Shown here: in pieces, positions 1 through 64,000 of the stretch
Position numbering within the stretch: the stretch's first letter is position 1
Layout of the letters: each line of letters opens with the position of its first letter
Origin: a virus
Strand: one strand, 5' to 3'
Length of the DNA stretch: 64,000 nucleotides
IMG/VR virus record: IMGVR_UViG_3300013947_000003
Coordinates: 32,923 to 96,922 of that record
The notes under the pieces: generated by a model
Databases searched by the model: none
What the model saw: only the letters and a program-made list of their open reading frames with translations
What the model was told of the DNA's origin: nothing
Made by a program: the position numbers and the translations under genes

Positions 1-905
1 TTCTCCATTTCATACTGTTGAATTGCAGTATAAAGTTCTCCAGTGCTTTTATCTTTATGCACAGGCTTCATTATATTATCCAGAATCCTTTGTCTTGTAT
101 TTCTATCTACTTCTAAATCACCAAAAAATTTTTTATCTTCAAGTATAGATTTTTTAAGAGTTTCTATTTGTTCGGCCTATTCTCTTTTGCTCTTCTCGGC
201 TTCTTCTTCTGCATCTTTTACAACTTTATTATATGCAGTTTTATAAAAATCTATATTTCCTTGAAGAGCTTCTTTTGCATCTTCTATATCTGTTCCGCCC
301 TTTATAGATTTATCTACCTCTCTTTGAGCTTTATCCTAAGAATATCCTCTATTAATAAAATCCTAGTATATTAATTTCTTTCTTAAATCTTCACCTTGAT
401 CACTTTCTTCTTCTATAGCAGATTGCTAAATACTGTCTAAATAATTTAAAGCTCCTTCATATTGTTTAATAAGATCTGGTTCTACACCAACACCTAAAGC
501 TTTATTTATTCTTTTATATTTATCATCTAATTCTGAAGAAATCTTACTTTCAATAAGTGTTCTAAAATCTTCCGGTGTTTCTATTTTAGAAATGTCTTCT
601 TCATTAAGGTCAGGGAAAATACCATCATCTGCAAAAGCTTTAGCAATGGAAGAATAAAATTTAGGAGAAGTGCCCTTTTCAGATGTGGTACTTTCCTGTT
701 CCTTAATTGTATCTTCTTCACTACTTACGCTCTCTGGTGAATCCTCAAATAAATTATCTGGATTAACCTCAGTAGTATTTTCTTCTTTTTTCTCTTCTTC
801 AGGGGCTCCTTCTACAGTTTCTGTAGTATCCTCCTGTACATCTTCATTAAACAGGTTTTCTATTTCTGAACCTGTATAAATATTATCAAATGATAAACCT
901 TCCAT
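1..905 (-). CDS. Acidic, coiled-coil virion-module protein (scaffold-like?); its 3' end runs off the window; needs TAG=sense
   Basis: ATG at 905. Track ORF 426..905 ends in TAG. The same frame stays open to nt 1 if the TAGs at 426-428, 363-365, 336-338 and 177-179 are read through. D/E-rich N-terminus, then K/E-rich heptad-like sequence. Confidence 0.6.
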
Positions 906-935
906 TTATTCTCCTTTTATCTAGTTTATTCAATA

Positions 936-943
936 CAAAATTA
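936..943 (-). promoter_or_regulatory. Bacteroidota-type -7 promoter element (TAATTTTG on minus strand)
   Basis: Plus-strand caaaatta equals TAnnTTTG on the minus strand, about 31 nt upstream of the ATG at 905. Confidence 0.35.
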
Positions 944-995
944 CTATATTTTAGATTATATTACGCTGTAATTAATAAAACCTTAATAGTAATAT

Positions 996-1031
996 TAACA
1001 AAAATATAAGGTGGGGGAAATTCCCCACCTT
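996..1031 (-). terminator. Rho-independent terminator
   Basis: Hairpin aaggtgggg/ccccacctt followed on the minus strand by ttatatttttgtt. Confidence 0.5.
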
Positions 1032-1036
1032 ATACC

Positions 1037-1438
1037 TTAAAGTTCAACTATAGATTCTAGAGCATCTTCAAACATCTATTGTGCTAAATTACCACTAAGA
1101 TGTGCAGCTTCTTCTGAATAAGGATTAATATCCAAAGCTTCACATAAATGCATTTCTAAATGATTCTTTTCATGTACCAAAGTGTTTAAAAACTCTGCAA
1201 TGCTACTAGCTTTATGTATAACAATAATGGTCATGTGATTATCAAAGCTGGAAAAAGTTAATCCTGTATCTAATTCTGCTTTATCTAAATTTGTTTTTAC
1301 GGAGTCTATAGTACTCTAATTCTTGCTCATCTAAGAGACCTTTTTAATAATTTCGTTTCTCTACTAAAAATCCAAAACATAATAGATATTTACATCCCAG
1401 TTATATTTAGTCACTTTGAATTTTTGGCATAGTCCCAT
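1037..1438 (-). CDS. HExxH-motif protein (putative Zn-metallopeptidase-like), TAG-recoded
   Basis: ATG 1438 overlaps the upstream TAA (TAATG). The frame has five in-frame TAGs and ends in TAA at 1037-1039. Motif LVHEKNHLEMH. Confidence 0.5.
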
Positions 1439-1644
1439 TATTTATATTTCTCTTTAAGTTTCTCTAATTTTTCCTCAAAGCCTTCTCTATAGCTTCTTCC
1501 GCTTCTTTCTCCGTAACCTTCTAGTTCTCTCATGGCTTTTCTATAACCATGTTCACAGCCTTCTTTAAATGCTTTTTCCAGCATTTCTTCACTGTCACGA
1601 GATCTTTCATTATAATCTTCTGTTATATGATAAATTCTTCCCAT
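1438..1644 (-). CDS. Hypothetical 68-aa highly charged protein
   Basis: Intact track ORF with a TAA stop. Confidence 0.5.
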   Translation of the reverse strand: MGRIYHITEDYNERSRDSEEMLEKAFKEGCEHGYRKAMRELEGYGERSGRSYREGFEEKLEKLKEKYK

Positions 1645-1647
1645 AGT

Positions 1648-2155
1648 TTAATCAGTTTTAGTTTCTTTTTTAAGAGTGGCCATTACTTCTTTTATGCTTC
1701 CCATTAATTCAGACATTTGTTGTTTTAACGCATTAATCTCTTGCTTCTATTTTTTCTATTCAGCAAACTCAGGATTTAAAGTCTATAATAAACTTTCACA
1801 ATCCTATACTATTTTTTTTATGGTAGTCTACACTATTTAATATACCCAAACTTTTCTATCTTAATGAGTCCACTTCTGCATTCATAGCTTCTCTAGAAGT
1901 TGTTATTACCAATGCACCATTTACTGTACCCTAATCTGCAACATCTAGATTAGCCGGTAATTTCTATAAAGTAATATTATTATCATTTATTTTAACCACA
2001 ACATCTACAACCATTTCCTACGGATTTATAAAATTAGTTACTGGAAATTTTGGTTGTGGCTGTGATATGCTTACAACTTGTCCTACTTCTATATAAGGAG
2101 ACGCCTCTTTATGAAGTATATATATTTGACTATTAGCTCTTAAATTTTGAAACAT
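1648..2155 (-). CDS. Virion-module protein encoded in two frames that meet at an A8 run (frameshift, sequencing error or two genes)
   Basis: Frame a runs from ATG 2155 to TGA 1796-1798. Frame b is open from 1836 to TAA 1648-1650 and encodes a coiled coil with TAG=Q. The frames overlap at the run of eight A (1812-1819). Confidence 0.45.
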
Positions 2156-2167
2156 ATTAATATTTTA

Positions 2168-2590
2168 TTATGCCGTAGCCGACGTTATTACTAAAGTTAA
2201 AGAATCATTAATTGTGTAAGATAATGCACATCCACAATTAATATTAGAACCGTATTGTTCTCTTCCAACATTTGTTAGAGTTATTGTGGTAGGAACAGTA
2301 GTCTACCCCTAAAATGCAACTACATAATTCTCTGTAAATAGTTGTGTATGAGCATTACATCCGCATTTACCATCTTGTGTAACAACTGTTATTACTACTT
2401 TCACAGGAATAAAAACTGTTGTTTCTACCAACCTTGGAGTTCCAGTAGTGTAAACTACTGAAACCTACGGTTGAATAGTGGAATCAATACAAAATGGCCT
2501 ACATAACTTCTCTTTATAAGTCGCCATAAAAGACAACTGATTAGCAACAGGGGCTGTTGCTAATCCTACAGGTGATATTGTTACTGCCAT
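2168..2590 (-). CDS. Hypothetical 140-aa structural-module protein, TAG-recoded
   Basis: ATG 2590, three in-frame TAGs, TAA at 2168-2170. Confidence 0.5.
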
Positions 2591-2602
2591 AATGATTAAT
2601 TA

Positions 2603-3508
2603 TTAACAATTACAACTACCTGTAGTATAAGGATATCCATAATTATTGCAGCCACATCCATAAGGGTTTGGAACTACATAAGCAGGAGAGGGAGAAGGTC
2701 TAACCTAACTTACTATATTAGCAGTCTATGCCTACTGAGAAGCTGCCAAAGCAAGTTGACTATTTTCCTATCTAAGAGCATCAATCTTATTCTGCATCTC
2801 TCTCATTTCTAACTAACAGAACTTATCATTAATAAGAGTAGTTTGCGCGGCTATAGCATTCTTTAAATCACAAGTCTACTATGCAGTAGCATATGCTGTA
2901 GAAGAAAATCCTCTCTCAACAGAACTATTTACAAAATTTATAGCATTCTATAAAGTGTTAGTTTGATTTACATTAGATAACTGATTCTCATAATTAGTTT
3001 TAGTTATAGAATCCTAAATACTGCAGCAACATTGTGCTAATTGACTGCCTAACTGACAATTTCCGCTCTAGATAGAATTGATAATCTGTTGGCCTGTCAT
3101 ACCAACCTGACTACCCACAGTTTGTATAGAGGATTGTACTTGACCTATAGCAGTTTGAAGAGTATTTACATCACAATTTAAAGTAGTGGCAAGTTGACTT
3201 AAAGCCTAACCATTACCATTAATAGCCTGTAAAAGAACTTCTCTACCAAAATCATTATTCAATTGGTTAGGTATACCATCAGCATTTCCACCAAACATAC
3301 CATTACCTCTACCTCCCCAAAGCCAGAACATTATGATTACCCAAATCCACCACATGCCTCCACCTCCCCAAGCATCTTGGTTTTTAGAAGCATTTGTAAG
3401 CATTGCCATAAGATTAGGATCAATACCTTTATTCTGCATTAGACTAGCAATAAGAGCAGAGGAATCAAAGCCCTTATCTGCTGTATCAAAAACATAAGTT
3501 TTTTCCAT
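2603..3508 (-). CDS. 301-aa protein: Gly/Trp-rich hydrophobic segment, then Q/N/S/T-rich region with Cys clusters; TAG-recoded
   Basis: Translated codon by codon. Track ORF 3206..3508 ends in TAG. The frame continues through 10 more TAGs (3068, 3014, 2948, 2879, 2876, 2813, 2768, 2732, 2726, 2705) to TAA 2603-2605. Confidence 0.65.
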
Positions 3509-3549
3509 ATATAAATAATAAAGAAGTTAATAAATAAGTGATCACTGCA

Positions 3550-3557
3550 CAAAGGTA
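3550..3557 (-). promoter_or_regulatory. Bacteroidota-type -7 element (TACCTTTG on minus strand)
   Basis: Plus-strand caaaggta lies 42 nt upstream of ATG 3508. Confidence 0.35.
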
Positions 3558-3640
3558 TTATTTATATGTCAAAATTAACAACAATGCTAAACAACAAAGG
3601 CAATACTCTGTATTATAGAATATTGCCTTTAGTATTGTTT

Positions 3641-4051
3641 TTATAAATCCTTATACTCAGTTTTTGCATCAAAAGAAGGGCACGCTTTATTGGCATATTC
3701 TCTATGCCCGTGTATAGTAGCGTTAGGATATTTCTTTCTAAGATCTTTTATAAGTTTTATTAAAGAAGCTTTTTGAGCAGCTGTTCGAGTGTCTTTAGGT
3801 GTTTTACCGTCTTTCGCTACGCCTCCTATATAACATACTCCTATAGAATATGCATTATGACCTGAGCAATGGGCTCCTATTCTTTCTATTGGTCTACCTG
3901 TATGTATAGAGCCATCTCTATAAACAACATAATGGTAACCAATATCACTAAATCCTCTTTGTTTATGCCACTACCTTATTTGATTTACTGTATAATCCTT
4001 TCCTTCAGGAGTAGCAGAACAGTGTATTATAATTTCATTTATTATTCTCAT
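3641..4051 (-). CDS. N-acetylmuramoyl-L-alanine amidase, T7-lysozyme/PGRP (Amidase_2) type endolysin
   Basis: Translation MRIINEIIIHCSATPEG..NQIR[TAG]WHKQRGFSDIGYHYVV..GAHCSGHN..SIGVCYIGG..HGHREYANKACPSFD. It is collinear with T7 lysozyme motifs. One in-frame TAG at 3971-3973. Confidence 0.85.
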
Positions 4052-4337
4052 ATTTATTTATATATAAATCTAAATCCTTTTTATACCAAAATAATTCTTT
4101 AAAGCCCGCTTGTTTCATTCCTTTAGGCAATCTTCCTTGTCTAACATAATTATCAAAAGAAGCCCTACTGATATTTAAATATTGGTAAGCCTAATATTTA
4201 CTCAGTCTTTCTTGTTTATCAGAAAGAACTCTTAAAGATTTTAGTATTTGTTCTTCTTCCTCTTTTGTTAAATCACAACTTCCTTTATCTATATTTTCTA
4301 TAAAACCTTTTAATAAATGTCGGATTATTTTTAACAT
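4035..4337 (-). CDS. Small HTH DNA-binding protein (Xis/AlpA/MerR-like)
   Basis: ATG 4337, in-frame TAG 4191-4193, TGA 4035-4037. Segment AYQYLNISRASFDNYVRQGRLPKG..LFWYKKDLD resembles excisionase-type HTH domains. Confidence 0.45.
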
Positions 4338-4698
4338 AACTATATAATAAATAAAATAACATAATTCCTGTAATTATAATATGAAAAACAAATAGATGAA
4401 AATCCGAAATATTAATTCCTATATGATAATCAATTAAGTTTAAAGTTTCTATAACAAATATATACCATAAAAATATTTTATGATATGTACAAAATCTAAA
4501 AACAATTGCAGATACATATATAAATACCCAGGGTAAAAAAGACATTCCACCAAGACAACTTAACAGCCATGTATCTATATCAAAATAAGCAAATAAAGTG
4601 TTGAAGAAATAACATAAAGCTCCTAATATTGGAATTAGCTTTAGTAATTTCAACAACACTTTATATAAAATCTTATTTAAGTTTTCCTCCTTTAGCAT
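4285..4698 (-). CDS. Multi-pass membrane protein (holin candidate by position)
   Basis: Intact 137-aa ORF with about four hydrophobic segments, in the amidase neighbourhood. Confidence 0.5.
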   Translation of the reverse strand: MLKEENLNKILYKVLLKLLKLIPILGALCYFFNTLFAYFDIDTWLLSCLGGMSFLPWVFIYVSAIVFRFCTYHKIFLWYIFVIETLNLIDYHIGINISDFHLFVFHIIITGIMLFYLLYSYVKNNPTFIKRFYRKYR

Positions 4699-4736
4699 AC
4701 TATCCTTTCTTTAGTCCTGCTTTCGGAGTTAGAGGC

Positions 4737-5129
4737 TTAGGCCTTCTTGTCTTTGTTTTTGTTTTTGCCATTTTCATCTTTTTTAGGCTAGCTCATAATT
4801 CTAAGCTAGCAGGTTAAATCAGTACATATTTGAGTAGTTAACTATATTACCGCAGTTTTAAGATCTTCAAGTTCTCTCTTTAAATTATCATTATCCTATC
4901 TTAAAGTGACAATTTCAATACGAAGTTCCTTGTTTTCCTATAGTGCAGTATCCAATCTTTCTTTATTGTCGTTACTTAACTTTTCATAAAACTCTAAAGA
5001 TGCTTCCATATTACTTATTACTGAATTATCTACTTCACTATTATATTTCTTTCTTGCTAAAAACCATGATAACCAGCTTCCTGCTGTAGTAGAAACTACT
5101 CCAATTACTGCTATAATAATTTCAGTCAT
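4737..5129 (-). CDS. N-terminal TM plus coiled-coil protein (i-spanin- or holin-like), TAG-recoded
   Basis: Track ORF 4938..5129 ends in TAG. The frame continues through further TAGs to TAA 4737-4739. Confidence 0.5.
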
Positions 5130-5133
5130 CGGA

Positions 5134-5520
5134 TTAAGATTTTTTTAGTTTATACCATGTTATTGCGGCACCTCCTATTATAAATGCAGCACCTAACCAC
5201 ATTAATAACTTTTGATACCATTTAATTTTATTAACTTCTTTCACTTCAGTTTTTGTTATATATATCGGCGTTTCAATAGAGTCTTTCTGTATCATAGTAT
5301 CAGTATGATTTAGATATTTATAAATGTACTTATACTTATATAAGTACAAGGTATCACCATTTACAAATCTGTCAATACTATCATGAACATATATACTGTC
5401 TATTTTTAATGTATTTATATATTCTGTTTTTACTTTTTCTATAGGAACTTCTTTTTCTATTATTTTAGTAGACCCACAAGCAACTAGAAAAACAAGAATA
5501 ATTATTAATAAATATCTCAT
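5134..5520 (-). CDS. Lipoprotein with C-terminal TM segment (unimolecular spanin candidate)
   Basis: Signal peptide plus lipobox LVAC|G. C-terminal hydrophobic LLMWLGAAFIIGGAAITW. TAA stop. Confidence 0.55.
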   Translation of the reverse strand: MRYLLIIILVFLVACGSTKIIEKEVPIEKVKTEYINTLKIDSIYVHDSIDRFVNGDTLYLYKYKYIYKYLNHTDTMIQKDSIETPIYITKTEVKEVNKIKWYQKLLMWLGAAFIIGGAAITWYKLKKS

Positions 5521-7082
5521 AGTTTGTTTTTTGTATACATTATCTAATGTAACGTTCCATTATATACATTAGGTTCCACAATAATTATATTGTCTTTATG
5601 GGTTACCATACTTCCGTTGCCTCCAAGGGGACTGCTAGACTTTCCTGTAGGAATTCCTTTAGATATGTTTTTAAATGTCATTTTAGATGCTTTAGTATTA
5701 AACATTGCAGTATTTAAGTTTTCACACTCAAAATCTATTGTACCTAAATAAACAGATCCGTCTTCATTTCCATTTTCAAAACATCTATTATAATAACAAC
5801 ACACCAGCTTTATACTTTGTTCATCAGACAAATAATTTTTAACATAAGTTATTCTAGGTAATGCTCCCTATAAATGTCCCCCTGCAGTATTTATTTTAAT
5901 AGGAACTAAAGGTTGATCTGCATTACCATTAATACCGTCAGTAATAGTACTGCATAAAGGATCTATAATATTTCCTCCAAATCCTAACCAAAACAATTTA
6001 TTATACTAGTTTCCGACATTACCCACTGCACGTATTACATAAAATATATGTCCAGATTCTGTGATTGTAAAATCAGGTTCAGAAACTAAAGTAGTATTAC
6101 CATGTAATATAGAGGGCGTAATTGTAGCATCCCATTCTACTCCTGAAAAATCAGCTAGTTTCATTCCATCAAAAGTCTCAAAATCTTCAGTATGAACCAA
6201 ATATATAGATCTCCAACAACCATCTGCAGAAAAATTTAATCTGTTTCTTGCGTAAGCCATAAAGTAATACAGCTTATTAAATTTGATTACTTTATTAGTG
6301 GGTATAACATGCATGTTATTGATAACAAGGTCTAAATCTTTAGATGTCCAAGTTTTACCACCATCTATAGATTTATATAATGTTGTTATTTGGTCGCTTG
6401 TAAACTTTAGAGATATTATAACTTCGTTAAGCTCTTTATCTGTAAAATTAACACAGACGCAGTCTCCAAACATACTTGCAGCAGCATTGGGAACCTCATT
6501 ATCATATATAAGTTCTTCAGTAGTATTTTCGTATATTTTATAAACTCGGTCTCTATAATTAGTTATAGAGTATAAAGTAGCTTTTTCCTGTCTTTCAAGT
6601 CTATACAAATACTGTTTATCATAGTATTGGTCTTCTCCTACTATATATTCCCAAGAAGGACTCCAAGGAGTTGTCTATTTAGTAGCATCAACTTTATTAA
6701 AATACTTTATATCTTCTTCAATCTTTTCATTAATACTATCAATATCTTCTGCTTGTTTTTCAACTTTAGAAGTAAGAGCCTTAATAGCAGTGTTTAGAGT
6801 ATTTAATTTATTATCAGTATTTGTTTTCCAAACATTTAATTCCTATATGGCTGCTTTATTGTCTGAAATGTCTTTTTCAATAGTTTGAAAATGAAAAATA
6901 GTATCTTGAAGGATATTATCCTTAATTGTGCTAAGATTAACTCTTACATTTTTAGCATTCTACACTATTACTATAGAGTCCTCATCTTTAATAGAACTTT
7001 TTAAATCAAACTCTAAATCTTTAACTCCTTTAGAATTTAACCATTTTTCTATTTTCTCTAATTCTAATCTTCCTAAAAACAT
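5517..7082 (-). CDS. Tail fibre/spike-like protein: coiled-coil N-terminus plus BNR/Asp-box beta-propeller (sialidase-like) domain; TAG-recoded
   Basis: ATG 7082 (TAATG overlap). One frame links the 7082 start with track ORFs 6006..6608 and 5544..5831 through TAGs. It ends at TGA 5517-5519, which overlaps the next ATG (ATGA). Asp-box SIDGGKTW. Confidence 0.65.
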
Positions 7083-7795
7083 TATTCTACAGCTATTAAT
7101 TGTATTTTTATTTTTCGACTACCATTATTAATAATACTACTAGTATCAGTCATTTTGGGAATGGTTACTTGCAAATATGCTTTAGTTCCAGCAGTTGCAA
7201 CTCCTTCTGAGTTTTTCCAACTTGAAGTAATAACATCGCTTTTATATACGCGTTCTCTGTCCTAAGTAAGTACATCCCCCACTTCATGTTTACACCATAT
7301 TACTATAGGTTCTAAAAAATAGTCTTGTATTCCTATATAAGGAGCACTATTCCAATAAATACTATACCCATTAAATTCTTTTATATCAGACTAGTAATCA
7401 TACAAACCATTATTCAACATAGGTACCGCCACAGTTTTAGAACTTCCTACTTTTAGGTCTTTAAAAAAGTTTCTAATACCAAGAGTAAATACAGGCATTG
7501 TTAGTTGATCATATTTAGAAGCATAACTAGCACAATCTCTTTTTGATATATAATTCGCATTAATACCTTTTACCTCAGTTTCTAAAGATGATACACTATA
7601 CACAAAGTCATCCATATTTCCTACAGGGGACCAGCTACCGTCTATATAATGGTAGATTATATCATTATCAGAATGTAACTCATAAGATTCTTCATCCTAA
7701 TCGCTTTTTATTTTCTGTTTACCTGCTTTTATCCAAAGTACATTTGTTTGTTTGGGAGGATTGGCAGAATATATAATATTTTCGTACTTTATCAT
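7082..7795 (-). CDS. Tail-fibre-like protein, paralogous N-terminus to 7798-8580; TAG-recoded
   Basis: MIKYENIIYSANPPKQTNVLWIKAGK..YHYIDGSWSPV parallels the 8580 gene. The frame contains ORF 7391..7615. TAA at 7082-7084. Confidence 0.6.
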
Positions 7796-7797
7796 AA

Positions 7798-8580
7798 TTA
7801 ATCTATTAAGGTTACTATTACTTTATTCAAACTTGCATTTGCTTCAATTTCAGTCACACTATAAAACTCTACCTTAATCCTTTTTTGTATATGTTCTACA
7901 CTACTACCAACATCAATAGTAGTTTCTGTAATATATGTAGGTCTTAATTCCTAACTATAATTAGTTTTAAAAGCAAAGTTTGTAGAAGTAAAATCTAACT
8001 TACAAGGAACTCCTGTTTGTGTATTACCACTTAAAGTATTTGTTATGATTATATATGGAACATGATAATAATAAATTGCTTTTCCCACAGCTTCCCATTT
8101 ATTATTGCTGGTAATAGTGGGTGTTATAGCAATATCACGTGTGATGCTAACTGTATCCATAGAAAGTTCATGAAGGTTATCAATCTAAATTACAGGTATA
8201 GCCAAAGAAGACTCAGTGCCTTTATAAGTAGTAAAGTTGTCACTAAGCACATTAACACTGTTATTAAGGGTAGTAACGGTATTATTTACAGTAGTAACAG
8301 TATTATTTACAGAAGTAATAGACTCTTTAATATTGTCCGTCTCACTTTGAAGAGTTACAATATCTTCTTTTATACCTGATATATAGTCAGCCGTATCATC
8401 CGCATTATTTACAGACCTCCAATTTCCGTCTACAAATTGATACAGTTTACTCCCAGGATATTCACTTTTATCCTCTTCAGGATTTTGTAAAGATTCAACG
8501 TATTTACCTGCTTTTATCCACAAAACATTATGTTCTTCAGGAGCTTTTTTTGAATATACTATATCTTTATATTTTATCAT
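7798..8580 (-). CDS. Tail-fibre-like protein; TAG-recoded
   Basis: Track ORFs 8185..8580 and 7951..8160 are in one frame, joined by TAG 8185-8187. TAG 7951-7953 is read through to TAA 7798-7800. Confidence 0.6.
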
Positions 8581-10982
8581 TTACTATTAGTATTAGTAGG
8601 TTTATTTATTTGCTTTAATTTAAGAGCCTCATCGGCTTTATTTTTACGTTTAGTTTCAGCTAATTTATCTTTTTCTAATTCCTATTTAGAATTAAACTAT
8701 CTAATTTTTTCGTCAAGTTCAGCTTTTGCTTGTTCCGGATCTTCTTTATAGAAATTCTAATTAGCCATAGATTCAGCATTTATTTCTGCAACAAGTATTC
8801 TGGTTTCATTGTCTCTTTGATTTATGGAATCTTTAAGTTCCATTTCTGCCTATTTTTGCTGCGCTTCCTGCTGTATTTGTTGCTGTGCCAATTCTTGTTG
8901 CTGTTGCTATTGTTGCTATGCTCTCTATAACATGTCTTCTTCATTCTTTTGGACCATTCTTTGTTTCTCGGCTAATGAAGTACTATTGTATAATTTCATA
9001 ATAGTAGAGAAGTTAAGTGTTTGATTCTATAGGGCTGCCTATGCTAGCATATCTAACTTTTGTTTAAGCTCCTGCATACCATCACTATTATCAACAACTA
9101 AACCATAGTCAGCTTCAGCAAACTCATCACCATCAATTTCAGTAACTTTCATAGTATTATCTGCTAATAAATACTAGAACTTCTTACTTCTTCCTTTAAG
9201 TGCAATTTTTGCAGTTTCTAAAAAGCATTCTAAAGCTCTTCTTTTAACATCGTCATGGACCATAAACAGCCATTCAGTAATATGAGAAGACTGTAAAGTA
9301 GCCCTTTCCACACCACCAACAGTTTCTCTATTACTAATCTAGCCTTCTCTTTGTCTAGAAATGCCTGCAACATCAGACATTTCCTACTTAATATACTCCA
9401 ATAGATTTACATATTGCTATATGGTATTACCAACATCTGCGTTAAATGCTCCCTGTTGTGCATTATTTAAAGCCCCTGAAAGCTTTCCCATAGCTGCTCC
9501 TGAATTGCCTTCTTTAAAACTATCAGAAACAACAATACCGGAAGTTTTAGCAAAATACATCCACTTTTCTATATCCCATCCAGTAGGAACTTTGGCTAAA
9601 TCTAGATTAATTAGAACACCCCAATTTCTAGCAAGTAGTTTATTAAGTCTGTCGTGTATAACATCATATAAGTAATTATATGATTTCATCTTATCAACTA
9701 AAGAAAATGGTTTTGAATCATTAAGATTATAAACAGATCCTACAATACCAAAATGGCATCTTGAAGGATTGGAGAGTCTATTATACTAAACTACCCTAGG
9801 ACGCATATTTACATAAATATCTGTGCCTATTTTAGTTCCTTCCCAAGCTTCATTTATATAAAAAACTGTTTCTTCCTCACCCTCTTCTGTTTTTGTTATA
9901 TAAGTTTCCGGATAAAAATTAAATACTTCTTCACCTGTTTCTGGATCATAAGATTTAACTTTTTTTATTTTTCTTCTAGATTTCCAATAAACTCTAAGAA
10001 CCCTTATATTACCATTCATATCAAAAGGAAGAAGCGAATCATTAACTCCATCAAGTTCTCCTGTAATATTAGAAAAAAAATCAGTTTGGGAATTAAATGT
10101 TTCACCTAACATAGAACCATTTATAAATCCATATCTTTCATCTATATTATCCATAGAATCAGTAGATCCTTGCCCCAAATTGTCAGGCATTTCTTCTATA
10201 TACTCTCTGTCCTTTTCTGACAATACATCATAATAAGTATCTATTATCTTCCCGGGGCTCCAATAATCCTCAAGTATTATAATATCTGCATCTTCTAATC
10301 TATTAGAATATCCAGATCTAAATGCGCGTATTTTTAAAGGGTTTATTCTTTCAATGACGGGTTCTCCACCAACAATATCACATTGATATATTTCTTCACC
10401 AACAGTCATTCCGTCCATAAATCCTTGGTTAAATATCAAAGGCATGTTAAGTTCCTTAACATAGTGGTGTAATAATGAATTGGCCCTTATTTCTCTCATA
10501 TCTTGCCATTCTAGAGAAAAATAATCTCCCATCTATTGAATGCGTTGATTAAACTCTTCCTCAGAAGAGGAAGTATCCTAAACAGCTTTTTGAAGTTCCT
10601 AATATATTTGATCCCTTTTATTGTTTTCTATTTCAGATATAGAATTAGGATTTGTAATAACAACTCTATAATCAAATACTCTGGCAGATTCTTCGCCTCT
10701 CAGAACATCTAGTTTGCTATTCATGATAGGATAGTGTTGTATTTTATCAGGAATAAATCCAGCCTGAAGATGCTCGGGATTTAATATCATCATAAGGTCA
10801 CTCATATGAAGTTTACCATTAATTAAATCATAATTAATCTTCTTATGAATAACACTGTTCCTAACAGGTGAATAGTTGAAAAATGTCTTAGAGTCTGCCC
10901 AATCACAATGAAGTTTACGCCATTTTTTATTCTTTTTATTAAATGGCAACTATTGTGGGGGTAATTTAACAAAATTACTCAT
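8577..10982 (-). CDS. Portal protein (crAss-like), TAG-recoded, with C-terminal poly-Q/coiled-coil tail
   Basis: ATG 10982. Track ORFs 10599..10949, 9786..10532 and 9417..9689 share one frame, and I translated the junctions across the TAGs. TGA 8577-8579 overlaps the next ATG. Lies directly downstream of the terminase gene. Confidence 0.7.
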
Positions 10983-11007
10983 ATATCTTTCAACTTTAAA
11001 TTTTATA

Positions 11008-11015
11008 CAAAGGTA
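11008..11015 (-). promoter_or_regulatory. Bacteroidota-type -7 element (TACCTTTG on minus strand)
   Basis: 26 nt upstream of the portal ATG, in the only gap between terL and the portal gene. Confidence 0.4.
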
Positions 11016-11061
11016 TCATATAATAAACAAATACACAACATAATAATTATTTTATTAACTA

Positions 11062-13299
11062 TTATAAAGTATTAAGTTTAAACTGTCTATAATTTTTTTC
11101 AAAGAATGGGTCTATCTCAAGTCCTTTAGGTTTTACCTAAGCTCTTCGCATATCCCCTTGATATAATATCATCTTTTCTTCTCTAAAGAGCATTAACTAA
11201 ACTAATGACATCAATCTATCAACATTTATATCAGGGTTAAATAATATAAGTTCTTTTAGTAAAGCTCTATTTTTAATAAATGATAAATTAGGCACAGTAT
11301 AAGAAACTTCATGACCATTCTATTCTTCATTTATAGTAACAGGCTTTAATAACCAATCTCTAATTAAAGTTAGTCCAAAGTTTTTAATAGGTACTGTTGC
11401 CTAAACTCCCTTACTAGAATTACCAAAATTAGAGGACTTTATCAACTATTTATTCCTTAAATATTCAGGTGTATCAGCCAACATGTACAAACTATTAGTT
11501 CTACTAAAGTAAGAAAATGTGTTCTTTTTATTACTTTCATAGAGTAATTGACAATTATAAAATAAACATATCTTTCTAGCTATCTCATTTAAATCATCTA
11601 CAAACATAGGTCTGCCTGTGTACTCTGCAACTATTCTATCAGTCCATAGGTCCATTACAAACAAAGAACCTAAAGACATTGTATTAGATTCATCATTTTC
11701 ATAATTATCTAGAGATGCTATATACCTATCCTATGGAATCTTACCTTGTACTTCCTAAGGCATTTCAAATATTTCTAAAGCTCCGGTACTTTTATTATCC
11801 TTTAATGGGAAGTCTCTAATAGGTTTATCATAACTAGGCTAGAACTCTACTTCATGTTTTTTATTAAATACAAGATTTCCTATATAAGTATCATCGTAGA
11901 AATTAGGGTTATTATCAATTTCATTTAATCTAGCTGTTAATTCTGTTATAGGAAATATATTGCCTTTAGCTCTCTGAATAGCTTCCTACGGTGTTATAGG
12001 AATTTCAGCAATACGTTTAGTAATAGCATTAATATTAGTTGAATTATATTTAACAAGATACCTATCTTTTAGTATTTGTACTAATGCCTTAATAACATCG
12101 CTATTACCATCTTTATCATAACAATCAGCCCTATTTAAATATCCAGGAAAAAAGTATGTAAACTATTTCCTTCCCTATCCCTCTTTATCATAAATATTAT
12201 CAATCCCTAAAACATTGTAGCCTTTAGGATTATACATAAGTTCCTGCATAGAACTAAAGTCAGAGTCATTATCACCTGCTGTACCCCAAGCAGCAATAAT
12301 TCCCCACACACTATCACCATCTTCTACAGAAGGCCTTAATACCTACCATAGATTTAATAACCTAGGGAACGTGCCACTCTCCTCGATTATATATAAAACT
12401 CCTCTAGAACCTCTAAGTTTAGATTCATCATCTTTAGAAGTAATACCCATAACACTATTTTCTGTACCCATTCTAACACCTGTTTCAACATCTAAATAGC
12501 CCATAGTCCATTGCATATTCTAAAGACTAGATGTTAATCTTCTAGAGGGAAATTGAGTATTACTAGCACAGAAATCTATATAATACTAAAACATGTCTAG
12601 AATCTAATTAGCCCCTTGTATATATTTTCTTTCAGATGCAGTTACGACACACTATACTTTCTTATTTACTTCGTAACCTTCTCCTAATATAAATCTTTTA
12701 GCTAACAAAGAAGCACCACAAAAAGACTTACCACAACCACGTCTTGATAGTTCCATATAATGATGTCCTCGATCTCTACACTATTGTAAAAAATGAAATT
12801 TATAATAGTGCCCTTCCCAAAATAATGGCATACCTACAGAACGTATTGTTTTACCTTTTGCATCTTTTTTTATAAGCTACATAGGGCAGTAGTTTAAAAA
12901 GAAATACATATCACCGGTAATCCACTCACCATCAGATGGCCTTACATACCCTTCATAGCATCTTCTAATTTCCTCTCTAATCCATTTACCAAATTCACTA
13001 TTAGGATTAGCATTAGGTTTTAAATCTGTTAGTCTTCCTGTTTTCTAAAAATGTATTGCTGTGGGTCTAAAATAATCCGTATCTTCTAATATGTGGGGTT
13101 TTGTTATGTCAATAATGATTTTACCTTCTTCATCTCTAGGAAGATCTTTAGCATAGGGTCTATCAGCAGAAATTAGCTTTTTTATATAAGGAACATTATT
13201 AATATAATCAAAGAACTGCTCCTTAACTTCTTCATTCATAGAATCAAGCAGTTCCTAAGTTATACTAGTCTAGCATTTATTTAATCGAAAGTTCTCCAT
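11062..13299 (-). CDS. terL: Terminase large subunit, TAG-recoded (start at 13299 or 13239)
   Basis: Walker A MELSRRGCGKS. Track ORFs 13045..13239 and 11446..11679 share a frame. The C-terminal extension was translated through six TAGs to TAA 11062-11064. Confidence 0.85.
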
Positions 13300-13348
13300 T
13301 TAATACCAGTTTTATTATTTCTTGTATTATATATAAATCAAACTTTTT

Positions 13349-13567
13349 CTAAAAACTCTCTAAGGAAGTGGTTGATACTTTATCTGTTTTAGTAAACCTT
13401 TCTATAAGCTCTCCTTTACTTTTAGTTATTTCATACAACTCCCCTGTGAAAGTCTTAATAATCTTCATTGTAGAATGTGTCTCCATAGTTTTTCTAACAA
13501 CAAGATTTTTACCAACTGCTTTCCCTATAGTATTTATTACTTCATTAAAGGTTAAGTCCATCTTCAA
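13349..13567 (-). CDS. Hypothetical 72-aa protein (TAG at 13349 may be read through to 13277)
   Basis: Track ORF. The terminal TAG is ambiguous in this code context. Confidence 0.4.
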   Translation of the reverse strand: MKMDLTFNEVINTIGKAVGKNLVVRKTMETHSTMKIIKTFTGELYEITKSKGELIERFTKTDKVSTTSLESF

Positions 13568-14093
13568 ATAACTTTTTTTCGCCCGAACCTCTCATTTTTC
13601 CTGAACTAACCATTTCAGTGGTAATGGCTTTTTCTGCATCTGCAAGGTCCTTAACTAATTGTGGAATCATTTTAATAGTAGAGGTTATACTATTTATAGT
13701 ATAAATAGGCTTTCCTTTATCATCTGAGGCATTAAGATCAACATCTCTAAGGAATGTTCTAACCTTATCTACTGCAATACGAGTATCCTCAAGAAGAAGC
13801 GCAGAGGGGGATTTAAAGGACTCATAAAACTACATAGCTTCTTGAACTTGTTTATCAGGTTTCCAATCCTTTAATCCCTCTCCCTCTATAACTGCTTTTG
13901 CCCTTTCTTTTGGGTCAATAATATATTGATAATCACTTCTAGGATCGCACATAAAATAAATATAAGCCAATTCCTAAAGTGCTTTATTTTTACCATTAGT
14001 TTTATCTCTAGACCATATTAATTTGAATGGCTTAAGCATTAGTGCTTCTTCCGAGATAACAACTTTATATGCATCATATTTAAACAACTTCAT
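13545..14093 (-). CDS. Hypothetical 182-aa protein just upstream of terL (packaging accessory or small terminase by position only)
   Basis: ATG 14093, two in-frame TAGs, TAA 13545-13547. Confidence 0.5.
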
Positions 14094-14103
14094 AAATAAT
14101 AAA

Positions 14104-14130
14104 TTAAAAAAGCCTCTCAACTGAGAGGCT
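14104..14130 (-). terminator. Rho-independent terminator
   Basis: Hairpin agcctctca/tgagaggct followed by a T-run on the minus strand. Confidence 0.6.
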
Positions 14131-14137
14131 TTGTCCT

Positions 14138-14548
14138 TTAAAGAATAATGTCTTTATTAGGATGGATAATTGAAGTATCTTCAGTTTCCTCCCATTCTTC
14201 TACTACAAATTCTATATCTCTGTCCTACAGTAGTAAACAGGGCTTATTATCAATTACAACAATATCAAATCTATATTCAATAACCGGATTGTCTGATATA
14301 ATACCGTCTTTAAGACTGCCGTCTTTATGCTTTTTGATTGCAAATCTGTTTGGGTTTATTGAGACAAGATCTCCTACTTTAATGCCTCTAACAGAATCTC
14401 CAACAGCTAATACTTTTTGATACTCTTTTACAGTACCTGCTTTTTTTGTAACATCTATAATATTTCCTATTTTACCATCTTCCTCATATACATCCATAGT
14501 TGTAACAAGGGCAGTAAACATAGGTTTAATTTTTTTTACTATCAACAT
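14138..14548 (-). CDS. 136-aa protein, possibly GroES/Hsp10-like fold; TAG read through
   Basis: Track ORF 14225..14548 ends in TAG. The frame continues to TAA 14138-14140, immediately before the terminator. The pattern VLAVGDSVRGIKVGDLV is reminiscent of co-chaperonins. Confidence 0.35.
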
Positions 14549-14768
14549 ATGCTTTTATTCTTTTATATTTATCATAAGGGCAAGCTAACTTACCTAATGA
14601 TGGAATATTAAAACTAGTAGTTAATTTAGAAAACTCTTCCTCTGATAAGTTTTCTTTTAAAGGTAACTCTTCTATGTGTTTTCTAATACATAGCCAAAAG
14701 GCTTTATAGGTTTTCTCCACCACATTTACTGGTAAATTTAACTCTTTTGCTATCTCTTCTATAGTCAT
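14526..14768 (-). CDS. Hypothetical 80-aa protein (possible small DNA-binding protein)
   Basis: Intact track ORF that overlaps its neighbours. Confidence 0.4.
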   Translation of the reverse strand: MTIEEIAKELNLPVNVVEKTYKAFWLCIRKHIEELPLKENLSEEEFSKLTTSFNIPSLGKLACPYDKYKRIKAYVDSKKN

Positions 14769-15148
14769 TCTGTAAAATCAAATAACAGCATAAACTTAAA
14801 ATTACCCTCGTCTTTTGTAATATTAGGTATGAATTTAGGATTTATTTTATCATCTATAATGATCTTCTTATCCCTAAGTTTAGACATTATAACCTGAAAA
14901 TGAGAACTTGTAATACCACAATCTTCTCTTACAGCCTTTTTAATCTCCTCACTCATTAATACCCTATTAAGTAATTCCTCACTTGTAATATTGAGGCTTA
15001 ATTGATACCTGTGTTTTACAAATGAGGAAATTACTTCAATCTCTCTATTTGTGAGATTATGAAAGGGCTTAAGAAACTCAAACCAATATTTAAAGAACTT
15101 TTCTTTTGTAGTGGGAATCCTAACAACATTGTTAATCTTCCCTAACAT
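14765..15148 (-). CDS. Hypothetical 127-aa protein
   Basis: Intact track ORF with an ATGA-type overlap. Confidence 0.5.
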   Translation of the reverse strand: MLGKINNVVRIPTTKEKFFKYWFEFLKPFHNLTNREIEVISSFVKHRYQLSLNITSEELLNRVLMSEEIKKAVREDCGITSSHFQVIMSKLRDKKIIIDDKINPKFIPNITKDEGNFKFMLLFDFTE

Positions 15149-15149
15149 A

Positions 15150-15407
15150 TTATTCTTCTGCTTGAGTTTCTTCTTTTACAGGAGTCATAATCTCAACAAT
15201 CTCCTTAACACACTTATCTACAAATTCCTTATCAAAGCTAATTTCATTTTCAATTACCTTAAAAAGATAATCAAGACGCTTAAAAAGAGTAGTAGTGCTA
15301 AATTGTTGAAGTTTATTATATAATGCATTATTATCCTGCTGAAGCTGTTCTGCAACTGCTTTAAGTTGTTCGTACGTAAGCTCCTTTACTTCTTTATTAT
15401 CTTCCAT
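15150..15407 (-). CDS. Hypothetical 85-aa coiled-coil protein
   Basis: Intact track ORF. Confidence 0.5.
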   Translation of the reverse strand: MEDNKEVKELTYEQLKAVAEQLQQDNNALYNKLQQFSTTTLFKRLDYLFKVIENEISFDKEFVDKCVKEIVEIMTPVKEETQAEE

Positions 15408-15410
15408 TGC

Positions 15411-15641
15411 TTATAAAGTATTATTTAAATATTTAAATCCGTATTTATTTTTATAAAGAGTTTCCCACTCTTTAATATTTAATTCTCCTGTATCTGTTCC
15501 TCCACAGTTATCACAGTATACAAGATCGTCTAAGCCCATTCTGAGTATCCTTAAAGACAAGCATTTCTTACAGTATACAACAGGTTCCTCATCATACTTT
15601 GTAGGCTCCTTGAATTCTAAAGTATCAATTGGTTCCTCCAT
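15411..15641 (-). CDS. Zinc-ribbon protein (CxxC...CxxC)
   Basis: CKKC..CDNC in a 76-aa ORF. Confidence 0.5.
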   Translation of the reverse strand: MEEPIDTLEFKEPTKYDEEPVVYCKKCLSLRILRMGLDDLVYCDNCGGTDTGELNIKEWETLYKNKYGFKYLNNTL

Positions 15642-15801
15642 CTTTATAGTATACTAATATAAAACTACCATTTTCTTTGACTAAAGATACTATGTCTTCT
15701 CTTTTAACATTTAGGTTATTTGCTTTTACTACCAACTATCGAATATTAGTTGCAGATATGGCAGTCATAACCTTTCCATCTTTAACCATAGGTTCCATCA
15801 T
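15625..15801 (-). CDS. Hypothetical 58-aa protein with in-frame TAG
   Basis: ATGATG start at 15801, TAG 15736-15738 in frame, TGA 15625-15627. Confidence 0.45.
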
Positions 15802-15980
15802 TTCTTTATTTTACCGCCTGAAGCCATCTTCATAGCATTGGCTCTTCTTTCTAATGCTGCTGCTTGTGCTTTAGCGGCCTTAATAGCAGCATTCTTTCTA
15901 CTAGGACTATTCATAATTTCCTAGTATTGTGCTAATGTATGAGCATCACTTTCAGCTTGCCATTTTTTATCAATTTTCAT
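15798..15980 (-). CDS. Hypothetical 60-aa protein with in-frame TAG
   Basis: ATG 15980, TAG 15921-15923 in frame, TGA 15798-15800 in an ATGA overlap. Confidence 0.45.
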
Positions 15981-16159
15981 CTTTTTACACTTATTTTATT
16001 AAGTTCATCATAGAAATTTAGTACAAACTACTCATTTTCTAGTGAGTGTATTTCTATAATTTTATCTATAAAGTTAAGATCGTCTAGTATAGCCAGCATG
16101 GCATGTTTAAGATATTCAATACTGGGCTTATTAAAATTATCAAGAATAGTCTGTTCCAT
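15977..16159 (-). CDS. Hypothetical 60-aa protein with in-frame TAG
   Basis: ATG 16159, TAG 16028-16030 in frame, TGA 15977-15979 in an ATGA overlap. Confidence 0.45.
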
Positions 16160-16173
16160 AATATTAAATTTAG

Positions 16174-16246
16174 TCGCCCCACTCAGAGTCGAACTGAGAT
16201 CTTCAGATTTAGAGTCTGTAGTAATAAACCGTTATACTATAGGGCA
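16174..16246 (-). tRNA. Amber-suppressor tRNA, anticodon CUA (reads UAG)
   Basis: Minus-strand sequence tgcccta ta gtataacggtttattac t acaga CT-CTA-AA tctga agat ctcag ttcgact ctgag tggggcg a. Cloverleaf with a canonical T-loop. The anticodon corresponds to plus-strand tag at 16210-16212. Confidence 0.75.
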
Positions 16247-16250
16247 TTAA

Positions 16251-16484
16251 TTAAAATATATATTTATACATTAGTATATAAAAAGCAACTGCTAAGAACT
16301 GCCCTACTATGCCCCCTGCTAATGTCATTAAAATATCCAGTTCGTCAAATTTATTTCCATATTGCTTGTCTTTAAATTCCATTCCTATGGCCAAGCCTAA
16401 TACAAATAATATTGTGCCAATAAATCCTGCAGGTATTGCATAAAAGAAATGTTTGTTCCTGTTACTTTCCGTAAACCAACTCAT
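16251..16484 (-). CDS. 77-aa membrane protein
   Basis: Intact ORF with two or three hydrophobic segments, sandwiched between tRNA genes. Confidence 0.45.
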   Translation of the reverse strand: MSWFTESNRNKHFFYAIPAGFIGTILFVLGLAIGMEFKDKQYGNKFDELDILMTLAGGIVGQFLAVAFYILMYKYIF

Positions 16485-16497
16485 AATATTTATTTTT

Positions 16498-16564
16498 TGC
16501 GGTTCCTAGTAGATTCGAACTACTATCTTCCATTTCAGGAGTAATACCATTATACTAAGGAACC
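16498..16564 (-). tRNA. tRNA-like element with truncated anticodon arm (pseudo-tRNA?)
   Basis: The acceptor (ggttcct/aggaacc), D-arm and T-arm (agtag ttcgaat ctact) are good. Only 16 nt (tcctgaaatggaagat) lie where about 22-23 nt are expected. Confidence 0.4.
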
Positions 16565-16644
16565 AAGCTCCCTCCTTCCGTCTTCTCAGATTAAGGGAGG
16601 TTATTGTACAAATTAACAACAATTAAACATCTTTCCACCGTGTG

Positions 16645-16716
16645 TCTCCCCAGAAAGACTCGAACTTTCAATGTGGGATTAGAAATCCCAAGTTATATCC
16701 CTTTAACTATGGGGAG
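16645..16716 (-). tRNA. tRNA-Arg (anticodon UCU)
   Basis: ctcccca ta gtta aagggata taac t tggga tt-TCT-aa tccca catt gaaag ttcgagt ctttc tggggag a. Confidence 0.8.
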
Positions 16717-16782
16717 CTTAATCAGAGTATTAAGATGCCACAAAGTAAAGTATAATATTTTAATTATACAAATATTTTAACA

Positions 16783-16968
16783 TTATTTAAGATTATTATT
16801 TATTTCATTGCTTAATTGTTTCATTTGTTCTTGGGTATTATCTATTCCGCCCCCATCAGCAAATTTATTATAAGTTTCTTTAATACTATTTACATCCCTA
16901 AGACCACTCTGAACACCAAGACGTATTATAATAGCCCTATCTCTCATTGGTAAGTTTTCCCAAGCCAT
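16783..16968 (-). CDS. Hypothetical 61-aa protein
   Basis: Intact track ORF. Confidence 0.4.
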   Translation of the reverse strand: MAWENLPMRDRAIIIRLGVQSGLRDVNSIKETYNKFADGGGIDNTQEQMKQLSNEINNNLK

Positions 16969-16975
16969 ATATATA

Positions 16976-17014
16976 TTAAAATTAAAGGGTATAGGGTTAA
17001 AGCCCCATACCCTT
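16976..17014 (-). terminator. Terminator-like hairpin
   Basis: aagggtataggg/ccccataccctt hairpin downstream of the 17020 gene, followed by T-rich sequence on the minus strand. Confidence 0.4.
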
Positions 17015-17019
17015 ATATA

Positions 17020-17592
17020 TTATTGAATATTTACAAAATCTATCATTAAAAATTCTTTATCAGTGCCTTCCTCTATATTCTTTTTATTATTAAACTTAGC
17101 ATATATCCAAGGCCACCAATCATCTAAATAAGTCCCTGTACATGGAGTACCTAGAGTATTGTTAGATGAATACTTATCCTCATAAGTAGGATTATGTTTA
17201 AATTCATAAACTACTGTCCAAGACTCTTTGTCAATACCTCCACAGAACTTTACTCTAGGATACTTTTTTACTAAAGTATCACAGTAATGCTGAAAGAGTT
17301 GTATATCCTCTTCATCTAATTTCCTTTCTAGAACTAGTCTAACATAACAATTTCTTTTCTTATTAAGGAAGTCTAAGAATGTTTCTATATCTCCTTTATA
17401 AGCCATAAGACCATGCCTTATTTCTACATTAAAATCCCTATCAAAACTAATCCTAAAATCAAAAAATCTAATACCTAGCTTATACTGCTCCTCTATAGAT
17501 TTACTTTGACACCTTGCTACAAATCTAAAAGGATATAGATACCATTTCTTAGGAGGTAAATATGTTAGAGAATTGTGTGATGCTATGATCAT
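17020..17592 (-). CDS. PI-PLC X-domain-like (PLC-like phosphodiesterase) protein
   Basis: ASHNSLTY..GIRFFDFRI..EIRHG resembles the catalytic His/Arg motifs of PLC-like phosphodiesterases. TAA stop. Confidence 0.5.
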   Translation of the reverse strand: MIIASHNSLTYLPPKKWYLYPFRFVARCQSKSIEEQYKLGIRFFDFRISFDRDFNVEIRHGLMAYKGDIETFLDFLNKKRNCYVRLVLERKLDEEDIQLFQHYCDTLVKKYPRVKFCGGIDKESWTVVYEFKHNPTYEDKYSSNNTLGTPCTGTYLDDWWPWIYAKFNNKKNIEEGTDKEFLMIDFVNIQ

Positions 17593-18353
17593 CTTATAAT
17601 AATATTTTTTGTAGAAAATCCTTCTTTTATTTGTACTTTAGGAAGTATTGTAACTGTATAATCATACCCGATGCCATTACATATAGCATTTGGATTGGTT
17701 TCTGTAATATAGAATGTTTCTCTTCCTGTAGTATAATTTGCTAGATCCTAGCATTCTGTACTTATACTATAACCTCCAGAACTTTCTGTAAACTGATCAG
17801 ATGTGGTTAAAGTTGCTACAGTACTTAGTACACCTATATTAAAATCTGGGGAATATGAGTTATAATATAAAAATGAATATTTATTACTAAATAATTCAGT
17901 CCTACTTAATATTAAATTTGGAGAAGTGTCTTTTTGGTAGTCTAGAAGATTTTTATAAGAATCATTATGATCTGGTACCCCTATATAAACATTTGCTGTA
18001 AGTTTTACTCCTTCAGGGAAATCATTTCTTAATACCTGTATACCCCGATATATTCTAAAATTATCACCTTCTACATTGCCTGCCAGCATCCCCGAATAAT
18101 TGTCAGCAAAGGGAAGATTTGAAGTGTCAGTACTTGGAATAACAGTTTTAAAGTAATCACCTATTACAACAGTATATATATCATCTTTATCTATATAATA
18201 AACAGGATCAGTAATAGCAAAATTGGCTTTTGGGCTATCATCTCCAATACTATCAAGAACTTCCCAATACTTCAAATTATTCTTCTGCTCTTCAAGACTA
18301 CCACCACCAGAGACAATAGTCTTACCATTTCTTTTACCTATAATATGTTTCAT
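17589..18353 (-). CDS. 254-aa virion-module protein; TAG read through
   Basis: Track ORF 17748..18353 ends in TAG. The same frame continues for 52 codons to TGA 17589-17591, which overlaps the next ATG (ATGA). Confidence 0.6.
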
Positions 18354-18415
18354 CTTTTACTTAATTTTAAGCATATTATTAGCGTTCCTATTAATCAACC
18401 TTTATTATAAAAATT

Positions 18416-18700
18416 AGAGATTATAGAGAGACCTGCCCCACTTTTCGCCAAATTGGGAGCCTGGCATAGGTAATTATAGCCCTTGGGGCGTTTATATAAT
18501 ATTAGTCTACCTCTCTTATCTCTAGCTTCCATTTACCTCTGCCCTACTACTAGTACCCTTTATTCTCCTAGGTTGGCCGGAAGACCCGCAGACTATAATT
18601 ACCTCATCTCTAACACTCTATGGTGTTTAAAGGCTATGTGATTAACAGTACTTGACCGTTCACTTCTTATAAGAAGCACTGCAAAGTTACATAAAATATT
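18416..18700. ncRNA. Candidate structured RNA or regulatory element in the divergent intergenic region
   Basis: No ORF. Richer in G+C than the flanks. Perfect 12-nt inverted repeat aggtaattatag (18469-18480) / ctataattacct (18592-18603). GCCCCA (18434-18439) / TGGGGC (18484-18489). Hairpin cttcttat/ataagaag at about 18663-18678. Confidence 0.3.
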
Positions 18701-18832
18701 TTTAAAAAACAAACTATTAATAAAATCCTAATAATACTATTAATGAAAAATGTTCAATGTTTAGAATATTAACACTTATTAAATTTCTTTTCTAGAGTAG
18801 TTAAAATATGTATATCACTGTTAATAATTTAA

Positions 18833-19026
18833 TTTTTTATTTTTTATATTTGTAAGGATGTGGAGGGTAAAATAATAAAAATTTTTATACTTATAGGAAT
18901 GAGGTATTTTAATTTTTTATATCTGTAAAATGGAGTATTCTAAGTTTATAAAAATAAAAGTTTTTTATTTGTAAAGATGGGGGCATTTTTAAATTTTTTA
19001 TATATTTATATAAACGAGGTATTATT
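18833..19026 (+). repeat. Five degenerate tandem repeats (about 33-47 bp), consensus TTTTTTATATnTGTAAAGATGGRGGTATTTT
   Basis: Copies start near 18841, 18878, 18913, 18961 and 18994. Some contain TAnnTTTG-like boxes (tatatttg). Confidence 0.55.
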
Positions 19027-19029
19027 ACC

Positions 19030-19042
19030 CACTCCTCCCCAC
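19030..19042 (+). repeat. Left copy of the 13-nt direct repeat CACTCCTCCCCAC
   Basis: An exact copy recurs at 25122-25134. Confidence 0.45.
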
Positions 19043-19480
19043 CCCTGGCGAGCCAGGGGGATATCCCCCGGGGGGCTATATATCACAGTAGTCCCAACAT
19101 GGCCCATACAGCCGAACATTGCTGCTATGGCCCAATTAATGCTTGCTAGTGTTCACTCAACTTCAGGAGTGAGGGAGCTGACCTATTCAGCCTTATAATT
19201 AACATGTTTCACTTAAAAACCATATAGGATATGAAAACAAAGCATTTCCTTATGGGGGCAAAGCAATAATTGCCTCAGCATTATTCTTTGCTGGGGCAAT
19301 TGCATATGTCTTCATCATTTGGACATCCTCCAAAGATGAGGACTAATGCCCCATGTTGGGTTGCCAACACCCAACGTATGTAGATAAAATTGGCCAACAT
19401 TATTCATTCTCCCCATCTCCTCTTTTTATTATTAACCCAAACCTTCACACTGGGAATATAGTCTATCTAGACTGGTTAAA

Positions 19481-19969
19481 GTGTATAAAAAAATGCGATA
19501 TATGTGGACGATAGAAAATGGGTACGGCCTGCTGCAAAAATGCAGCAATGCTGCAACCCTAGAAGGGGTCTTCACAGAAATTTTAGAAGAGATCCGGGAG
19601 CACTTTATAGTGTGCTCTATATGGACATCGTTTAGCGACAGGTATCCTATAAGGATACCTTTCACGGCAACTTCACTCCTCGGCGAATACTTCGCCGGGG
19701 AGGTGGTATATGATAAGGCGGAAAACCGCCTCATCATATATGAGGATGAATATTCTGCCCCCTCTAAAGAGGTGGCAAGACGGTGGTGCGAGGGGCCCAC
19801 CAAACCCAAAGAGTTGCTCTTATATTGGAGCAACTCTCCATTTAGGGCAGATGTGCAGAGGGCCTACAGCCACACAGCTCTCTGTGTGGCATTCCTGGCC
19901 ACGGGGGAAGTGGCCTCCTCATACGAGGAGGCGTGGAATATTGTTAGAGAGGCTGCTGAGCAGTCTTAA
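19481..19969 (+). CDS. Island hypothetical protein (162 aa)
   Basis: Track ORF followed by a hairpin. Confidence 0.5.
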   Translation: MYKKMRYMWTIENGYGLLQKCSNAATLEGVFTEILEEIREHFIVCSIWTSFSDRYPIRIPFTATSLLGEYFAGEVVYDKAENRLIIYEDEYSAPSKEVARRWCEGPTKPKELLLYWSNSPFRADVQRAYSHTALCVAFLATGEVASSYEEAWNIVREAAEQS

Positions 19970-20290
19970 CAATATCCCCAGGATGAGCTCAAGAGCGATT
20001 GAATAAAAGGCCCTACAAAGCCTTTTACTTCACTCTTGAGTTCACCAAAGGTGGGTGGCCTGTTGGGTTTGTAGGCACCCCAACATTAGACAAAAACCTA
20101 CAGCACACTGCTCCCTCAGTAATATTCTATGCCCTCCATTAATTGGTTGTAGCCCTCAGTTTGCATATTGTATTATATATATGTAAACTTCTCTTTAGTT
20201 ATGCATAGTTTCAGGTCATTCTTATCCATAGAATGGCTTGTTACTAATGCTGTATGTCTCGTTGATTTATTAACTCTTAACCTCAAAGAT

Positions 20291-20599
20291 ATGGAGTTAC
20301 ATAATTATACTCCTCACACAATCTCTTTGAATAATGGCACACAGTTCCCCTCTGAAGGGTTGGCTCGTGTGGCCAATACATTCACAGAGTTTGTGGAAGG
20401 TATCTGTGAGGTACACTTTGGAGACATCCAAGGACTTCCTGAGCCTCAGGAAGGTGTCCTGTATATAGTGTCTGCACTTGTATTGTCTGCAGCTAAGGCT
20501 GCTGGCCGTACAGATTGTGTGGCACCTGCGACAGGACATCCTGATTGCATCCGTGATGCAAAAGGATTTATCCTGAGTGTGCCTGGCTTTGTTCGATAG
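20291..20599 (+). CDS. Island hypothetical protein (102 aa from the internal ATG)
   Basis: In frame with track ORF 20168..20599. The ATG at 20291 is the first one after the AT-rich leader. Confidence 0.5.
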   Translation: MELHNYTPHTISLNNGTQFPSEGLARVANTFTEFVEGICEVHFGDIQGLPEPQEGVLYIVSALVLSAAKAAGRTDCVAPATGHPDCIRDAKGFILSVPGFVR

Positions 20600-20714
20600 A
20601 ATAGAGCCTTCACGGAGTTTTCACCTTGCAAAATAATGGGAGTTTTGTAAGGGCTTTCCTTGGCAACAGAATAAAGCCAGGTTCCCATAATGTTTAATTC
20701 ATAATATTATAATA

Positions 20715-20960
20715 ATGTTAGCATTGTTACAATATAATGAAAGCGAGGTCTATAGCAGCAGCCTCTTTCTTAACAAAGAAGAGGCTAAACTGCAATTCGC
20801 CAAGCTCAAAGAAGAGTTTGCCAAAGAGGAAGGCAATACCTTCGAAGAACTTGGTGAGGGCCATTTTACATGGTGTTCTTGGGACAGCCTGGAATTCCAA
20901 TATGTAAAATTGGTGGACCTCGGTCCCTCCTTAAGGGAATACTTTGGAGTAAACCTTTGA
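20715..20960 (+). CDS. Island hypothetical acidic protein (81 aa)
   Basis: Track ORF. Hairpin actttggg/cccaaagt follows. Confidence 0.5.
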   Translation: MLALLQYNESEVYSSSLFLNKEEAKLQFAKLKEEFAKEEGNTFEELGEGHFTWCSWDSLEFQYVKLVDLGPSLREYFGVNL

Positions 20961-21163
20961 GAACTTTGGGTTTATGCTTTCCCAAAGTATAGATAAAAAA
21001 GCACAATATTAAAAAACTTATATCCCTATGAGTTTCTTTTATTAAAAGTTTTAGATTAGGGACCTTGTTTTAATCTCGGTTTCACACCACTATATTATAT
21101 AGTGTGTTATAGTGGTGGCTTTATTAAAGTATATCACACACTACCACCAAAACATATACATCT

Positions 21164-21310
21164 ATGGAAACATTTGATGTTATGTGCCTCCTAACAGTAT
21201 TGCTTATAATAGCAATTCTGGGAGGCATTGTGTTCCTCCTAGAGGCCACCCCACTGTGGAAGAAGTTTCAAAACTTCATTCTCCACATATGGGGTGGAGA
21301 GGAAGACTAA
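21164..21310 (+). CDS. Island small membrane protein (48 aa)
   Basis: METFDVMCLLTVLLIIAILGGIVFLL.. has one TM segment. Below the track length cut-off. Confidence 0.45.
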   Translation: METFDVMCLLTVLLIIAILGGIVFLLEATPLWKKFQNFILHIWGGEED

Positions 21311-21426
21311 CTCACTCTCCTCTCTCCTCACCTCTACTCCTCATTCACTTAATTCTAACCAAAACCTCCCAGGTAGTAAGGGTGTATTCCCAAGCTTATA
21401 AAGCTGTTAAGACCTGTTCAAAAATC

Positions 21427-21816
21427 ATGACAAAATTTAATTTTGCTTACAATCGTCTTCGTGAAGCCTACATGGCATTCACACACAGCCGTTCGTACAA
21501 CTCCTTTCAGGCATGGTATAATGAGTGCCACTACATAGATTGGGTGTGGGGGTATTATGGGGGAATTTTCGAAAGGGCGGACTACTATAGTAGTCCGCAA
21601 AAAGAAAGAGCGCAGAGGGAGTGGGAGAGCTTCCTCCTAAGGACCGCTAAGATATTTGATATCTTAGCGGACTGCACAGACTGGCACGAATCTGTGCCGT
21701 ACTTCTATAAGAACGGAGACCCAGAGGCGACTCTCCGTCAATTCTTCCCAGAACTGGAAGAAGCAGACAGAATAAAGAGGGAATCCTCTTTAGGGAAGGA
21801 CTACTTCCCATTCTAA
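21427..21816 (+). CDS. Island hypothetical protein (129 aa)
   Basis: Internal ATG of track ORF 21184..21816. The 5' part of that ORF overlaps the small TM gene. Confidence 0.5.
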   Translation: MTKFNFAYNRLREAYMAFTHSRSYNSFQAWYNECHYIDWVWGYYGGIFERADYYSSPQKERAQREWESFLLRTAKIFDILADCTDWHESVPYFYKNGDPEATLRQFFPELEEADRIKRESSLGKDYFPF

Positions 21817-21898
21817 TACTCCTAGAAAAAAACTAGTACCCCTAGAGTTTCTACATGAGTAGTTTTAAATAGGGGTTTCACTTAAATCCTATAAAACA

Positions 21899-22186
21899 AT
21901 GAAAAAAGGATTTTATGAGTTCAAAGAAGAACTCCTTCAGCAAATAGATGCTGAAATAGAAAATGCACCTCAACAGTCAATAACTGTTGAGGAATTTGAG
22001 GAATACCTCAACATCCACAATAAAGTAACTAAGTGTGTTGACACCATAGGGCTACTAAAGCTAGCCCAAACCTTTTACAGGACACGCTTGTTTAGTGTTT
22101 GTAGTACCCCGGACTCCCCAACAACGTCTTCCATAGAGTACTATCTGGGGAAGCTCCAAGAAGTAAGGAGGGAGCTTTATGGATGA
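21899..22186 (+). CDS. Island hypothetical protein (95 aa)
   Basis: Track ORF that overlaps the next gene. Confidence 0.55.
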   Translation: MKKGFYEFKEELLQQIDAEIENAPQQSITVEEFEEYLNIHNKVTKCVDTIGLLKLAQTFYRTRLFSVCSTPDSPTTSSIEYYLGKLQEVRRELYG

Positions 22187-22442
22187 GAGGCTCTATGAGT
22201 TATTGTTGGATTTGACAATCCACATGGCTCAAAGGAGATTCGATCAAAGGATCTCCAAAAGAGATCTCTCTACATGGGATCTCTATGAGATATATGAGGA
22301 GCTAGACCTCCTCTATAACATGAAACGCACTGAATGGCCTACATTAGTGCGCCTTTCAAAAAAGTACATTGTGTACTTATTAAACCAAGAAGGGACAGAT
22401 AAACTGTTCTTTAAGTCCCTCCTGCAAAACCTAAAAGTATGA
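22179..22442 (+). CDS. Island hypothetical protein (87 aa)
   Basis: Track ORF with an ATGA overlap to the next gene. Confidence 0.55.
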   Translation: MDERLYELLLDLTIHMAQRRFDQRISKRDLSTWDLYEIYEELDLLYNMKRTEWPTLVRLSKKYIVYLLNQEGTDKLFFKSLLQNLKV

Positions 22443-22681
22443 GCGAATACTGGGAATGTCTCCAAAAGGATATCAAGGAGACCAAAGCAGCTGTGGAGGA
22501 CCTCAACAAACATCTTGAGAAAATCCGCCGTCTAAAAAGAGCTACTCCACAAGAACACGTGGAGAAACAAGAGGAGTTAAAACAAATAGAGCGAGAGCTC
22601 TCTAATGACCTAGACTACTATGAGTTGAAACTCCAAGACCTCACAAAAGAAGAGTGTATGTACGAGTACTTCTGCTCTTAA
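22439..22681 (+). CDS. Island hypothetical coiled-coil protein (80 aa)
   Basis: Track ORF. Hairpin cttggtgggc/gcccaccaag follows. Confidence 0.55.
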   Translation: MSEYWECLQKDIKETKAAVEDLNKHLEKIRRLKRATPQEHVEKQEELKQIERELSNDLDYYELKLQDLTKEECMYEYFCS

Positions 22682-22777
22682 AATCTGAGCAATTCACTTG
22701 GTGGGCTTAAATAGTATGGGCCCACCAAGGCTTTGTATAAGTCAACACATACTACCACATCTAAAACTTATAATACA

Positions 22778-22981
22778 ATGGAAAAGTTTTCAGATGACCC
22801 TATTTGGGTAACAAAAGATGGAGTTAAACTCCATCTTTCTGAGATGTCAACCAGGCATCTCATTAACAGTTTAAACCTTCTAAGGATTAACTGTGGGTGG
22901 AGAGAGCGCTTTGTAGTTCCCATGCTTCGGGAACTTAAAAGGCGTAACATGTTATTTGACTGGTGGTTCTATAATCTCTAG
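22778..22981 (+). CDS. Island hypothetical protein (67 aa), ends in TAG used as stop
   Basis: Internal ATG of track ORF 22733..22981. Confidence 0.5.
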   Translation: MEKFSDDPIWVTKDGVKLHLSEMSTRHLINSLNLLRINCGWRERFVVPMLRELKRRNMLFDWWFYNL

Positions 22982-23054
22982 TTAGCATAGAACTAATACC
23001 TTCCTAAGTTCTCAAGTTCTTAAAGGGAAGGTTCACTTAAAACGCATAACAACA

Positions 23055-23339
23055 ATGGAAAACAAAACAAATGGAAGGTGTTTAGCTATCATAGATAGCA
23101 TCACCTATAATCTTAGGATGCTAGTAGCCACACCGAAACATCCTAATGGAGGTGTATTCTATGTGTGGGCAGCAATACAAGCCCACTATCCATATGAGGT
23201 ACACTTCATTACAGAGTACCAAGGGATGTACCTTGTAGATCCTCGGGTACTCTGCAAAGCAGATAGGAGTACCATAGATAATATGGAACTAGAGGCTAAA
23301 AGCCTTAGAATCTTAGTATACGAACAAAAAATAAAATAA
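23055..23339 (+). CDS. Island hypothetical protein (94 aa)
   Basis: Track ORF. Confidence 0.55.
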   Translation: MENKTNGRCLAIIDSITYNLRMLVATPKHPNGGVFYVWAAIQAHYPYEVHFITEYQGMYLVDPRVLCKADRSTIDNMELEAKSLRILVYEQKIK

Positions 23340-23376
23340 TATATAACACTCTAACTAAAGCTTGTAGGCTGCTCTA

Positions 23377-23691
23377 GTGTGGAACCTTCAAATAATTATG
23401 AACATACAGCGTTCCTTCACACTTCTTATCTACTCCATCCTGGCAAATAAGCCCCACACACTCTTTGCAGATAGCTTATATCCTGTTAGAGGGATGGCTT
23501 TTAAACAAGGAGGCCACCTCTATACCTCAAAGATACATCTGGGGTATATGTTCTACCTAAGCACCCCATACTCAAATGGTAGGTGCTTTGACCTGCTTGT
23601 AATAAGGCAGGGAGAGCAGGTTGATGAACACTGGGGAATAGTGCTTCCCGTAGACACTTTAAAATCTATTATCAATTACCTAAAATACTAA
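23377..23691 (+). CDS. Island hypothetical protein (start uncertain; alternative ATG 23494)
   Basis: Track ORF. Confidence 0.45.
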   Translation: MWNLQIIMNIQRSFTLLIYSILANKPHTLFADSLYPVRGMAFKQGGHLYTSKIHLGYMFYLSTPYSNGRCFDLLVIRQGEQVDEHWGIVLPVDTLKSIINYLKY

Positions 23692-23702
23692 CCACCAAAA
23701 CA

Positions 23703-24161
23703 ATGAAGTTAATAATCCGGCTTCAAAGTAACGTGAATACGTTGCTTACAAACCATTCCCTAGATGGGAAAAGGTTTCATAATCATGTGGTTTTCTATCT
23801 TAACCTTCATAAAAAGATAGAGCAAAACAGATTCAATCTGTTTAAGACGGCGCTTGTTAATAAACTTAACAGGTGCTGTCCTGAGTTTGAGGATGTATCC
23901 ATCAAGCAGGTTAAACACCATGCTTATGATGGGGCAAAAACAATTAACCTCAAAAACCAGCTTTGGGCACTAAATGCCGCAAGTGAGGAATATATGCTAG
24001 AGTTAGTTCTCAAATACATCGTCGATATACTGCGCCTTAATTGTACGCTAAGCAACTATGAAGGCATTGGCGAAAAAGCCTTTATAATAGCAGATACAGA
24101 TGATAACATGTTTGAGTATATACTCAATACATATAAAAACGGGGTCATTATAGACGCCTAG
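23703..24161 (+). CDS. Island hypothetical protein (152 aa), TAG stop
   Basis: Track ORF. Confidence 0.55.
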   Translation: MKLIIRLQSNVNTLLTNHSLDGKRFHNHVVFYLNLHKKIEQNRFNLFKTALVNKLNRCCPEFEDVSIKQVKHHAYDGAKTINLKNQLWALNAASEEYMLELVLKYIVDILRLNCTLSNYEGIGEKAFIIADTDDNMFEYILNTYKNGVIIDA

Positions 24162-24186
24162 TATCTGTAATCAAATATCTAAAATA

Positions 24187-24363
24187 ATGGATAAAGAAAA
24201 GAGGCTTGAAGAGCTGCGGTTTGATATAATGCGGCAAGAACTTATCAGTGGATACCTAAATGAAAGACTGATAGAAGTATCAAAGAAACTCAAAGAACTG
24301 CGTAAAGAAGAAGATGACCTTGAAAGGCAAATCTTCGAAGAACTTGAAGCAGAAGAATACTAA
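24187..24363 (+). CDS. Island hypothetical coiled-coil protein (58 aa)
   Basis: ATG 24187 to TAA 24361-24363. Below the track cut-off. Confidence 0.4.
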   Translation: MDKEKRLEELRFDIMRQELISGYLNERLIEVSKKLKELRKEEDDLERQIFEELEAEEY

Positions 24364-24548
24364 ACCATCCTATATAATAGTGCCCTTGAGGAGTAAAATC
24401 CTTGAGGGCATTATTTTTTTCTGCCCGCTTGCGCGTGCAAGTCACTCTTTCCCATGCATGGAAGGCAAGGTTGCCAATGAGAGGTTCAACCACCTTCCAC
24501 ATCTTTTCACTTAAAACCTTATGGTGTATAGGTTAACCGTATACTGTT

Positions 24549-24836
24549 ATGTCTAAGTCAATTCTTAGCGGCAAAGTTTATGCAGGTTCTTGGAATCTCG
24601 ACTCCACTGAAAACCTCAGCCAAGAGGAACTCAATGCCTTCGAGAAGGCCACGGTGGTAGATTCCATGTATGGACTTTCTTGCTGCTTTCTAATGCATAG
24701 CGGCGAGAAGATCTACGTCCCCATGGCCACCCAAAGTGGGGCCAAAGCAGGGGATGTCCTTGACTTGCACACCATGAAGAAACTCACCCTCTCCAAATCA
24801 GGAGAGGAAGATATTCTTCGTATCATGGAGGGATAA
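24549..24836 (+). CDS. Island hypothetical protein (95 aa)
   Basis: Track ORF, the last gene before a strong terminator. Confidence 0.55.
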   Translation: MSKSILSGKVYAGSWNLDSTENLSQEELNAFEKATVVDSMYGLSCCFLMHSGEKIYVPMATQSGAKAGDVLDLHTMKKLTLSKSGEEDILRIMEG

Positions 24837-24861
24837 TTAAACCCCCTCCTTCCGCTCTACA

Positions 24862-24901
24862 TACCCTCCTGGGAATTATTCCTGGGAGGGTATTTTTTTT
24901 T
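24862..24901 (+). terminator. Rho-independent terminator ending the island operon
   Basis: taccctcc...ggagggta hairpin followed by T9. Confidence 0.7.
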
Positions 24902-24984
24902 CAGTCACCTCTCTCATCTAAGTTTCCATTACTATTTATTAATCTATATTAACATTAATTAATAGTAATAACATTACTTTATAT

Positions 24985-25054
24985 TGGTATATTACCAATT
25001 ATACCATACTTTTTATTGGTTTATTACCAATTTATACTATTGGTATGTTACCAA
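24985..25054. promoter_or_regulatory. Three copies of a 15-bp palindromic operator-like site, TTGGTA-N3-TACCAA
   Basis: ttggtatattaccaa (24985-24999), ttggtttattaccaa (25016-25030), ttggtatgttaccaa (25040-25054). Confidence 0.55.
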
Positions 25055-25121
25055 TTTTATCACAACAACCTCACTATATGTGTGGGTTATGTTGTTGAAT
25101 ATCAGTGAGTTACAGATGTCC

Positions 25122-25134
25122 TCACTCCTCCCCA
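25122..25134 (+). repeat. Right copy of the 13-nt direct repeat CACTCCTCCCCAC
   Basis: Exact match to 19030-19042. Confidence 0.45.
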
Positions 25135-25258
25135 CAGTTGGTGGTGCACCGAGTAACTTATAAAAAATCAAAAGGATAAGTTAAATTATAGCTTTTTTTA
25201 CCCGCTATTAATTCTCCTCCTTTTTGGTTTTTTATTTGCACACCTTAAAATTTATATA

Positions 25259-25266
25259 TAATTTTG
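25259..25266 (+). promoter_or_regulatory. Bacteroidota-type -7 element TAATTTTG
   Basis: Ends about 10 nt before the tRNA-Leu 5' end. Confidence 0.45.
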
Positions 25267-25276
25267 TATAAAATAA

Positions 25277-25362
25277 GCCCTTATGATGGAATTGGTAGAC
25301 ATGAGAGACTTAAAATCTCTTGGCCATTATTGGCTGTGTGGGTTCGAGTCCCACTAGGGGTA
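25277..25362 (+). tRNA. tRNA-Leu (anticodon UAA), type II with long variable arm
   Basis: gccctta tg..aattggtaga.. agaga ct-TAA-aa tctct, variable arm tggccattattggctgtg, T-arm tgggttcgagtccca, 3' strand taggggt a. Collinear with bacterial tRNA-Leu(UAA). Confidence 0.8.
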
Positions 25363-25394
25363 CAATTAACAGTATTAACTTAAAACTAAACAAA

Positions 25395-25859
25395 ATGGAG
25401 TACATTTACAAGATGACTTTAGTGGCAGGTGGAACCACTATCTGTACAAGAAAAGTAAGAACAAAAGAAGAAGGTGAATTTCAAGCAAAAGAAATTCTAA
25501 AAAACAGACAAGATGTAGTAAAAGTGGAATACTATATCAAAGAAGGAGAAAAAAATAAATGTAATCCTTCGAAAGAAGAAAAAGTATATAACTACATACT
25601 CAAAACGTACTCACAGTTATACGAAACTCCCCTTAAAAAATACCCTAATGTATCTACATTAGCGGTTTTTGGTGCTACATCTAAAATAGTAGATGATATA
25701 GAGAGCTATCTTAATATATCTTTTAATGGAGATAGGACATCTTTAGAAGAAGGAGCTCTCTTCATACGCAAACATATAGAAGACCTCTATAATGCAATAG
25801 AAAAGTATAAAATGGACCTCTATAATGCCGACATAGTCGATATTATAGACACATATTAA
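25395..25859 (+). CDS. Hypothetical 154-aa early protein
   Basis: Internal ATG of track ORF 25320..25859, whose 5' part overlaps tRNA-Leu. Confidence 0.5.
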   Translation: MEYIYKMTLVAGGTTICTRKVRTKEEGEFQAKEILKNRQDVVKVEYYIKEGEKNKCNPSKEEKVYNYILKTYSQLYETPLKKYPNVSTLAVFGATSKIVDDIESYLNISFNGDRTSLEEGALFIRKHIEDLYNAIEKYKMDLYNADIVDIIDTY

Positions 25860-26025
25860 ATGACGTCCTACTTTCTTGTAGGAACATGTACTATGTTACA
25901 GCAGTACTAAAAAAGTCCCAGAAGATGTTGGTGACAAAGCAACCTTCTTAAAATCTATCTGCTACATCGACACTTTGTCCGTATGAGATGTATGATAGAG
26001 GTTAGAGACAATTGGTACTCTAACA

Positions 26026-26122
26026 GACTATATAGTTTATGTGTTAAAACATTCTTATATTACCTATGTGAAAAGTGCATGGGGTTATAAGAAAGAAGTA
26101 AGTTCGCAACTTACTGTAGTCG
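26026..26122 (+). tRNA. tRNA-like element A: canonical acceptor, D and T arms but 32 nt between the anticodon-stem halves
   Basis: gactata ta gttt atgtgtta aaac a ttctt [atattacctatgtgaaaagtgcatggggttat] aagaa agaa gtaag ttcgcaa cttac tgtagtc g. The insert can form an extra helix, cctatg/catggg. Confidence 0.45.
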
Positions 26123-26141
26123 CACTTCATTTTGTAATAAT

Positions 26142-26261
26142 AGGTATATAGTTTAACTAAAGTAAAACACCATTACAGTCTATTTTTAGAGTGTTAGTTT
26201 GATTTTTTGTTGGCCATTGTTTTCAGTAATGGAGATATAGGTTCAAATCCTATTATACCTT
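26142..26261 (+). tRNA. tRNA-like element B: possible tRNA-Glu(UUC) with a 44-53 nt insertion in or next to the anticodon arm
   Basis: aggtata ta gttt..aaac a ccatt [53 nt] aatgg agat atagg ttcaaat cctat tatacct. ccatt is duplicated (26170, 26214). The second copy gives the arm ccattg ttTTCag taatgg. Confidence 0.45.
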
Positions 26262-26321
26262 CTATATAAGTATCGTTTTTAGATTGTTAAAACTAGTGGT
26301 ACGTGAGTATAGCTAGTATAT

Positions 26322-26395
26322 GGTCCTTTAGCTTAGTTGGTTAGAGCACCTGACTCATAATCAGGGAGTCGTAGGTTCAAGCCCTACAAGGACCA
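26322..26395 (+). tRNA. tRNA with anticodon CAU (elongator Met or Ile2)
   Basis: ggtcctt ta gctt agttggtta gagc a cctga ct-CAT-aa tcagg gagtc gtagg ttcaagc cctac aaggacc a. Confidence 0.85.
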
Positions 26396-26441
26396 CTTCA
26401 TTGTATTGTTGGTTTTAAGTGAAACAATTGGTTATTAACCA

Positions 26442-26509
26442 GGCTCTTTAGTTTAATGTAAAACATTCTATAGTATAGAAAGATGTAGGGTCATATCCTA
26501 CAAGAGCTG
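26442..26509 (+). tRNA. tRNA-like element C with a 15-nt anticodon arm and non-canonical T-loop
   Basis: ggctctt ta gttt aatgta aaac a ttcta tagta tagaa agat gtagg gtcatat cctac aagagct g. Confidence 0.35.
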
Positions 26510-26567
26510 CAAAAATTAAGTGTTTTATAACATTTTGATTAACATTTTGGTCATATTCACTTATTTT

Positions 26568-26606
26568 ACCTTGCGGTTCGTGAGAATAGCAAGGTTTTAT
26601 TTTTTA
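26568..26606 (+). terminator. Rho-independent terminator after the tRNA cluster
   Basis: accttgc/gcaaggt hairpin followed by tttatttttt. Confidence 0.6.
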
Positions 26607-26625
26607 ACTTAAAACACAAAAGATT

Positions 26626-26814
26626 ATGGAAAAATGGATAATTAAATTAAGTAATAACGCATTTGCTTATATAGCAAATAACACCTTATATATCAAATAT
26701 AACTTTGAAGAAGCATCTATGTTTGATACTATAGGTGATGCATGGAAAGCTGCAATATTTGTAAACAAATTGCTAAATACAAATGCTGTAGCAGTATCTT
26801 ACTATGTACATTAA
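26626..26814 (+). CDS. Hypothetical 62-aa protein
   Basis: Track ORF. Confidence 0.45.
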   Translation: MEKWIIKLSNNAFAYIANNTLYIKYNFEEASMFDTIGDAWKAAIFVNKLLNTNAVAVSYYVH

Positions 26815-27015
26815 AGAAAGGAAATTCTATAAATCACTGTTTGGTATATTACTATAAATATACCAGAAGAGTTAACTTCTTTAAAAAATCTCTAGCAGAT
26901 AGTTCATGCAGTAAGGTGTGAGGGCTCAACTCCCTAGAAGAAAACATAGTAGAGGAGTTTTCGATAAATTGTTTTAAAATCTACTATCTCGAATATTCAT
27001 TTAAAATTAATATAT

Positions 27016-27207
27016 ATGAAACCTACTAAAAGTCAATTAAAAAGTTTAAATTTTTGTGTTATTACCTTAGGAGAACCTTTCTATGGTAACATTAATAATA
27101 AAGATGAAGTTCAGGAGTATCTAGATGAGCATTTAGAATGGGCTATAGATGCTGCTGAACAAAAAATAGATATAATGACTAATTTCTTAAAACAACTAGA
27201 CAAATGA
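27016..27207 (+). CDS. Hypothetical 63-aa protein
   Basis: Track ORF with an ATGA overlap to the next gene. Confidence 0.5.
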   Translation: MKPTKSQLKSLNFCVITLGEPFYGNINNKDEVQEYLDEHLEWAIDAAEQKIDIMTNFLKQLDK

Positions 27208-27524
27208 AAAGATGGACAGAAGAGGAAAAAAAAGCCATCATAGATGGGGTTTCCTCACATCCCGAGAATCTAACAAAATGTTTTATCACTTTATCTTCAC
27301 AAATGGATAGAAGCTTCTGTGCAATATGCCAAATGTGGTATCAAATGCAAAATCCAAAAAGTCCTCATTATATAGGAACAAGAACTGCATTTGTACTATT
27401 AGGCAAAAGCAGTGTCTATAGAGGAAAAGTAAACAGAAACAACTCTAAAGAAACAATTAACGTTAAACCAACACTTTTATATAAAGTAATAAATGCAATT
27501 AAAAAAATATGGAACCAAAAGTAA
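27204..27524 (+). CDS. 106-aa protein with a possible SANT/Myb-like N-terminus
   Basis: KRWTEEEKKAIIDGV pattern. Confidence 0.4.
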   Translation: MKRWTEEEKKAIIDGVSSHPENLTKCFITLSSQMDRSFCAICQMWYQMQNPKSPHYIGTRTAFVLLGKSSVYRGKVNRNNSKETINVKPTLLYKVINAIKKIWNQK

Positions 27525-27898
27525 GTATTACATTTATAGTACCAGGTGCTCAAATGTACTCAGAACAAAAATGTAAAGACAACAAAGCATTCGAACAAAC
27601 AATTGTTAACACAGAATACTACACAGGAAGAGGAAAGGAGAAGAAGAAAAACAAGGAAAAACTTGTTATATATTCTCGAGGAAACAAGCCTGCAAAACAT
27701 CATTTGAACATATGTAAAGAAACATACGATCATATGATAATGCCTGAAGGTATTCCTACTATAGAAAACTGGACCAAAAAACATTCAAGATATGTATGGT
27801 CTCAGTATTCTAAACAGCAACGTTTGGAAACACATATAAAACTTATAGCAAAAGAGCTTAATGCTCTTAGCTTTACATATGAAATATTAGATGACTAG
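27509..27898 (+). CDS. Hypothetical 129-aa basic protein; ends in TAG used as stop
   Basis: Track ORF. Its TAG stop overlaps the next start (ATGACTAG). Confidence 0.5.
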   Translation: MEPKVSITFIVPGAQMYSEQKCKDNKAFEQTIVNTEYYTGRGKEKKKNKEKLVIYSRGNKPAKHHLNICKETYDHMIMPEGIPTIENWTKKHSRYVWSQYSKQQRLETHIKLIAKELNALSFTYEILDD

Positions 27899-29060
27899 AG
27901 AAGAAGTATTAAAAGAGGTATTAAGTTTAGAGGGTAAAAACTTCCTTTTTGAAATGGCTACAGGAGTTGGTAAAACAAGAATAGCTATAGAAAAGATAAA
28001 AACCCTTAATATTAAAACACTGCTTATAGTAGTACCAAGAAATGTTTTAAAACAAACTTGGGAAAATGAGTTTAATAAGTGGTGGAAAGATAATAATCTT
28101 AATATCTCTTTTACTACATATATCTCCTTCCCTAAGTATGCAGGAAAGTGGGATGCAGTTATTTATGATGAATGTCATCATCTATCAGAAAGATGCCGTG
28201 ATGTTCTTCCTAAATTTAACTCTTCCCACTCCCTCTTGCTCTCTGCTACTGTAAACAAGGAACTTAAAAAAGAATTAACATATTGTTTTAATCCTTTAGT
28301 ACAATATAAAATTAATCTTAAAGAAGCAATAGGAGACATATTACCTGATCCTATAGTTTATTTAATTCCTTTAGAATTAGACAATAAAATAAAGTCTGAA
28401 ACTATCTATAAGAATAAAAATAAACCCGGTAAAATGATTACTATAGACTATTCTAAAAGATGGGAATATAGGAACATTAAAACTCCTATAGCCATCAAAT
28501 GTACTGAGGCACAATATAACTTGGATATAAGTAATCTTATAGATTGGTATAAAACCAAATATATGAATACTCGTAACTCTGTTATAAAAAACATATGGTT
28601 AATGAAATGTAACGAACGCCTTAAATGGCTTAGTACACGTAAAACCACTATAGTATATAACATATTAAAAAAGTTCAAAAACAAAAGAACTTTAGTATTC
28701 TGTAGTAGTATTTTACAAACTGAAGCATTGGGAAAATATTGCATTAACAGCCAAAATAGAAATACATCTAAATATCTACAAGACTTTAATGATGGTAAAA
28801 TAAACCATATTACAGCATGTAATGTGCTTAATGAAGGCGTTAATCTTCATAACTGTCAAATAGGTATATATGCAAATCTTAATAGTTCTGAAACTATAGT
28901 GGCTCAAAGATGTGGTAGACTTCTAAGACATCCTAATCCTATTATTATAATACCTTATTATAAGAATACCAGGGAAGAGGAGTTAATGAAGAAAATGCTT
29001 GAAAACTATAATCCTGAATTAATTAAAACCGTATCATTAGATGACTATCTCAATAAATGA
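27891..29060 (+). CDS. SF2 (DEAH-type) helicase
   Basis: Motif I ATGVGKT, motif II DECHH, motif III SAT, motif VI QRCGRLLR. Confidence 0.8.
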   Translation: MTREEVLKEVLSLEGKNFLFEMATGVGKTRIAIEKIKTLNIKTLLIVVPRNVLKQTWENEFNKWWKDNNLNISFTTYISFPKYAGKWDAVIYDECHHLSERCRDVLPKFNSSHSLLLSATVNKELKKELTYCFNPLVQYKINLKEAIGDILPDPIVYLIPLELDNKIKSETIYKNKNKPGKMITIDYSKRWEYRNIKTPIAIKCTEAQYNLDISNLIDWYKTKYMNTRNSVIKNIWLMKCNERLKWLSTRKTTIVYNILKKFKNKRTLVFCSSILQTEALGKYCINSQNRNTSKYLQDFNDGKINHITACNVLNEGVNLHNCQIGIYANLNSSETIVAQRCGRLLRHPNPIIIIPYYKNTREEELMKKMLENYNPELIKTVSLDDYLNK

Positions 29061-29634
29061 TAAAGTATGCACAGATAATGGCATTACAATGCCTCAATTG
29101 CTTGCATTACTTTTAGTAAAAACAGGTGAAAATATTCCTAAACTTCTACAAGATTTAGAGTCTAAAGAAATGATAGTAAGGGAAACCTCTTTATTAGAAG
29201 ATAACTATATTATAACACAACGATGGGATAATGTGTGTTGTAATATAATTTTATCTTCTGATAAAGATATTCCCAATGACTCTCATATAGAAGAATTAGC
29301 AAAAGAGTTAATGGAACTTTTTCCTAAAGGTAAAAAACCGGGAACCAATACTTATTGGAGGGGCAACCTTAAGGATACTAAATTAAGACTTAAGAAGTTC
29401 TATAAACTATATGGTAATAAATATACTGATAATCAAATACTTGATGCAACTAAAAAGTATATAGGTGATCATGTAGACTTATCGTATATGAGAGTACTTA
29501 AATACTTCATTTGGAAAGACATTAAAAAAGTAGACTCTGAAGGAATAGGGTATATAGAAGAAACTTCAGATTTAGCCAGTTACATAGAAAATGAAGGTCA
29601 AACTGAAGATAATTGGCTGAATGAAGTAAAATGA
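29041..29634 (+). CDS. Hypothetical 197-aa replication-module protein
   Basis: Track ORF lying between two helicase genes. Confidence 0.5.
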   Translation: MTISINDKVCTDNGITMPQLLALLLVKTGENIPKLLQDLESKEMIVRETSLLEDNYIITQRWDNVCCNIILSSDKDIPNDSHIEELAKELMELFPKGKKPGTNTYWRGNLKDTKLRLKKFYKLYGNKYTDNQILDATKKYIGDHVDLSYMRVLKYFIWKDIKKVDSEGIGYIEETSDLASYIENEGQTEDNWLNEVK

Positions 29635-30815
29635 AACTTAAAGATAGAGTGTTGTTGAATCTTAAAGAGAGAAGGGAAAGACTATTATCTGGAAAGATTA
29701 ATAGCATCCCTTCTCCTTTTATAAGATTTAAAGATGATTTTGTTGGTGTGGAACAAGGACGTTATTATTTGGTGACGGCAGCCACTAAAGCGGGAAAATC
29801 ACAATTTGCCTCCTTTATGTTCATATACAACACACTACTCTATGCTTACGCTCATCCTGAGCAAGTTAGTGTAAAGATTATCTATTATCCTTTAGAAGAA
29901 ACTCCTGAAAATGTTATGGAGAGGTTTATGAGTTATTTACTATATACACTTTCAGGATTTAAAATAAGGATAAGTCCTCAGGATTTGAAATCAACTGATA
30001 ATACTAAACCATTATCTGAAGAAATACTTAATATACTTAATTCAGAAGAATATGGAGAAATACTTCAATTCTTTGAAGATAGTATAACTTTCTCATATAG
30101 TACAAATGCTACAGGTGTTTGGAAAGAATGTAAAAAGTATGCTGAAGAAAATGGCACAGTACACACTAAACCTATTAAAATAAAGGATGATTTTGGTCTA
30201 ACCAAAGAAGTAAATGCATTTGATTATTATGAACCTAATAATCCAAATGAATATAGAATAATCTTTTTTGATCATCTAAGCTTAATTTCTACAGAAAAAG
30301 GAATGGATTTAAGACAATCTATGAGTAAGTTATCAGAATATTTAGTAACTTTGCGCAATAGATATAAATTTACTCCTGTAGTTATACAACAACAAGCAAT
30401 GTTTGAAAATACAGATGCATTTAAAATGAATAAACTTACACCTAGCATAACTAACTTAGCTGATAACAAAGCTATAGCTAGAGATGTAGATGTATGTTTA
30501 GCTCTTTTTAGTCCTTTTAGATATGAAATTCCGGAACATCATGGATATAATATAAGGATGTTAAAAGATAATGTACGATTTTTAGAAGTATTGCTTAATA
30601 GAAGTGGTCAATCAAATGGCGTTGTTGCACTATATTTTGATGGCGCAGTAAATTATTTTGAAGAACTACCTAAAGCTGATGATCAAATAGCATTAAATAA
30701 AGTATATAAACAAATACAATCAAGAAAAAGTAAATCATTTTTATTAATCACTAAGTATGGCAAACATTTGTATGATACTGGGAAAAAGTGGTTCAGGAAA
30801 ATCCACAAGTATTAA
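29631..30815 (+). CDS. DnaB-like replicative helicase (RecA-type domain)
   Basis: Walker A AATKAGKS, Walker B IIFFDHLS, and the general layout of DnaB C-terminal domains. Confidence 0.7.
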   Translation: MKLKDRVLLNLKERRERLLSGKINSIPSPFIRFKDDFVGVEQGRYYLVTAATKAGKSQFASFMFIYNTLLYAYAHPEQVSVKIIYYPLEETPENVMERFMSYLLYTLSGFKIRISPQDLKSTDNTKPLSEEILNILNSEEYGEILQFFEDSITFSYSTNATGVWKECKKYAEENGTVHTKPIKIKDDFGLTKEVNAFDYYEPNNPNEYRIIFFDHLSLISTEKGMDLRQSMSKLSEYLVTLRNRYKFTPVVIQQQAMFENTDAFKMNKLTPSITNLADNKAIARDVDVCLALFSPFRYEIPEHHGYNIRMLKDNVRFLEVLLNRSGQSNGVVALYFDGAVNYFEELPKADDQIALNKVYKQIQSRKSKSFLLITKYGKHLYDTGKKWFRKIHKY

Positions 30816-31437
30816 AACACTTGATCCTAAAGAAACTGTAGTATTTAATGTATTAAAAAAGCGTCTACCTTTTAAAGGGAGTAGGGCCATCTACAACACA
30901 GAGAATAAAAACCTCTTTAATGTAGATGATTATAGCACTATAGTAACATATTTATTAGGCATTAATGATAAAATGCCCAACGTAAAAAATGTTATTATAG
31001 ATGACATGACTTATGTTATGCGTAAAGAATATTTTAAAACAGCTAAAATAACAGGCTTTAATAAGTTTGTGGACATAGCTGCACATTTTCAAAGCATTAT
31101 TAATACTGCAGAAAATCTTCGTGATGATTTAAATGTATTCCTCATAATGCATAGCGAGGAAATAGTATCGGATGGTACTATTATAGGATATAAACCAGCT
31201 ACTGTAGGTAAACTTATAGACAGTAGTTATAATCCTGTAGAAGTTGTTCCTATGGTATTATTCTCTTCTGTAAAATATGACGATAAAGGAAATGCATCAT
31301 ATGGCTTCTATACACATAAATGTATGGAAGGAAATGTAGAAATTCCTGCTAAATCTCCCGATGAGATGTTTACAGAGAATTTTATCCCCAATGATTTAGG
31401 TTATGTAGTTAAAGCAATGAACGAATATTATAATTAA
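30757..31437 (+). CDS. P-loop ATPase (phage AAA/RecA-like accessory ATPase)
   Basis: Walker A GKSGSGKST, Walker B VIIDDMT. Confidence 0.65.
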   Translation: MANICMILGKSGSGKSTSIKTLDPKETVVFNVLKKRLPFKGSRAIYNTENKNLFNVDDYSTIVTYLLGINDKMPNVKNVIIDDMTYVMRKEYFKTAKITGFNKFVDIAAHFQSIINTAENLRDDLNVFLIMHSEEIVSDGTIIGYKPATVGKLIDSSYNPVEVVPMVLFSSVKYDDKGNASYGFYTHKCMEGNVEIPAKSPDEMFTENFIPNDLGYVVKAMNEYYN

Positions 31438-31439
31438 TT

Positions 31440-31814
31440 ATGAAAGAATTAACAACATTTCAAATTGCAGCAGTTAAACGTCAATTTAAAAACTCTCTGC
31501 CTGCATTAAAAAAGATTGAGTCTATTGATAAAAAGATTCAAGAACTTAAAGAAGAACGTGATATACAGCAAGCTCTATTAGAAAATGGAGAAGCCGGTAT
31601 TAAAATGCTTACAGGAGGTTATAAATCAACTGACCTCATTAGGTGTACCTATGAAACAGTTCTTAATGAAGACGGTACTCCTAAAATGAATGGTAAGTAT
31701 CCTCAAAAGAAGCAAATACTTACTTTTGAGTACCCTGTAGAGACTGTAGAAACATGTGAAACATGTGTAGTAGAACCTATTGTAGTAACACCTAATATAG
31801 ATAATATAGATTAA
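31440..31814 (+). CDS. Hypothetical 124-aa protein
   Basis: Track ORF. Confidence 0.5.
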   Translation: MKELTTFQIAAVKRQFKNSLPALKKIESIDKKIQELKEERDIQQALLENGEAGIKMLTGGYKSTDLIRCTYETVLNEDGTPKMNGKYPQKKQILTFEYPVETVETCETCVVEPIVVTPNIDNID

Positions 31815-31816
31815 TT

Positions 31817-32737
31817 ATGAAAAGCAAAACATTTATGGCATTTGCCAAAGGTACTGACACCTCTAAAACAGTAGAATTTAATCGTTATTGGGGCATTGCT
31901 CCCTGTTTTGTTAAGGCAGTAAATCCTAATAAAGAAGAAATGGAAAAACTATTTAATACCACTATAGAAAATGAGCCTAGCTATATAAGTGAATTAGATA
32001 TAGATGGTGAGAAAATCATCAATGCCAGAGTAACTTTTGTAGTACAACCTGATATAGAAGGAGTAGAACCTATTTCTATATCCTTCTTTGTAAGGCACCA
32101 ATATCGCTTTAATCGTGATAAAACTAAAATACAAGTTATAGACAAGTATGCTCGTACAGCATGGGTAACTAAAGAAGACCTACAGACTCATAATATACCT
32201 ATCTATAGTAATGGCAAGCTCGCCAACATAGACAAGGACTATCGTCCGGTATTTGTTGGTGAGGAAAATCTTACTAAGTTTATGATAGAATATCTTGGTG
32301 TTCCCGGCTTAGAGTATTTCCGTGATGGTGAATGGCATAAAAATACCAATTCTGCAGACTGTGAAGCCCGTTTTGATGGTATTGAAAAGATCTTTACAGG
32401 GGATGTCAAAGAAATTAAGGAAATCATTGCACTTCAACCCACAAATAAAGTAAAGATTATGTTTGGTGTACGTAATACCAATGATGGTAAACAGTATCAG
32501 ACATTTTTTAGCGACGGCTTCCGTCGTAATAATTCTCAAAAGAAATCTACCCTTGCATTCTTTGAAAAAGAACTTGAAGATCGTAAAGCCATTGGTGCTT
32601 ATAGTACTTCTGAATTTAAAGTAGGTGATTTTGAAAAATATACAGTAGAACCTACAGAAATTAAGCCTAATGACACCAGTGATCTTCCTTTTGGGGATGA
32701 TCCATTCTCTACAACTCCTAAAACACCTTGGGAATAA
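31817..32737 (+). CDS. Hypothetical 306-aa protein (ssDNA-binding or annealing role possible by position only)
   Basis: Track ORF between the ATPase and primase genes. Confidence 0.5.
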   Translation: MKSKTFMAFAKGTDTSKTVEFNRYWGIAPCFVKAVNPNKEEMEKLFNTTIENEPSYISELDIDGEKIINARVTFVVQPDIEGVEPISISFFVRHQYRFNRDKTKIQVIDKYARTAWVTKEDLQTHNIPIYSNGKLANIDKDYRPVFVGEENLTKFMIEYLGVPGLEYFRDGEWHKNTNSADCEARFDGIEKIFTGDVKEIKEIIALQPTNKVKIMFGVRNTNDGKQYQTFFSDGFRRNNSQKKSTLAFFEKELEDRKAIGAYSTSEFKVGDFEKYTVEPTEIKPNDTSDLPFGDDPFSTTPKTPWE

Positions 32738-32740
32738 AAG

Positions 32741-33727
32741 ATGTTTAGCCACGGACAGCCAACTATATCAATAGATGATGTTTTAAAACATACTACTGAA
32801 GCAGATATTGCTTCAAAGTACCTAGGGATAAATAAAATTCCTACGGTCATTTGTAGTCCTTTAAGAGAAGATAAAAAGCCTTCCTTTGCAATATATTCTC
32901 CTGATGATAAAAGTGTAAACTATCGAGATTTTGCTAATGGGGATAAAGGAACTATTTTTACCTTACTTTCTCATATATGGAATACTTCATTTAGAGAAAC
33001 TCTTAAAAGAATAAATGATGACAATGTTCATAGTTCAATTAGTATTAGGAAAACTATCTCTAAAAACAGCATTATTAGAAACTCTCGCATAGAACTTTTA
33101 TGTAAAGTAAGAGAATGGAGAGATTATGATATAGAATATTGGAAGTCTTATGGTGTACCTTTAAAGTGGCTAAAATATGCAGATGTATATCCTATATCTC
33201 ACAAAATAATAAAAAAAAACAATGAGACTTTTATATTTGGTGCAGATAAGTATGCATATGCATTTGCGGAATTTAAAGAAGGCAAAACAACTTTAAAGAT
33301 ATATCAACCTTTTAATAAACAAGGCTATAAGTGGTCTAATCAACATGATAAAAGTGTAATAAGTTTATGGACTAAAGTGCCTTCTTTTGGGGATAGAGTA
33401 TGTATATGCTCCTCCCTAAAAGATGCACTATGTCTATGGGCTAATACAGGAATTCCTTCAATTGCCATTCAAGGAGAAGGCTATAGTATGAGTAATACTG
33501 CAATTAATGAACTCAAAAGGCGTTTTAAACAAGTTTTTATATGTTTGGATAATGATCCTCCGGGCTTGTTAGATGCACAAAAGTTAGCTTCAAAAACAGA
33601 GTTTATTAATATAGTTCTTCCTAATGAATACAATCAAAAAGACATTTCTGACTTATACAAATATTTAAACAACAAACAACTCTTTATTAACATTTTTAAA
33701 AAGCTTTTTAATTATGGAACCTCGTAA
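32741..33727 (+). CDS. DnaG-type (Toprim) DNA primase
   Basis: Toprim motifs ICSSLKDALCLW and VFICLDNDPPG. N-terminal PLREDKKPSF segment. Confidence 0.7.
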   Translation: MFSHGQPTISIDDVLKHTTEADIASKYLGINKIPTVICSPLREDKKPSFAIYSPDDKSVNYRDFANGDKGTIFTLLSHIWNTSFRETLKRINDDNVHSSISIRKTISKNSIIRNSRIELLCKVREWRDYDIEYWKSYGVPLKWLKYADVYPISHKIIKKNNETFIFGADKYAYAFAEFKEGKTTLKIYQPFNKQGYKWSNQHDKSVISLWTKVPSFGDRVCICSSLKDALCLWANTGIPSIAIQGEGYSMSNTAINELKRRFKQVFICLDNDPPGLLDAQKLASKTEFINIVLPNEYNQKDISDLYKYLNNKQLFINIFKKLFNYGTS

Positions 33728-34310
33728 AATTTATGTAGTAGACACTCGCCGTGAAAAAACAACTATTACAACAGGTGCAGAAACTCTTGGCGAACTCAAA
33801 GAAGCACTTCACAATCACAATATTGAATGTGATGGTATGACATTCTTTGAAGGCTATAGTGCTGTAGAATTAAAGGACGACTCTTCACAACTTCCTAAGG
33901 ATGTAAAGAAGCGTAATGGCGAAACTACGAATGAGCTTCTTATTATGATTACAAATTCCGCTAAAAAGATTAAATCAGGAATGATGTCTCGTCAAGAGGT
34001 TTATAATAAGATTAAAGAATTAAATCTTGCTGCTAAAACACGTGAACACTTTGGTAAACCTTATACACAGATATCTACAGCAGAGCTATTAAGCTTTATT
34101 GAAGATCAAAAATATCCCGCAGAAAAGTGTGGTTATGCTGAAGATCTTCGTACAGCTTTAGCTCAGCTTACTAATCTTCTTGTAGAAAAAGAAGTTATTT
34201 CTCGTGCAGAAGCAACTGAAGCTATGCGTTCAGTTAAATGTGAATGGGAAGAAAAAGTTGATTTCCCTTCAGATGAAGAAATCGACGAGATGTTTGCGAA
34301 ATTTAAATAA
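33714..34310 (+). CDS. 198-aa protein; the N-terminal ~85 aa has a beta-grasp/ubiquitin-like sequence pattern (hypothesis)
   Basis: KIYVVDTRREKTTITTGAETLGELKEAL..MTFFEGYSAVELKDDSSQLP..LLIMITNSAKKIKSG, then a helical C-terminal half. Confidence 0.5.
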   Translation: MEPRKIYVVDTRREKTTITTGAETLGELKEALHNHNIECDGMTFFEGYSAVELKDDSSQLPKDVKKRNGETTNELLIMITNSAKKIKSGMMSRQEVYNKIKELNLAAKTREHFGKPYTQISTAELLSFIEDQKYPAEKCGYAEDLRTALAQLTNLLVEKEVISRAEATEAMRSVKCEWEEKVDFPSDEEIDEMFAKFK

Positions 34311-34327
34311 TTAATTCTATTAAACTA

Positions 34328-34373
34328 AAGGGAGAGTGAGAGTTTCATCATCTTGCTCTCCCTTTATTTTTTA
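34328..34373 (+). terminator. Rho-independent terminator
   Basis: aagggagag/ctctccctt hairpin followed by tatttttt. Confidence 0.6.
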
Positions 34374-34375
34374 TT

Positions 34376-35392
34376 ATGGAAAGTATACAGAAAGACATTT
34401 GTTCAAGATTTATAGACTTCTTTGGAGAAGACTTTGTTGATGTACAAGAACCAGCTAATACATCTACTATTAAAATAATAATATATTTTCCTAAACTAAC
34501 GGTAACTAATGAGGGTAATGACAGTATTGACATTAAAGATACTTATGTAAGGTTTAGTATATATGATGACGGTTCTATAAGCACGCACATTAATGTAGCA
34601 AGGGCTTATTATACATATAAACAATATGCCAGTCATTATGTACATAGTCATTGTCCCAGATTTAATACGCCAGGCCAATGGTCAGCCTTTTGTTTAGGAA
34701 CAGGTCCTATAACATTTACTATGTTTAATATTTGTAGAAATATTACAAATGGTAATGTAGATTTAGACCTATATACGCTCTTTGCAAGTGAGCTAAAACT
34801 ATTATTAGGAGTGGAGTCTTTAGATGGAGGTCCTTACATAACATTAAGTTCTGTACATAATTATACCGAATATCTGGAAGAACTACAAATTCAATATAAT
34901 ATAAAGATGAGAGACTCTTTAATGGATGGATTTATAGACTATTTATGTAGAATACAACCATTTGAGTTTAATTTTAACGGTTATTATTATGGATTTGCAT
35001 ATAGTACTTCGGATTTAATGATATTAATGGCAAATGAGTTTATAAAGTATTGTAATACCTTTAGCGAGGATAAAAGGCCTAATATGGATACTTTATTTTC
35101 ATTAGGAGTTTTGTGTAAAGGATTTAAACGTTCTGGACGTATTTATAAATACACTAACGGAACATTAAGTGTTAATAATATACCAAAAGCAACTGCTATT
35201 ACTTTCAAAGGAAAAGTTGTTCCTTTAATAGTTGAACCTGATAAATCAAATAAAAAGTCCTATATAGTACTTTTAAATCCTAGTAAATTTGCATATGTAA
35301 CAACAACAATATTAGAAAGACTAAATTATGCAGCAACAAGTGGAAATCACCCAGAATCACCAAGTATCACCATACTTAATTGTGGGCAGTGA
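34376..35392 (+). CDS. 338-aa protein with an E2/UBC-like active-site pattern (hypothesis)
   Basis: YVHSHCPRFNTPGQWSAFCLGTGP (HxH at nt 34643-34651, Cys at 34691-34693) resembles the E2 pattern HPN..G.ICL. First gene of an operon with overlapping genes. Confidence 0.55.
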   Translation: MESIQKDICSRFIDFFGEDFVDVQEPANTSTIKIIIYFPKLTVTNEGNDSIDIKDTYVRFSIYDDGSISTHINVARAYYTYKQYASHYVHSHCPRFNTPGQWSAFCLGTGPITFTMFNICRNITNGNVDLDLYTLFASELKLLLGVESLDGGPYITLSSVHNYTEYLEELQIQYNIKMRDSLMDGFIDYLCRIQPFEFNFNGYYYGFAYSTSDLMILMANEFIKYCNTFSEDKRPNMDTLFSLGVLCKGFKRSGRIYKYTNGTLSVNNIPKATAITFKGKVVPLIVEPDKSNKKSYIVLLNPSKFAYVTTTILERLNYAATSGNHPESPSITILNCGQ

Positions 35393-36377
35393 TGTAGAAA
35401 ATAAAATAAAATATCTATGTAATAAAATACCCGACACTGAATGGTCAGGAGTATTATTTTACAAAACAAAAGATACTTATGAAGAGGGACTTAAAGTTAT
35501 ATGTGTAGATTTATATTTAATGGATATAGGAACTATAACATATACTGAATTTAATACTTCCCCCTCCCTTGCTCATTATATTGCAATGAATGATTTGTTT
35601 GAATATGAACAAGCGTTAATTCATTCGCATAATCACATGGCTACCTGTCCTAGTGGCACTGATATTGCTACACTAAAAGAAGAAGGCAGTGAAAGAATAC
35701 ATTTTGTATCATTAATTGTTAATAATGCAGGTACTTATAGTGCGTTTATAACTAGAAAATGTATTACTATTCAAAATATTGAAGAAACTGCAAAATACAA
35801 AACTTTTGGTGGTGTAGAAGTGGAATCTAAGAATATATATACAAAAGAATTAACTAAAATAGAGTATAGTAAAATGGAAATTATCAAAGAAGATATAGAC
35901 TATTCTGAAATTGATTCTAGAATAGCAGAAATACAAGAAGAAAAAAGGAAGCAAGAGGAATTAAGGAAAAAGGAAGAAATAAAAAATCCTTTTTATTATC
36001 AAAAAATATTTAATTACGAAGAGTATAAAAAGCCTTTAATAAATCTTCCTATTGATGATAAACAAGTACAAAGTATTCTAAGACAAATAATTACCGGTAG
36101 TGTTCTTTCTGCCAATAATATTAAACTGGATTTATATGAATGGGTTCCTAAAATGGAGTCTATATATGATCATAGATTTAAAACTTTAGATTCCTATAAC
36201 TGTTGGATAGACAGCTTTTTAGAAGCATTGTTTTCTGAGTATACCGAGGGAGAAGGCTTCTATAAAATAGATGAGGGTAGAAATCTCGCCGAAAAACTTT
36301 ATAATGAAATATCTAAGTTTACACCTAATAAATATATTAAAATTATTAAAAACAGTCTTTTATTATGGATGGAGTAA
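35328..36377 (+). CDS. JAB/MPN+ (JAMM) metalloprotease with a coiled-coil C-terminal extension
   Basis: Exact JAMM motif HSH-NHMATCP-S-GT-D (HxHx7Sx2D) at nt 35622-35663. Start uncertain (ATG 35328 or GTG 35381). Confidence 0.75.
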   Translation: MQQQVEITQNHQVSPYLIVGSDVENKIKYLCNKIPDTEWSGVLFYKTKDTYEEGLKVICVDLYLMDIGTITYTEFNTSPSLAHYIAMNDLFEYEQALIHSHNHMATCPSGTDIATLKEEGSERIHFVSLIVNNAGTYSAFITRKCITIQNIEETAKYKTFGGVEVESKNIYTKELTKIEYSKMEIIKEDIDYSEIDSRIAEIQEEKRKQEELRKKEEIKNPFYYQKIFNYEEYKKPLINLPIDDKQVQSILRQIITGSVLSANNIKLDLYEWVPKMESIYDHRFKTLDSYNCWIDSFLEALFSEYTEGEGFYKIDEGRNLAEKLYNEISKFTPNKYIKIIKNSLLLWME

Positions 36378-37174
36378 ATAATATAAGTGAAGATCTAATG
36401 GCAGAAATAAATGCTGCTATAGATGCAATAGAACAAGAAGAACAACAGCCTCTTCAAGAGAATTCTGAAACATTATTAGTAAAAGAGAATACCATTCGTT
36501 TTAATAGTGCAGAATGGTTTAATCAGATACAAAAAACATCAGTGGCTATTGCCGGTTGTGGAGGAATCGGCTCTTGGACATCATTATTAATAGCCAGATT
36601 GAATCCTATATGGATATATCTATTTGATAATGATACTGTGGAAGAGGTTAATCTTGCGGGGCAACTGTTTTCCAATAAAGATGTAGGAAGGTATAAAACA
36701 AACGCCTGTGTTGAGAATATAGCGAATTTTTGCAACTATTCTAAGTTCAATGCCTATAATAGAAGGTTTGAATGTGTCTCTATAGTGCATTCTAAAAATC
36801 TAATTTGTGGCTTTGACAATATGGCTGCTCGTAAAGATGCTTTTAAACAATGGTTTAATGCAAACAATGGAAACTCGGAAGCTATATTTATAGACGGAAG
36901 GCTTAATGCAGAAGATTTTCAGATTTTCTGTATTACAGGAGATAATGAGAGTGCGGCTCATAAATATAGTAAACAGTATTTATTTGACGACAAAGATGTT
37001 GAGAATGCAGTTTGTTCATACAAACAAACTTCATTTTGTGCTAGTATGATTGCGTCATTAATTACCAATCTGTTCGTTAATTATGCAGCTAATATAGCCT
37101 TAGGAGATTTTAGATGTCTTCCTTTTAAGATATCTTATGATGCAACAACTATGTTATTAAAGACTGAAGTATGA
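36365..37174 (+). CDS. ThiF/MoeB/E1-like adenylyltransferase
   Basis: IAGCGGIGS nucleotide loop; DNDTVEEVNLAGQ (compare DxDxVxxSNLxRQ); GFDNMAARK (compare CTDNMATRQ of ThiF). Confidence 0.8.
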   Translation: MDGVNNISEDLMAEINAAIDAIEQEEQQPLQENSETLLVKENTIRFNSAEWFNQIQKTSVAIAGCGGIGSWTSLLIARLNPIWIYLFDNDTVEEVNLAGQLFSNKDVGRYKTNACVENIANFCNYSKFNAYNRRFECVSIVHSKNLICGFDNMAARKDAFKQWFNANNGNSEAIFIDGRLNAEDFQIFCITGDNESAAHKYSKQYLFDDKDVENAVCSYKQTSFCASMIASLITNLFVNYAANIALGDFRCLPFKISYDATTMLLKTEV

Positions 37175-37770
37175 AAATATCGGATCACACCAAAGCAACA
37201 ATATTTAAATTTTTAACAACTGCTGATATTGTCCATCAATATAAGACGGACTACTCAATATCTTTAGTATATAATAATATGTGTTTTCCTAAAATATTAA
37301 GAAAGGAGATTGATATTGGTAATTTAGGAAATATAATAAGGGGTATACCTTTAAATATAGATCGTTGTCTTTTAAAAGTATCTTCAGTTTTAAAAACAAT
37401 AAAATATGCTCCAAGAACTAAATTAGCATTTTATAGTGTTGATAACAGTCTTAGATATTTTATTGGATGTGGATGTATATTCAATGACAAATTAGATCCC
37501 GTTTTACTATCATATTGTAATAAAACGGATCTGTTTGGAAGACAACATGCAAATTGTTTATATGCAAATATATATATAAATGCTTCGTTTATTAATAATA
37601 ACAATAAACTGAATAATTTTATAAGTAAAAAAATCATTCCAGTAGCTACAATATATAAACATAATGTTACTATACTAGATGATTCTAAAATGCGATCATT
37701 AGTATTTAAACCTAATAATGTTGGAACTGATAAAAATACTTGTTGGCATATGATAAATCTGCGACAATAA
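37171..37770 (+). CDS. Hypothetical 199-aa protein, last gene of the E2-like/JAB/E1 operon
   Basis: ATGA overlap with the E1-like gene. Confidence 0.55.
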   Translation: MKISDHTKATIFKFLTTADIVHQYKTDYSISLVYNNMCFPKILRKEIDIGNLGNIIRGIPLNIDRCLLKVSSVLKTIKYAPRTKLAFYSVDNSLRYFIGCGCIFNDKLDPVLLSYCNKTDLFGRQHANCLYANIYINASFINNNNKLNNFISKKIIPVATIYKHNVTILDDSKMRSLVFKPNNVGTDKNTCWHMINLRQ

Positions 37771-37785
37771 TTCAAATTTAATTAG

Positions 37786-37793
37786 TACCTTTG
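37786..37793 (+). promoter_or_regulatory. Bacteroidota-type -7 element TACCTTTG
   Basis: Lies within the shared motif CTTTGCATA, 19 nt before ATG 37812. Confidence 0.45.
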
Positions 37794-37811
37794 CATATAA
37801 ATATTTTTATT

Positions 37812-38282
37812 ATGAAAACCGATATAAAGAAAATTACTTTTACAGAAGAGGAGTTTTCGAAATTCCTTATTGATTTGATTACAGATCCCAGTAAAGTATG
37901 CAGAGTTATAGATGAAAAGCTACAAAAACCCAATGCTCTGGACTTATACAGAAGAGCCATTGAAAAACTTGCATCTAAACTCAATTGGAAACCTGAAAAG
38001 CTTCTTAATATTCTAGATAGATTGAAAGAAGTCAATATTGTAGCAACGTTCTCCTTCATACTTAAACAAATAGCTATAGAGCTTGATAAAAAGTACGAAG
38101 ATCATATTATGCAAAGCCCCGAGCTTTACTGTATAAGCCTTTTTGATGGGACTATCTGTAAAATAACTCCCATTAAACATGGAAACTATTCTAATATAAC
38201 ATTATTCAGATCTGAAGAAGATGCTAAGACAGCTATAGAAGCACTAGAACCCATATATAAATTAATGTTTCCTGATGAATAA
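37812..38282 (+). CDS. Hypothetical 156-aa protein
   Basis: First ATG of track ORF 37791..38282. Confidence 0.5.
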   Translation: MKTDIKKITFTEEEFSKFLIDLITDPSKVCRVIDEKLQKPNALDLYRRAIEKLASKLNWKPEKLLNILDRLKEVNIVATFSFILKQIAIELDKKYEDHIMQSPELYCISLFDGTICKITPIKHGNYSNITLFRSEEDAKTAIEALEPIYKLMFPDE

Positions 38283-38781
38283 AAAAATTAGGAATGCAAC
38301 TATAATCAAACAGAAGAATATTACGTTTAAATCTCAGTTGGAGAAGACTATTTATAATGCTCTTCAACAACTGGGATTTAAACCGCAATATGAACCTAAA
38401 ACCTTTACTTTAATTGATGCTTTTGAAGCAAAAACTCCGTATTATGATAAGGAAACTGATAATCAATTAAAGAAAAGAAGAGAATTGGGGGATACTTCTG
38501 CAAGAAAACTAGTTAAGAAATCAAATAAATTTCAAGGTATTAGATATACTCCGGATTTTTACTTTAAATATCAAGGAGTTGATATTTACATAGAATCTAA
38601 AGGGTTTGAAAATGATATTTTTCCTATAAAGAAAAAACTATTTCTTAGATATTTAAACACCGTAAAAACACCTTCTATGTACTTTGAAGTTTATACAAAA
38701 AAACAATTGTTACAAGCTATAGATATTATAAAAGATGCAACCACTATATTAGATAAGAATGCTACTTCCAGCACTTCCTGA
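38275..38781 (+). CDS. PD-(D/E)xK nuclease (DUF1064/resolvase-like)
   Basis: IRYTPDFYF..DIYIESKG motif. Confidence 0.55.
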   Translation: MNKKIRNATIIKQKNITFKSQLEKTIYNALQQLGFKPQYEPKTFTLIDAFEAKTPYYDKETDNQLKKRRELGDTSARKLVKKSNKFQGIRYTPDFYFKYQGVDIYIESKGFENDIFPIKKKLFLRYLNTVKTPSMYFEVYTKKQLLQAIDIIKDATTILDKNATSSTS

Positions 38782-38989
38782 GAAGGATTTTAAAATCTGT
38801 AGTAAATATCTTGAAAACAGAAGGTTTCAAGATATTCTAGAGATTGTAGAGTCTGATATATATAAACTTAGAAAAACTTTTGGTGATACTGAAGGAGATT
38901 ACCTAAAGCAAGAAGCTGCTGTTGAAGATTTAGAGAGTTTACGTTATGCTTTAATAGAATATATTTCATATATAGACATCGATGATTAA
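38759..38989 (+). CDS. Hypothetical 76-aa protein
   Basis: Track ORF. Confidence 0.45.
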   Translation: MLLPALPEKDFKICSKYLENRRFQDILEIVESDIYKLRKTFGDTEGDYLKQEAAVEDLESLRYALIEYISYIDIDD

Positions 38990-40028
38990 ATCATTAAAAG
39001 AAATTAGCTGGAGTGTATCAGAAGATACATATAGAAAAGATCCGGCTTTATCCTATTCTACATTAGCAAAGTTTGAAAGGGAGGGCTTTAATAAACTTGA
39101 TAGCTTATTTGATCATATAGATACTCCATCCCTAACTTTTGGTTCTGCTGTAGATAGTATTATTACAGGAGGAGAAGAAGAATTTAATGCCAGATTTATG
39201 GTAGCAACTTTTCCTAATGTTCCTGATTCTATAATAAGTATAATAAAACATGCTTTTGAAGTATATAAAGAACAGTATACTTCTTTAGAAGATATTCCCA
39301 GCAATGTATTACTACCTATTATAGATAGTCATAACTATCAACAAAATTGGAAACCTGAAACAAGAGTTAAAGTTGTTAAGGAGAAGGGAGAGGAGTATTA
39401 TAAACTTCTGTATATAGCCCAAGATAAAACTATATTATCTCAAGATGTATATCAAGATGTTATAAATGCTGTAAATGTTTTAAAAGAAAGCCCCTCTACA
39501 AGCCAGTATTTTATAAACAATCCTTTTGGTAATGTAGAACAACTTTATCAACTAAAGTTTAAACATACATTCAATAATATCAACTACAGAGGAATGATGG
39601 ATCTTATAATAGTAGATCATGATAAAAAGTTAGTCATTCCTGTAGACTTAAAAACATCGGGTAAACCTGAATGGGAATTTTATAAAAGTTTTGCTGATTG
39701 GAGATATGACATACAAAGCCGTCTGTATTGGAGATTACTTAGGGCCAATATGGACGAAGATGATTACTTTAAAGATTTTAAACTTACAAATTACAGATTT
39801 ATAGTTGTTAATAGAAAAACTTTAACACCTTTAGTTTGGGAGTTTACTGATACACAAGCTGCAGGCGAGTTAGTGTATGGTACAGGTTTTGCTATTAAGA
39901 TGAGAGATCCTTTTGTTATAGGTGAAGAACTCCAGGAGTATCTGGAATCTAAACCTAGAGTACCTAAGGATATCTATGAAGATAAACCTAATGATTTAAT
40001 AAAATGGATTAACAAAATAAACAATTAG
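38982..40028 (+). CDS. RecB/YqaJ-family PD-(D/E)xK exonuclease; TAG stop
   Basis: MMDLIIVD..VIPVDLKTSGK..YDIQSRLY motifs. Confidence 0.6.
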   Translation: MIKSLKEISWSVSEDTYRKDPALSYSTLAKFEREGFNKLDSLFDHIDTPSLTFGSAVDSIITGGEEEFNARFMVATFPNVPDSIISIIKHAFEVYKEQYTSLEDIPSNVLLPIIDSHNYQQNWKPETRVKVVKEKGEEYYKLLYIAQDKTILSQDVYQDVINAVNVLKESPSTSQYFINNPFGNVEQLYQLKFKHTFNNINYRGMMDLIIVDHDKKLVIPVDLKTSGKPEWEFYKSFADWRYDIQSRLYWRLLRANMDEDDYFKDFKLTNYRFIVVNRKTLTPLVWEFTDTQAAGELVYGTGFAIKMRDPFVIGEELQEYLESKPRVPKDIYEDKPNDLIKWINKINN

Positions 40029-40030
40029 TA

Positions 40031-40928
40031 ATGAAAGTATTAAAAAGAGATGGGACTCTTGAAATGTTTAACCCTGATAAAATTATAGCAGCTGTAGAAG
40101 CAGCCTATAAATCACAGGGTAAAACTATGGGAAGTGATGTGTTATTAAGTCTTAAGGGCATTATTAATATTCATGGGGAAATTATAAGTGTTGAAACTAT
40201 TCAGGATAAAGTAGAAAAGATACTTATAGACCTTGCACCTTATGATGTTGCTAAATCTTATATTATATATAGGGAAGCACATAATCAATCTAGATTTGTT
40301 AGAGAAAGACTTGATTATATGAATAAATATGCTAATTCTTCAGATAATGCAGCTACTTCATCAGAAACAGATGCCAATGCTAATGTTTCTATGAAGAATG
40401 TAGCTAATCTTGAAGGAGAAGTATATAAAACTACTAATAGAATTATTCAGAGGCAACGCATGAAAGATAAACTTAACGAACTCTTCCCTGAAGTTGCTAA
40501 ACAGTATGAAAAAGACTTAAATGATCATATTATATATGTCCATGATGAGGCTTCTAGTCCTACTTTAAAATATTATTGCTGTGCAGTAACCCTCTATCCA
40601 TTAATGGTTGAAGGGGTTGGTAATATAGACGGTATTACTCCAATACCCCCTAATGATATACAATCTTTCAGTGGGCAAATTACTAACCTTGCATTTCTAC
40701 TATCTTCACAATGTAAGGGTGCAGTAGCTTTTGGAGATTATTTTATCGCACTTAATTATTATGTAATTAAAGAATTTGGTCCTAAGTGGTATGAAAAAGT
40801 AAATGAAGTTGTCACTAATGAGTATTATATAGAAAAGCATACTATGGCTCACTATATAAGAAAAGGTATGAAACAATTTATATATGGAGTAAATCAACCT
40901 GCTGGTAATAGAAGTTATAATTCTCCGT
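40031..40928 (+). CDS. nrdD: Anaerobic ribonucleoside-triphosphate reductase NrdD, exon 1 (ATP-cone plus N-terminal core)
   Basis: MKVLKRDGTLEMFNPDKI is an ATP-cone. The reading frame hits TAA 3 nt after the proposed splice site. Confidence 0.8.
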
Positions 40929-40977
40929 GGTAAAAATAAAACTTTTTTTGTCATTTGGTTGATTAGGAATTTTTTAT

Positions 40978-40985
40978 TAACTTTG
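40978..40985 (+). promoter_or_regulatory. Bacteroidota-type -7 element TAACTTTG inside the intron
   Basis: Same CTTTGCATA context as at 37786, 18 nt before the HNH ATG. Confidence 0.4.
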
Positions 40986-41002
40986 CATAAAGATTATAAA
41001 TT

Positions 41003-42115
41003 ATGCAAAGAAAAGATAGAAAATTTAATAAAACTCCAGAATGGTTATACGAACAATATGTTTTAAAGGAAAAACCTAGGACAGAAATAGCCAAAGAATG
41101 TGGAGTATCTGAAGCTGGATTAAAAAGTGTTTTAATAAAATACAATATTAAAAAAATTCCATTTGTACGCCCTATAAAAGAAATAAAACAATATTTGCAA
41201 GAAGGAAAATCCGTTACTGAAATATCTAAATTATTAAAATGTGGTAAAACTACTATATATAGAGTAATGAAGGATTCAAATTTATCTATTAACTATACAC
41301 CTGATTATAAACAATATGATAGTAGCAAAGACGAATTAATAATTTCACTATATTTAGAAGGATATTCTTCTACAGAAATTGCGAAAGCTCTTAATAGTAC
41401 ACACACAACTATTATAAAGCATCTAAAACACAATAATATTCCCATAAGAAGTTTTGTAGAATGTCAATTTAATCACTTGAACAAAGAGATTCCTAAAGAG
41501 CTAATCTCTTATAAGTTATTACATCAGCTCTATATAATAGAGCATAAAAGCAAAAAAGAAATAGCAAATTCATTAAATGTTGATGCTGGAACCATTAATA
41601 CTGCTTTAAAAAAGTTTAATATTCATATAAGAGGAAATTCTGAGTCTAAAATAGGTTTAAAATGTGGAGAAAACCACCATAATTGGAAAAATGGCATAAC
41701 TCCATTACATTTAAGACTTAGAGAAGCTTTTGGGGTACAATTAACGAACCAAGTGCTGAAAAGAGATGGTTACAAGTGTACAAAATGTGGAACTAAAGGT
41801 AAATTACATGTACATCATATAAGACACTTTAAAGATATTTTATGGGAAATAATAAATGAACATCCGACTTTAGATATACAAAAAGATGTAAATACTTTAT
41901 ATGACATTATAGTAAAGGATACTAGATTTTTAGATTTAAATAACTTAATAACCCTTTGCCCTAATTGTCATTATGAAGAGCATAGTAAGAAACATTGTTT
42001 TGCGGAGAATAAACGTAGTGAATTGCTGGAAAATCCAGAAGTGGACAATCAGCAGCCGAGCATTAATAACAATGAAGGTCCAGAGACTATTCCAAAAGGA
42101 AGTACACTCAAGTGA
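41003..42115 (+). CDS. HNH homing endonuclease with four N-terminal HTH repeats
   Basis: CTKCGTKGKLHVHHIRHF..NLITLCPNCH. Repeated segments xTEIAKxxxV/SxxTIxxxLKKxNI. Confidence 0.8.
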   Translation: MQRKDRKFNKTPEWLYEQYVLKEKPRTEIAKECGVSEAGLKSVLIKYNIKKIPFVRPIKEIKQYLQEGKSVTEISKLLKCGKTTIYRVMKDSNLSINYTPDYKQYDSSKDELIISLYLEGYSSTEIAKALNSTHTTIIKHLKHNNIPIRSFVECQFNHLNKEIPKELISYKLLHQLYIIEHKSKKEIANSLNVDAGTINTALKKFNIHIRGNSESKIGLKCGENHHNWKNGITPLHLRLREAFGVQLTNQVLKRDGYKCTKCGTKGKLHVHHIRHFKDILWEIINEHPTLDIQKDVNTLYDIIVKDTRFLDLNNLITLCPNCHYEEHSKKHCFAENKRSELLENPEVDNQQPSINNNEGPETIPKGSTLK

Positions 42116-42239
42116 GTGGAAGTGCTACGCTCTATTTAGAATATTCTATTTAGATGAAGATATAGTCCAAACTCTATAGTAATATAGAGAAGTTCATAAG
42201 AGAACTGCATAGAATTAACGACTCTATGTGAATATAATG

Positions 42240-43504
42240 TTACAAACGTTTCTTACTACGATAAATATTACTTCAAATCTTTGTTTGAAAACTTTAAATA
42301 TCCCGATGGAACAGAACCAGAATGGAAGGCTATAGATACTTTACAGAGAATGTTTATGCAACTTCATAGGGAATTAAGACTTATAAAACCATTAACTTTC
42401 CCTGTAAGTACAATGGCTCTTGTATATGATGATCAAGACTATCTAGATAAAGAATATAAAGAGTTATGTGCAGAAGAATGGGCAAAAGGAGGAAGTTTCT
42501 TCCTATATAGCAACAACAACCCAACATCTTTGGCAAGTTGCTGTAGAGTTTTGTCCGAAATAACCGATAATACCTTTAGTTCTACTACAGGTATGGCAGG
42601 TATTATGACTGGTTCTTGTAATGTCATTACATTGAATATCAATAGAATAGTACAAGATTGGTATAGAACACTTCCTAATGGCTATGTATATGGAGATTAT
42701 CAAGGTCTTAAAGATTATATTAAAGTCATATTAGAACGTGTATATAAGTATCACATAGCTTTCAAAACAATGCTCTATGATTTAGAGAATAAAGGTATGT
42801 TTGCCGCATCTAATGGAGGATACATTTATATGAGAAAGCTATATAGTACTATAGGTATTATAGGGTACTTTGAAGCTGCTAAGTTTTTAGGAATTACTCC
42901 TAATAATAATGAAGAATATAAACACTTTTTACAAGCAATTCTTGGTGTAGTAAAAGAAGAAAATACAGCACATTCTATAAGAGATAAAAAGCGCCCTATT
43001 TTATTTAATTTTGAAGCTATTCCTGGTGAGAATTTAGCAGTAAAATTATATAATTGGGATAAAAAAGACAACTATGTAGTTCCTAAAGATCAAAATTTGT
43101 ATAATTGTTATTTCTATAATCCTTGGGATAATACGTCTATCTTAGATAAAATTAAACTGCATGGCAAAGAAACTAGTAAATTAACCTCAGGAGGCCAAGC
43201 TTGTCATCTTAATTTAGACGAACATCTATCTAAAAAGCAGTATTTACAACTTATGGATATATTTAGAACAGAAGGCGCTAATTATGTAACTTTTAATATA
43301 CCTATGAGTGAGTGTAAAGAGTGTGGATGTACAGTTAATGCCCCCATTATAGAATGCCCTAAGTGCAAGTCTAAAAATATAAAGTGGTGGACGCGCATAA
43401 TTGGTTATCTTACCAGTGTAGATGCTTGGTCTAAACCTAGACAAGAAGAGTTTAAAAAGAGAGTATATGCTAAAATATCTAGAGACACAGATAACATTCA
43501 GTGA
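42240..43504 (+). CDS. nrdD: NrdD exon 2 (C-terminal core, Zn ribbon, glycyl-radical loop)
   Basis: CKECG..CPKC Zn ribbon and the RIIGYL glycyl-radical motif. Confidence 0.8.
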
Positions 43505-43943
43505 AATACCTGATGAAGTTGTGTTATGTATCAACATAACAGGATGCCCCAATTATTGTGAAGGTTGCCATAGTCCTCAATTACTTGAGGATATTGGAGA
43601 GCCCCTTGATCTCGAGCATTTAACAAATCTTATTGATGCTAGTATAGGCATTACTTGTGTATGTTTTATGGGTGGTGATGCTAATCCCAGTGAAGTAGAT
43701 GACATAGCACAGGATATTAAAGAATACTATCCAAAGCTTAAAGTGGGGTGGTATAGTGGGAAAAACACAATAAGTAAAGAAATCAGCTTATATTATTTTG
43801 ATTATATTAAAGTGGGTCCTTATATAAAAGATTTGGGGCCGCTTAATTCAAAAACAACAAACCAAAAAATGTATCAGGTAATACATACAAGTGTTGGTAA
43901 GGATAAATTAATAGATATTACACATAAATTCTGGAAAGTATGA
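43467..43943 (+). CDS. nrdG: Anaerobic RNR activating protein NrdG (radical SAM)
   Basis: CPNYCEGC (CxxxCxxC) cluster. The internal ATG of track ORF 43422 is used. Confidence 0.75.
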   Translation: MLKYLETQITFSEIPDEVVLCINITGCPNYCEGCHSPQLLEDIGEPLDLEHLTNLIDASIGITCVCFMGGDANPSEVDDIAQDIKEYYPKLKVGWYSGKNTISKEISLYYFDYIKVGPYIKDLGPLNSKTTNQKMYQVIHTSVGKDKLIDITHKFWKV

Positions 43944-44122
43944 TTAAGAAAATTCATAAAGAATATTTAGAAGGGGATTACGCTATATGTATATCCACAT
44001 TAAAAATTTTTGGCATAACGATATATGTTAATAGAACATATACAACTAATAAAAACATCATTTCTTCATTAACTAAATTAAAAACTAAAACATTAGGATT
44101 TAACAATGAAATTAAAGATTAA
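43940..44122 (+). CDS. Hypothetical 60-aa protein
   Basis: Track ORF with an ATGA overlap. Confidence 0.4.
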   Translation: MIKKIHKEYLEGDYAICISTLKIFGITIYVNRTYTTNKNIISSLTKLKTKTLGFNNEIKD

Positions 44123-44636
44123 AATTAAAAAGATAGGTAATGCCTATCTACCTAGAGAAATTAAAAAGGGAGACTGGATTGATCTTTCTGCTGCATGTGA
44201 TGTTTATTTTAAAGGCCCTCAATCCGAGACTTTAAAGCGTAAAACAGTTAATGGCATAACAACTGCCACTAGAGATGTTGTTTTTAGTAAAAAGATGGTA
44301 CCTCTTGGTGTAGCAATGAAATTGCCTAAAGGGTTTGAAGCCCTATTAATAGTTAGAAGTAGTCTACAAAAACAATGGCTTATTCAAGCTAATTCTATGG
44401 GTATTATAGACAATAGTTATAATGGTAATAATGATGAATGGAAACTGCCATTAATTGCTTTAAAGGAGACAGTAATACCTGAAGGCACAAGAGTGTGTCA
44501 ATTTAGAATTCAACTTAGTCAAAAAGCTAATATTTGGCAAAAGTTGAAATGGTTATTTACTAATGGTATTAAAATAGAAGAAGTGCAAGATTTAGAGAAT
44601 GTTGATAGAGGAGGCTTTGGAAGCACTGGAGTATGA
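44106..44636 (+). CDS. dut: dUTPase
   Basis: GIIDNSYNGNNDEW and the C-terminal RGGFGSTG motifs. Confidence 0.8.
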   Translation: MKLKIKIKKIGNAYLPREIKKGDWIDLSAACDVYFKGPQSETLKRKTVNGITTATRDVVFSKKMVPLGVAMKLPKGFEALLIVRSSLQKQWLIQANSMGIIDNSYNGNNDEWKLPLIALKETVIPEGTRVCQFRIQLSQKANIWQKLKWLFTNGIKIEEVQDLENVDRGGFGSTGV

Positions 44637-45154
44637 TGTTATGGGCAATAATTGGCTGCATGGCAGCATTTATTATAATACTAACAATAAAGTTTATTGT
44701 ATATAAACATATTAACTATATATCTTTACAAGAATCATTAAATCTTATAGGATTACCCGTGATAACTCTAGAATCTGAAGGACATAAGCTAAATTTCATT
44801 TTAGATACCGGAAGTAATGAATCTCATGTAAGTAAAGAAGCATTTGAGAAACTATGTGTAGAAAAACGTAAAACAGAAACACAAGTATATGGAGCAGGAG
44901 GTATAGCATTGTCTGTAGGTAAAGCAGACATAGAATTTACATATAAAAATGCTACATATTTAACTACATTAATAATCTCCCCCTCCCTCGATGCTACTTT
45001 TAAAGCAATTAAAGATTCTGAAGGCGCTAGTATACACGGAATTTTAGGAAATGATTTCCTTATAAAATATTCTTATATAATGGACTTTGAAAGTTTAGTT
45101 GTCTATTCTAAGCGAAATAAATATAAAATATTTTGGGACTGGTTTAAAATATAA
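44633..45154 (+). CDS. Membrane-anchored retropepsin-like aspartic protease
   Basis: N-terminal TM segment, FILDTGSNESHV (D-T-G) and ILGNDFL flap-like motifs. Confidence 0.6.
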   Translation: MMLWAIIGCMAAFIIILTIKFIVYKHINYISLQESLNLIGLPVITLESEGHKLNFILDTGSNESHVSKEAFEKLCVEKRKTETQVYGAGGIALSVGKADIEFTYKNATYLTTLIISPSLDATFKAIKDSEGASIHGILGNDFLIKYSYIMDFESLVVYSKRNKYKIFWDWFKI

Positions 45155-45157
45155 TAA

Positions 45158-47197
45158 ATGGTATATTTAGTAACAACTGAAAATAGATTAGTTGATACTT
45201 CCTATAAGATAATAAGTGTTGAGGAGTCTTTAAAGCTCCTCAGCACATTATCTATAGTGGGTTTAGATACTGAAACCTCAGGGTTAGACTGCCACAATGA
45301 CACATTATTATCTTTGCAATTAGGTTGCTATGATTTTCAAGTTGTAGTGGACTGCACTAAAATAAACATCCTACTATATAAAGACTATCTAGAATCTAAT
45401 AGAGAATTCTTGTTTTGGAATGCTAAATTTGATTTGAAATGGCTTTATAAATATAATATTATTCCTAAGAAAGTTTATGATGGTTATTTAGCAGAAAAAC
45501 TTATGTATTTAGGGTATCCTTCGGGGTATCACAGTATGTCGTTAAAATCTGCTGGTGAACAGTATTTAAACATAGAATTGGATAAAACTATAAGAGGACA
45601 GATTATCTGGAAAGGCTTAACAGATGACGTTATTATATATGCAGCTAAAGACGTTCAATATCTAGAGAAAATAAAGAATGCTCAATATAAAGAACTTAGT
45701 AAAAAAGAACTATTAACTGCTATAGAATATGAAAATAAGTTTGTCTTAGCACTAGCTTATGAAGAATTTTGTGGAGTAAAACTAGATCAAGAAAAGTGGT
45801 TAAATAAAATGAAATCAGATAAAGCAGCTTTAAATGAAGCAGAAACAGCTTTAAATAATTTCATTATAAATCTTGCTAAAACAGACAACAATTTTAAGAA
45901 ATTTACGTTTATAAACACACAAGGAGATTTATTTGAAGGGTTTGATTTAACTCCTAAATGTACTATAAATTGGAATAGTGCGCAACAAGTAATTGAAGTA
46001 TTTACTTTATTGGGATTTAATCTATTATCTAAAGATAAAAAAACTGGACAAATGAAATCTTCAGTTGATGCTAAAATAATAAAACCACAAAAGGACTTAT
46101 CACCTATTGCTCCTATATATCTCAAATATAAAGCAGCACAAAAAGTAGTGAGTACTTATGGTCAAAATGTTTTAGACCAAGTCGACAAAAAAACAGGAAG
46201 GCTCTATACGCAATTTAACCAACTTGGCGCAGATACAACTAGAATAACCTCAGGAGGAAAGGACGGGAAGAAGGAATACATTAACTTCTTAAATATGCCG
46301 TCTGATGAAATGACTCGTTCTTGTTTTGTGGCAGAACTTAATAATAATTGGATATCAATAGATTATGTGGGTCAAGAAACTTACTTAATGGCATCTATAG
46401 CAAATGATAAAGCTATTCTTAAAGAACTTAATGAAGGCTCTGGAGATATTCATTCTTTAACTGCCTATATGACATATAAAGAAATTCCTAGAGATACTCC
46501 TATTAAAGAAGTCAAGAAGAAATACCATAATCTTAGACAAGAAGCTAAAGGTATTGAATTTTCAATTAATTACGGCGGAAATGCAGACACTATAGCAAGA
46601 AATAAAGGAATACCTTTAGAAGAAGCTAATAAAATCTATAATGAATATATGTCGGGTTTTAAAGGACTTAAAAAATATCAAAACTTTAGAAGAAAAGATT
46701 GGTTTGATAAAGGTTATATTTTATTAAGTCCATTAACAGGACATAAAGCATTTATATATGATTATGAAGACCTTAAAACAACACAAGAATCTTTCAAAGA
46801 ACCCGGATTTTGGGATTATTATAGAGAAATGAAAAAGAATTCTCCTATGTGTGATACTGTACAAAACGTAAAACACTTCTTTAAAAGAAAATCCGAAAAT
46901 GAGAGGTGCAGTATTAACTTTCCTATACAAGCTGCAGGTTCTTTTTGTTTAAGAGTTTCTATGATTAATTTCTTTGAATGGCTCAGAAAAGAAAATTTAT
47001 TATTTAAAGTTCTTATATGTATAACTCCTTACGATGAATTTGATGTAGAAGCTCCTAAAGGAATCGCCGAAAGAGTTGCATTAAAGCTTAAAGAATTTAT
47101 GGTAAAAGCTGGTGCATATTTTTGCGATAAATGCAAACTAGATGCCGATATAAGTTATGATAAAAATGGCCATCTTCCAACTTATTGGATACATTAA
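45158..47197 (+). CDS. polA: Family A DNA polymerase with 3'-5' exonuclease domain
   Basis: Exo I GLDTETSG, Exo II WNAKFDLKWL, Exo III YAAKDV. Pol motif A SIDYVGQE, motif B RQEAKGIEFSINYG, motif C PYDEF. Confidence 0.85.
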   Translation: MVYLVTTENRLVDTSYKIISVEESLKLLSTLSIVGLDTETSGLDCHNDTLLSLQLGCYDFQVVVDCTKINILLYKDYLESNREFLFWNAKFDLKWLYKYNIIPKKVYDGYLAEKLMYLGYPSGYHSMSLKSAGEQYLNIELDKTIRGQIIWKGLTDDVIIYAAKDVQYLEKIKNAQYKELSKKELLTAIEYENKFVLALAYEEFCGVKLDQEKWLNKMKSDKAALNEAETALNNFIINLAKTDNNFKKFTFINTQGDLFEGFDLTPKCTINWNSAQQVIEVFTLLGFNLLSKDKKTGQMKSSVDAKIIKPQKDLSPIAPIYLKYKAAQKVVSTYGQNVLDQVDKKTGRLYTQFNQLGADTTRITSGGKDGKKEYINFLNMPSDEMTRSCFVAELNNNWISIDYVGQETYLMASIANDKAILKELNEGSGDIHSLTAYMTYKEIPRDTPIKEVKKKYHNLRQEAKGIEFSINYGGNADTIARNKGIPLEEANKIYNEYMSGFKGLKKYQNFRRKDWFDKGYILLSPLTGHKAFIYDYEDLKTTQESFKEPGFWDYYREMKKNSPMCDTVQNVKHFFKRKSENERCSINFPIQAAGSFCLRVSMINFFEWLRKENLLFKVLICITPYDEFDVEAPKGIAERVALKLKEFMVKAGAYFCDKCKLDADISYDKNGHLPTYWIH

Positions 47198-47490
47198 TTA
47201 TGAAGAATAAAGAAGTATGTAAAGAATTTATCTGCCGTAGAGTAGCATCAGGGAGTAATTTAATTTCAACAGGGGATAAGTTATTTTCTTATAATACCTG
47301 TATAGCACAATGGTATCCTAATGGAGTAATATATAATGAAACTAAGTATTCATCTACTACCAGTAGGCATCAAAGCTATTTAAAAAGTGCTATTACCCAT
47401 AATATAGGATGGGAAAGAGCGGTAATAATAGATAATATAAATTTTAATACAAGAGACTTAACATCTGATTATGAAAGAGTATATATGTAA
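47185..47490 (+). CDS. Hypothetical 101-aa protein (conserved phage pattern LFSYNTCIA..YSSTTSRHQ)
   Basis: Track ORF. Confidence 0.5.
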   Translation: MDTLIMKNKEVCKEFICRRVASGSNLISTGDKLFSYNTCIAQWYPNGVIYNETKYSSTTSRHQSYLKSAITHNIGWERAVIIDNINFNTRDLTSDYERVYM

Positions 47491-47866
47491 AAAAGATTTT
47501 TATATTGAGGATACACAGTTTGCTAAAGAAGGAGATCACGTTATATTAATGCCGGATAATAATACTGTAGTTAATACTAATGGTAACCAAAAAGTAACTT
47601 GTATGCCTCAAATTGTAGGGGATAAAGAATTTTTTACTCCCACATTTGAACGTATAAAACCTGACATGGTTAATTCTCCTTCTCATTATTCTTGGTTAAA
47701 AGATAAGTGTGGTATTGAAGTAATTGATATTGCAAGACATTTAGATTTTGACTTAGGTAATGCAATTAAATACATACTTAGAGCGGGGAGGAAGAGGGAT
47801 GCAATAGAAGATCTAAAGAAGGCTATATGGTATTTAAATGATAAAATAAAACTATTAGAAAAATGA
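47471..47866 (+). CDS. DUF3310-like phage protein
   Basis: SPSHY..IEVIDI..LGNAIKYILRAGRK..DLKKAIWYL pattern. Confidence 0.55.
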   Translation: MKEYICKKDFYIEDTQFAKEGDHVILMPDNNTVVNTNGNQKVTCMPQIVGDKEFFTPTFERIKPDMVNSPSHYSWLKDKCGIEVIDIARHLDFDLGNAIKYILRAGRKRDAIEDLKKAIWYLNDKIKLLEK

Positions 47867-48111
47867 AAATAATTAAATTTGGTGCACCTTGGTGTGGTCA
47901 ATGTAAGGTAATGGTTAGTGAACTCAAGGAAACACCTTTAGATGTTCCTGTTGAAGAAATTAGTGTAGATAATGATGAAAAAGATTTAACTACCTTATTC
48001 GGTGTTAGATCTCTTCCCACACTGATCTTACTTAAAGGTGATAATGAAATTAAACGTTGGGTAGGACTTACAAAGCCCTCGGAAATAAATGATTATATTA
48101 AATCTATATGA
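47863..48111 (+). CDS. Thioredoxin/glutaredoxin-like protein
   Basis: FGAPWCGQCK active site in an 82-aa ORF. Confidence 0.7.
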   Translation: MKIIKFGAPWCGQCKVMVSELKETPLDVPVEEISVDNDEKDLTTLFGVRSLPTLILLKGDNEIKRWVGLTKPSEINDYIKSI

Positions 48112-48248
48112 TTTGGGCATTAGCATTAATAGTACTTATAATACTATTTTGGATAATTAAAATAAGTATAGATATTAAATACTTATTTGAAGAGTTTGAA
48201 AAACAGTATCCACATTTATTTGACCCTAAAGACGATGAAACTGATTAA
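48108..48248 (+). CDS. 46-aa single-pass membrane peptide
   Basis: ATGA overlap with the thioredoxin-like gene. MIWALALIVLIILFWII. Confidence 0.35.
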   Translation: MIWALALIVLIILFWIIKISIDIKYLFEEFEKQYPHLFDPKDDETD

Positions 48249-49035
48249 ACCTTCAATAGAAATAATGCATATACCTCTTGATTTTAAAGAGGCTTTAGAA
48301 CAGATAGAATTGGCAGCAAGAGTGTGCTATAAATCAGAATGTAATATACAATATGATGATGATAATAGAAGTATTACTGCTGAACCATTTGTATCTAAAT
48401 TATTAAATGTATATAAACATAGAAGTGTTGCAGAACACGGTACTATATATTTAACAGTACCTAAAAATTGTAGTGTGTCAGAACTTGATTGGATATGGTT
48501 TTTAGTAGCAAATCCATACACCAAATTTAATGAAGATGATAATTATGATTATATAACAACTAATTATAGAGTTATAGTCGATAATAATCTACAAAAAGCG
48601 CTTAAATTTCTAAGTACACCCACCGATAAACATGAAAAAAGAATTACTGTAAGGTTTATATGTAGTAGAGTATGTGCACAACAGTTAACAAGACATAGAT
48701 GTGCTTCATTTTCTATGGAAAGTCAACGTTTTTGCTCCTATGATAAGGGTAAATTTAATAATGAAATTACTTTTATTTATCTTGGTGAAGGCATAAATCC
48801 TATACAAGCAGAGTTATACCAACATGCTGAACATGTTTATATGGAGCTTATAGATAAAGGTTTTAAACCTCAAGAAGCAAGAATGGTTTTACCTAACGCT
48901 ACTAAAACTGAACTAGTAATGACCGCTTTTCAAAGTGATTGGAGTAACATATTTGAATTACGTTGCTCTAATAAAGCAGACGAGGAAATTAGATTATTAT
49001 GTACAACACTTAAAGAAAAAATAAATGCGTATTAA
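48235..49035 (+). CDS. thyX: Flavin-dependent thymidylate synthase ThyX
   Basis: RHRCASFSMESQR (RHRxxSxxxxSxR) signature. Internal ATG used. Confidence 0.8.
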   Translation: MKLIKPSIEIMHIPLDFKEALEQIELAARVCYKSECNIQYDDDNRSITAEPFVSKLLNVYKHRSVAEHGTIYLTVPKNCSVSELDWIWFLVANPYTKFNEDDNYDYITTNYRVIVDNNLQKALKFLSTPTDKHEKRITVRFICSRVCAQQLTRHRCASFSMESQRFCSYDKGKFNNEITFIYLGEGINPIQAELYQHAEHVYMELIDKGFKPQEARMVLPNATKTELVMTAFQSDWSNIFELRCSNKADEEIRLLCTTLKEKINAY

Positions 49036-49252
49036 AACTAATTGGAATTTATATATTAAAGATTTAAAAGAAAAACCCTTATATGCAGAATGTATAATAG
49101 AGAAGAAGGGGGAAAAATACCCCGAAGATGTTATATATTCTTTTAATCCTAGAGATAAAGAACATTTCGATTCTGTAGAAGAGTTTATTAAATTCATTAA
49201 AAAAAGTAAAAGTGAGTTCGAATTGATAGATTGTTATTTTAAGAGTAAATGA
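49025..49252 (+). CDS. Hypothetical 75-aa protein
   Basis: Track ORF. A GA-rich hairpin follows at about 49257-49300. Confidence 0.45.
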   Translation: MRIKTNWNLYIKDLKEKPLYAECIIEKKGEKYPEDVIYSFNPRDKEHFDSVEEFIKFIKKSKSEFELIDCYFKSK

Positions 49253-49325
49253 TTATAGGGGGAGGAGAAAGAATTATTTCTTCTCCTCTTCCCCTATTCC
49301 TAATTTAGATATTATAATCAGTAAC

Positions 49326-49730
49326 ATGTTTAAGAAGTTAAAGAAAAAAATTAAATTGTGGAATGAATACCACAATCCATTTTTTCCATGGTATAAAGCA
49401 AGAAAAAAGTTTAAAAGACCTAAAGCACATTTTATATATGAAAAAAATGTATGGTTTTACGGAATGCCTATTAATAAGGAATTATATAATCCTATTTTAA
49501 GTATTCATTTGTCTTCCTTAGGTTGGAAAACCAAGTATGAAATGTTTAGGCATGAATGGGATCCATATATAGATATTTGCTTCTTTAGAAAATATCACTT
49601 TATGTGGGTTTTCAATTATGCTAAAACTATTGAAAATAAAGCAACCGACGAAGATTTTAATAAGTCTTATACTGATAATATATATTATTGGGAATCAATG
49701 TTAGAATATTTATATGGCAAAAAATTATAA
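49326..49730 (+). CDS. Hypothetical 134-aa protein
   Basis: Track ORF. Confidence 0.5.
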   Translation: MFKKLKKKIKLWNEYHNPFFPWYKARKKFKRPKAHFIYEKNVWFYGMPINKELYNPILSIHLSSLGWKTKYEMFRHEWDPYIDICFFRKYHFMWVFNYAKTIENKATDEDFNKSYTDNIYYWESMLEYLYGKKL

Positions 49731-49899
49731 ACTTTGGAATGTAGGAGAAAAAGTTGTAATAACCAGAACTGGACCTAAAAATAATGATTTAGGTAAAGAA
49801 GGAGTTATTACTTGTGTCAGAAATAGTTTTTGTAAAATACTTATTGATGGTAAAGAATACAACCATACTTACGGACAATTTAAAAGAATTGAAGAATGA
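49714..49899 (+). CDS. Hypothetical 61-aa protein
   Basis: Track ORF. Confidence 0.45.
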   Translation: MAKNYKLWNVGEKVVITRTGPKNNDLGKEGVITCVRNSFCKILIDGKEYNHTYGQFKRIEE

Positions 49900-50138
49900 A
49901 ATTAACATATACTGATGGATGCACTACCTATAATTTAAGTATTGACGGTAAATGTGCAGAAGATCTTACTGTAGATGAAAAGAAAGAAATAATGAAATCA
50001 TTAATTGACAAATATGAAGATATTTGTGATTTTAAAAATATGATTATAGATTTCCTTGAAATGAATGCAGAACCCGAATTTAAATACCACTGTGATCAAT
50101 GCGGTGATAGTGTTTATGAATATACTTTAGAGATATGA
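49896..50138 (+). CDS. Hypothetical 80-aa protein
   Basis: Track ORF with ATGA overlaps. Confidence 0.5.
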   Translation: MKLTYTDGCTTYNLSIDGKCAEDLTVDEKKEIMKSLIDKYEDICDFKNMIIDFLEMNAEPEFKYHCDQCGDSVYEYTLEI

Positions 50139-50431
50139 ATAGTTTTAACGTAATAATTGAAGATAATGGTAAGTTCATTCCTTATGATGTAATACCTTAT
50201 CTTTATGAAAGGTACAAAAAATCAAAACCAAAACCCAAAACTCACGAAAATTTAAAAGCATGGATTAAAAATGAATCTATGCGACAATGGTGGAGTCGCT
50301 GTGAATATGAAATAATAATATCGGATTGGCCGCCATCAGGCAAAGAAGAAAAATGGGATGTGTATAAGCAAATAGAAATAAATCTTGATTTAATAACTAG
50401 TATCTTAGAAAAAGAAATTAAAAAGAAATAA
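50135..50431 (+). CDS. Hypothetical 98-aa protein
   Basis: Track ORF. Confidence 0.5.
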   Translation: MNSFNVIIEDNGKFIPYDVIPYLYERYKKSKPKPKTHENLKAWIKNESMRQWWSRCEYEIIISDWPPSGKEEKWDVYKQIEINLDLITSILEKEIKKK

Positions 50432-50458
50432 AATACATAATACTTTAATTAAATGTGA

Positions 50459-50650
50459 ATGAAATATATAATACTTTATTTGACATTGGAAAATGGAGAC
50501 CATATTCCAAATTATAATGTGGTATCTTCTAAAGAAAACATTTTAAGTTTTATAGAAAAAGCTAAGAAAGATTATTTAGCTTGTAACTTTAGAATATTTG
50601 AACTTGGTTCTGAAATAACTGAAGAATATGAAATATATAATCCTATATGA
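50459..50650 (+). CDS. Hypothetical 63-aa protein, paralog of 50628-50828
   Basis: Both start MKYIILY and share the (I/V)FELG(S/D) pattern. Confidence 0.5.
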   Translation: MKYIILYLTLENGDHIPNYNVVSSKENILSFIEKAKKDYLACNFRIFELGSEITEEYEIYNPI

Positions 50651-50828
50651 TTGGGAGGGCGGTAATACCGCCACCCAAACAGACTATGAAATAGCCACTT
50701 CTTTACATGAAGTGCAGGAAATAGTTGACAATATACCCAAAGAAGTTGGGCGAAGTTATATTGAAGTCTTTGAGTTGGGCGATGATATTAGTACTAAATT
50801 TATAGGAACTAAAATTGAATGGCAATGA
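50628..50828 (+). CDS. Hypothetical 66-aa protein, paralog of 50459-50650
   Basis: See the paralog entry. Confidence 0.5.
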   Translation: MKYIILYDWEGGNTATQTDYEIATSLHEVQEIVDNIPKEVGRSYIEVFELGDDISTKFIGTKIEWQ

Positions 50829-51088
50829 CTATTGAAGAATATAACAAAATAAAGGCTTCCCTTGATGAAGCAAAAAGATACATTGAAGTTATTAGCTGTT
50901 GTGAATCTTTAGATAAATATAAAGATAAAAAGAAACTGGAAATTAAAATAAATGTAGGTGATGAATCTGATTTTTATTCCTGGAGAGTTTGGACACTAAA
51001 TAGCTATGATGAAGATCTTCTTCTTGATGTTATGAGTGCTATTAAAAAGTATCAAGCGAGGCTAATTGATAAGTTGGAAGGATTATAA
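50819..51088 (+). CDS. Hypothetical 89-aa protein
   Basis: Track ORF. Confidence 0.5.
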   Translation: MAMTIEEYNKIKASLDEAKRYIEVISCCESLDKYKDKKKLEIKINVGDESDFYSWRVWTLNSYDEDLLLDVMSAIKKYQARLIDKLEGL

Positions 51089-51488
51089 TGAATTTTAAAT
51101 ATATAGTCATATATTCAAGTTATTCAAAAAGAAAGAAAAGAAAAAAATTAATTCAAAAGAGCTTTGGAATCTTGATATAACAATTATTGAATGGCTTGTC
51201 CCGAGACTTAAAGCTTTTAGAGAACAGACAGAAGGTTATCCTGGTGATATTACTGAAGAAGAATGGGATAATATCCTTGATAAAATTATCACAGGCCTCG
51301 AAGCTTATAAAGCAGAACATGATTGGGATGATAATATCTCAAAGAAAGAAAATATGGAGTGTGCTAAAATATTCTATGCCGATAAAAATGCAAAGTTTCA
51401 AGAAGCTATGCGATTATTAGCTAAACATTTTAAAAAAGTCTTTGATGGTAACGGTAATTCCGAAAGAAATAACAATTCTCAAGCATAA
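51088..51488 (+). CDS. About 133-aa protein that needs a -1 shift at A_AAA_AAA (51141-51147), or a homopolymer error
   Basis: The ATG 51088 frame stops at 51178-51180. The -1 frame is open from 51099 to TAA 51486-51488, has no start codon of its own and encodes protein-like sequence (ELWNLDITIIEWLVPRLKAFREQTEGYPGDITEEEWDNILDKII..). Confidence 0.45.
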
Positions 51489-51768
51489 AATCAAAGTCAT
51501 ACATGTAAGGACTTTGGAAGATAAGTTTGGTGAATTTGATCCTGTAAAACTTGAGATAAAAATTGCCCAATATGCACTTTCAAATGATAAGGAAGTTGCT
51601 TTATCCTCTGAGCAAGTACTTCATACGTTTTGGCACGAAGTCTTCCACGTCTTTCAATGGTTTTATGAAGGAGAATATAATGAAGGTCAATCCCAGACTT
51701 ACGCAGGGTTTATGTTAGAGGTTTTTGATGCAATAGAGAAAATAAGTAAAGATATAAAATGTTCTTAA
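51445..51768 (+). CDS. HExxH-motif protein (putative metallopeptidase)
   Basis: FWHEVFHVFQW motif. Confidence 0.5.
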   Translation: MVTVIPKEITILKHKIKVIHVRTLEDKFGEFDPVKLEIKIAQYALSNDKEVALSSEQVLHTFWHEVFHVFQWFYEGEYNEGQSQTYAGFMLEVFDAIEKISKDIKCS

Positions 51769-51846
51769 TGGGATTTATTATGGGGCTTTTAACAGGTCTA
51801 TTTATCACATGTGTAGTTGGTATGTATTTACAAAAAGGTGATTAAT

Positions 51847-52176
51847 ATGATGGCATTATATATTATAGGAACCCTTTTCGCAATTATGTTAATTATAAGC
51901 TATTTTTATAGAGTATATGAAAATACTCAATGTAAAAAAGAAGGTATAAAACAAGACAAATGTCCTAACTTTAAAGAACCACATAAATTTTATTATCTAA
52001 TTAAATGGTGGTCTATTTTAGATAAAAACCATCCATTTTCAAATAATGTATATAGTAATGGAGATGTTTCCCAAGTTAGAAAAATAATAAAGAAATTGAG
52101 AAAAAGGTATGGAGCCACTCTTAATTATGTTGTATACGAACAAAGAGATTTAACTGATTTTATTGATTGGGAATGA
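51847..52176 (+). CDS. Hypothetical membrane protein (109 aa)
   Basis: First ATG in track ORF 51817. N-terminal TM segment. Confidence 0.45.
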   Translation: MMALYIIGTLFAIMLIISYFYRVYENTQCKKEGIKQDKCPNFKEPHKFYYLIKWWSILDKNHPFSNNVYSNGDVSQVRKIIKKLRKRYGATLNYVVYEQRDLTDFIDWE

Positions 52177-52216
52177 GTTTTACAGTTTTACTATATTACC
52201 CCTATATTTAAAAATT

Positions 52217-52369
52217 ATGGGAAAGAGATATTTAAGCACAACAGATGGAATAATCTTAGTCTTTATTATTGGATTATTAACTTTAGTGACTTGGTCTCTC
52301 AGTGAAAAGGTTGACAACCTTTCTATAGAAATAGTTCAAATAGAAAAGCAAATAGATACAATAAAATAA
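52217..52369 (+). CDS. Hypothetical 50-aa membrane protein
   Basis: First ATG in track ORF 52163. Confidence 0.4.
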   Translation: MGKRYLSTTDGIILVFIIGLLTLVTWSLSEKVDNLSIEIVQIEKQIDTIK

Positions 52370-52401
52370 ATAATTATATTAATTAATGAGATTAATAAGA
52401 A

Positions 52402-52626
52402 ATGAGCAAACTATTAGAAAGTCTTGAAAATTACTTCAGGAATACACCGAAAGAGCAATTAGACAAAGACTGGGAAGAAATTGAATATCTCAATGAAATC
52501 GGTCCTGATGTCTTTGAGTATGCTGAATTTGTAAAAAATCAACATTTTATACCATCTTGTTGGAAAGAGGGAGAACAGGAGAAAGAATATAATGCAACAA
52601 ACACTTCTATAAGCGTAGATAAGTGA
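52402..52626 (+). CDS. Hypothetical 74-aa acidic protein
   Basis: Track ORF. Confidence 0.5.
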   Translation: MSKLLESLENYFRNTPKEQLDKDWEEIEYLNEIGPDVFEYAEFVKNQHFIPSCWKEGEQEKEYNATNTSISVDK

Positions 52627-52991
52627 TTTAATATATTTTAAGACTCTAAAATTAAATGTTTTAGACAATTTATTATATAAATAAATAATATAACAACTTA
52701 AAACAAAAGTCTTTGTAAGTCTTTAGATGCTGTTGAAAATTGCATAGAGCGTCTCAAAAGTAAATATGAAATTCAATGGTTAAAAGTATTTCCAATGTCA
52801 TCTGAATTGACACAATATGGCATAGATAATGGGGTTAAATCCTCTGTTCTCTAAACCAACTCAATTAAACTTTTAAAAGAAGTACTGGGGAATTAAATAT
52901 CGATGGTAGTCTATTAAAGCCATAATAAGGAGAATTCCTAAATGGAATCTCCCCATTGGAGCTATTGTCAAGGTAGATAGGAGAATGAATT

Positions 52992-53465
52992 ATGTTTTTC
53001 AAATTAAAAAATGATATGGGAACAAATTTCTATATAAAAAAATATATGACTTCTGAACAAAAAAAGAAAGTCATAGATGCTATCAATAATGACCAATATG
53101 ATGAAGCCAGAGATATTATAGCTGAAGTTGGGGAGATTCACATAGGGAAAAGATCTTGTGGATGGAAATTTCTTTGGGATGCAAATGACTTCAAGTATTT
53201 TAAACCCACTAAAGAATCCCTCATTGAATGGCTTAAATCGGGCCAGATCGTTGACGAGTATGGACAAGAATATACTTTTATGGAGTTTTGGAATGATGCA
53301 TTAGATGGATTTTGGGAAGGATATGATGCAATAACCTATGAAAAAGATTATCCTGGAAGAGGGCATTGGCGTAATCCATGTGCTATATTTTACGGTATAC
53401 CAGTAACGCTTGGAGAATTTTATATAGATGATTTACGTTTTAGTATATATACAGATTTTGGATAA
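52992..53465 (+). CDS. Hypothetical 157-aa protein
   Basis: Track ORF. Confidence 0.5.
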   Translation: MFFKLKNDMGTNFYIKKYMTSEQKKKVIDAINNDQYDEARDIIAEVGEIHIGKRSCGWKFLWDANDFKYFKPTKESLIEWLKSGQIVDEYGQEYTFMEFWNDALDGFWEGYDAITYEKDYPGRGHWRNPCAIFYGIPVTLGEFYIDDLRFSIYTDFG

Positions 53466-53641
53466 TGGGAATAACATATAAAAGAAAAACTAATAAAAAA
53501 GCAACTCTTAAATTAATGAGTGCAATAAGTTCATATTTATTTGAACAGGAATGTGATGAACTTAAAGGAGTTGGTAATACGTATATAAATAAAATAAAAG
53601 AAGCATGTAAGGTTCTTACTTCTATAGTAAATAAAAATTAG
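53465..53641 (+). CDS. Hypothetical 58-aa protein, last early gene; ends in TAG used as stop
   Basis: TAATG overlap at the start. TAG at 53639-53641 is followed by a terminator. Confidence 0.45.
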   Translation: MGITYKRKTNKKATLKLMSAISSYLFEQECDELKGVGNTYINKIKEACKVLTSIVNKN

Positions 53642-53658
53642 TTGAACCATTATAAATA

Positions 53659-53707
53659 GGGGGGTAAGTTGCGGCATATGCTGCTTCTTGCCCCCTTATT
53701 TTTTTTA
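53659..53707 (+). terminator. Rho-independent terminator closing the early block
   Basis: gggggtaag...cttgccccc hairpin followed by ttatttttttt. Confidence 0.7.
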
Positions 53708-53760
53708 TAAGTAAGATATACATTTATTTAGAATTTATTGTGTTATAAGAAATTAATTAG

Positions 53761-53768
53761 TAATTTTG
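53761..53768 (+). promoter_or_regulatory. Bacteroidota-type -7 element TAATTTTG
   Basis: 23 nt upstream of the RNAP gene ATG at 53791. Confidence 0.45.
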
Positions 53769-53790
53769 TACTATTAAACAAAATATAAAT

Positions 53791-56700
53791 ATGGGAAAGT
53801 GTTATATAACATCTGACTTAGATAGAGCTGTAGCTAAAGCCGCCGGTAATTTCATGGGGAAAGGAAGTACAGCGCGGTACTTTGCATATATGCGAGGGCT
53901 ATATGATGAGAAAAATGGTGATTAGAATTGGAAAGCCATGAGTGTTGAAGAAGTAAAAAATCTTTTAACAAAATTTGAAGGAGATTTAAGAAAAGAAGAT
54001 ACTAGAAAAATAAAAGCGTCTGGTACAAATGCTTCTGATATGTTTGTACAACTTCAATAGGAAATTCCCGATGCAGTAATTAGAGAAACTAGAATTAGCT
54101 GGATTAGTCACCTGTTTAGTGAAACTGTAGATAGAATAGCAGAAAATGACTCTAGGTCTTTGGGTCTGGATAGAAAATTTATTATTAAAGGAACTATTGA
54201 CGAAGAAGGTAATACTATTTTTGGATAGAGTTACATATTTAATGCTATGTATAGAATACTTGGATCAAAATTTACCAGTGCTTGGGATACATATAAAAGC
54301 ACTGATTCAAATATAACAGAAGAATAGAAAAAACAAGCATTATATAAAGCACAGCAAATACGTTTAGTTTTAAGAAATTGGCCAGCATTTGTAACTATTG
54401 CTAGGCTTAGAATTAGAGATATTGAAGGAATAAAGTTAGGAGCCTTTAATGATTTTACAGCTGATGCAGATGAAGGTAATTTTGAAATAGAGAATTTACA
54501 AGAAAAAATTGATATAGAAGAAACTTCTATTAGAGAAGGGTGGTAGGAAATAGCAGAATCTATGTCAGCATATGCTTCAATAGGCGCAGAAGTTAGAGAA
54601 CTACTAGCTTCTATACCACAACGTAATTAGTTTGGAGAGGTGGAAAAAGATGATTTAGGCAACACTAAGTATTTAGATCCTTTATAGGTACACCAGACTT
54701 TATTAGATGCAGTAAGAGGTTCTACTTCTGAAGCAAGTATGCTTAGAAAGCTTACAAAATATGTTAATTCTCAGTATAAGGAAAGTCATAGTAAAACAGG
54801 AGCAAATAGAAGAAGATATTGGTTAGCCCCTATATTAGATAAGTTGACTTTATCTGTAGAAGATGATGATGGTGGAATTACTATATTTGAAACTACTTAG
54901 GATTATCTAGATGCACTATCGGAAGAGCAAAAAAAACTAGCAGTAGCAATTGCTTAGGGAGATTAGGAAAACATAGAAATACTAACTGACAATATAGAAG
55001 GTATGAAAGAATCTGTAGAAAGAGCAGCAAGGTTAAGAAGTAAAGTTTTTGCCGATTTAAAGCGCAATTTTCAACCTTTATATGTAGTACAGGAAGTTTT
55101 TGAGAAAGGGGTACATTATTTAAAAACTACATGTTTAAATGATAAAAAAGGTTTCAGTTTTTCAGAATAGGCACAAGCAAATCTAAAGAGAGGGCGTTCT
55201 GAAAAAGATGAAACTAACCCTCTTATTTCTAAAAGAGGAAGTAATGCACTTCCATAGGTTAGCAAAGAAAATGTAGATGCACTTGCAAAATTTATAGAAA
55301 ACAAATTCATTAAGGGTGAAAATGTAGATCTTATTAGTGGTAAATCATCATCGTGGTTTATGACAAAATCTGAGGATGAAAGCACTAAATAGGAAAAAAT
55401 ATCTGCAGTTCAGTATATTGGCAAGACTCTTGGATTTAATATTTCAAACGAAGCTGCTACTAAGATTGTAACAAATTCTAGATATGCAAAGAGATTTCAA
55501 ACTGCCATGTAGAACCTTCATAAATATGGATTAACCCATTCTTAGATGGCCAAACAATTTAAAAATGGAGGAAGTTTAAATATTATTGACTTTTTAAATG
55601 TTAAACCGGGAGGTTCTGTAAGTGAAAAAGGTGCAGTTACCGAAGCAATCGAGGTAATAGGTGATGTAATATCTGCAGTAACAACTACCTAGGAAGTACG
55701 AGTTTCCTATAAAGATAAAAAAGGTAAAAATACAATGTTATCCAGTGATGTATTGCCTTCCTATTTAGGAGATTTTGTAGAAGACATTAAGGAATTTGTT
55801 GATAATAAAGATACTGCAGGTCTTAGAAGTTTCCTTGAAGAGAGGTACTTTAATAACTGTCCAATGTTTGCTGTAAAAGATGAAAATGGAAACTGGAAAA
55901 TCCATAATATATGGTTAAGAGAATTATATAATTCAGATCTTTCTGAAGACGGAAATTTTGCAGAAATATTTGGCTCATTTAGACTTTTAGGGGACTCTAA
56001 AAATACAGGCGCTAAAAGGTTTGAAAACTATACTAAAAAACGTCATGCCTGGTCAATGCTGGAGTTGTTTTTAGCCCCAAGAAAACTTGCAGGCACAAAA
56101 GATAACAAAAAGGATTATGCTAATTATCCTTTATTTGTTTTAGGAGATAGTGGTGTTTGTAAAAATATAACTGCAAAATATTATACAAGAGATACAGTAA
56201 TGAAAGAGCTTGTGAGTCTAGCAAATACTGAAGTTGAACGTGCTAGATTGGTTTTAGAAATGAACCAAACATGTGAATTAAATGGTTGGGAAAAGCTGGA
56301 AACTTTTAGTGATGAAAATGCAGTATTAAAATTTACTTCTTTGCCCTTTTTAAATGATTACTTAGAGCTGAGAAAAGTTTAGGAAGTCAACCCCATAACC
56401 CAGGAGACAAAAACTGTTATAAAAGTATTTGATAAATTATCAGAAGAAGAAAAAGACTAGGGTAAAAAGGCTCAGGTTGTAAATGATGTTTATATAGAAA
56501 CTTGCATAAGACAAGCCATTGATAGGGATTTTGAAAATTTCTATAGACAGATAAGTGGAAATGAGGCTTTGAAATCAGATTCAGATATGGGGCTTACAAA
56601 TCTAAACTCTGGTAATAATGTTCCCTTATATTTAAGTGGGTTTTTGACAAAAAAGGAAATAGCAGATGCGCCAGAGAAAAGTAAAGAAGAAATGCAGGCA

Positions 56701-58581
56701 TTACTAAAAGAAAGGGTAAAAGATTTCTATGCTAATTATAAATTAGCAACAGCTTGTCAATTATAGATGTTTACTATAGATGCAGGTTTTTATGGTAATA
56801 CTGAAAATTTACAAAAAAGGTATAAAGAACTGCATGCTCCTGGAACAAAGGTATCAGATGATGCATTAGATTGGAAACTCGATAAACTTGCTATAGAAAA
56901 CGGCGAAGAGCGTGTAGTATACTTTGATGACATAAGTATAAGTGCAGATGAAATGGATCCCGGATTTATGGATATTATTAAAGCTAGATTTGGAACTAGC
57001 GATCCAAGTGTTGTAGATGCCTATACTAAGAATACTTTAACTGATGGCCAGGGTTATAGAACTCTAGAAAGCTATAGAAAAGTTATGATTGCTGCAGGTA
57101 AATGGAACGACTATCTAGAGCAGACTTATGATAAGATACAAGTCATCAGAGACAGAATGAGAGCAACAGGAAAAGAGCAGTTAGAGCCTGAAGAAATAAC
57201 ATAGTTGACGTAGTTGTTCGTAATATTCCAGCCATTAAAACCTTATTTATATACAATTGAAGATATTGGTGTAAGTAACGGTAGAATGCTTAAAGTTCCT
57301 GTACAACATAAATATGCAGAAGTTATTATTATTCCTGAACTTTGTGTCCCCGGCTCTAACCTTCGCGCTTTGGGAGAAGCTATGGAAGAAAATAATATAG
57401 ATGTAGTTTGTTCTACTAAATGTGTTAAAGTGGGATCATTTGGATCTATGGCTTTAGACTTTAAAACAAATGATAAAGGGCAGTTTGTAGATAAATTTGA
57501 TGATATTATTAAAGGTATAGACGAAAATGGAAATATAATAGACTCTCCTAATGTAACAAGAACACAGCAACGTGCTTATATAAAGAAGTATGGAGAAGAG
57601 GGATTACAAAGGATAACTCCTTAGACTATTAAAGATTCTATGCAAGTAATTAGAGATTCACAAGGCGCTTATGTTCATAAATTAAAATATCGTGATTATA
57701 GAATACAAACTAATGTTCCTGCACATATAAATGCCTCTAATCTATTTGGCACTTAGATTAGAAAAATTATAATGACAGGAATTGATAAAAATGGTAACTA
57801 TAGTAGTTATTTAGGAAATTCAGAAAAAGTAAATTTAGGAGACGGTTTAGTAGATCTTAATGGTAATAGGCTTATATAGTTCTACAATCAATTAATTGTT
57901 GCAAATGTTTTAGAAGGCTATCGTGATTTTGAAAAAGCTATAGATTCTATGGATAAAGTAAGTAAGTCTCTAATTTAGAATGTTATAGCTAATAGTAGAG
58001 AAGATGAAGCTAATATAATGGCGTATTGTCTTACAGGTGACGGTTAGTTTTTAGTTCCCTTATATGAGCTAGGAATAGAACATAATACATCACAAGCCCT
58101 AATTTCTTTATTTAAAAAAATGGTTAATAAATAGAGAATATAGGGAGGCGCATTAGTTTAGGCATCTGCTTGGGGAATAACTAAAATTGAAGAGGGATCT
58201 AAAGATTATGGCGATCTAGACTGGCATACTGTTGAAGAAGGTAAAAATGGTAATATAGTCTATGGAGATTGTGAAATACCATTTGATTTTAAATGGACAG
58301 ATCAGTTCGGAAGAGAACATTAGTTAGATTTTAATGACTATTGTAATCCTGATGGTACTTTTAAAATGTCGGGAAGAAAACTTAATATAGGAGGCATTAT
58401 TATAGATGAAACTTTAATAGAAAAAGACTATCCCGGAATACTTGATATAGTATCTTATAGAATACCTACAGAATCTCAATACTCTATGATGCGTCTTAGA
58501 GTGAAAAGATGTACATTACCAACACAAGGAGGTGTTATCAGAGTTCCTGCACAAGGCACTACAACTGCAGGATTTGACTTT
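53791..58581 (+). CDS. Giant virion-type (crAss gp66-like) RNA polymerase, exon 1 (1597 codons), TAG-recoded
   Basis: A single frame is open from ATG 53791 when TAG is sense (first TAG at 53923-53925, dozens follow). Track ORFs 55735, 56569, 56767, 57214 and 58366 all lie in this frame. Ends ..TTTAGFDF. Confidence 0.75.
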
Positions 58582-59467
58582 AAGCTATATTGAAGTCATT
58601 AAATTGTGTTAATTGCTGGGAACCCTTATAAAAGTCATCAATTTATATGGAAATCAGCAGCCAAGCTAGTTGAAATACTAGAAGGTTCAACGACTAAATA
58701 AATCATAGAAATAACATACGTTAATCGTTATGAAAAGTAAATTAAATAAAGATAGTAGAAATTTATTAATAGGATTATTATTAGGAGATGGTACAATATC
58801 TAATAATAATGTGTTTAAAATAGCCCATTCAGAGAAGCAAAAAGATTATTTAGAATGGAAAATAAAGCAGCTTAAAAATCATGGAATACGAAATAATGGC
58901 GTTAAAACTTATATTAAAAAGGGTGGATATAATTCAGGAGTTCCTGTATATTACACACAGCTAAATATAATACCATTTATTAAAGTGTTAAGACGTGTAT
59001 TTTATAAAGGCAAGAAAATTATTGGAAATAGGAAGTTATTAAATAGATTAAATGCTTTAGGTATTGCCGTTTGGTATATGGATGATGGGCATATAAATAT
59101 TAGAAAGTACAATGGAAAACCTTGTGGATTTTATATAAAAATCTCCACATGTGAACCTAAAGAAGAGGTACAAATAATAATAGACTATTTCAAAGAAGTT
59201 TGGGGAATAAATTTCTACATGTTTCATGAAGGTCATAAAGAGAATAGCTATTCTTTATGTTGTGGTGCTAAAGAGGGGATTAAATTTATAGAAATTGTTA
59301 AACCTTATGTACAGCAAGTTCCTTCAATGATATATAAAATAAATTATGATTTATCTCAAAGAAAAAGAAGTATTTGAGAGTACCCTTAAATGGGGAAATG
59401 CACAACATGCTACTAGCATGAAGATATAGTCTACTCTTTACAAAATAAATAATGTAAAGTATATAGG
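58582..59467 (+). mobile_element. Group I intron (886 nt) carrying a LAGLIDADG homing endonuclease
   Basis: U at 58581 precedes the intron and G at 59467 ends it. Joining gives GFDF-DIDKLY, that is the motif DFDID. An in-frame TGA occurs 3 codons into the intron. Confidence 0.7.
58730..59377 (+). CDS. LAGLIDADG homing endonuclease
   Basis: LLIGLLLGDGTIS and AVWYMDDGHI double motifs. Confidence 0.8.
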   Translation: MKSKLNKDSRNLLIGLLLGDGTISNNNVFKIAHSEKQKDYLEWKIKQLKNHGIRNNGVKTYIKKGGYNSGVPVYYTQLNIIPFIKVLRRVFYKGKKIIGNRKLLNRLNALGIAVWYMDDGHINIRKYNGKPCGFYIKISTCEPKEEVQIIIDYFKEVWGINFYMFHEGHKENSYSLCCGAKEGIKFIEIVKPYVQQVPSMIYKINYDLSQRKRSI

Positions 59468-62452
59468 GATATTGACAAATTATATTTAATGCGTAAATAG
59501 TTTTCTTTTGTATAGCGTTATGAAAGTGAAGATGAAGATATAACTGAAGAAGAAAAAAACACAGTATGGGCTAAAATTTATAATGAAAACCCGTCAATTA
59601 AAAATCATTTAGAACAAACAAAAAAATAGTGGGAAGAAAATCCCGCAAATAAAAATAAGTCTCACAAGAAGTCATTAAATTCCTTTTGGGATGAAAGCGA
59701 GTATTTAAAGAATAATTATGATAAGAATGAAATTTTTAGTAATGCATTATTGGACTTAATAAATCAAGGAGTTCTTGCCCCATTAGAAAAAATAGTAAAC
59801 ATAACTCGTAAACAAACTTATAAGTATAACCTTAATAAAAGGGTTATGGATAGTTATGATGAAACTGGTAAGTTAATAAGAGGTAATAATAGAATTGCTA
59901 GGAACAATATGCTTTTAGATCTTATTATAAAGCGTCTTGAAGATCCTGAAACTCTTGATGAAAGATTTCAGCCGGGTGAGTTTAAAAATGCAAAGCAGTC
60001 TGCTAAAATAATGCGTATATTAACACTGTCAGATAAATCATTTGAAGATTATGTACTTAATGGGAAAAAAATGAACTTTTCTGAAATAGAAAATAGTGCT
60101 AACAAAATTGCAGACCCAAAACCTAACTATGATTATACTGACCCCTTGACATTATTAACTTATAATGAGTAGAATTAGGTTGCAGGAAAATTAATTGGTA
60201 TATTTGCAAACCAAAATGTAAACTATGCTATTTCTACAATGTTATACAAATATAATCTTAATAGCCCTATAGCTTTTGGAGATCATATGCAGGGATTGTC
60301 AGATTTAATACATGCTCCTTCTGCTAAAAAAACTTGTGCCGAACTTCTTTCTGCATCTGTAGATGCTGTTAAAGATCCTGTATTGAATTATTTAAATCTC
60401 AATGAGATTACTGCTAATGCTGCAGCAGTATTAGCTAGATTGGGATATTCTACTACAGAAATAGGGTTACTATTAAATTAGCCGGTAATTAAAGATCTGT
60501 GCTAGTTTGCATTAAATAGTGGTAGAAGTACTAGTAGTGCTTTAAACCATTATATGAAGAAATATGCAGGAATAAAGCTTGTTGGTAATGAGTCTAAAAC
60601 ATATTTAACTTCTAATGCATTGGCAAATAACATAGTTATAAATAGTGCTAGAAATTCTGTAAAAGCTGAAGTTAGAAATGCTGCAGATTTAAAAACCCAA
60701 AATTATGATTTTCAAAGAGGATAGGCTGCAGTACTATAGTTATTTTCTGAAATTTTAGGAGTTACTAAAGAAGTTTCAGACTTTGTAACAAATACTAAAT
60801 TTACTGCTGCTAATGCTGTTTCTGTGTCATTTGGTAGCATGATTGCTCAATAGTTAAAAGTTAAAAGATATATAGAGGATTAGGCAAATGCAGTATTAGA
60901 CTAGAAAAACGGCAAATCCTCATTAAAAACATCTATGATAGTCTCTGAAATGCACGGTGATTCAAAAAGATTTATAGGAATGCCAAATATAAATGTTGAT
61001 GATTGGAGTTATTTGAGATCCATCGATTTTAACCCCTTTGCATACGAACAATGTATGTTTGATATGAATAGAAGAGCATTAGAAAAAATGGCAGACTACT
61101 TTCCTTATAGAAGTCCACTATATAAAGAAACAACAGACTACTTTGATGAAATGGCTAGCTATCCTATGGATGAAGATACTGTAAATGATATTATACATGA
61201 TATAATGGTGTATAAAATGGGGTCAATGCCTGGTAATAGATTTAATAAAAACACTCTTATAAAAACCAATGATGGACAAATTATGACATAGGAACAATAC
61301 TATAAATATGTGTTTCCTGATATTATAATGAATTCATCAGAGTGGGAAACATCTTTTGATGAAAAGATAACAAATGCTTTAAAGTTACTAAATAACTATG
61401 GTATTTTATCAGTTGAGTCTCATAGTGAATGGTATACTAAAGATCGTATACCAACACGAAGAACTTGGTATACCTTTGGTTTAAGAGGGTCTGCTAATCT
61501 AGACTTTGATAAAAAACAAATAACAGCTTTATTTGAAGAACTTTATGATGATCCTAAAACAAGATGGTTTATTGAAGACTTATATATGTATGACTTTTTC
61601 TAGGGAGAAAGGGGGTTTGGTCCCAAAAGTTTCACATCTTACTTGCCGCAGTCTATTACTGCTAATATAACTATGTATATTGATGGTAATGGTAACCCTG
61701 TAACATATAGAGATTGGTTAATTAAACATAAAAACGAAGGATTTGGAATAGAAGGTAATGCTAAAAATAATATAATAACTTATTATATTAGAAGGCATAG
61801 TGACAACAGACGATTTGTAAAAGAGCTCTACTCTAATGACACCTATTATAACTATTTTAAAAACAAAATTAAGAATGAACAAGGTGTTATTTCCTAGAGT
61901 ATAGAGGTTTCTACAGACAAAGAATTTGAAAGTGTTGATAATAAAGGACGATCTGAAGTTATAGACAATCCATTATATAATGCATAGAAAAATGCTTTTG
62001 TCCCTGCTTTTACTATAAATATAAATGGAACTGATTATTTGTATATATGTAAAAGTAACATAAGTGATTTTAATAAACCTAATGGGCCATTAATGGAATA
62101 TGAAAGATTTACCCCATTAAAGCCCGGATTTACTGAATATAATATAGGAACAACTTCTGAAGAAACAGAAAAAGAAAAAGCAGTAAACCAAGAAAATTTA
62201 ATTGGAGTATTTGATGAATCAGATATGAAGAAGCCGGTTACATATGCATCACTATATGAATAGGCTAAAAAAGAAACACAAGAAAAATCATATGAAGATG
62301 CAATAGTAGAAAAAATGGACCCGACACTTAGGAATATATATGAAACTTCTAGTGAAGAAGGTAAACGTGAAATTTTAAATGATATTAAAAATAATAAAAA
62401 GTGCTATGCAATGAATGATGATGGCACTATTAGTAAAACTGAACTTTGTTAA
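59468..62452 (+). CDS. Virion-type RNA polymerase, exon 2 (994 codons), TAG-recoded
   Basis: Starts DIDKLYLMRK[TAG]FSFV[TAG]RYESEDED. Track ORFs 59750, 60239, 60935, 61310, 61643 and 62039 are all in this frame. TAA at 62450-62452. Confidence 0.75.
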
Positions 62453-62454
62453 TT

Positions 62455-64000
62455 ATGGGATTTTGTATAATTAAACCTAATAAACACCAATTATGGGATG
62501 AAATTGCAGAAGTAGTTGGAAATGAAAACAGAGGGCTTATAAAATATTGGTATAATGTTGCTCACGATAATAGGTTTTTAGAAGCTTCTGCTAATGATAT
62601 AGTCTTAAATGAGGAGGGGGAACCCACGTTCTCCTCCTTATTAAAGGCTGCTAATACAACAGAATATAATGAAAAAATAAAAGAAACCCTTAATAAAAAA
62701 ATAGGTGCAGGAGAGATGACATATAAAGAGGCTTGTGAAAAGCTGTTTAACTTTAATAAGAACTCTAATTATAATGATAAATATCTAGCAACTATTCAAA
62801 GAACTGAGGGAGGGAAAGTGCGTTTATTCATAACAGAAAAGACAAACAAAACAACTAAAGACCTGTACAAACAATTAAAAAATGGTTCTATAGCAGAAAG
62901 ATTGTAGGCAAAACTAAATGAATGTGGTGTTACCTATGAATTTCTTGAAAATGCTAAATTTGAAGGTAGATATAGTACCATGAATAGTGAAAGGGTTCTT
63001 AATGGATTAAATGCTTTAATATCTATTAGAGATGGTCATATTGTAGATGAAACTTTAGCTGAAGAGGCAGGCCACTTTGTTATAGGCTCTTTAAGAGACT
63101 CTGCACTGGTAAAAAGACTTGAAAATGCATTAAATACCGATGTTATTAAAGACATTTTTGGAGAAGAATTAGAAAATAAAAATTTCGGTGCTTAGCCAAG
63201 AAGAGAGGTTGCAGGTTATTTAGTTGGATAGGCATTGTTAAATAAATTAACCCATAATAATGTTTGGAATAAACTTGCTAATAGAATCGCATACATATCT
63301 AAAAAAATATTTGCAAAGATTACTAGAAATGATACTTTAAAACTTAAGAATGAAGCTATTAATAATGCTAACTAGTTAGCAAAAAGCTTCTTAAATGATG
63401 CAGAATTTGAAGGAACTGTAGAGGAAGCATTAGAAACTAAAGAAACTTTTTATCAGGCAGATAAACATGCAATTGAACGTACATTTGAAGGTGTTAGAAA
63501 TACCTTAATGAAGCTTAGAGATGTTCTATCTATATATGATAAAGAAGCGGCATCTGCCGTTAATGGTATAATTAATGCCGCAGCTAAAGATTATTCAAAT
63601 ATTGATATGATTATGCGTCAACAGGCAACTAATGGACTATTTATGTTTATAGATGGTTTAATGGGGCAAATAGCCCCTATTAGGAAACAAATGGCTGTTG
63701 TTAGATAGCATATGGAAAGTAATTCCGATTACTGGAATAATTTTGTTTAGGATGGTAAAACATTAAGACAATATAGAGATACTGTAAAAGCTGTTGTTGA
63801 GTGCATTGACATTATAAATAAATATGTATAGACTTTATCTCCTGAATCTAAAGATTATAATTAGAGAACTGTATTTATGGATGAGGGGGGAGGAGTTTTA
63901 AAGGAAACTACCCAATACTTAAAGAACATTGCCTTCGAACTTCAAAATCTTATTAAAGGAGAAAACACTAATTTAGAAAATGAAGTGTTTGACTTAACTA
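62455..64000 (+). CDS. Second large TAG-recoded late protein, 3' end beyond the window
   Basis: ATG at 62455. Track ORFs 62446, 62980 and 63508 share its frame and are joined by TAGs. Confidence 0.6.

Follow-up and report, generated by a model that had tools for sequence, protein, structure and literature searches.

A 64,000-nucleotide stretch of the virus record IMGVR_UViG_3300013947_000003 (hereafter, the window) raises the question of how the codon TAG can interrupt genes towards both of its ends and yet terminate genes in between. According to the sequence-only reading, the genetic code is module-specific: TAG would be read as sense in two late arms but would stop translation in the central early block. 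Sequence comparison places the window among the crAss-like gut phages (Crassvirales), close to Pamirivirus cr116_1 and the Asinivirinae, and it covers about two thirds of such a genome. The closest record in the phage collection that we searched is cr116_1, with 74% nucleotide identity over the large terminase (TerL) and portal genes; its genome matches the window gene by gene in order and uses the standard code. Besides cr116_1, we compared the window with the relatives L020 and L021 and with one 88%-identical relative.

The left arm (positions 1 to 18353, minus strand) carries a tRNA array, regulators, a GroES-like gene, and genes for TerL, portal, tail-fibre-like, lysis, and head-associated proteins; it is the start of a minus-strand block syntenic with cr116_1. 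Coding density on the coding strand climbed in this arm from 0.44 under code 11 to 0.94 with TAG as sense; the right arm (53764 to 64000, plus strand) went from 0.45 to 0.97, while the centre remained nearly equal under both codes (0.87 versus 0.88). When TGA or TAA was made sense instead, as a control, the arms reached only 0.45 to 0.56. In ORF maps, the short frames seen in the arms under code 11 give way to long ones once TAG is read as sense. Across 7,771 late codons we counted 143 in-frame TAG and no TAA or TGA (92 of the TAGs lie in the left arm), a rate of 18.4 per 1000 codons; about 40% of the glutamine codons of late genes are written TAG. No late gene in either arm terminates in TAG; as the earlier reading had it, they end in TAA or TGA. 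TAG is thus confirmed as a sense codon in the late genes.

One could object that the TAGs are genuine stops in a defective phage whose late genes have decayed into pseudogenes, or that they are assembly or sequencing artefacts. The arms do look fragmented under code 11, and one late gene, the gp_24155 homolog (1648 to 2164), is split by a frame change at an A8 run. Yet the stop codons interrupting late genes are TAG only, their sites match glutamine (see below), and the same pattern, at partly other positions, recurs in three independent related assemblies, which leaves this explanation hardly credible at all. The segments flanking the TAGs belong to the same proteins: the profile phrog_6681 matches TerL (11062 to 13299, minus strand; 745 aa, 21 TAG) as one stretch from residue 95 to 716 (E=1e-98), phrog_6547 likewise matches the portal protein (8577 to 10982, minus strand; 801 aa, 18 TAG) from 6 to 799 (E=4e-134), each spanning all TAGs, and the read-through late proteins can be aligned over their whole length with complete homologs. 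The claim that every late interruption is a TAG holds for stop codons and has two exceptions of another kind, the frame change just mentioned and an intron.

This intron lies in a giant gene for a virion RNA-polymerase-like protein (RNAP) on the plus strand. Exon 1 (53791 to 58581; 1597 codons, 30 TAG) ends in ...GFDF, and exon 2 (59468 to 62452) adds 994 codons and 17 TAG; joined, they yield exactly the product of 2591 aa that had been predicted, with 47 TAG. Between them, an 886-nt group I intron (58582 to 59467, plus strand) splits the DFDID motif. Its Rfam Intron_gpI match (36.6 bits, E=2e-7) is below the gathering score of 50. The 5' exon finishes in U and the intron in G. Precisely this segment is missing from L021, in which the exons are contiguous (junction 20034|20035), and cr116_1 has an insertion at the same site that is 78% identical to it in nucleotides. 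The intron encodes a LAGLIDADG endonuclease (58730 to 59377, plus strand; 215 codons; Pfam LAGLIDADG_2, E=3.7e-26) with 80% amino acid identity to cr116_1 gp_24129; it has seven CAA/CAG codons and no TAG. Given 0.056 to 0.125 TAA plus TGA per codon in the other frames of the RNAP gene, the natural logarithm of the probability that 2591 codons remain free of both by chance is -150 or lower. The next gene of the recoded virion block (62455 to 64000, plus strand) has 8 TAG in 515 codons and runs off the window. As a matter of arithmetic, 47 TAGs would leave 9% complete RNAP chains at 95% read-through per codon and 62% at 99%; suppression must therefore be nearly complete.

Which residue does TAG encode? 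In an alignment of 120 portal homologs, glutamine occupies 1214 of 2160 cells at TAG columns (56%, against a background of 6%); of the 18 TAG columns, 7 are invariant for it, and in 11 it is the most frequent residue. Opposite standard-code cr116_1, 50 of 97 TAG sites align with glutamine (background 4.4%), including 14 of 21 in TerL. Closer relatives show the codons themselves: the 88%-identical relative has TAG at 15 sites, CAA at 9, and CAG at 6, and L021 has TAG at 14, CAA at 8, and CAG at 2 of the RNAP sites. On these alignments, which supply the residue assignment that the earlier reading called for, TAG in the late genes is shown to correspond to glutamine.

A suppressor tRNA for this codon had been announced within the window, and it is there: a 74-nt tRNA with the anticodon CUA (16173 to 16246, minus strand), found by ARAGORN and by Rfam (tRNA, 52.4 bits), which folds into a canonical, intron-free cloverleaf. 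ARAGORN prints it as tRNA-Pyl. Pyrrolysine, tyrosine, or glutamate at TAG could draw on that label, on the rank of glutamate as second commonest residue at TAG columns, and on one site, in the first minus-strand gene (17589 to 18353), where homologs have tyrosine. However, glutamine fills 52 to 56% of TAG-aligned cells against 4 to 6% background, with any other residue at 10% or less, and close relatives replace TAG by CAA or CAG. The architecture of tRNA-Pyl is atypical. In contrast, the D loop (GG), T loop (TTCGA), and 4-nt variable region of the tRNA found here are canonical, so the label reflects the anticodon only; in addition, none of 20 left-proximal and central proteins scanned matches a pyl-related Pfam family. 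We therefore regard another amino acid as exceedingly unlikely.

Most likely, the tRNA is charged with glutamine by the host glutaminyl-tRNA synthetase (GlnRS). It has the 5' acceptor start TGCC and the discriminator A73 in common with the tRNA-Gln(TTG) of cr116_1. The identity set of Escherichia coli GlnRS includes G3-C70 and G73; unlike it, the acceptor stem here has C3-G70 and A73. In its acceptor and T arms, the tRNA is nearly identical to the tRNA(CTA) that Lak megaphages and 10 further IMG/VR viral contigs carry. [quoted passage not shown] The most novel by-product of this analysis lies beyond the window: a close relative and other phages have an amber-suppressor tRNA gene whose anticodon is interrupted by a group-I-like intron of about 1 kb.

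Alternatively, the host may be responsible, through a lack of release factor 1 (RF1) or an amber suppressor of its own, with the phage tRNA as an accessory. The match between recoding and detectable suppressor tRNAs in phages is imperfect (Yutin et al., PMC7886860), and we found no gene for a release factor, an RF1 inhibitor, or an aminoacyl-tRNA synthetase among the window proteins scanned. Yet the phage retains a well-formed tRNA(CUA), as does its close relative, even intron-interrupted, and both the central avoidance of TAG and the TAG terminators described below would be pointless in a host that reads TAG as sense. Moreover, the nearest cultured relative in the collection infects Bacteroides cellulosilyticus, and Bacteroides use the standard code. 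A host origin of the recoding is, in our view, very unlikely.

The central block (19400 to 53641, plus strand) holds early, replication, and nucleotide-metabolism genes, identified from Pfam and the cr116_1 annotation; among them are an HKD nuclease, DnaB, primase, AAA_24, ThiF/JAB, an exonuclease, NrdD, dUTPase, PolA, and ThyX. In agreement with the sequence-only reading, its 60 genes lack internal TAG throughout 10,049 codons; the late-gene rate would predict about 185. They terminate in TAA (32), TGA (22), and TAG (6). Five of these TAG stops had been listed before (22979, 24159, 27896, 40026, and 53639); the sixth is at 20597.

Would these codons not be glutamine as well, if code 15 applied genome-wide from the start of infection, with the tRNA made very early or constitutively? 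The central "stops" would then be glutamines followed by short tails, and the absence of TAG would have no regulatory meaning. Public gene calls of near-identical contigs do use code 15 throughout, which takes the product of 27509 to 27898 to 142 aa. Read-through would add only 0 to 22 codons to the six genes, and TAA directly backs up TAG at 40026 and 42177. The first of these pairs (40026 to 40031, plus strand; TAGTAATG) ends the PD-(D/E)XK exonuclease gene, where L021 has TGG TGA. However, an absence of TAG from 10,049 codons contrasts with 18.4 per 1000 in late genes, and the relatives treat these sites as stops. At 22979 to 22981 (plus strand, an early gene), the aligned codon in L020 is TGA, not CAA or CAG. 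The TAG at 27896 to 27898 (plus strand) lies in an 8-nt overlap, ATGACTAG, with the next gene, and the standard-code homolog in cr116_1 ends at the same position; the 12 codons beyond it are 50% identical between relatives, versus 86% for the body of the gene. Lastly, the TAG at 53639 to 53641, which closes the series of plus-strand standard-code genes, is conserved in L021 and followed there by an in-frame TAA six codons on; the frame beyond it is not conserved, and in the window a hairpin follows. Judged against relatives, then, the central genes are shown to fit the standard code, with TAGs that behave as stops, and a constant code 15 is very unlikely. The partition between late and central genes is also conserved in relatives: in L021, the RNAP gene has 37 TAG, and PolA and NrdD have none.

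Both code boundaries fall inside the window, as had been claimed, and coincide with boundaries of transcription units. The left one, next to a divergent intergenic region (18.4 to 19.4 kb), is judged to be rightly placed at 18353 because the first minus-strand gene (17589 to 18353), with one TAG at codon 202, needs read-through to gain the C-terminus common to its nine homologs (243 to 261 aa). The TAG column has tyrosine in eight of the nine and glutamine in one, and the stop codon of the gene overlaps the next start as ATGA. At the plus-strand boundary, the gap that separates the RNAP gene from the standard-code gene before it contains a terminator-like hairpin with a U8 run behind it (53654 to 53713; MFE -33.4 kcal/mol, z = -5.7); none of 200 shuffles folded equally well, and the hairpin was not among the calls of a simple terminator scan.

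TAG use is uneven within the left arm. Four regulator genes (14526 to 15641, minus strand), including VpsT-like and Zn-finger transcription factor genes homologous to cr116_1 gp_24046-24048, contain nine CAA/CAG and no TAG; together with the genes at 16251 to 17592, the count is 20 to 0. These regulator genes form a standard-code-compatible island inside the arm. The highest preference for TAG is found in a holin/lysis-regulator homolog (4737 to 5129, minus strand; homologous to cr116_1 gp_24163), where it accounts for 5 of 6 glutamine codons. A preference of lysis genes for TAG has been reported (Borges et al., bioRxiv 10.1101/2021.08.26.457843).

Recoding of late genes from TAG to glutamine, with suppressor tRNAs, was already known in crAss-like phages (Yutin 2021, PMC7886860; Borges, bioRxiv 10.1101/2021.08.26.457843; Peters 2022, PMC9523058), and the partial-genome recoding here is a real, clear, but well-documented feature of this phage group. 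The window shares with those phages the order, the reassignment, its confinement to late, structural, and lysis genes, the phage tRNA(CUA), and lysis genes that favour TAG; their code switching over short phylogenetic distances is matched by standard-code cr116_1. Nothing essential differs apart from the lineage itself, about 74% identical in nucleotides over TerL and portal to its nearest record in the collection searched. The TAG-free regulator island and the plus-strand boundary hairpin are not spelled out in the crAss-like recoding papers. The genome also divides into contiguous blocks, one that fits code 11 and others that need code 15, a situation handled by Mgcod (bioRxiv 10.1101/2022.06.29.495998), which is an annotation concept rather than a mechanism. 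Gene prediction under one code throughout gives wrong annotations here, and public calls (P0121) over-extend the early gene noted above to 142 aa under code 15.

Other systems resemble it in part. Lak megaphages, which infect Prevotella and recode TAG, have the similar tRNA noted above; they are unrelated, about 540 kb in size, and some encode RF2, whereas the window has no detected release-factor gene. In the TGA-recoded Jade phages (Borges et al., 10.1101/2021.08.26.457843), a suppressor tRNA also heads the recoded gene set, but within a "code change module" whose tRNA, TrpRS, and RF1 genes keep the standard code and immediately precede the lysis genes; the window has a tRNA only, and one gene upstream of it already holds a TAG. 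Theta (HDV-like) ribozymes lie beside suppressor tRNAs of Bacteroidota gut phages (Kienbeck et al. 2024, PMC10879173), whereas none is detectable in the window: the gap to the ATG is 13 nt, and no Rfam ribozyme matched at E<=0.5.

The partition between late arms and centre thus stands, but "module-specific code" is better put as a temporal, tRNA-dependent switch because a ribosome cannot know which module a message comes from. We consider it very probable that this crAss-like phage undergoes a tRNA-driven, time-dependent change of code, with TAG read as glutamine in late genes and the early genes kept in standard code. Several observations count against it: the tRNA lies inside the recoded arm, near-complete suppression is needed, the acceptor stem departs from the E. 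coli GlnRS set, an active suppressor would lengthen six early genes by 0 to 22 codons, and the terminator scan missed the hairpin. Under the temporal switch, the early and replication genes (19.4 to 53.6 kb) would be translatable from the start, since they have no internal TAG. The terminase, portal, tail fibres, lysis proteins, and virion-packaged RNAP would yield no full-length protein in an uninfected or early standard-code cell, because about 40% of late glutamine codons are TAG. As the phage-encoded tRNA accumulated in the infected cell, charged with glutamine by the host synthetase, UAG would come to be decoded as glutamine, and host RF1 would presumably be out-competed during late decoding. 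Gene function and the literature suggest this timing, and the recoding may serve to keep late and lysis proteins from being made too soon.

Homology of the portal and large terminase (TerL) proteins, together with gene order, places the window within the Crassvirales, near the Steigviridae/Asinivirinae. The TerL-portal stretch shares ~74% nucleotide identity with uncultured crAss-like phages. Its top match is cr116_1 (MT774389), a standard-code relative classified as Crassvirales, Steigviridae, Asinivirinae, Pamirivirus, and a weaker match is found to a cultured Kolpuevirus infecting Bacteroides cellulosilyticus, the nearest cultured relative. Candidate hosts for the window phage are Bacteroides, Prevotella or Segatella. 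Amino acid identity to cr116_1 is 66% for the portal and 71% for TerL, and PF16510 is present in several portal homologs. The gene order of cr116_1, with divergent early/replication and structural blocks, is kept gene by gene throughout the window, whose G+C content is 31%. The minus-strand block contains, in order, a tRNA array, small regulators and a GroES-like gene, followed by TerL, portal, tail-fibre-like and lysis genes. The plus-strand block opens with small early genes, continues with replication and nucleotide-metabolism genes (HKD nuclease, DnaB, AAA_24, primase, ThiF/JAB, PD-(D/E)XK exonuclease, NrdD, dUTPase, PolA and ThyX), and ends in a giant virion-protein block that includes the gene for a giant putative virion RNA polymerase (RNAP). 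The window TerL (745 aa) has no intein, and that of the related phage contig L002 (6667-9921; 1084 aa) carries one, with Hom_end/Hint domains.

A sequence-only reading had proposed that the late genes in both arms of the window are broken into short open reading frames (ORFs) under the standard code and become long genes when TAG is read through. Stop-to-stop maps drawn with the stops of code 11 or with TAA and TGA only reproduced this description. Measured as the share of the coding strand covered by ORFs with an ATG start and 60 codons or more, coding density rose from 0.44 to 0.94 in the left arm (1-18353, minus strand) and from 0.45 to 0.97 in the right arm (53764-64000, plus strand) when TAG was taken as sense, and it was unchanged in the centre (19400-53650; 0.87 versus 0.88). 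Control codes with TGA or TAA as sense brought arm coverage to only 0.45-0.56. The curated late genes contain 143 in-frame TAG codons in 7,771 codons (18.4 per 1000, or ~40% of Gln codons) and no in-frame TAA or TGA, and none of them ends in TAG. Since TAA and TGA together occur off-frame at 0.056-0.125 per codon, an open frame of 2591 codons could not arise by chance. Alternatively, the segments on either side of the TAGs could be unrelated, separate proteins, but no such pattern was seen: the portal (phrog_6547, E=4e-134) and TerL (phrog_6681, E=1e-98) each match a PHROG profile in a single stretch over all their TAGs, and a TAG-masked portal retrieved thousands of full-length homologs of ~800 aa from the database.

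TAG is unevenly used among the late genes. It writes 5 of 6 Gln codons in the holin-like gene, in line with the preference for TAG that Borges et al. (bioRxiv 10.1101/2021.08.26.457843) reported in lysis genes, and 21 of 33 in TerL. Two zones of the left arm, 14526-15641 (minus strand; VpsT-like and zinc-finger regulator genes) and 16251-17592, together hold 20 CAA/CAG codons and no TAG, an outcome with a probability of ~4e-5 by our own arithmetic if 40% of Gln codons were TAG. In the same arm, the homolog of cr116_1 gp_24155 (168 aa) at 1648-2164 (minus strand) is spread over two frames, which change within an ORF overlap at 1796-1836 containing an A8 run (CATAAAAAAAATAG); either programmed slippage or an error in the assembly could account for this.

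We then asked which residue TAG specifies. Across 120 portal homologs, Gln occupies 1214 of 2160 cells in the TAG columns (56%, against a background of 6%); it is invariant at 7 of the 18 columns and the commonest residue at 11. The portal and TerL genes of cr116_1 have no in-frame TAG, and in alignments with cr116_1 orthologs Gln is found at 50 of 97 TAG sites (background, 4.4%), with Glu next at 8 sites. In L002 (ENA, 96 kb, 88% identical to the window), the positions of window TAGs are occupied by TAG (15), CAA (9) or CAG (6); in the RNAP gene of L021, a related IMG/VR contig, the counts are 14, 8 and 2. Because TAG interchanges with CAA and CAG in relatives and aligns with Gln, it behaves as a synonymous Gln codon in the late genes.

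The central early and replication genes (19400-53641, plus strand) present a different picture. No internal TAG occurs in these 60 genes (10,049 codons), which terminate in TAA (32), TGA (22) or TAG (6). Five of the TAG terminators, at 22979-22981, 24159-24161, 27896-27898, 40026-40028 and 53639-53641, had been named in the sequence-only reading and are all present; the sixth lies at 20597. Relatives support these stops, and the block is compatible with the standard code throughout. L020, another related phage contig, has TGA in place of the TAG at 22979. The product of 27509-27898 ends level with its cr116_1 homolog, and the 12 codons past its TAG are 50% identical between relatives, compared with 86% for the body of the gene. 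The TAG at 40026 is directly followed by TAA, and L021 reads TGG TGA there. TAGTAA occurs twice at the ends of early genes, which could be taken for designed tandem back-up stops; yet read-through past the six TAGs would extend for 0, 2, 4, 12, 16 and 22 codons, near the chance mean of ~16 codons that we estimate from base composition (TAA+TGA, ~0.06 per codon). Public gene calls on near-identical contigs (proteins P0121, P0123 and P0124) apply code 15, in which TAG is read as Gln, throughout; they carry the protein at 27509-27937 (plus strand) past its TAG stop and so give it 142 rather than 129 aa. This is the annotation problem that Mgcod addresses (bioRxiv 10.1101/2022.06.29.495998). Adjacent genes of the standard-code block, at 35328-37174 (plus strand), match Prok-JAB (weakly, E=3.6e-4) and the E1-like ThiF family (E=2.8e-17) and form a predicted ubiquitin-like-system pair.

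At the plus-strand code boundary, the frame past the TAG at 53639 is not conserved, since L021 has a TAA six codons on. This TAG is followed by a hairpin and then U8 (53654-53713, plus strand; -33.4 kcal/mol, z = -5.7); thus, the code boundary is likely a transcription-unit boundary as well. The left boundary had also been placed correctly: the first minus-strand gene (17589-18353) has a single TAG as its codon 202, past which nine homologs continue for 50 residues to a common C terminus; at the TAG column, eight of them have Tyr and one has Gln. The Bacteroidetes promoter consensus TTTG-N17-23-TAnnTTTG was not enriched (5 matches versus 4.75 expected), and scans for sigma-70 promoters and terminators gave no informative signal at the code boundaries.

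A 74-nt tRNA gene with a CTA anticodon (tRNA(CUA)) was found at 16173-16246 (minus strand) by both ARAGORN and Rfam. It lies near the head of the minus-strand block, at the position of the cr116_1 tRNA array, and shares U1, G2, C3, C4 and the discriminator A73 with the cr116_1 tRNA-Gln(TTG). The “Pyl” label given by ARAGORN comes from the anticodon only; the tRNA folds into a canonical cloverleaf whose D loop contains GG, whose T loop is TTCGA and whose variable region spans 4 nt. This elongator cloverleaf, and Gln as the aligned residue, do not support pyrrolysine decoding of UAG. A Pfam scan of 20 central and left-proximal proteins returned no pyl-related family, release factor or aminoacyl-tRNA synthetase. 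Each of the three small genes directly 3' of the tRNA contains one TAG, and in L002 these TAGs are conserved or swapped for CAA/CAG. [quoted passage not shown] The window tRNA differs from them, as no Rfam ribozyme match was found beside it at E<=0.5 and only 13 nt separate its 3' end from the ATG of the next ORF.

Lak megaphages, and 10 further IMG/VR contigs whose lengths are recorded as 11-550 kb, have tRNA(CTA) genes in which the acceptor stem and T arm of this tRNA (TGCCCTA ... CTCAGTTCGANTCTGAGTGGGGC) are nearly unchanged; the occurrences include L005 (312-386) and L008-L018. The data do not support recent acquisition from a Bacteroidales host: among 185,579 bacterial and archaeal genomes, the T-arm and acceptor motif had only two matches, both in unrelated tRNAs (tRNA-Phe in Erysipelothrix and tRNA-Trp in a Peribacteria MAG) and none in Bacteroidales. 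This distribution suggests a suppressor tRNA family common to different phages. Two other tRNA-like genes in the window, at 16500-16564 (minus strand) and 26442-26509 (plus strand), exceed the gathering score of the Rfam tRNA model (45.6 and 44.9 bits) but are not called by ARAGORN; they have good acceptor, D and T arms and a shortened or irregular anticodon arm. The L002 ortholog of the former differs precisely in the anticodon loop and is called “tRNA-Stop(tta)” (67 nt) by ARAGORN.

The giant RNAP-like gene is split by an 886-nt element at 58582-59467 (plus strand) that we assign to the group I introns on its core, splice-site bases, endonuclease ORF and precise absence in L021. Rfam Intron_gpI matches it with E=2e-7, below the gathering score; U closes the 5' exon and G closes the intron, which encodes a LAGLIDADG endonuclease (Pfam LAGLIDADG_2, E=3.7e-26). 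Joining 53791-58581 to 59468-62452 restores ...GFDFDIDKLYLMRK..., and intron-less L021 encodes this same peptide without a break, its junction falling on precisely the bases predicted. The joined exons comprise 2591 codons, precisely the length proposed for the RNAP from the sequence alone, of which 47 are TAG. DFDID, of the DxDxD form expected for the catalytic motif of such polymerases, lies in the product where the two exons meet, and the gene is in synteny with gp_24128/24130 of cr116_1. Searches of the exons and the next gene against Pfam, and of 700 aa around DFDID against PDB sequences, gave no match, so the RNAP-like label rests on the motif and synteny. The intron ORF (215 codons) has no TAG and is therefore compatible with both codes. 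The intron is 78% identical at the nucleotide level to cr116_1 47506-48342, inserted at the same DFDxD site, and the ORF is 80% identical in amino acids, whereas the flanking exons share only 24-30% amino acid identity; the cr116_1 annotation treats the pieces as three genes (gp_24128, gp_24129 and gp_24130). On this comparison, the intron has evidently been passed between phages that use different codes. Another interrupted gene is nrdD, for the anaerobic ribonucleotide reductase: its two pieces (40031-40933 and 42350-43504) flank an ORF at 41003-42115 that encodes an HNH/HTH (NUMOD-like) endonuclease of 370 aa, and in L021 nrdD is an uninterrupted ORF of 683 aa. A whole-window Rfam search had no match at this interruption, which is probably a second mobile intron.

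Introns were found in the suppressor tRNA genes of a close relative and of other phages as well. The window gene is an intron-less allele. Its L002 ortholog breaks after ...GGTCTCT and resumes at AAAACC, with a 1001-nt insertion whose ORF of ~272 aa shows an HNH-like motif by eye; the joined halves form a 72-nt tRNA(cta). The same intron occupies the same site, between anticodon U35 and A36, in the viral contigs L025 and L028; splicing of the three precursors is predicted to give a tRNA(CUA) of 72-73 nt. Split loci lie at 2717-3790 in L002, 1259-2335 in L025 and 2806-3875 in L028, and also in L016, L022 and L023/L024, with insertions of 984-1001 nt and a TAG-free ORF of ~275 aa. The insertions appear group-I-like, as judged from a 3' core with a P3/P7 pseudoknot, P8 and P9, in which five of six P3 pairs are compensatory. 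At these loci, Rfam gave no Intron_gpI score and ARAGORN made no call in intron mode; the tRNA intron was established by joining the halves and by covariation. Our literature search found no description of an intron-split amber-suppressor tRNA. Genes split in this way may account for a share of the recoded genomes, roughly 60%, that lack a detected suppressor.

Taken together, TAG as the only in-frame stop triplet, its match to Gln, the tRNA(CUA) and the standard-code early genes point to a phage with late-gene TAG-to-Gln recoding. TAG-recoded crAss-like phages of ~105 kb were described by Borges et al., who proposed a temporal switch, and proteomics has demonstrated full-length proteins with Gln at TAG in two crAss-like phages (Peters et al., PMC9523058). 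Since Yutin, Borges and Peters already describe TAG recoding, our finding for the window is correct but not new. The best-supported reading is the published temporal-switch model. In it, the standard code of the host would serve for the early genes; UAG would then become Gln through the phage tRNA(CUA), to which host GlnRS presumably attaches the amino acid, and the late, lysis and virion-cargo genes would thereby become translatable. When the switch occurs, which enzyme charges the tRNA and what becomes of RF1 are elements that we infer. An ORF with 47 TAGs would yield 9% complete chains if each codon were read through at 95%, and 62% at 99%; hence, read-through at each TAG has to approach 100%, and the RNAP would need at least 98%. 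The window offers no explanation of how host RF1 might be neutralised, and the 47-TAG ORF, in needing near-complete suppression, restates the RF1 question rather than answering it.

The window thus offers a compact, fully resolved dual-code genome, in which both boundaries, the suppressor tRNA, a regulator island and an intron ORF, the latter two TAG-free, lie on one contig. Annotation with a single code fails both ways: code 11 shatters the late genes, and genome-wide code 15 over-extends the early ones. A more tentative proposal, to which we give rather less than an even chance, is that the suppressor tRNA is a mobile “code-switch cassette” and a target of intron homing, such that the code change would need self-splicing in intron-bearing phages. 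The presence of the same stem and T arm in unrelated TAG-recoded phages is the basis for thinking that the cassette may be mobile rather than a lineage-specific invention. Under this proposal, RNA self-splicing would add a level of control not described before in intron-bearing phages, including the 88%-identical relative of the window. The intron-split suppressor tRNAs, if the observation holds, could matter more than the recoding itself.

Follow-up and report, generated by a model that had tools for sequence, protein, structure and literature searches.

A G+C-rich, cassette-swapping block of 14 small genes between the late and replication genes of a phage

The early operon of crAss001 occupies the genomic position that corresponds to the block described here (PMC8375218). 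In phi14:2 the equivalent early operon is rich in early ncRNAs. Our block lies in a 64,000-nucleotide stretch of DNA from an AT-rich, crAss-like gut phage (the window), between minus-strand late genes and a helicase/DnaB/primase module. These neighbours bear out the initial annotation, which had placed the block at the late/early divergence point.

More distant Asinivirinae lack the block. In the one close relative available, IMGVR_UViG_3300045988_177920 (the relative; helicase 90% identical at the amino acid level), the block is found again, at the same place and of the same composition (6.7 kb, 34-48% GC). We consider it reasonably likely that the block is the phage's own fast-changing, first-expressed gene set and not an inserted element.

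Anatomy of the block

The block and its edges consist of the following features, in window coordinates. For each gene the first coordinate is its ATG; orthologs are those in the relative.

18834..19025 (+): AT-rich, promoter-like repeat array of 4-5 tandem units (TTTTTTATaTTTGTAaaGATGgGG; repeat families D2, D3, D8), putative promoters
19028..19205 (+): GC-rich non-coding leader containing the left 13-mer (folding, pair conservation, conserved core)
19030..19042 (+): left CACTCCTCCCCAC copy, exact match; the relative has CACTCCCCCCCAC at the equivalent place
19493..19969 (+): gene 1, 158 aa, ORFan; homologs only at 85% identity or more, same lineage
20291..20599 (+): gene 2, 102 aa, Crn4b-like (profile, AF2, Foldseek), strain-variable cassette, TAG stop
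20715..20960 (+): gene 3, 81 aa, ORF; no family match
21164..21310 (+): gene 4, 48 aa, single transmembrane helix; ortholog 83% identical, dN/dS 0.09
21427..21816 (+): gene 5, 129 aa; ortholog 47% identical, dN/dS 0.16; no family or PDB match
21899..22186 (+): gene 6, 95 aa; hairpin plus GTTTCACTTAAAT immediately 5'
22179..22442 (+): gene 7, 87 aa; ortholog 68% identical, dN/dS 0.34
22439..22681 (+): gene 8, 80 aa, coiled-coil-like; ortholog 80% identical, dN/dS 0.14; 13-bp hairpin downstream (22697-22729)
22778..22981 (+): gene 9, 67 aa, TAG stop; ortholog 67% identical, dN/dS 0.35
23055..23339 (+): gene 10, 94 aa, hairpin plus GGTTCACTTAAAA 5'; ortholog 75% identical, dN/dS 0.14
23398..23691 (+): gene 11, 97 aa; ortholog 77% identical, dN/dS 0.28
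23703..24161 (+): gene 12, 152 aa, ORFan, TAG stop; sole match among 1.84 billion representatives is itself
24187..24363 (+): gene 13, 58 aa, helical; 17-bp hairpin downstream (24376-24415)
24549..24836 (+): gene 14, 95 aa, hairpin plus TTTTCACTTAAAA 5'; ortholog 93% identical, dN/dS 0.06
24861..24901 (+): strong intrinsic terminator closing the block, 15-bp stem (7 GC pairs) and T8 run; kept in the relative
24975..25056 (no strand): three palindromic sites ATTGGTAtATTACCAAT (repeat family D1), past the terminator and ahead of the next promoter
25123..25135 (+): right CACTCCTCCCCAC copy, exact match; the relative has CACTCCCCTCCAC
25235..25363 (+): promoter-like site TTTGCA-16-TATAAT, TAATTTTG at 25259, then tRNA-Leu(TAA)

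All 14 small plus-strand ORFs are present and use the standard code. The TAG stops at 22979 and 24159 are as first described, and there is a third at 20597. The view that none of the genes carries a recognisable motif holds for 13 of them but fails for gene 2, which is Crn4-like. No integrase, transposase or recombinase is found among the 14 ORFs, and gene 1 has no Pfam or PHROG match. Gene 14, the best-conserved gene of the block (AF2 model too poor to use, pLDDT 48), has homologs only at 93% identity or more, one of them named Crassvirales sp. Among billions of proteins, genes 1, 12 and 14 have no relatives beyond this phage lineage, which makes three of the four genes tested lineage-confined ORFans.

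The genes are coding and conserved. Ten orthologous pairs with the relative have dN/dS values of 0.06-0.54 and dS values of 0.28-1.0, apart from the poorly aligned gene 5 at 2.9. These dS values are comparable to that of the helicase (0.77). Hence the block is not recent; it has co-diverged with the phage and is ancestral in the lineage.

On the left, the repeat array terminates directly 5' of the block in a -10-like TATTAT (19020-19025), part of a promoter-like match TTTATA-17-TATTAT at 18997-19025. The array, which also contains a single exact TAnnTTTG (18845), may serve as a promoter. The leader that follows folds with an MFE of -66.5 kcal/mol (z = -3.7), and none of 200 shuffles is equally stable. 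Over four sequences, 49 pairs are 99% paired, with two compensatory and five one-sided changes. The leader probably forms a structured RNA with which the early transcript begins. In cr116_1 and in three IMG/VR phages, all without the block, the leader core CCCCACCC...GGGGATAnTCCCC likewise stands where the early region starts.

On the right, the strong terminator proposed for the end of the block is indeed there. The palindromic sites beyond it, of which the relative also has three similar ones, could be operator- or iteron-like. The promoter-like site and tRNA-Leu open the next, AT-rich transcription unit.

Cassette exchange and the Crn4-like gene

The block is a cassette-swapping hotspot. 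The gene 1 cassette (19491-20147) is swapped for an unrelated 233-aa gene in three assemblies (L001, L003, L012), and genes 12 and 13 (23696-24370) are swapped for a 77-aa gene in five (L011, L012, L014, L015, L016). Breakpoints fall either 2-8 nt 5' of ATGs or 8-17 nt past stops. Units of a hairpin plus TT(C/A)ACTTAAAA are kept in the relative. The AT-rich genes just downstream (25.4-27.5 kb) share this upstream motif, which is therefore not confined to GC-rich genes. Between L011 and L012 the block is 96.6% identical and the adjacent replication module 99.5%, a roughly 7-fold excess of divergence in the block. Nearly all alternative cassettes and relative-specific genes are GC3-enriched (0.24-0.52, mostly 0.36 or more).

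One of the strain-variable cassettes holds gene 2. Crn4 is already characterised, and its homologs in phages have been put forward as anti-CRISPR proteins (PMC12830947). The gene 2 family profile matches the Crn4b structure PDB 9r7b with E = 0.011; gene 2 has the catalytic T-x-H motif, its N-x-T-P-H being aligned with the catalytic T/H. Structure prediction gives a Crn4 fold at pLDDT 97. Foldseek returns Crn4 entries only (9r7b with E = 6.5e-7 and TM 0.68; next match E > 3). Gene 2 is a Crn4b-like putative ring nuclease and a candidate anti-type III CRISPR, or anti-cOA, enzyme, and its protein may be enzymatically active.

The family has more than 460 homolog clusters, occurs in prophages and many MAGs, and in some cases adjoins the repressor/cro switch of Prevotella pallens prophages. 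Other phages and prophages carry relatives 65-78% identical, which are GC-rich in every case; one is in a 96-kb phage with 43-53% GC from the same study.

Composition and codon usage

A compositional step of this size is far from what chance would give. Successive 1-kb windows from 19001 to 25000 have GC contents of 0.46, 0.41, 0.40, 0.41, 0.39 and 0.40, vs 0.30 at 18001-19000, 0.30-0.33 at 25001-27000 and about 0.26-0.35 in the remainder of the 64 kb. Overall, GC is 39-46% over the span from 19.0 to 24.9 kb and about 30% on either side. The 14 block genes have a GC3 of 0.467, whereas late genes have 0.21 and a set of 19 replication-module genes has 0.197. Windowed GC and codon usage thus both set the block apart, and the abrupt shift from AT-rich to G+C-richer DNA reported initially is real. 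The relative repeats the pattern: its entire block has a GC3 of 0.42 vs 0.18 in its replication genes, and the block orthologs have GC3 of about 0.33-0.57 in both phages, vs 0.20-0.22 for the helicase.

The GC excess is mostly synonymous (GC1/GC2/GC3 of 0.49/0.33/0.47 in the block and 0.40/0.31/0.20 in middle genes). However, the non-coding DNA of the block is GC-richer too (0.39 vs 0.30), and hence codon selection alone is insufficient to explain everything. Terminator-like hairpins are enriched in the block (15 vs 6.1 +/- 2.7 in shuffles). A composition like that of a Bacteroidales chromosome, as first suggested, is not supported: block codon usage is rich in AGG (40% of Arg codons), CTC and GGG, and correlates at only r = 0.2-0.3 with Prevotella pallens, the one Bacteroidales sample compared.

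Compared with middle and late genes, the block is most depleted in three codons, ACT, TTA and AGA. They are the cognates of the phage tRNA-Thr(AGT), tRNA-Leu(TAA) and tRNA-Arg(TCT); for three of 30 A/T-ending codons this gives P = 0.0002. In the relative, TTA and ACT depletion replicates and AGA is weakly depleted (0.47 to 0.38). Avoidance of phage-tRNA codons fits a host-adapted pool and selection equally well. The late and RNAP genes use TAG as a sense codon, and three block genes use it as their stop.

Origin of the block

The window contains just two exact copies of the 13-nt repeat CACTCCTCCCCAC, at 19030-19042 and 25123-25135 (the second copy was originally placed one nucleotide off, at 25122-25134). 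The pair was read as an att-like or target-duplication scar of a recently captured host or mobile-element segment. The abrupt GC step, the repeat lying some 100-250 nt from both compositional boundaries, the distant Asinivirinae without the block and the presence of the gene 2 family in prophages and MAGs all speak for such an insertion, be it an integrated mobile element or a recent site-specific capture from a host chromosome or plasmid. Yet the repeat itself is not beyond chance: 43% of Markov shuffles of the 7.3-kb region have some repeated 13-mer, the same region has a second, unrelated exact repeat (a 14-mer), and the figure of 0.01 expected copies applies to this specific 13-nt word only. 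Its placement near both boundaries is notable but was seen post hoc. Since block-less phages keep the core of the leader in which the left copy is embedded, this copy is native sequence and marks no junction. The right copy lies 220 nt past the terminator in AT-rich native sequence, in a conserved non-coding patch of about 60 nt that is about 100 nt 5' of the tRNA-Leu promoter-like site. In the relative each copy is changed at a different base, and the two differ at two positions. Neither copy has a tRNA-like structure, and the related phages compared include no empty site with a single 13-mer. Together with the missing integrase, transposase and recombinase, the helicase-like dS, the ORFans 1, 12 and 14 and a donor search that found no match for the block DNA in phage or plasmid collections, this makes insertion very improbable. 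What stands of the foreign island is a compositionally distinct, lineage-specific block. A chimera of phage and unrelated GC-richer DNA has only the compositional step in its favour and can practically be dismissed, because the block has the same phage surroundings in 16 or more independent assemblies. The left junction is crossed by L001 and L013 and the right one by L011 and L012. Different projects contributed the crossing assemblies (SRR1747023, SRR1747045, ERZ26859173 and others); the related-species IMG/VR genome spans both junctions.

A more serious alternative, although we regard it as unlikely, is history instead of selection: the block would be a recombination sink that imports cassettes from GC-richer phages and prophages of the same hosts, with incomplete AT decay. 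The GC-rich gene 2 relatives, the swaps between strains, the GC-richer intergenic DNA and GC and AT skews unlike those of the remaining genome point this way. On the other hand, most genes are ORFans for which no donor can be detected, and orthologs resident for a dS of about 0.5-1 still have GC3 of about 0.45-0.55 in both lineages. Polymorphism in the block (81 GC>AT vs 99 AT>GC) reveals no AT-ward decay, but the flanks have similar ratios (57 vs 89 and 10 vs 16), which leaves selection and history indistinguishable by this measure. The block could also have had an ancestral GC3 near 0.6 and still be decaying in both lineages. It is improbable that a region-specific mutation or repair bias without selective role, such as GC-biased gene conversion fuelled by the hotspot's frequent recombination, or a property of first-injected, heavily transcribed DNA, is the cause. 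Such a bias would agree with the mosaic block, its sevenfold divergence and the GC increase in coding and non-coding DNA alike. However, the rise is concentrated at codon positions three and one with GC2 unchanged, the late-gene region is as diverged between the window and L001 and yet AT-rich, and biased gene conversion has no direct evidence in this phage group.

In our preferred reading, the phage's own first-expressed gene set, the unit runs from the promoter-like array through the structured GC-rich leader and the 14 genes to the strong terminator. Its position suggests early timing. Gene content is renewed by ORF-precise cassette replacement in conserved linkers of hairpin, TT(C/A)ACTTAAAA and ATG. 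In type III CRISPR, and perhaps also in cA3-based CBASS, the gene 2 protein would break down the cyclic-oligoadenylate alarm signals. The higher G+C is mainly a different synonymous-codon regime, for which selection and host adaptation may be responsible. Because A/T-ending phage-tRNA codons are avoided and TAG is used only as a stop, a naive host could translate the block genes. This translation would precede the making of phage tRNAs and the amber suppressor, and the AT-rich middle and late genes would depend on the phage tRNAs.

An early anti-defence role was part of the initial annotation. The crAss001-operon position, the cassette swaps and the Crn4-like gene 2 favour it, with the timing read from position, and the block plausibly comprises first-expressed accessory and anti-defence genes. 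Codon usage often differs between early and late phage genes (PMC5683454), and in plasmid leading regions anti-defence genes occur together with codon adaptation (bioRxiv 10.1101/2025.04.03.647016). The replacement of cassettes in this block is much like that in the hyperplastic regions of T4-type phages.

Composition and layout of the block

The base composition of the window changes as sharply as the initial annotation had noticed: GC content is 0.39-0.46 over 19001-25000, compared to 0.30 and 0.33 in the adjoining kilobases. The 14 plus-strand ORFs (genes 1-14), the hairpins and the terminator (24861-24901) are all present. The TAG stops at 22979 and 24159 are confirmed, and there is a further TAG stop at 20597. 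Most of the GC excess is synonymous. GC1/GC2/GC3 is 0.49/0.33/0.47 in the 14 block genes, 0.40/0.31/0.20 in 19 genes of the replication module and 0.40/0.33/0.21 in the late genes.

The block consists, in this order, of AT-rich tandem promoter-like repeats (18834-19025), a leader, the 14 genes with interspersed hairpins and the strong terminator.

Non-coding features in and around the block
16173-16246, minus strand: amber-suppressor tRNA(CTA), among the late genes
19028-19205, plus strand: GC-rich non-coding leader, predicted fold of -66.5 kcal/mol (z = -3.7 relative to shuffled sequences)
19206, 21875, 23030, 24504, 25373 and 26602, plus strand, and 26413, minus strand: TT(C/A)ACTTAAAA sites; at 24504 the distance to the start codon is 32 nt
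24975-25056: tandem set of three ATTGGTAtATTACCAAT palindromes, spaced by 32 and 24 nt, between the early terminator and the tRNA-Leu promoter; kept in the related phage IMGVR_UViG_3300045988_177920
26442-26510, plus strand: fifth tRNA, Thr(AGT), 44.9 bits in Rfam, found by ARAGORN only at a relaxed threshold

The window phage is crAss-like. Its portal and terminase DNA is ~74% identical to that of cr116_1 (Pamirivirus) and to that of a Kolpuevirus. In the helicase, identity is 56-57% to IAS virus and cr116_1 and 46% to crAss001 (all Steigviridae/Asinivirinae). The late genes lie on the minus strand (1-18353), where the standard code splits them into short ORFs; ORFs of portal, terminase and RNAP size (535-1609 aa) appear only when TAG is read through. 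TAG is a sense codon in these late, structural genes and in the giant RNA-polymerase-like genes (53764-62452, plus strand). The replication genes (27.8 to 47 kb, plus strand) are intact in the standard code, which the block also uses. The amber-recoded Segatella copri crAss phage of a recent preprint is a different phage, with 101 kb, 36% GC and no suppressor tRNA.

One late gene deserves a separate mention. The 190-aa protein encoded at 17020-17592 (minus strand; 92% in the related phage) weakly resembles the PI-PLC X domain (E = 0.024) and DUF1878 (E = 0.001), and may be a phospholipase-like late protein.

Age of the block and the 13-nt repeat

Genes 12 and 14 occur on 24 and 23 contigs in an exact-protein look-up, from several projects and always in the same phage context. 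The 16 such contigs that we compared to the window by BLAST are 93-99.7% identical to it. Two metagenome contigs (L001 and L013) extend past the left junction to the late genes, and two others (L011 and L012) extend past the right junction to the genes for helicase and DnaB. At the level of assemblies, an artefact is therefore rejected.

The block is also found in a related species. IMGVR_UViG_3300045988_177920 (94 kb; helicase 90% identical in amino acids, 79-88% identity in nucleotides) carries a 6.7-kb block of ~34-48% GC at the same place. Ten genes of this block are orthologous to window genes, while several others differ. Ortholog dN/dS is 0.06-0.35 (0.54 for the 58-aa gene 13), and ortholog dS is 0.3-1.0 (2.9 for the poorly aligned gene 5), in the range of the helicase (0.77). 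Hence these are real genes that have co-diverged with the phage. Their GC3 is ~0.33-0.57 in both phages, compared to 0.20-0.22 for the helicase; over the relative's whole block GC3 is 0.42, versus 0.18 in its replication genes.

More distant relatives (cr116_1, IAS virus, crAss001 and eight metagenomic contigs, all with a helicase identity of at most 57%) have no homolog of any of the 14 proteins in their early regions. Other small genes occupy the position of the block. A comparable GC contrast was not found in these phages; cr116_1 has ~1 kb at 36-41%. Close relatives amount to one species in IMG/VR, and the nearest hit of a JGI metagenome scan has 57% helicase identity. Judged from these sequence comparisons, the block is ancestral within the lineage and absent outside it.

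The initial annotation had taken the block for a foreign island of recent origin, bounded by an att-like scar. This reading is not supported: no integrase, empty site or donor of the block was found, and the block co-diverges with the phage. Pfam and PHROG searches of the 14 ORFs and both flanking genes return no integrase, recombinase or transposase, and the largest protein has 158 aa. The 13-mer that had suggested the scar does occur in two exact copies (19030-19042 and 25123-25135), but as a bare repeat it is unremarkable. Among Markov shuffles of 7.3 kb, 43% hold a repeated 13-mer, and an unrelated 14-mer is also repeated in the region. There is no third copy of the 13-mer in the window, even at one mismatch.

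The left copy begins the GC-rich leader, the core of which is kept in phages that do not carry the block. Since this core is conserved at the start of their early regions, the left 13-mer is native phage sequence, and it lies approximately where the early transcript is predicted to start. The right copy is found 220 nt past the terminator in a conserved AT-rich patch, downstream of the three palindromes and ~100 nt upstream of the promoter-like site of tRNA-Leu. By this placement, neither copy sits at a foreign/native junction.

In the sole close relative, a single species, no empty site with one copy of the 13-mer exists: it has the block and both copies, which have drifted to CACTCCCCCCCAC and CACTCCCCTCCAC. 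Distant relatives have other early genes in that place and no 13-mer. Similar C-rich strings end tRNAs in crAss001 and in the sequence L032, and we therefore considered a tRNA 3'-end origin of the repeat. This origin is rejected, as neither copy lies within a tRNA-like structure in Rfam.

Capture of a host or mobile-element segment, also proposed initially, finds no donor. A DNA search with the whole block gave no match in 50,697 phage records and 72,556 plasmids. Genes 1 and 14 have homologs only within the lineage, at 85% identity or more (5.8 billion clusters searched), and gene 12 matches only itself among 1.84 billion representatives. Gene 2 alone has relatives outside the lineage. The supposed likeness to a Bacteroidales chromosome is not supported either: block codon usage is rich in AGG, CTC and GGG and correlates poorly with chromosomal and prophage genes of Prevotella pallens, the one Bacteroidales sample compared (r = 0.21-0.30).

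Cassette exchange and a candidate ring nuclease

The block is old, and its content is exchanged. Between strains, a 233-aa gene stands in place of gene 1, a 128-aa gene in place of gene 2 and a 77-aa gene in place of genes 12 and 13. The breakpoints of these cassettes are either 2-8 nt upstream of an ATG or 8-17 nt downstream of a stop; several are at ORF boundaries but away from copies of TT(C/A)ACTTAAAA. When the same pairs of strains are compared, divergence in the block is ~7 times that in the replication module (96.6% versus 99.5% identity). Variable small ORFs thus cluster between conserved core modules, and their content differs between the two related species.

Just left of the block, the last late gene (17748-18353, minus strand, 201 aa) is replaced by an unrelated 311-aa gene in L001 and L013. 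The replaced segment, 17585-18252, is a second cassette-swap site and possibly a host-range determinant.

Searches with Pfam and PHROGs found nothing significant beyond gene 2 among the 14 block proteins, the products of both flanking genes and nine alternative cassette proteins. A PDB sequence search with genes 1, 5, 12 and 14 gave no match, and the AF2 model of gene 14, built from a shallow alignment, has a pLDDT of 48.

Gene 2 (102 aa) is more informative. It matches two PHROGs of unknown function and has more than 460 homolog clusters at 65-78% identity. Some of these homologs adjoin the CI-like repressor/cro switch of Prevotella pallens prophages, and one lies in another 96-kb phage. Pararheinheimera and Paenibacillus phages and an Altiarchaeum virus carry more distant homologs. 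In GTDB genomes, relatives are found in MAGs of many phyla, and hence they are uninformative on the host.

Both sequence and predicted structure relate gene 2 to Crn4, a ring nuclease of novel fold with essential His and Arg, of which Crn4b cleaves cA3 and cA4 (PMC12830947). A 43-member profile of gene 2 finds Crn4b in the PDB (9r7b, E = 0.011). Given this E-value and an identity to Crn4b of only 26%, gene 2 represents a divergent Crn4 branch. N5, T7, P8 and H9 are invariant in all 43 members, and the HMM alignment places TPH on the LTPH of Crn4b. The AF2 monomer model has a pLDDT of 97.3. All top seven Foldseek matches in the PDB are Crn4 structures (9r7b, 9sma, 9qs9; E 6.5e-7 to 4.4e-5, probability 1.00, TMq 0.56-0.68). 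The best of these is 9r7b (E = 6.5e-7, TM 0.68), and the first match other than Crn4 has E = 3.1.

Crn4 proteins are small beta-rich dimers, described as having no other structural neighbours; close to the N-terminus they have a conserved Thr and the catalytic His (T13/H15 in Crn4a, H17 in Crn4b), and their catalytic Arg is R112 in Crn4a and R103 in Crn4b (PMC12830947). In gene 2, R88 is invariant and R73 nearly so, and both lie near the expected distance for the catalytic Arg; the sequence alignment ends at residue 70. Phage and plasmid homologs of Crn4 have been proposed as anti-CRISPRs (PMC12830947). Based on the modelled fold and the Thr/His motif, we regard gene 2 as a candidate Crn4-like ring nuclease with a candidate role in anti-defence.

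Proposed codon regime and candidate early signals

Why is the block GC-rich? GC3 is raised in nearly every occupant of the block, including alternative cassettes and genes found only in the relative (0.24-0.52, mostly at least 0.36, compared to 0.18-0.20 elsewhere). It is therefore a property of the region and not of one acquisition. The phage encodes sense tRNAs for Leu(TAA), Arg(TCT), Met(CAT) and Thr(AGT); the Thr tRNA has an unusual T-loop and a 4-bp anticodon stem, and its copy in the relative has a 2-nt insertion. Ranked by depletion in the block relative to middle (replication-module) and late genes, ACT comes 1st (0.51 to 0.14), TTA 2nd (0.47 to 0.13) and AGA 3rd (0.61 to 0.18). With 30 A/T-ending codons, three specified ones would take the first three places by chance with a probability of 0.0002. 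The depletion of TTA (0.45 to 0.14) and ACT (0.46 to 0.20) is replicated in the relative, that of AGA weakly (0.47 to 0.38).

Given the regional GC3 and the depletion of codons read by phage tRNAs, we favour a host-readable codon regime for genes that would be translated before phage tRNAs and suppressor accumulate. The non-coding DNA of the block is GC-richer too (intergenic GC 0.39, versus 0.30 elsewhere), which codon selection alone would not account for. It is possible that the GC content comes from continuing import out of a GC-richer phage gene pool, or that the block descends from an old GC-rich ancestor and is still decaying. Block polymorphisms show no AT-ward flux, with 81 GC>AT and 99 AT>GC changes polarised by outgroup and 142 and 154 by minority allele. 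However, the flanks behave similarly, and thus this test for amelioration does not discriminate between the readings.

The host-readable regime has analogies in other systems. Early and late genes have been found to differ in codon usage in phages (PMC5683454), and leading regions of plasmids combine anti-defence genes with codon adaptation (bioRxiv 10.1101/2025.04.03.647016). More speculatively, and with low confidence, we propose that codon composition may act as a second temporal gate beside stop-codon recoding. Selection would keep the early block, hypervariable and anti-defence, in the host-readable regime (GC3 0.47, TAG as stop, ACT, TTA and AGA avoided). Later genes would be AT-rich (GC3 0.20) and depend on phage tRNA-Thr, tRNA-Leu and tRNA-Arg, and late genes would also need the phage amber suppressor. 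The leader and the units of hairpin and TT(C/A)ACTTAAAA would then serve as early start or promoter signals of crAss type.

Among four sequences, 99% of the leader's 49 predicted pairs are kept, with two compensatory and five one-sided changes. Its core is CCCCACCC followed by a GGGGATAnTCCCC hairpin. In cr116_1 and in three other phages from IMG/VR (~96 kb or partial), this core is found where the early region starts, with a -10-like TATAAT immediately upstream. Leader copies lie in the window and in the phages L020 (3925-4057), L110, L111 and L112, carried by Asinivirinae that otherwise share no early genes. A search of 18.2-25.4 kb with Rfam, at gathering and permissive thresholds, returned tRNA-Leu only, and the leader matches no known RNA family. 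The leader is a candidate for a new phage RNA element or a transcription-start signal.

The second candidate signal is a repeated unit: a hairpin or tRNA, TT(C/A)ACTTAAAA, 11-13 nt and an ATG. It occurs at four block junctions and two further ones downstream, once behind tRNA-Leu. Every match to GTTTCACTTAAAA with at most one mismatch in the 64 kb falls within 19.2-26.4 kb. The relative keeps these units, and cr116-like phages have a similar ATTAAC.CTTAAAA ahead of their first early gene. The motif may serve as an early promoter, mark a processing site or act in translation. The ATTGGTAtATTACCAAT palindromes resemble the operators of a dimeric regulator or the iterons of an origin. A scan for the Bacteroidetes -7 motif TAnnTTTG is uninformative because the motif is not enriched in this AT-rich genome.

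Two further observations concern the edges of the block. A conserved, GC-richer non-coding patch (18395-18650) lies upstream of the last late gene on the minus strand and downstream of a -7-like element TAACTTTG (18682-18689, minus strand). It has no Rfam match, is 98% conserved in strain L001 despite the replaced adjoining gene, and may be a 5' UTR or an ncRNA. In the relative, a gene for a 57-aa transmembrane protein follows immediately after the leader (L017, the relative's sequence, 227-400). In the window, 19232-19345 (plus strand) seems, by eye, to hold only a start-less remnant of a similar transmembrane segment, where L001 lacks 84 bp (window 19233-19316). This looks like decay of a gene at the block's head.

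Significance and comparison with known systems

In the human gut, crAss-like phages rank with the most abundant viruses, and their early genes are almost entirely uncharacterised. The block is a probable early unit with clear limits, and it includes candidates for regulation: a leader RNA, an upstream motif in several copies and palindromes that resemble operators. Gene 2 adds a concrete anti-defence candidate and a large, previously unlinked Crn4-like branch common in gut phages and prophages, which suggests that type III CRISPR or cOA signalling puts real pressure on these phages. Two codon regimes in one phage genome map onto its own tRNA set, which bears on why phages carry tRNAs and on translation timing in recoded phages. 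The block also calls for caution: in a phage, an abrupt change in GC content flanked by a short repeat does not have to stem from a recent insertion. Compositional contrast and a short exact direct repeat near both ends are what the block has in common with att-flanked islands and prophage-like elements. Unlike these, it carries no integrase, its repeats are off the junctions, it is old and co-diverging, and most of its genes are donorless.

For the early genes of crAss-like phages, phi14:2 is to our knowledge the sole system studied, and an early-promoter motif went undetected there. By its gene map, compared with the annotation of crAss001, cr116_1 and IAS virus, the block starts at the divergence from the late/structural module, upstream of the replication module. 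The view that it is a first-expressed set for anti-defence or host takeover gains support from this position, from its plasticity and from one identified gene; its timing is read from position. The early operon of crAss001 (gp104-gp96), switched on 0-10 min after infection (PMC8375218), has the same place, with small plus-strand genes before the helicase/DnaB/primase module. That of phi14:2 is transcribed by an injected, rifampicin-resistant virion RNA polymerase, with highly expressed early non-coding RNAs (bioRxiv 10.1101/2020.03.07.982082); the counterpart of these RNAs here would be the non-coding RNA-like elements at the start of the block. The leader core CCCCACCC...GGGGATAnTCCCC is common to the window phage and cr116_1-like phages. 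The early regions of crAss001, IAS virus and cr116_1 differ from the block in having neither homologous genes nor its GC contrast.

In the cr116_1-like phages (L020, 4058-4375 and 6209-6520; L028, L111, L112 and L033), a conserved protein of ~105 aa, MATTATTVGIKNSWSL..., comes first among the early proteins and has one or two paralogous copies; RefSeq does not annotate the L020 copy at 4058-4375. The window phage has no member of this family. Homology of gene 14 to the first early protein of cr116-like phages (MATTATTVGIKNSW...) is rejected, as BLAST gives no support.

With T4-type hyperplastic regions and their PeSL (promoter-early stem-loop) cassettes, the block shares a cluster of small, mostly ORFan genes between conserved modules, units of stem-loop and conserved motif between ORFs, and indels and replacements that break at ORF boundaries (PMC2839356, PMC4122927). 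It differs in phage order, host phylum and motif, TT(C/A)ACTTAAAA being no sigma-70 early promoter. Moreover, a strong GC3 contrast is not among the described PeSL features, and the breakpoints here are not all at the motif. Like the leading regions of conjugative plasmids, the block would be the first-expressed part of invading DNA, with anti-defence genes and a distinct, GC-richer, translation-oriented composition (bioRxiv 10.1101/2025.04.03.647016). In the plasmids, adaptation was measured against known hosts, whereas here it is deduced from complementarity to the phage tRNA set.

Gene 2 resembles Crn4b and viral ring-nuclease anti-CRISPRs such as AcrIII-1 in fold, Thr/His motif and small size, and its carriage by phages and prophages is typical of the proposed anti-CRISPR members of the Crn4 family (PMC12830947). 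Its branch of more than 460 clusters contrasts with the 11 of 28,137 phage genomes in which published HMMs detect Crn4 (PMC12830947). Taken together, the block combines known kinds: a crAss early operon, a hyperplastic accessory region and a viral ring nuclease. What is unusual is the strength of its codon partition, matched to the tRNAs of the phage.

Follow-up and report, generated by a model that had tools for sequence, protein, structure and literature searches.

tRNA-like genes with aberrant anticodon arms in a tRNA cluster of a gut crAss-like phage

The DNA analysed here (the window, 64,000 nucleotides of virus record IMGVR_UViG_3300013947_000003) is gut crAss-like phage DNA with a G+C content of ~30%, and its DNA polymerase is nearest to those of IAS virus (63% amino acid identity) and crAss001 (58%), both belonging to the Steigviridae. 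With TAG read through, long ORFs cover 43 kb instead of 28 kb and the longest ORF grows from 679 to 1609 aa, whereas readthrough of TGA changed little, and the phage is therefore considered to recode TAG. The locus of interest is an operon-like unit with the order terminator, promoter motif, tRNA-Leu(UAA), 154-aa ORF, elements A and B, tRNA(CAU), element C, and hairpin with T-run. Its features, together with a tRNA(CUA) and an element D located elsewhere in the window, are the following.

16173-16246, minus strand: tRNA(CUA), called by ARAGORN
16500-16564, minus strand: element D, an aberrant tRNA-like RNA of 65 nt in a second tRNA cluster (Rfam tRNA model, 45.6 bits; top-half scan)
24861-24893: strong terminator closing the preceding unit (terminator scan)
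25235-25266, plus strand: Bacteroidetes-type promoter motif TTTG-N20-TAnnTTTG, ~10 nt upstream of tRNA-Leu (pattern match)
25277-25363, plus strand: canonical tRNA-Leu(UAA) (ARAGORN; Rfam tRNA model, 54.3 bits)
25395-25859, plus strand: 154-aa ORF between tRNA-Leu and A (95 homologs; cluster synteny kept in relatives)
26026-26122, plus strand: element A, tRNA-like RNA (R2 model, 45.1 bits, E 1.4e-8; fold z = -5.1; orthologs in 12 loci)
26142-26261, plus strand: element B, tRNA-like RNA (ARAGORN with introns allowed; R2, 50.3 bits)
26292-26317, plus strand: spacer hairpin ACTAGT / GGTACGTGAGTATA / GCTAGT, directly upstream of tRNA(CAU)
26322-26396, plus strand: canonical tRNA(CAU) (ARAGORN; Rfam, 73.1 bits)
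26442-26509, plus strand: element C, tRNA-like RNA of 68 nt (Rfam tRNA model, 44.9 bits; R2, 58.6 bits)
26569-26605, plus strand: hairpin CCTTGC / GGTTCGTGAGAATA / GCAAGG with a 14-nt loop, followed by a T-run (sequence reading; hairpin listing)

The promoter motif at 25235-25266 is the likely start of the tRNA/tRNA-like operon, for which its position and not its count is the argument, since five copies were observed in the window against 3.1 expected. A previous sequence-only reading had placed the three elements between tRNA-Leu and a terminator, with a canonical tRNA(CAU) among them. The order was borne out and the tRNA(CAU) was recovered by both ARAGORN and Rfam, but the 154-aa ORF also intervenes, and the supposed terminator is a hairpin with a 14-nt loop and a T-run that the simple terminator scan did not call. 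This hairpin is kept in the related loci L003 and L006 and is probably the end or an attenuator of the cluster transcript. The orthologs of tRNA(CAU) in relatives have the same body with the anticodon GAU (Ile), and the loop of the spacer hairpin recurs in relatives atop different stems. The 154-aa ORF product matched no Pfam or PHROG family, and its AlphaFold model (mean pLDDT of 64) had no fold match in the PDB. None of A, B, C and D encodes CCA, and the canonical tRNAs of the cluster lack it as well.

For detection of the elements, a covariance model of the cloverleaf core, termed R2, was built from relatives only, with the window sequence left out. It matched C with 58.6 bits (E 6e-12), B with 50.3 bits (E 7e-10) and A with 45.1 bits (E 1.4e-8), the ends of all three matches being identical to those given beforehand, and the next-best match in the 64 kb was the real tRNA(CAU). 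The Rfam tRNA model RF00005, whose gathering score is 29, gave 44.9 bits for C and 45.6 bits for D, matched only the T-arm of B (15.5 bits) and had no match for A. With introns allowed, B passed the default threshold of ARAGORN, and the threshold had to be lowered before A and C were reported. The 7-bp acceptor stem, the D-arm and the T-arm are fully paired in A, B and C, in agreement with the earlier description of intact outer arms around an abnormal anticodon region. The stretch from position 26 to the variable loop measures 42 nt (A), 63 nt (B), 15 nt (C) and ~12 nt (D), and none of the four carries the 17-nt anticodon arm with a 5-bp stem, a 7-nt loop, U33 and a purine at 37. Given the R2 matches and the fold z-score of A, the observation is therefore real, and the presence of three elements with aberrant anticodon arms at 26026-26122, 26142-26261 and 26442-26509 is confirmed.

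Element A consists of an acceptor stem (26026-26032/26115-26121), a D-arm (26035-26050) and a T-arm (26098-26114), and in place of the anticodon arm it has a helix of ~17 pairs (26052-26093) that bears the apex UGAAAAGUG (26069-26077). This arm is built from 8 bp TTCTTATA/TATAAGAA, a small asymmetric internal loop, the helix CCTATG/CATGGG with two further wobble pairs, and an AAAAG cap. The pairing of CCTATG with CATGGG within the insert had been recognized correctly, but the arm is a near-continuous helix instead of 5 bp closing a 32-nt loop. The predicted fold is a long-armed cloverleaf (z = -5.1 on the plus strand, -2.3 on the minus strand), and these z-scores together with the G-U pairs point to A being an RNA read from the plus strand. 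Among its orthologs 98.7% of the cells are paired and four pairs are changed on both sides; acceptor pair 1:72 shifts from G-C to A-U, pair 6:67 appears as C-G, U-G and U-A, and the distal helix changes from CCUAUG/CAUGGG to CUUACG/CGUAAG. In a covariation test restricted to A, the observed values were reached by 8-10 of 500 shuffles, a modest outcome because the orthologs come from one narrow clade with few independent substitutions. The apex (ACGUGAAAAGUGCGU) is similar to the spacer-hairpin loops found elsewhere in the cluster (GGUWCGUGAGWAUA).

Element B carries a 7-bp anticodon-arm stem (26170-26176/26226-26232) that closes a 49-nt U/G-rich loop (26177-26225) containing the motif TTAGTTTGATTTTTTG, followed by the T-arm at 26237-26253. 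The loop measures 49-75 nt across orthologs and features the motif UUAGUUU(U)GAUUUUG, and RNAalifold predicted no conserved structure inside it. The stem covaries, being CCATTAC/GTAATGG here and CTATTAT/ATAATAG in relatives, which supports a model in which the proximal stem encloses the whole insert. The proposed tRNA-Glu(UUC) arm of B, with the insert placed at position 26/27, does not hold in relatives, where the distal CCATT shows no covariation with the 3' strand and the proximal CCATTAC covaries instead. B-type elements in general have inserts of 13-85 nt, and many of them bear a second hairpin inside the D-loop. Two further roles considered for B were rejected: an opal suppressor tRNA(UCA) is at odds with a phage that recodes TAG and not TGA, and with the loss of UCA in orthologs, and for a loop antisense to phage transcripts the best non-self duplex reached -31 kcal/mol versus -30 to -37 kcal/mol for shuffled loops. 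Likewise, in a search for inserts mimicking a CRISPR repeat or another known RNA, no Rfam family was matched beyond noise at E <= 10.

Element C has an anticodon arm of 15 nt (26466-26480, TTCTATAGTATAGAA), the length previously read from the sequence, which is the same in the window and three relatives and is 17 nt in two others. A single compensatory change, CTCT/AGAG, was found among its orthologs. The T-loop of C (GTCATAT) is atypical against the T54-A58 pattern, and that of A (TTCRYAA) departs from it as well, so that these non-canonical T-loops might weaken the elbow. In element D the anticodon region is reduced to 12 nt, UCC-UGAAAU-GGA; the naive top-half scan that contributed to its detection has a background of ~10 matches per 64 kb for long inserts and was used as a pointer only. 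The comparisons show an anticodon arm that has been rebuilt, as a long helix in A, a large U-rich loop in B and a stub in C and D.

Orthologous clusters were collected from the contigs of eleven of the 95 ORF homologs, one IMG/VR contig and three metagenome contigs. Most relatives were reached via protein look-ups, and direct DNA searches with A and C returned only one related IMG/VR contig and three JGI/ENA metagenome contigs. Relative to the window, A is 84-87% and C 90-96% identical, compared with 71-78% for the DNA of the 154-aa ORF, 90-98% for tRNA-Leu and 76-87% for tRNA(CAU/GAU), and the spacers of the cluster diverge by large indels. The orthologs are retained even in genomes in which the neighbouring protein is just 58-73% identical. 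When 17 sequences orthologous or paralogous to A, B, C and related elements are aligned, 99.4% of the cells over the 21 pairs of the core cloverleaf are paired, 14 of these pairs are changed on both sides, and the observed covariation was reached by none of 500 shuffles. As the core alignment was built using structure and is biased toward it, slid controls, in which 35-53% were paired, and the search with the window left out serve as counterweights. Alignment of the homologous loci, suggested as a check on the first reading, revealed compensatory changes as well as conserved orthologs.

From these alignments, purifying selection is shown to act on the acceptor stem, the D-arm, the T-arm and the base of the anticodon stem. 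The arm itself is 12-18 nt or 40-85 nt long and varies by indels between orthologs; L006 encodes a 69-nt sibling element with the arm CTTCT-ATT-AGAAG, L012 and L014 share a 9-nt duplication, and deletions occur in L011, where 7 nt of the A apex are missing, and in L017, where part of the B loop motif is missing. The parts displayed by A and B can thus not be strictly essential. At the discriminator position, A orthologs that are more than 90% identical have any of the four bases (G/C/T/A), B orthologs have T or A, and C orthologs have G, T or C. Neither an anticodon nor a discriminator base is shown to be conserved in the aligned elements, and a free discriminator base is unexpected for aminoacylated tRNAs.

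The top halves of the elements are 67-77% identical to tRNAs of IAS virus, with tRNA-Trp for A (67%), tRNA-Ile(GAU) for B (77%) and tRNA-Thr for C (71%), and related phages encode canonical arrays of 5-18 tRNAs. A, B and C thus appear to descend from ordinary phage tRNAs, this lineage having converted tRNA genes and retained the converted forms. An attempt to trace D to one specific tRNA was ambiguous, with a best identity of 64%.

Similar genes occur well beyond this clade. Within the Crassvirales, odd members were found in cr114_1, with a 12-nt anticodon loop, and in ctbg_1, with a 37-nt insert. A restrictive pattern, which combined the D-arm of the crAss-like elements and a T-arm with no more than 15 nt where the anticodon arm would be, recovered truncated-arm tRNA-likes from at least 26 unrelated IMG/VR contigs. 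In most of these the acceptor (7/7) and T-stem (5/5) are fully paired around anticodon regions of 3-15 nt, and the elements tested scored 30-59 bits with Rfam, although nearly all were missed by ARAGORN defaults. Several lie inside arrays of 19-25 canonical tRNAs, and one ortholog group, whose stubs differ (CTAGAAATAG or CCATTATGG), is located between tRNA-Ala and a tmRNA gene. In T4-like and Mu-like contigs, stand-alone elements were found at distances of 16-70 nt from neighbouring ORFs of the same strand, and no common protein family was detected among the neighbours of stand-alone elements in other phages. With the D-arm left unfixed, the pattern yielded at least 14 strictly filtered elements among the loci parsed, including G+C-rich ones. 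A literature search found no description of such phage genes, and on these pattern matches A-D appear to belong to a wider, unannotated phage class.

The best explanation, toward which we lean with moderate confidence, is that A, B, C and also D originated as phage tRNA genes and have been retained by selection as tRNA-like RNAs that do not decode. They would share a transcript with tRNA-Leu, the small ORF and tRNA(CAU), driven by the promoter at 25235-25266. RNase P, RNase Z and the CCA-adding enzyme recognize the acceptor/T-arm/elbow half of a tRNA, and because they read only this half, the host enzymes could excise the elements in spite of the altered arm. The products would then accumulate as stable tRNA-shaped RNAs unable to reach the decoding centre of the ribosome. 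In A and B the former anticodon arm may present a conserved helix or loop, as a natural counterpart of the "tRNA scaffold"; the scaffold idea covers only A and B, since C and D display nothing. Candidate downstream roles are the binding or titration of a tRNA-binding host factor and the marking of transcript processing sites. In the search for protein partners, no tRNA enzymes were found among the replication-module genes scanned.

Several known systems resemble parts of this design. In the engineered tRNA scaffold of Ponchon and Dardel, arm-replaced chimeras are processed by the tRNA machinery and are stable in E. coli (PMC3753655). A and B likewise keep the acceptor, D- and T-arms and replace the anticodon stem-loop by a stem-closed RNA; the scaffold, however, is a laboratory design, whereas A and B are natural, phage-encoded and conserved, with processing and stability that are presumed. 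The mascRNA/menRNA and the plant-mitochondrial t-elements are anticodon-less tRNA-like folds cut out by RNase P and RNase Z (PMC11693755, PMC1920247). C and D are most alike to these, and the elements share with them a mimicry of acceptor, T-arm and elbow without decoding, but the known examples are eukaryotic or organellar, non-homologous and single at transcript ends, in contrast to the tandem paralogs in a phage tRNA cluster. RNAC and RNAD of T4 (species 1 and 2 RNAs) are small stable RNAs from a phage tRNA region (PMC3014915), and the likeness drawn here is one of genomic setting.

The tRNA-like domain of tmRNA also combines an acceptor stem and a T-arm with a long helix replacing the anticodon arm, and tmRNA genes share clusters with the elements in relatives (L009, and L034/L036 beside a stub-arm element). 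A, B and C differ from it in having a normal D-stem and in lacking G3-U70, a tag frame and pseudoknots. A tmRNA or mini-tmRNA identity was rejected on these grounds, the pair 3:70 being C-G in both A and C and G-C in B, and neither the tmRNA mode of ARAGORN nor the Rfam tmRNA models gave a match. A permuted mimic of the YrlA type (bacterial Y RNA), in which the Ro-binding stem is made by the RNA ends and a loop closes the acceptor-like stem, was likewise discarded, as here it is the acceptor stem that joins the 5' and 3' ends and no Rfam Y RNA matched. Anticodon departures with 8-9-nt loops or 4-bp stems in otherwise normal tRNAs are on record, among others for mycobacteriophages. In tRNAs with 4-bp anticodon stems the arm is still 17 nt with 27:43 unpaired (PMC13092985); C can be drawn as a 4-bp stem with the 7-nt loop AUAGUAU, but its arm has 2 nt less, and the length of the loop differs from ortholog to ortholog.

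A broader claim, which we put forward only tentatively as a possibility suggested by the pattern matches, is that A-D are members of a widespread and undescribed group of "anticodon-less" phage tRNA mimics that may act in trans as decoys for tRNA-targeting immunity of the host or as carriers of small RNA modules. In such ex-tRNA genes the top half read by the enzymes would be kept, and the anticodon arm would be lost, cut back to a stub or remodelled for display. The decoy role in particular would be one specific functional form of the best explanation. As anti-defence decoys, the elements would soak up host factors that attack the acceptor end or the elbow of tRNAs, such as nucleotidyltransferase/pyrophosphokinase toxins and tRNA nucleases, and would leave translation undisturbed since they have no anticodon. 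That phages use tRNAs against defences directed at tRNAs is an established theme. The restriction of conservation to the top half with a dispensable anticodon arm, the apparent co-expression of the elements with phage tRNAs in arrays, and the recurrence of the design in unrelated phages without a common protein partner, which fits a host target, all speak for such decoys. Their role in this form is nevertheless doubtful, because the best-known tRNA-targeting defences, the anticodon nucleases, recognize an anticodon loop that is absent here, a free discriminator would be odd for a toxin that reads the 3' end specifically, and the conserved long arm of A is left unexplained. The related suggestion of nuclease-resistant decoding variants fails, because the RNAs have no usable anticodon arm.

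The elements could instead be pure processing signals comparable with t-elements and mascRNA, which recruit RNase P and RNase Z and set the ends or stability of their neighbours, the excised RNA itself being without a role. Such signals are documented for t-elements (PMC1920247). The conserved features are exactly those that RNase P and RNase Z need, the discriminator and the anticodon arm vary freely, the 154-aa ORF is bracketed by tRNA-Leu before it and A after it, and the short distances (16-70 nt) of stand-alone elements elsewhere from same-strand ORFs would fit as well. Yet three tandem signals would be redundant beside two real tRNAs, and neither the compensatory changes in the distal helix of A nor the loop motif of B is accounted for, so that we judge this alternative to be unlikely.

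Simple decay, in which the elements are functionless and drifting pseudogenes of a larger ancestral tRNA array, would be in line with the few canonical tRNAs of this lineage relative to the arrays of 5-18 in related phages, with sloppy events such as the 9-nt duplication in L012/L014 and the deletions in L011 and L017, and with the non-canonical T-loops of A and C. It is contradicted by tRNA-level conservation and compensatory changes: the elements are conserved as well as or better than the real tRNAs while the spacers diverge with indels, 99.4% of the core cells are paired with many double changes, orthologs are kept where the neighbouring protein has fallen to 58-73% identity, and similar elements are conserved in phages that already possess full tRNA sets. 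Decay of this kind is accordingly regarded as very improbable.

Still harder to credit are intron-containing tRNAs from which the inserts of A and B are spliced out to give, for example, Asn(GUU) for A and UCA or UUC for B: ARAGORN in intron mode offers such models and the insert of B1 orthologs starts with A-U-N-N-U-A, resembling loop positions 32-37, but those "A-U" positions pair within the extended stem, the anticodons from ARAGORN disagree among close orthologs (att/gtt/ctt for A; gtt/cat/tgt/ttc/tac/tca for B), the arms vary by indels, the discriminator base varies, TGA is not recoded in this phage, the inserts of 25-85 nt fall short of the ~200 nt or more of a group I ribozyme core and match no group I intron or other ribozyme in Rfam (E <= 10), no bulge-helix-bulge with two 3-nt bulges around a 4-bp helix is formed (8 bp, an asymmetric loop and 6-8 bp in A; 7 bp closing an open loop in B), and no splicing endonuclease or ligase was found among the 28 window proteins scanned against Pfam. 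Bacteria are not known to possess a tRNA splicing endonuclease, and the earlier remark that inserts this short are unusual for bacterial and phage tRNA genes is upheld.

The tRNA genes of phages are usually read as helpers of codon usage or as replacements for tRNAs destroyed by defence systems. Conserved genes that are tRNA-shaped and non-decoding would mean that the tRNA fold has a further use in phages. Such genes escape standard annotation, being missed by ARAGORN defaults and rated by covariance models as pseudogenes or weak tRNAs. If A and B do use their arms for display, the "tRNA scaffold" of RNA engineering would have arisen in nature as well, and if the elements are decoys, they would point to unknown defences directed at tRNAs in Bacteroidales, which host the most abundant phages of the human gut.

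TAG is recoded in the window phage. Under the standard code, the ORFs on the minus strand between 1 and 16 kb and on the plus strand between 47 and 64 kb of the window are broken up, and TAG read-through joins them, lengthening the longest ORF from 679 to 1609 aa, while read-through of TGA changes little. A tRNA(CUA) gene is located in the second tRNA cluster, where it and tRNA-Arg(UCU) flank element D, a fourth aberrant tRNA-like gene whose anticodon region consists only of UCC-UGAAAU-GGA. Relatives carry 5-11 canonical tRNAs at this locus.

Window 16173-16246, minus strand: tRNA(CUA)
Window 16500-16564, minus strand: element D, 65 nt (Rfam tRNA, 45.6 bits)

Further unusual tRNAs were found in the window and elsewhere. 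The window tRNA at 26322-26396 bears the anticodon CAU and may be a tRNA-Ile2 of the lysidine type instead of tRNA-Met, because its orthologs with the same body (L003 3443-3518 and others) have GAU (Ile). Anticodon loops enlarged to 8, 10 and 12 nt occur in otherwise good tRNA-like genes of related and other crAss-like phages, and two B-type elements, counterparts of element B in relatives, contain a tandem 9-nt duplication (AATAGAGAT twice), the repeat of which copies the anticodon stem's 3' strand and the variable loop.

L013 5729-5801, L016 5442-5516 and L022 7797-7877: tRNA-like genes with loops of 8, 10 and 12 nt
L012 3742-3902 and L014 3740-3901: B-type elements with the duplication

Permuted (two-piece) tmRNA genes also lie within crAss-like tRNA clusters. 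One is L009 4877-5079, with an RF04321 score of 66.8 bits and a duplicated tRNA-Ile(GAU) flanking it; the other is L001 2018-2387 (cr273_1). The annotated tmRNA of cr273_1 gave no Rfam match at the gathering threshold, and its acceptor pairing, judged by eye, includes G3-U70. In large phage tRNA arrays, a tmRNA gene (RF00023, 62-91 bits) directly adjoins a stub-arm tRNA-like gene, with the anticodon arm shortened to a stub, and a ROOL RNA (RF03087, 244 bits) lies within the tRNA array of a 272-kb contig (loci listed for these neighbours and the ROOL RNA: L034 3992-4600, L036 5530-6131 and L031 4370-4966).

Outside the tRNA loci, nrdD, which encodes an anaerobic ribonucleotide reductase, is in two pieces (window 40031-43501, plus strand), the interruption probably being an intron with a homing endonuclease; Rfam intron models yielded no match to it at the gathering threshold.

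Window 40031-40930, plus strand: nrdD N-terminal part
Window 41003-42112: HNH/HTH homing-endonuclease-like ORF
Window 42281-43501, plus strand: nrdD C-terminal part

The replication module contains neighbouring genes (window 35328-37174, plus strand) with a JAB-deubiquitinase-like domain, matched weakly (E 3.6e-4, under the curated cut-off), and a ThiF/E1-like domain, matched clearly (E 2.8e-17).

Finally, a family of hairpins with variable stems and loops sharing GGTWCGTGAGWATA (or GGTTTTAAGTGA, CTGAGAAGA) is positioned immediately upstream of tRNA or tRNA-like genes and at the cluster end.

Window 26292-26317, 26405-26428 and 26569-26594: shared-loop hairpins
Window about 16571-16602 (approximate, from converted offsets), minus strand: shared-loop hairpin

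Such hairpins are also present in L003, L006 and L013. Their loops resemble the apex of element A, a tRNA-like gene with an abnormal anticodon arm, and the hairpins may represent a candidate processing site or protein-binding site.

Follow-up and report, generated by a model that had tools for sequence, protein, structure and literature searches.

The Type I Bub operon (BubAB/BubCD/BubE, formerly 6E.1) encodes a ubiquitin-like protein (Ubl) at the N terminus of a fusion protein, which the operon's own JAB enzyme cuts after a conserved Gly, as shown for BubAB/BubCD (Ye et al. 2024, PMC11601596). The Bil operon contains the roles Ubl, E2, JAB and E1 in this order and no E3 gene (PMC11601596). 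In the PRTRC cassettes, which are carried by a mobile element or phage, the genes gp02-gp07 of Ralstonia phage Dina are ordered Prok_Ub, (helical protein), E2, JAB and ThiF. Archaeal SAMPylation needs only an E1 and a JAMM protease, and the SAMP systems are not known to have an E2; in the Caldiarchaeum ubiquitin operon, an E2 can be recognised and a RING E3 is present. Trios of Ubl, E1 and JAB that act without conjugation are also known.

Gene set and genomic context

The window analysed here is a 64,000-nucleotide stretch of a viral genome. Five ORFs, all on the + strand, were located at 33714-37770 of it:

33714-34310, + strand, putative Ubl precursor, 198 aa, crAss001 gp79 family
34326-34376, + strand, intrinsic-terminator-like hairpin with U-tract, separating the Ubl gene from the enzyme genes
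34376-35392, + strand, E2 candidate (E2c), 338 aa, crAss001 gp78 family
35328-36377, + strand, predicted JAMM/MPN+ metalloprotease (JAB), 349 aa, crAss001 gp77 family
36365-37174, + strand, predicted minimal E1/ThiF-family adenylation enzyme, 269 aa, crAss001 gp76 family
37171-37770, + strand, fifth conserved gene (Z), 199 aa, crAss001 gp75 family

The preliminary description presented the last four of these genes as overlapping, and the ORF listing returned identical coordinates and strand, with overlaps of 65 nt (E2c/JAB), 13 nt (JAB/E1) and 4 nt (E1/fifth gene). The motifs quoted there were all found at the expected codons: the E1 contains GCGGIGS, NLAGQ and GFDNMAARK, the JAB HSH-x7-S-xx-D and the 338-aa protein YVHSH...CLG.

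The carrier is a lytic crAss-like phage of the gut, and the gene set lies within its replication module. This context, already proposed from the window, was borne out by synteny with crAss001, DAC15 and others, in which the order is primase, the five genes, (UDG), resolvase, PD-(D/E)XK exonuclease and RNR. ORFs at 1-16 kb of the window are TAG-recoded; the five-gene set contains no in-frame TAG codons.

In the synteny survey of 80 IMG/VR loci, 73 had Ubl, E2c, JAB and E1 on a single strand and in this order; the remaining seven are cut by contig ends, and the order was thus kept in 73/73 uncut loci. A further 11 loci taken from genome bins show it as well, as do crAss001, DAC15, bajarodcaudo virus 1, Dulem virus 41 and Fpv3. 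The five-gene set is fixed in thousands of relatives, the cultured crAss001 and DAC15 included. Because the order is kept in every uncut locus and the catalytic-type residues are invariant among 70-77 distinct relatives, we consider the gene set real and not due to chance.

ThiF and the MPN metalloprotease were already annotated in crAss001. They are drawn in the genome map of the Supplement of Yutin 2021, which calls the Ubl, E2 candidate and fifth gene 'uncharacterized'; just two of the five genes therefore carried names before. Our literature search revealed no published text that treats the five genes as one system. Hence the assertion that such a set is undescribed in crAss-like phages stands for the Ubl, the E2 candidate and the one-system reading, but not for ThiF and the MPN metalloprotease.

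Terminator and promoter box

A terminator had been placed between the Ubl gene and the enzyme genes, and it is real as a structure. Bases 34326-34366 fold as a 16-bp hairpin followed by UUUAUUUUUUAUU, with a folding energy of -23.9 kcal/mol (z = -6.05; 0/200 shuffles equally good). A hairpin with a T-tract recurs 3' of the Ubl gene in 76/79 related loci against 6/395 control coding segments, and the stem sequences differ among these loci. The simple terminator scan did not pick up the hairpin at 34326-34366 because its loop is longer than 8 nt. The promoter box proposed at 37786 is a single TAccTTTG, in agreement with TAnnTTTG, the Bacteroidetes -7 consensus. The motif is there, but it is not enriched in the window (43 on the + strand vs about 41 expected), and this chance frequency makes the promoter box a weak point.

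Ubl precursor

In the protein of 33714-34310, residues 1-82 make up the beta-grasp domain and 84-89 the flexible tail KKIKSG. A conserved helical segment with a faint HeH-like hint covers 90-133, and it is followed by a variable linker and, at the acidic C-terminal tail, by SDEEIDEMF. It is confidently predicted to begin with a ubiquitin/SUMO-like beta-grasp, as had been supposed from the window alone. In the AF2 model the beta-grasp has a pLDDT of 86-95; for residues 83-89 it falls below 50, as in a disordered stretch. With Foldseek against the PDB, the N-terminal domain matched SUMO1, ubiquitin, UBX and ISG15 (probability 1.00, E about 4e-4, TM 0.55-0.66 per target), and neither ThiS nor MoaD was among the top 50 matches of the model.

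K84, S88, G89 (codon 33978-33980) and R93 do not vary among 76 relatives. The tail reads KQVKSG in gp55 of Flavobacterium phage Fpv3 and DVKSG in a remote relative, with [IV]-x-S-G in common. No variant terminating at Ser-Gly was found among natural relatives, and a stand-alone Ubl gene therefore lends cleavage no support. The fused C-terminal domain is always present downstream of the Ser-Gly tail, which suggests that the 198-aa protein is a precursor cleaved after Gly89.

JAB protease and E1 enzyme

The JAMM motif that had been reported for 35328-36377 is intact: HSH-x7-S-xx-D is found at 35622-35663 and Glu38 at 35439-35441, and E38, H99, H101, S109 and D112 are invariant among relatives. 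The long start (349 aa) retains these invariant residues, and the public gene calls of 285 aa drop Glu38. Pfam Prok-JAB matched with E = 3.6e-4 and 20.8 bits, below the 25-bit cut-off; some homologues carry PF14464. The family profile matched Pyrococcus furiosus JAMM1 (5lda) with E = 1.2e-3 and the motif aligned, this being the best solved relative. The profile support is weak but consistent, and the assignment as a JAMM/MPN+ protease is supported. The C-terminal extension of about 200 aa is poorly conserved.

The predicted product of 36365-37174 is well supported as a ThiF/E1 adenylation enzyme with a single minimal domain, in line with the motifs first noticed. Pfam ThiF matched with 2.8e-17, and in the search of the PDB with the family profile UBA5 was best (7e-15), followed by MccB, Uba1, MoeB, ThiF, BubCD (8e-8) and Cap2. 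GCGGIGS is located at 36554-36574, and R45, GxGG, D88, D90, N96, Q100, K111, D151, R156 and C217 (37013-37015) are invariant in 70 relatives; in the 'RQ' motif (NLxRQ), Gly replaces the near-universal Arg in all 70. By alignment, Cys217 could not be matched to the Cys in the crossover loop of UBA5, MoeB or ThiF. Judged by profile scores, the enzyme appears about equally close to ThiF/MoeB-type sulfur-carrier enzymes and to Ubl-activating E1s.

E2 candidate and fifth gene

The preliminary description compared the 338-aa protein with E2 enzymes, a reading that the analysis did not confirm. The AF2 model (pLDDT 88.5 for the whole) has an N-terminal domain (about 1-160) composed of helix, four strands, loop, Cys, helix and helix, and a C-terminal domain of residues 161-325. 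The order of helices and strands in the N-terminal domain is that of the UBC/RWD fold. HSH is at 34643-34651 and Cys106 at 34691-34693; N45, E46, Y88, H90, S91, H92, C106, G108, G110, P111, E147, S148, G151 and P153 are invariant in 77 relatives, and the family comprises 3268 representatives at the 50% identity level. However, the window protein with 59 homologues matched no Pfam family, and no match was found in NCBIfam and PADLOC models, in PDB sequences searched by profile, or by hhalign with the PRTRC Prok-E2_D protein and four canonical E2s. Foldseek gave no PDB match with E < 0.1; among the weak matches, the only recognisable folds were of the UBC superfamily (RWD 2ebk, Ctf19/Mcm21, Atg3 3vx8_C and Ufc1 3evx). 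Since the searches by sequence, profile and fold were all without significant match, the E2 reading draws on the order of helices and strands, on the invariant residues and on the gene's context, and the protein is an unproven candidate for a very divergent, non-canonical E2-like enzyme.

Z carries a conserved YYG..G.I.D motif and found no match in Pfam and PDB-sequence searches. A profile of the genes located just downstream of E1 in related loci, built without the window sequence, matched it with E = 4.8e-14, and on this profile evidence Z is part of the gene set. Mean pairwise identity is 58-60% in the catalytic cores and the beta-grasp and 25-33% in the C-terminal extensions and Z; this faster divergence fits a role of the latter as specificity modules.

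Proposed pathway and alternatives

We infer a phage-encoded ubiquitin-like protein conjugation pathway, to which we give an even chance. In this pathway, the JAMM/MPN+ protease would cut the 198-aa precursor after the invariant Ser88-Gly89, yielding an 89-residue Ubl with a C-terminal glycine and freeing the helical/acidic C-terminal domain. The minimal E1, probably homodimeric, would adenylate Gly89, and the Ubl would probably be held as a thioester on Cys217 and then be handed to Cys106 of the 338-aa protein. Target lysines may be chosen by the fast-evolving C-terminal domain of the 338-aa protein, by Z, or by both. The JAB enzyme might also remove the mark, and the terminator 3' of the Ubl gene would keep the amount of tag above that of the enzymes. 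The set is located in the replication block next to primase and UDG and lacks in-frame TAG, which suggests that it acts on replication or host-takeover proteins in early or middle infection.

The E1 could also activate the JAB-processed Ubl without any E2, as in archaeal SAMP, TtuB or Urm1-type systems, with the 338-aa protein and Z as targets, adaptors or an unrelated Cys/His enzyme. Support is good for the E1, JAB and Ubl, while every E2 test of the 338-aa protein was negative, and JAMM1 comes from such a system. But in every locus the 338-aa gene is placed between those of the Ubl and the JAB, with an overlap of about 62 nt with the JAB gene, and its protein has invariant Cys/His and a UBC-like helix/strand order; we regard E2-free conjugation as unlikely. 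Quite improbable in our view is a sulfur-carrier system, in which the Ubl, once adenylated and thiocarboxylated, would be the sulfur source for a thio-modified nucleotide, tRNA base or cofactor, and the JAB would do no more than mature the carrier (cf. CysO/Mec+ or JAMM-cleaved MoaD-MoaE). In that case, 'thiamine biosynthesis protein ThiF', the label in GenBank, would be more or less correct. The top NCBIfam matches of the E1 are indeed ThiF models, but all ThiF/MoeB equivalog scores are far below their cut-offs (58.8 vs 159 bits). In the PDB search by profile, MoeB and ThiF differ from UBA5 by no more than a few orders of magnitude, and the genes sit among nucleotide-metabolism and DNA genes; the Ubl model, however, resembles SUMO, ubiquitin, UBX and ISG15 rather than ThiS/MoaD, and its tail is Ser-Gly instead of Gly-Gly. 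Among the five genes we found no rhodanese, cysteine desulfurase, PP-loop ATPase or synthase partner, and two additional conserved proteins without such a role are always present.

Instead of tagging targets of its own, the set might mainly interfere with host defence: the JAB would strip Ubl-type marks of the host (taking off the cGAS conjugate as Cap3 does, or clearing virion proteins of Bil conjugates), and the E1 and Ubl would be decoys for host Cap2 or Bil enzymes. The same enzyme folds occur in host CBASS and Bil (PMC10097602, PMC11601596). PADLOC E1-E2 (Cap2-type) models match the phage E1 with E down to 1e-9, and a 2026 preprint suggests, for a gut-phage UBA5-like family, the possibility of phage homologues of bacterial ubiquitination-like proteins. 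Decoys, however, would need neither invariant catalytic residues throughout nor a Ubl precursor of their own in which a cleavage-type motif is invariant. Most anti-defence genes are patchy in distribution; the present set is fixed in the replication block across Bacteroides and Flavobacterium phages and is therefore not patchy like them. We consider such interference very unlikely.

Comparison with known systems

The gene order recalls Bil and PRTRC, as first remarked, but assignment to Bil, PRTRC, CBASS Cap2/Cap3 or Bub was rejected. The PRTRC ThiF proteins align with the phage E1, the invariant Cys included, and the JAB domains are weakly related (hhalign with PRTRC_A, E = 1.5e-4). However, the phage E1 reached 51.7 bits against TIGR03736 (cut-off 144.75), the PRTRC A, B, C, E and F models matched none of the phage proteins, and the E2c, Ubl and Z profiles showed no similarity to Prok-E2_D, Prok_Ub, alpha-hel2 and Dina gp01. 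The four roles and their order are identical in Bil, but BilD is a large IAD-AAD-CYS E1 and the phage E1 a single 269-aa adenylation domain that matches the PADLOC BilD model over just an 84-residue stretch (E = 2.7e-5). The PADLOC BilA, BilB and BilC models had no match in the phage set, whose Ubl is a putative fusion precursor. The archaeal SAMP/UbaA/JAMM and Caldiarchaeum systems share the minimal E1 and a JAMM protease, which in the phage too would mature and remove the Ubl, but they are not known to be phage-borne or to contain the C-terminal fusion domain of the Ubl or the fifth gene.

The Bub proteins are fusions of Ubl with E2 and of JAB with E1 (PMC11601596), whereas the phage proteins are all separate; the Bub E1 is without the Cys and its E2 uses Ser (oxyester intermediates), whereas the phage E1 and E2 candidate each have an invariant Cys; and Bub includes a DUF6527 serine protease, which was not found in the phage set. 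The phage Ubl is fused to a helical/acidic domain, the fifth phage gene is a new family, and Bub is carried in a bacterial defence island, the phage set by a lytic phage. On the other hand, BubCD is among the PDB matches of the phage E1 profile, both systems have a minimal ThiF/UBA5-like E1 lacking IAD/UFD domains and a diverged E2 (a candidate in the phage) missed by sequence searches, and the release of an N-terminal Ubl by the system's own JAB, shown in Bub, would be shared by the phage.

Organization and setting of the cassette

The preliminary description had proposed five open reading frames (ORF) as a ubiquitin-like conjugation cassette. Their positions agreed exactly with the ORF listing, in a single direction, and the motifs quoted for them were each found at the expected codons. 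The products are here called Ubl (candidate ubiquitin-like precursor), E2c (candidate E2), JAB (candidate JAMM/MPN+ protease), E1 (ThiF family) and Z (the fifth gene, crAss001 gp75 family); in crAss001 the set is gp79 to gp75.

ORFs of the five-gene cassette, from the ORF listing
33714-34310, + strand, co-directional with the other four: Ubl ORF, 198 aa
34376-35392, + strand: E2c ORF, 338 aa
35328-36377, + strand: JAB ORF, 349 aa
36365-37174, + strand: E1 ORF, 269 aa
37171-37770, + strand: Z ORF, 199 aa

Overlaps of 65, 13 and 4 nt join the last four genes, and the Ubl and E2c genes lie 65 nt apart with a hairpin inside the gap. Primase is encoded upstream of the cassette, and a resolvase-like endonuclease, a PD-(D/E)XK exonuclease and ribonucleotide reductase downstream; the setting is shared with crAss001, DAC15, bajarodcaudo virus 1 and Dulem virus 41, where it forms the replication block. 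In Flavobacterium phage Fpv3 the five-gene set adjoins primase, UDG and exonuclease genes, with UDG upstream. The phage of the window was seen again in many metagenome assemblies, on contigs of ~96-101 kb. The ORF following the cassette (37791-38282) probably does not begin at the listed TTG; an ATG is located at 37812, 26 nt past a TAccTTTG (-7-like) motif, and the protein belongs to a conserved family with crAss001 gp73 and DAC15_85.

No in-frame TAG was found in the five cassette genes, whose stops are TAA or TGA, and no recoding is needed to read them. A suppressor tRNA with anticodon CTA (reading UAG) is encoded at 16173-16246 on the minus strand, and reading TAG as sense opens long ORFs on the minus strand of the 1-16 kb region.

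Examples of ORFs opened by reading TAG as sense
8577-11015, - strand: 812 codons, 18 in-frame TAG
11062-13299, - strand: 745 codons, 21 in-frame TAG

TAG recoding has been reported for some crAss-like phages, and the presumed late/structural block on the minus strand at 1-16 kb seems to be TAG-recoded. Because the cassette lies in the replication block and contains no in-frame TAG, whereas the ORFs of 1-16 kb seem TAG-recoded, the data suggest that it acts early or mid infection. The region of about 18000-26000 has a G+C of 0.36-0.41 against about 0.30 elsewhere and contains no ORF of at least 300 codons under the standard, TAG-sense or TGA-sense code; near it, Rfam finds only tRNAs, at 25277, 26322 and 26442.

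Conservation and distribution

Using the E2c profile, 80 IMG/VR loci were collected. The order Ubl, E2c, JAB, E1 on the same strand was found in 73 of them, and the remaining seven are cut by contig ends. Patterns derived from JAB retrieved only 11 loci across 185,579 species genomes. These are most likely mis-binned phage, because they lie on short or ~94 kb contigs, in bins of incompatible taxonomy, and the same cassette is present in all that are long enough to show it. The classified relatives all belong to Crassvirales, Steigviridae, Asinivirinae, and the prototype crAssphage was not among the 85 phage records matching E1.

Mean pairwise identity is 58-60% for the catalytic cores and the beta-grasp domain, 45% for the E2c N-domain, and 25-33% for the C-terminal extensions and Z, the pattern expected if these last parts carry specificity. 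Against cultured relatives, the enzymes of the window are only about 25-45% identical, with gene order and catalytic residues unchanged. The cassette is real, ancient and strictly conserved.

The E1-like protein

E1 belongs, by its sequence, to the ThiF/E1 adenylation superfamily, which is defined by a Rossmann-type GxGxxG ATP site, the Asp/Lys/Asp of the adenylation site and a score above the Pfam gathering cut-off. It matched Pfam ThiF (PF00899) at 2.8e-17, with 63.1 bits against a cut-off of 28.1, and GxGG, D88, D90, K111 and D151 are invariant in 70 distinct relatives. In all 70, the Arg of NLxRQ is replaced by Gly, and Cys217, within C-S-x-K-Q, is also invariant. From the motif order we infer that Cys217 occupies the position of the crossover-loop catalytic Cys of UBA5, MoeB and ThiF, with which it could not be aligned since the profile alignments end at residue 161; the C-terminal half alone as query gave zero matches.

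When the E1 family profile was compared with solved structures, UBA5 came first (7e-15), followed by MccB, Uba1, PaaA, MoeB, UBA6, SAE2, NAE1 partner, ThiF, BubCD and Cap2. E1 scored far under every NCBIfam equivalog cut-off (ThiF, MoeB, PRTRC_ThiF and SAMP E1), the best being NF006395 (58.8 vs 159 bits) and TIGR02354 (55.3 vs 152.2 bits). Plasmid relatives of E1 proved to be microcin C7 MccB-type genes and did not help.

The JAMM protease

JAB carries a complete and invariant JAMM motif, E38...H99-x-H101-x7-S109-x2-D112. JAMM/MPN+ metalloproteases are recognized by an E-x(n)-H-x-H-x7-S-x2-D metal/catalytic motif on an MPN domain, and JAB is one judging from its motif, with domain-level support that is weak but consistent. 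Pfam Prok-JAB scored 20.8 bits against a cut-off of 25; the family profile matched P. furiosus JAMM1 (E = 1.2e-3) with the motif aligned; hhalign with the PRTRC_A JAB gave E = 1.5e-4; and PF14464 or the source name 'RPN8/RPN11' is attached to several homologues. The family comprises 2920 clusters at the 90% level.

The E2c and JAB genes overlap at 35328-35392 in different frames, and this arrangement is conserved, with a median of -62 nt in 77 loci. Automatic calls in public assemblies give a JAB of 285 aa that starts 64 codons late and loses the invariant Glu38. Because of this loss and the conserved overlap of ~62 nt, the long start codon is the right one.

The ubiquitin-like precursor

Ubl showed no family match in Pfam, NCBIfam, PADLOC or PHROGs. 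In its AlphaFold model the N-terminus forms a confident beta-beta-alpha-beta-beta...beta domain (pLDDT 86-95), and Foldseek matched it to SUMO1, ubiquitin variants, UBX and ISG15 with probability 1.00, E ~4e-4 and TM 0.55-0.66 per target, which bears out the beta-grasp domain proposed at the N-terminus of 33714-34310. Residues 83-89 (KKIKSG) come directly after the last strand and were modelled as disordered (pLDDT < 50); K84, S88 and G89 are invariant in 76 relatives. Fpv3 gp55, which was missed by BLAST, has KQVKSG at the matching position, and a very remote relative has DVKSG. A ubiquitin-like modifier consists of a beta-grasp fold and then a flexible tail ending in an exposable Gly; by its predicted fold and tail Ubl is of this kind, and Gly89 would be exposed by cleavage.

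There is always more protein past the Ser-Gly tail, namely a conserved helical segment, a variable linker and an acidic tail, SDEEIDxMF. The helical C-terminal part gave only a faint HeH/LEM match, in 2 of 39 members (E = 0.04). Most relatives retain the acidic tail with its aromatic residue, which in the window reads SDEEIDEMF-x2 (34275-34307). It is reminiscent of the C-terminal tails through which SSB, T7 gp2.5 and T4 gp32 interact with other proteins, and it may dock the freed C-terminal fragment, or the whole precursor, on replication proteins. The layout of Ubl matches a precursor cut after the conserved Gly, as was shown biochemically for the BubAB Ubl precursor, which is cut after a conserved Gly by the BubCD JAB domain (PMC11601596).

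The candidate E2

A protein of the E2/UBC class is recognized by its UBC alpha/beta fold and by a catalytic residue, Cys or Ser, placed in the loop behind strand 4; the class includes Prok-E2_A-E, the Cap2 E2 domain, BilB and BubB. The preliminary description had likened 34376-35392 to this class, and the evidence is divided. In the E2c model (pLDDT 88.5), residues 1-145 form a helix, a four-stranded meander, a loop, a Cys, a helix and a helix, which is the UBC/RWD order. Ten residues (Y88, H90, S91, H92, C106, G108, G110, P111, E147 and S148) are invariant in 77 relatives, Cys106 coming after the invariant HSH loop, and the gene is always between those of Ubl and JAB.

On the other side, the window protein gave zero matches in Pfam, NCBIfam, PADLOC and PHROGs, and Pfam Prok-E2 was found in none of 60 family members and none of four remote ones. 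The family profile matched no PDB sequence, and hhalign found no match with PRTRC_B/Prok-E2_D or with four canonical E2s. Foldseek of the whole model against PDB gave nothing with E < 0.1; among the weak matches the recognizable folds were all of the UBC superfamily (RWD 2ebk, Ctf19-Mcm21, Atg3 and Ufc1), the best with E 0.2-1.1 and TM 0.30-0.37, and besides these, the searches of PDB and BFVD returned uncharacterised crAss-like homologues. An exhaustive profile search gave 3268 representatives at the 50% identity level, and no bridge to known E2 families appeared among the best 150 full-length members listed. E2c is likely an E2, though unproven.

We also considered E2c as an inactive MPN partner of JAB, both having HSH. 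The two profiles were unrelated by hhalign, and no MPN fold was among the best 50 Foldseek matches listed, so this reading is rejected.

The fifth gene and the terminator after Ubl

BLAST did not link Z of the window to the genes in the equivalent position of five reference phages. The genes after E1 in 72 readable IMG/VR loci and the five reference phages cluster as one family, except those of Dulem virus 41 and Fpv3, and a profile built without the window protein matched it with E = 4.8e-14. There was no family (Pfam) or PDB-sequence match.

The gap between Ubl and E2c contains a 16-bp hairpin (-23.9 kcal/mol, z = -6.05) and then a U-tract, in line with the terminator noted earlier after 33714-34310. 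Of 79 loci, 76 have a GC-rich hairpin with T-tract after the Ubl gene; among 395 control segments, 6 do. The stems vary in sequence from locus to locus. No TAnnTTTG promoter-like motif was found between the terminator and the E2c start, and the motif showed no enrichment within the window; a sigma-70 promoter scan is uninformative for a Bacteroidetes phage. Given the terminator and the lack of TAnnTTTG before E2c, the enzymes are probably made by read-through, at a lower level than Ubl. In many relatives (L049, L052, L060, L042 and others among the compared loci) the sequence from the Ubl stop codon to the hairpin includes a conserved stretch, CATAACTGTTTGG...TTGTG. It is absent from the window and may be a regulatory or processing site.

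Proposed working of the cassette

As the most likely mechanism, JAB would cut the Ubl precursor after Gly89, E1 would adenylate Gly89 and probably hold Ubl on Cys217, and Ubl would then be handed to Cys106 of the E2-like E2c. The choice of targets would fall to the variable domains, to Z, or to both, and the mark would be reversible by JAB.

Three other explanations were weighed. Conjugation might proceed independently of an E2, in a SAMP-like way; E2c matches no known E2 family and keeps an invariant Cys106 in all 77 relatives, and we regard this route as unlikely. Sulfur-carrier chemistry is less probable still: E1, a distinct minimal E1 by its sequence, does not fit the ThiF/MoeB sulfur-carrier equivalogs, though a sulfur-carrier and a conjugation clade were not separable with the tools used, and on the Ubl side ThiS/MoaD were absent from the best 50 Foldseek matches. 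An anti-defence role of the cassette, by deconjugation or as a decoy, seems just as improbable as sulfur transfer.

In a bolder reading, to which we give a little less than an even chance, the cassette is a self-contained and complete Ubl conjugation pathway of lytic phages, and would be a defining trait of the Steigviridae (the beta-crAss group) together with related Flavobacterium phages. Its components would be a Ubl precursor joined to a DNA-binding-like/acidic domain, a Cys-E1 of minimal size, a JAMM protease, a hitherto unrecognised E2-like family (>3000 clusters at 50% identity) and, as the fifth gene, a specificity factor; the phage would tag host or phage proteins with it during replication. 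In that case the phage pathway would mirror the bacterial Bil, Bub and CBASS systems, with offence in place of defence.

Previous annotation and significance

The proteins gp76 and gp77 of crAss001 were already labelled ThiF and 'metalloprotease/MPN'. The supplementary genome map of Yutin 2021 labels ThiF and MPN and leaves the flanking AXQ62718, AXQ62721 and AXQ62722 'uncharacterized', and a 2026 preprint mentions in a single sentence a gut-phage family resembling UBA5. Neither Ubl, E2c, Z nor the complete system was found described in the open-access literature searched. The label 'thiamine biosynthesis protein', a widespread mis-annotation, is corrected here, and three 'hypothetical' gene families are named.

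Work on bacterial ubiquitin-like systems (CBASS Cap2/Cap3, Bil, Bub) has until now described them as defences of the host against phage. The enzyme logic of these systems is found here in the core replication block of a phage group among the most abundant in the human gut. Should the cassette conjugate, it would be, in the literature searched, the first case of ubiquitin-type tagging ascribed to a bacteriophage, and both an E2-like family and a Ubl precursor architecture would be new. With crAss001, DAC15 and the Fpv phages available as cultures, it is readily testable: a conjugate made through the tail K-x-I-[K/R]-S-G should, once digested with trypsin, leave Ser-Gly on lysine, a shift of +144.05 Da for mass spectrometry.

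Comparison with known systems

Bil is characterized by a BilD E1 with IAD-AAD-CYS architecture together with BilA, BilB and BilC. The phage E1, in contrast, has a single adenylation domain in 269 aa, of which the PADLOC BilD model covers 84 residues (E = 2.7e-5); Ubl and E2c had no PADLOC match, and the PADLOC JAB model matched JAB at E = 0.011. The cassette is not Bil. Nor is it CBASS Cap2/Cap3, where a Cap2 E2-E1 fusion adjoins a CD-NTase and an effector and Cap3 is the JAB: the PADLOC E1-E2 models aligned to the phage E1 core only, E2c is on its own gene, and no CD-NTase was among the cassette neighbours scanned.

Bub types I and II combine a fusion (Ubl-E2 or E2-E1) with an E1 that lacks Cys, an E2 that uses Ser, and a DUF6527 protease (PMC11601596). 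The phage genes are unfused, with an invariant Cys in both E1 and E2c and no match to DUF6527, and the cassette is not Bub; it shares with type I a minimal E1 and, presumably, precursor cleavage.

PRTRC requires PRTRC_ThiF above its cut-off and the proteins A (DUF2016 + JAB), B (Prok-E2_D), C (Prok_Ub), E and F. The phage E1 reached 51.7 bits on TIGR03736 against 144.75, and the other PRTRC models gave no match; the cassette is not PRTRC, which it resembles in gene order and in carriage by mobile elements. A complete PRTRC cassette was found in the 39-kb Ralstonia phage Dina (record positions 947-5299), composed of PRTRC_E, Prok_Ub, alpha-hel2, Prok-E2_D, DUF2016+JAB and ThiF, indicating that other Ubl-type cassettes also travel on phages. 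Profile comparisons with the Dina proteins were negative, bar a weak JAB match. ThiF-like genes were also found in Xanthomonas, Acinetobacter and Burkholderia phages.

The cassette adds a new, phage-borne form to the prokaryotic Ubl/E1/JAB(/E2) systems, one in which the E2 step and conjugation are proposed. It is filed under none of Bil, PRTRC, CBASS Cap2/Cap3 and Bub, and in its proposed working it is closest to type I Bub and PRTRC.
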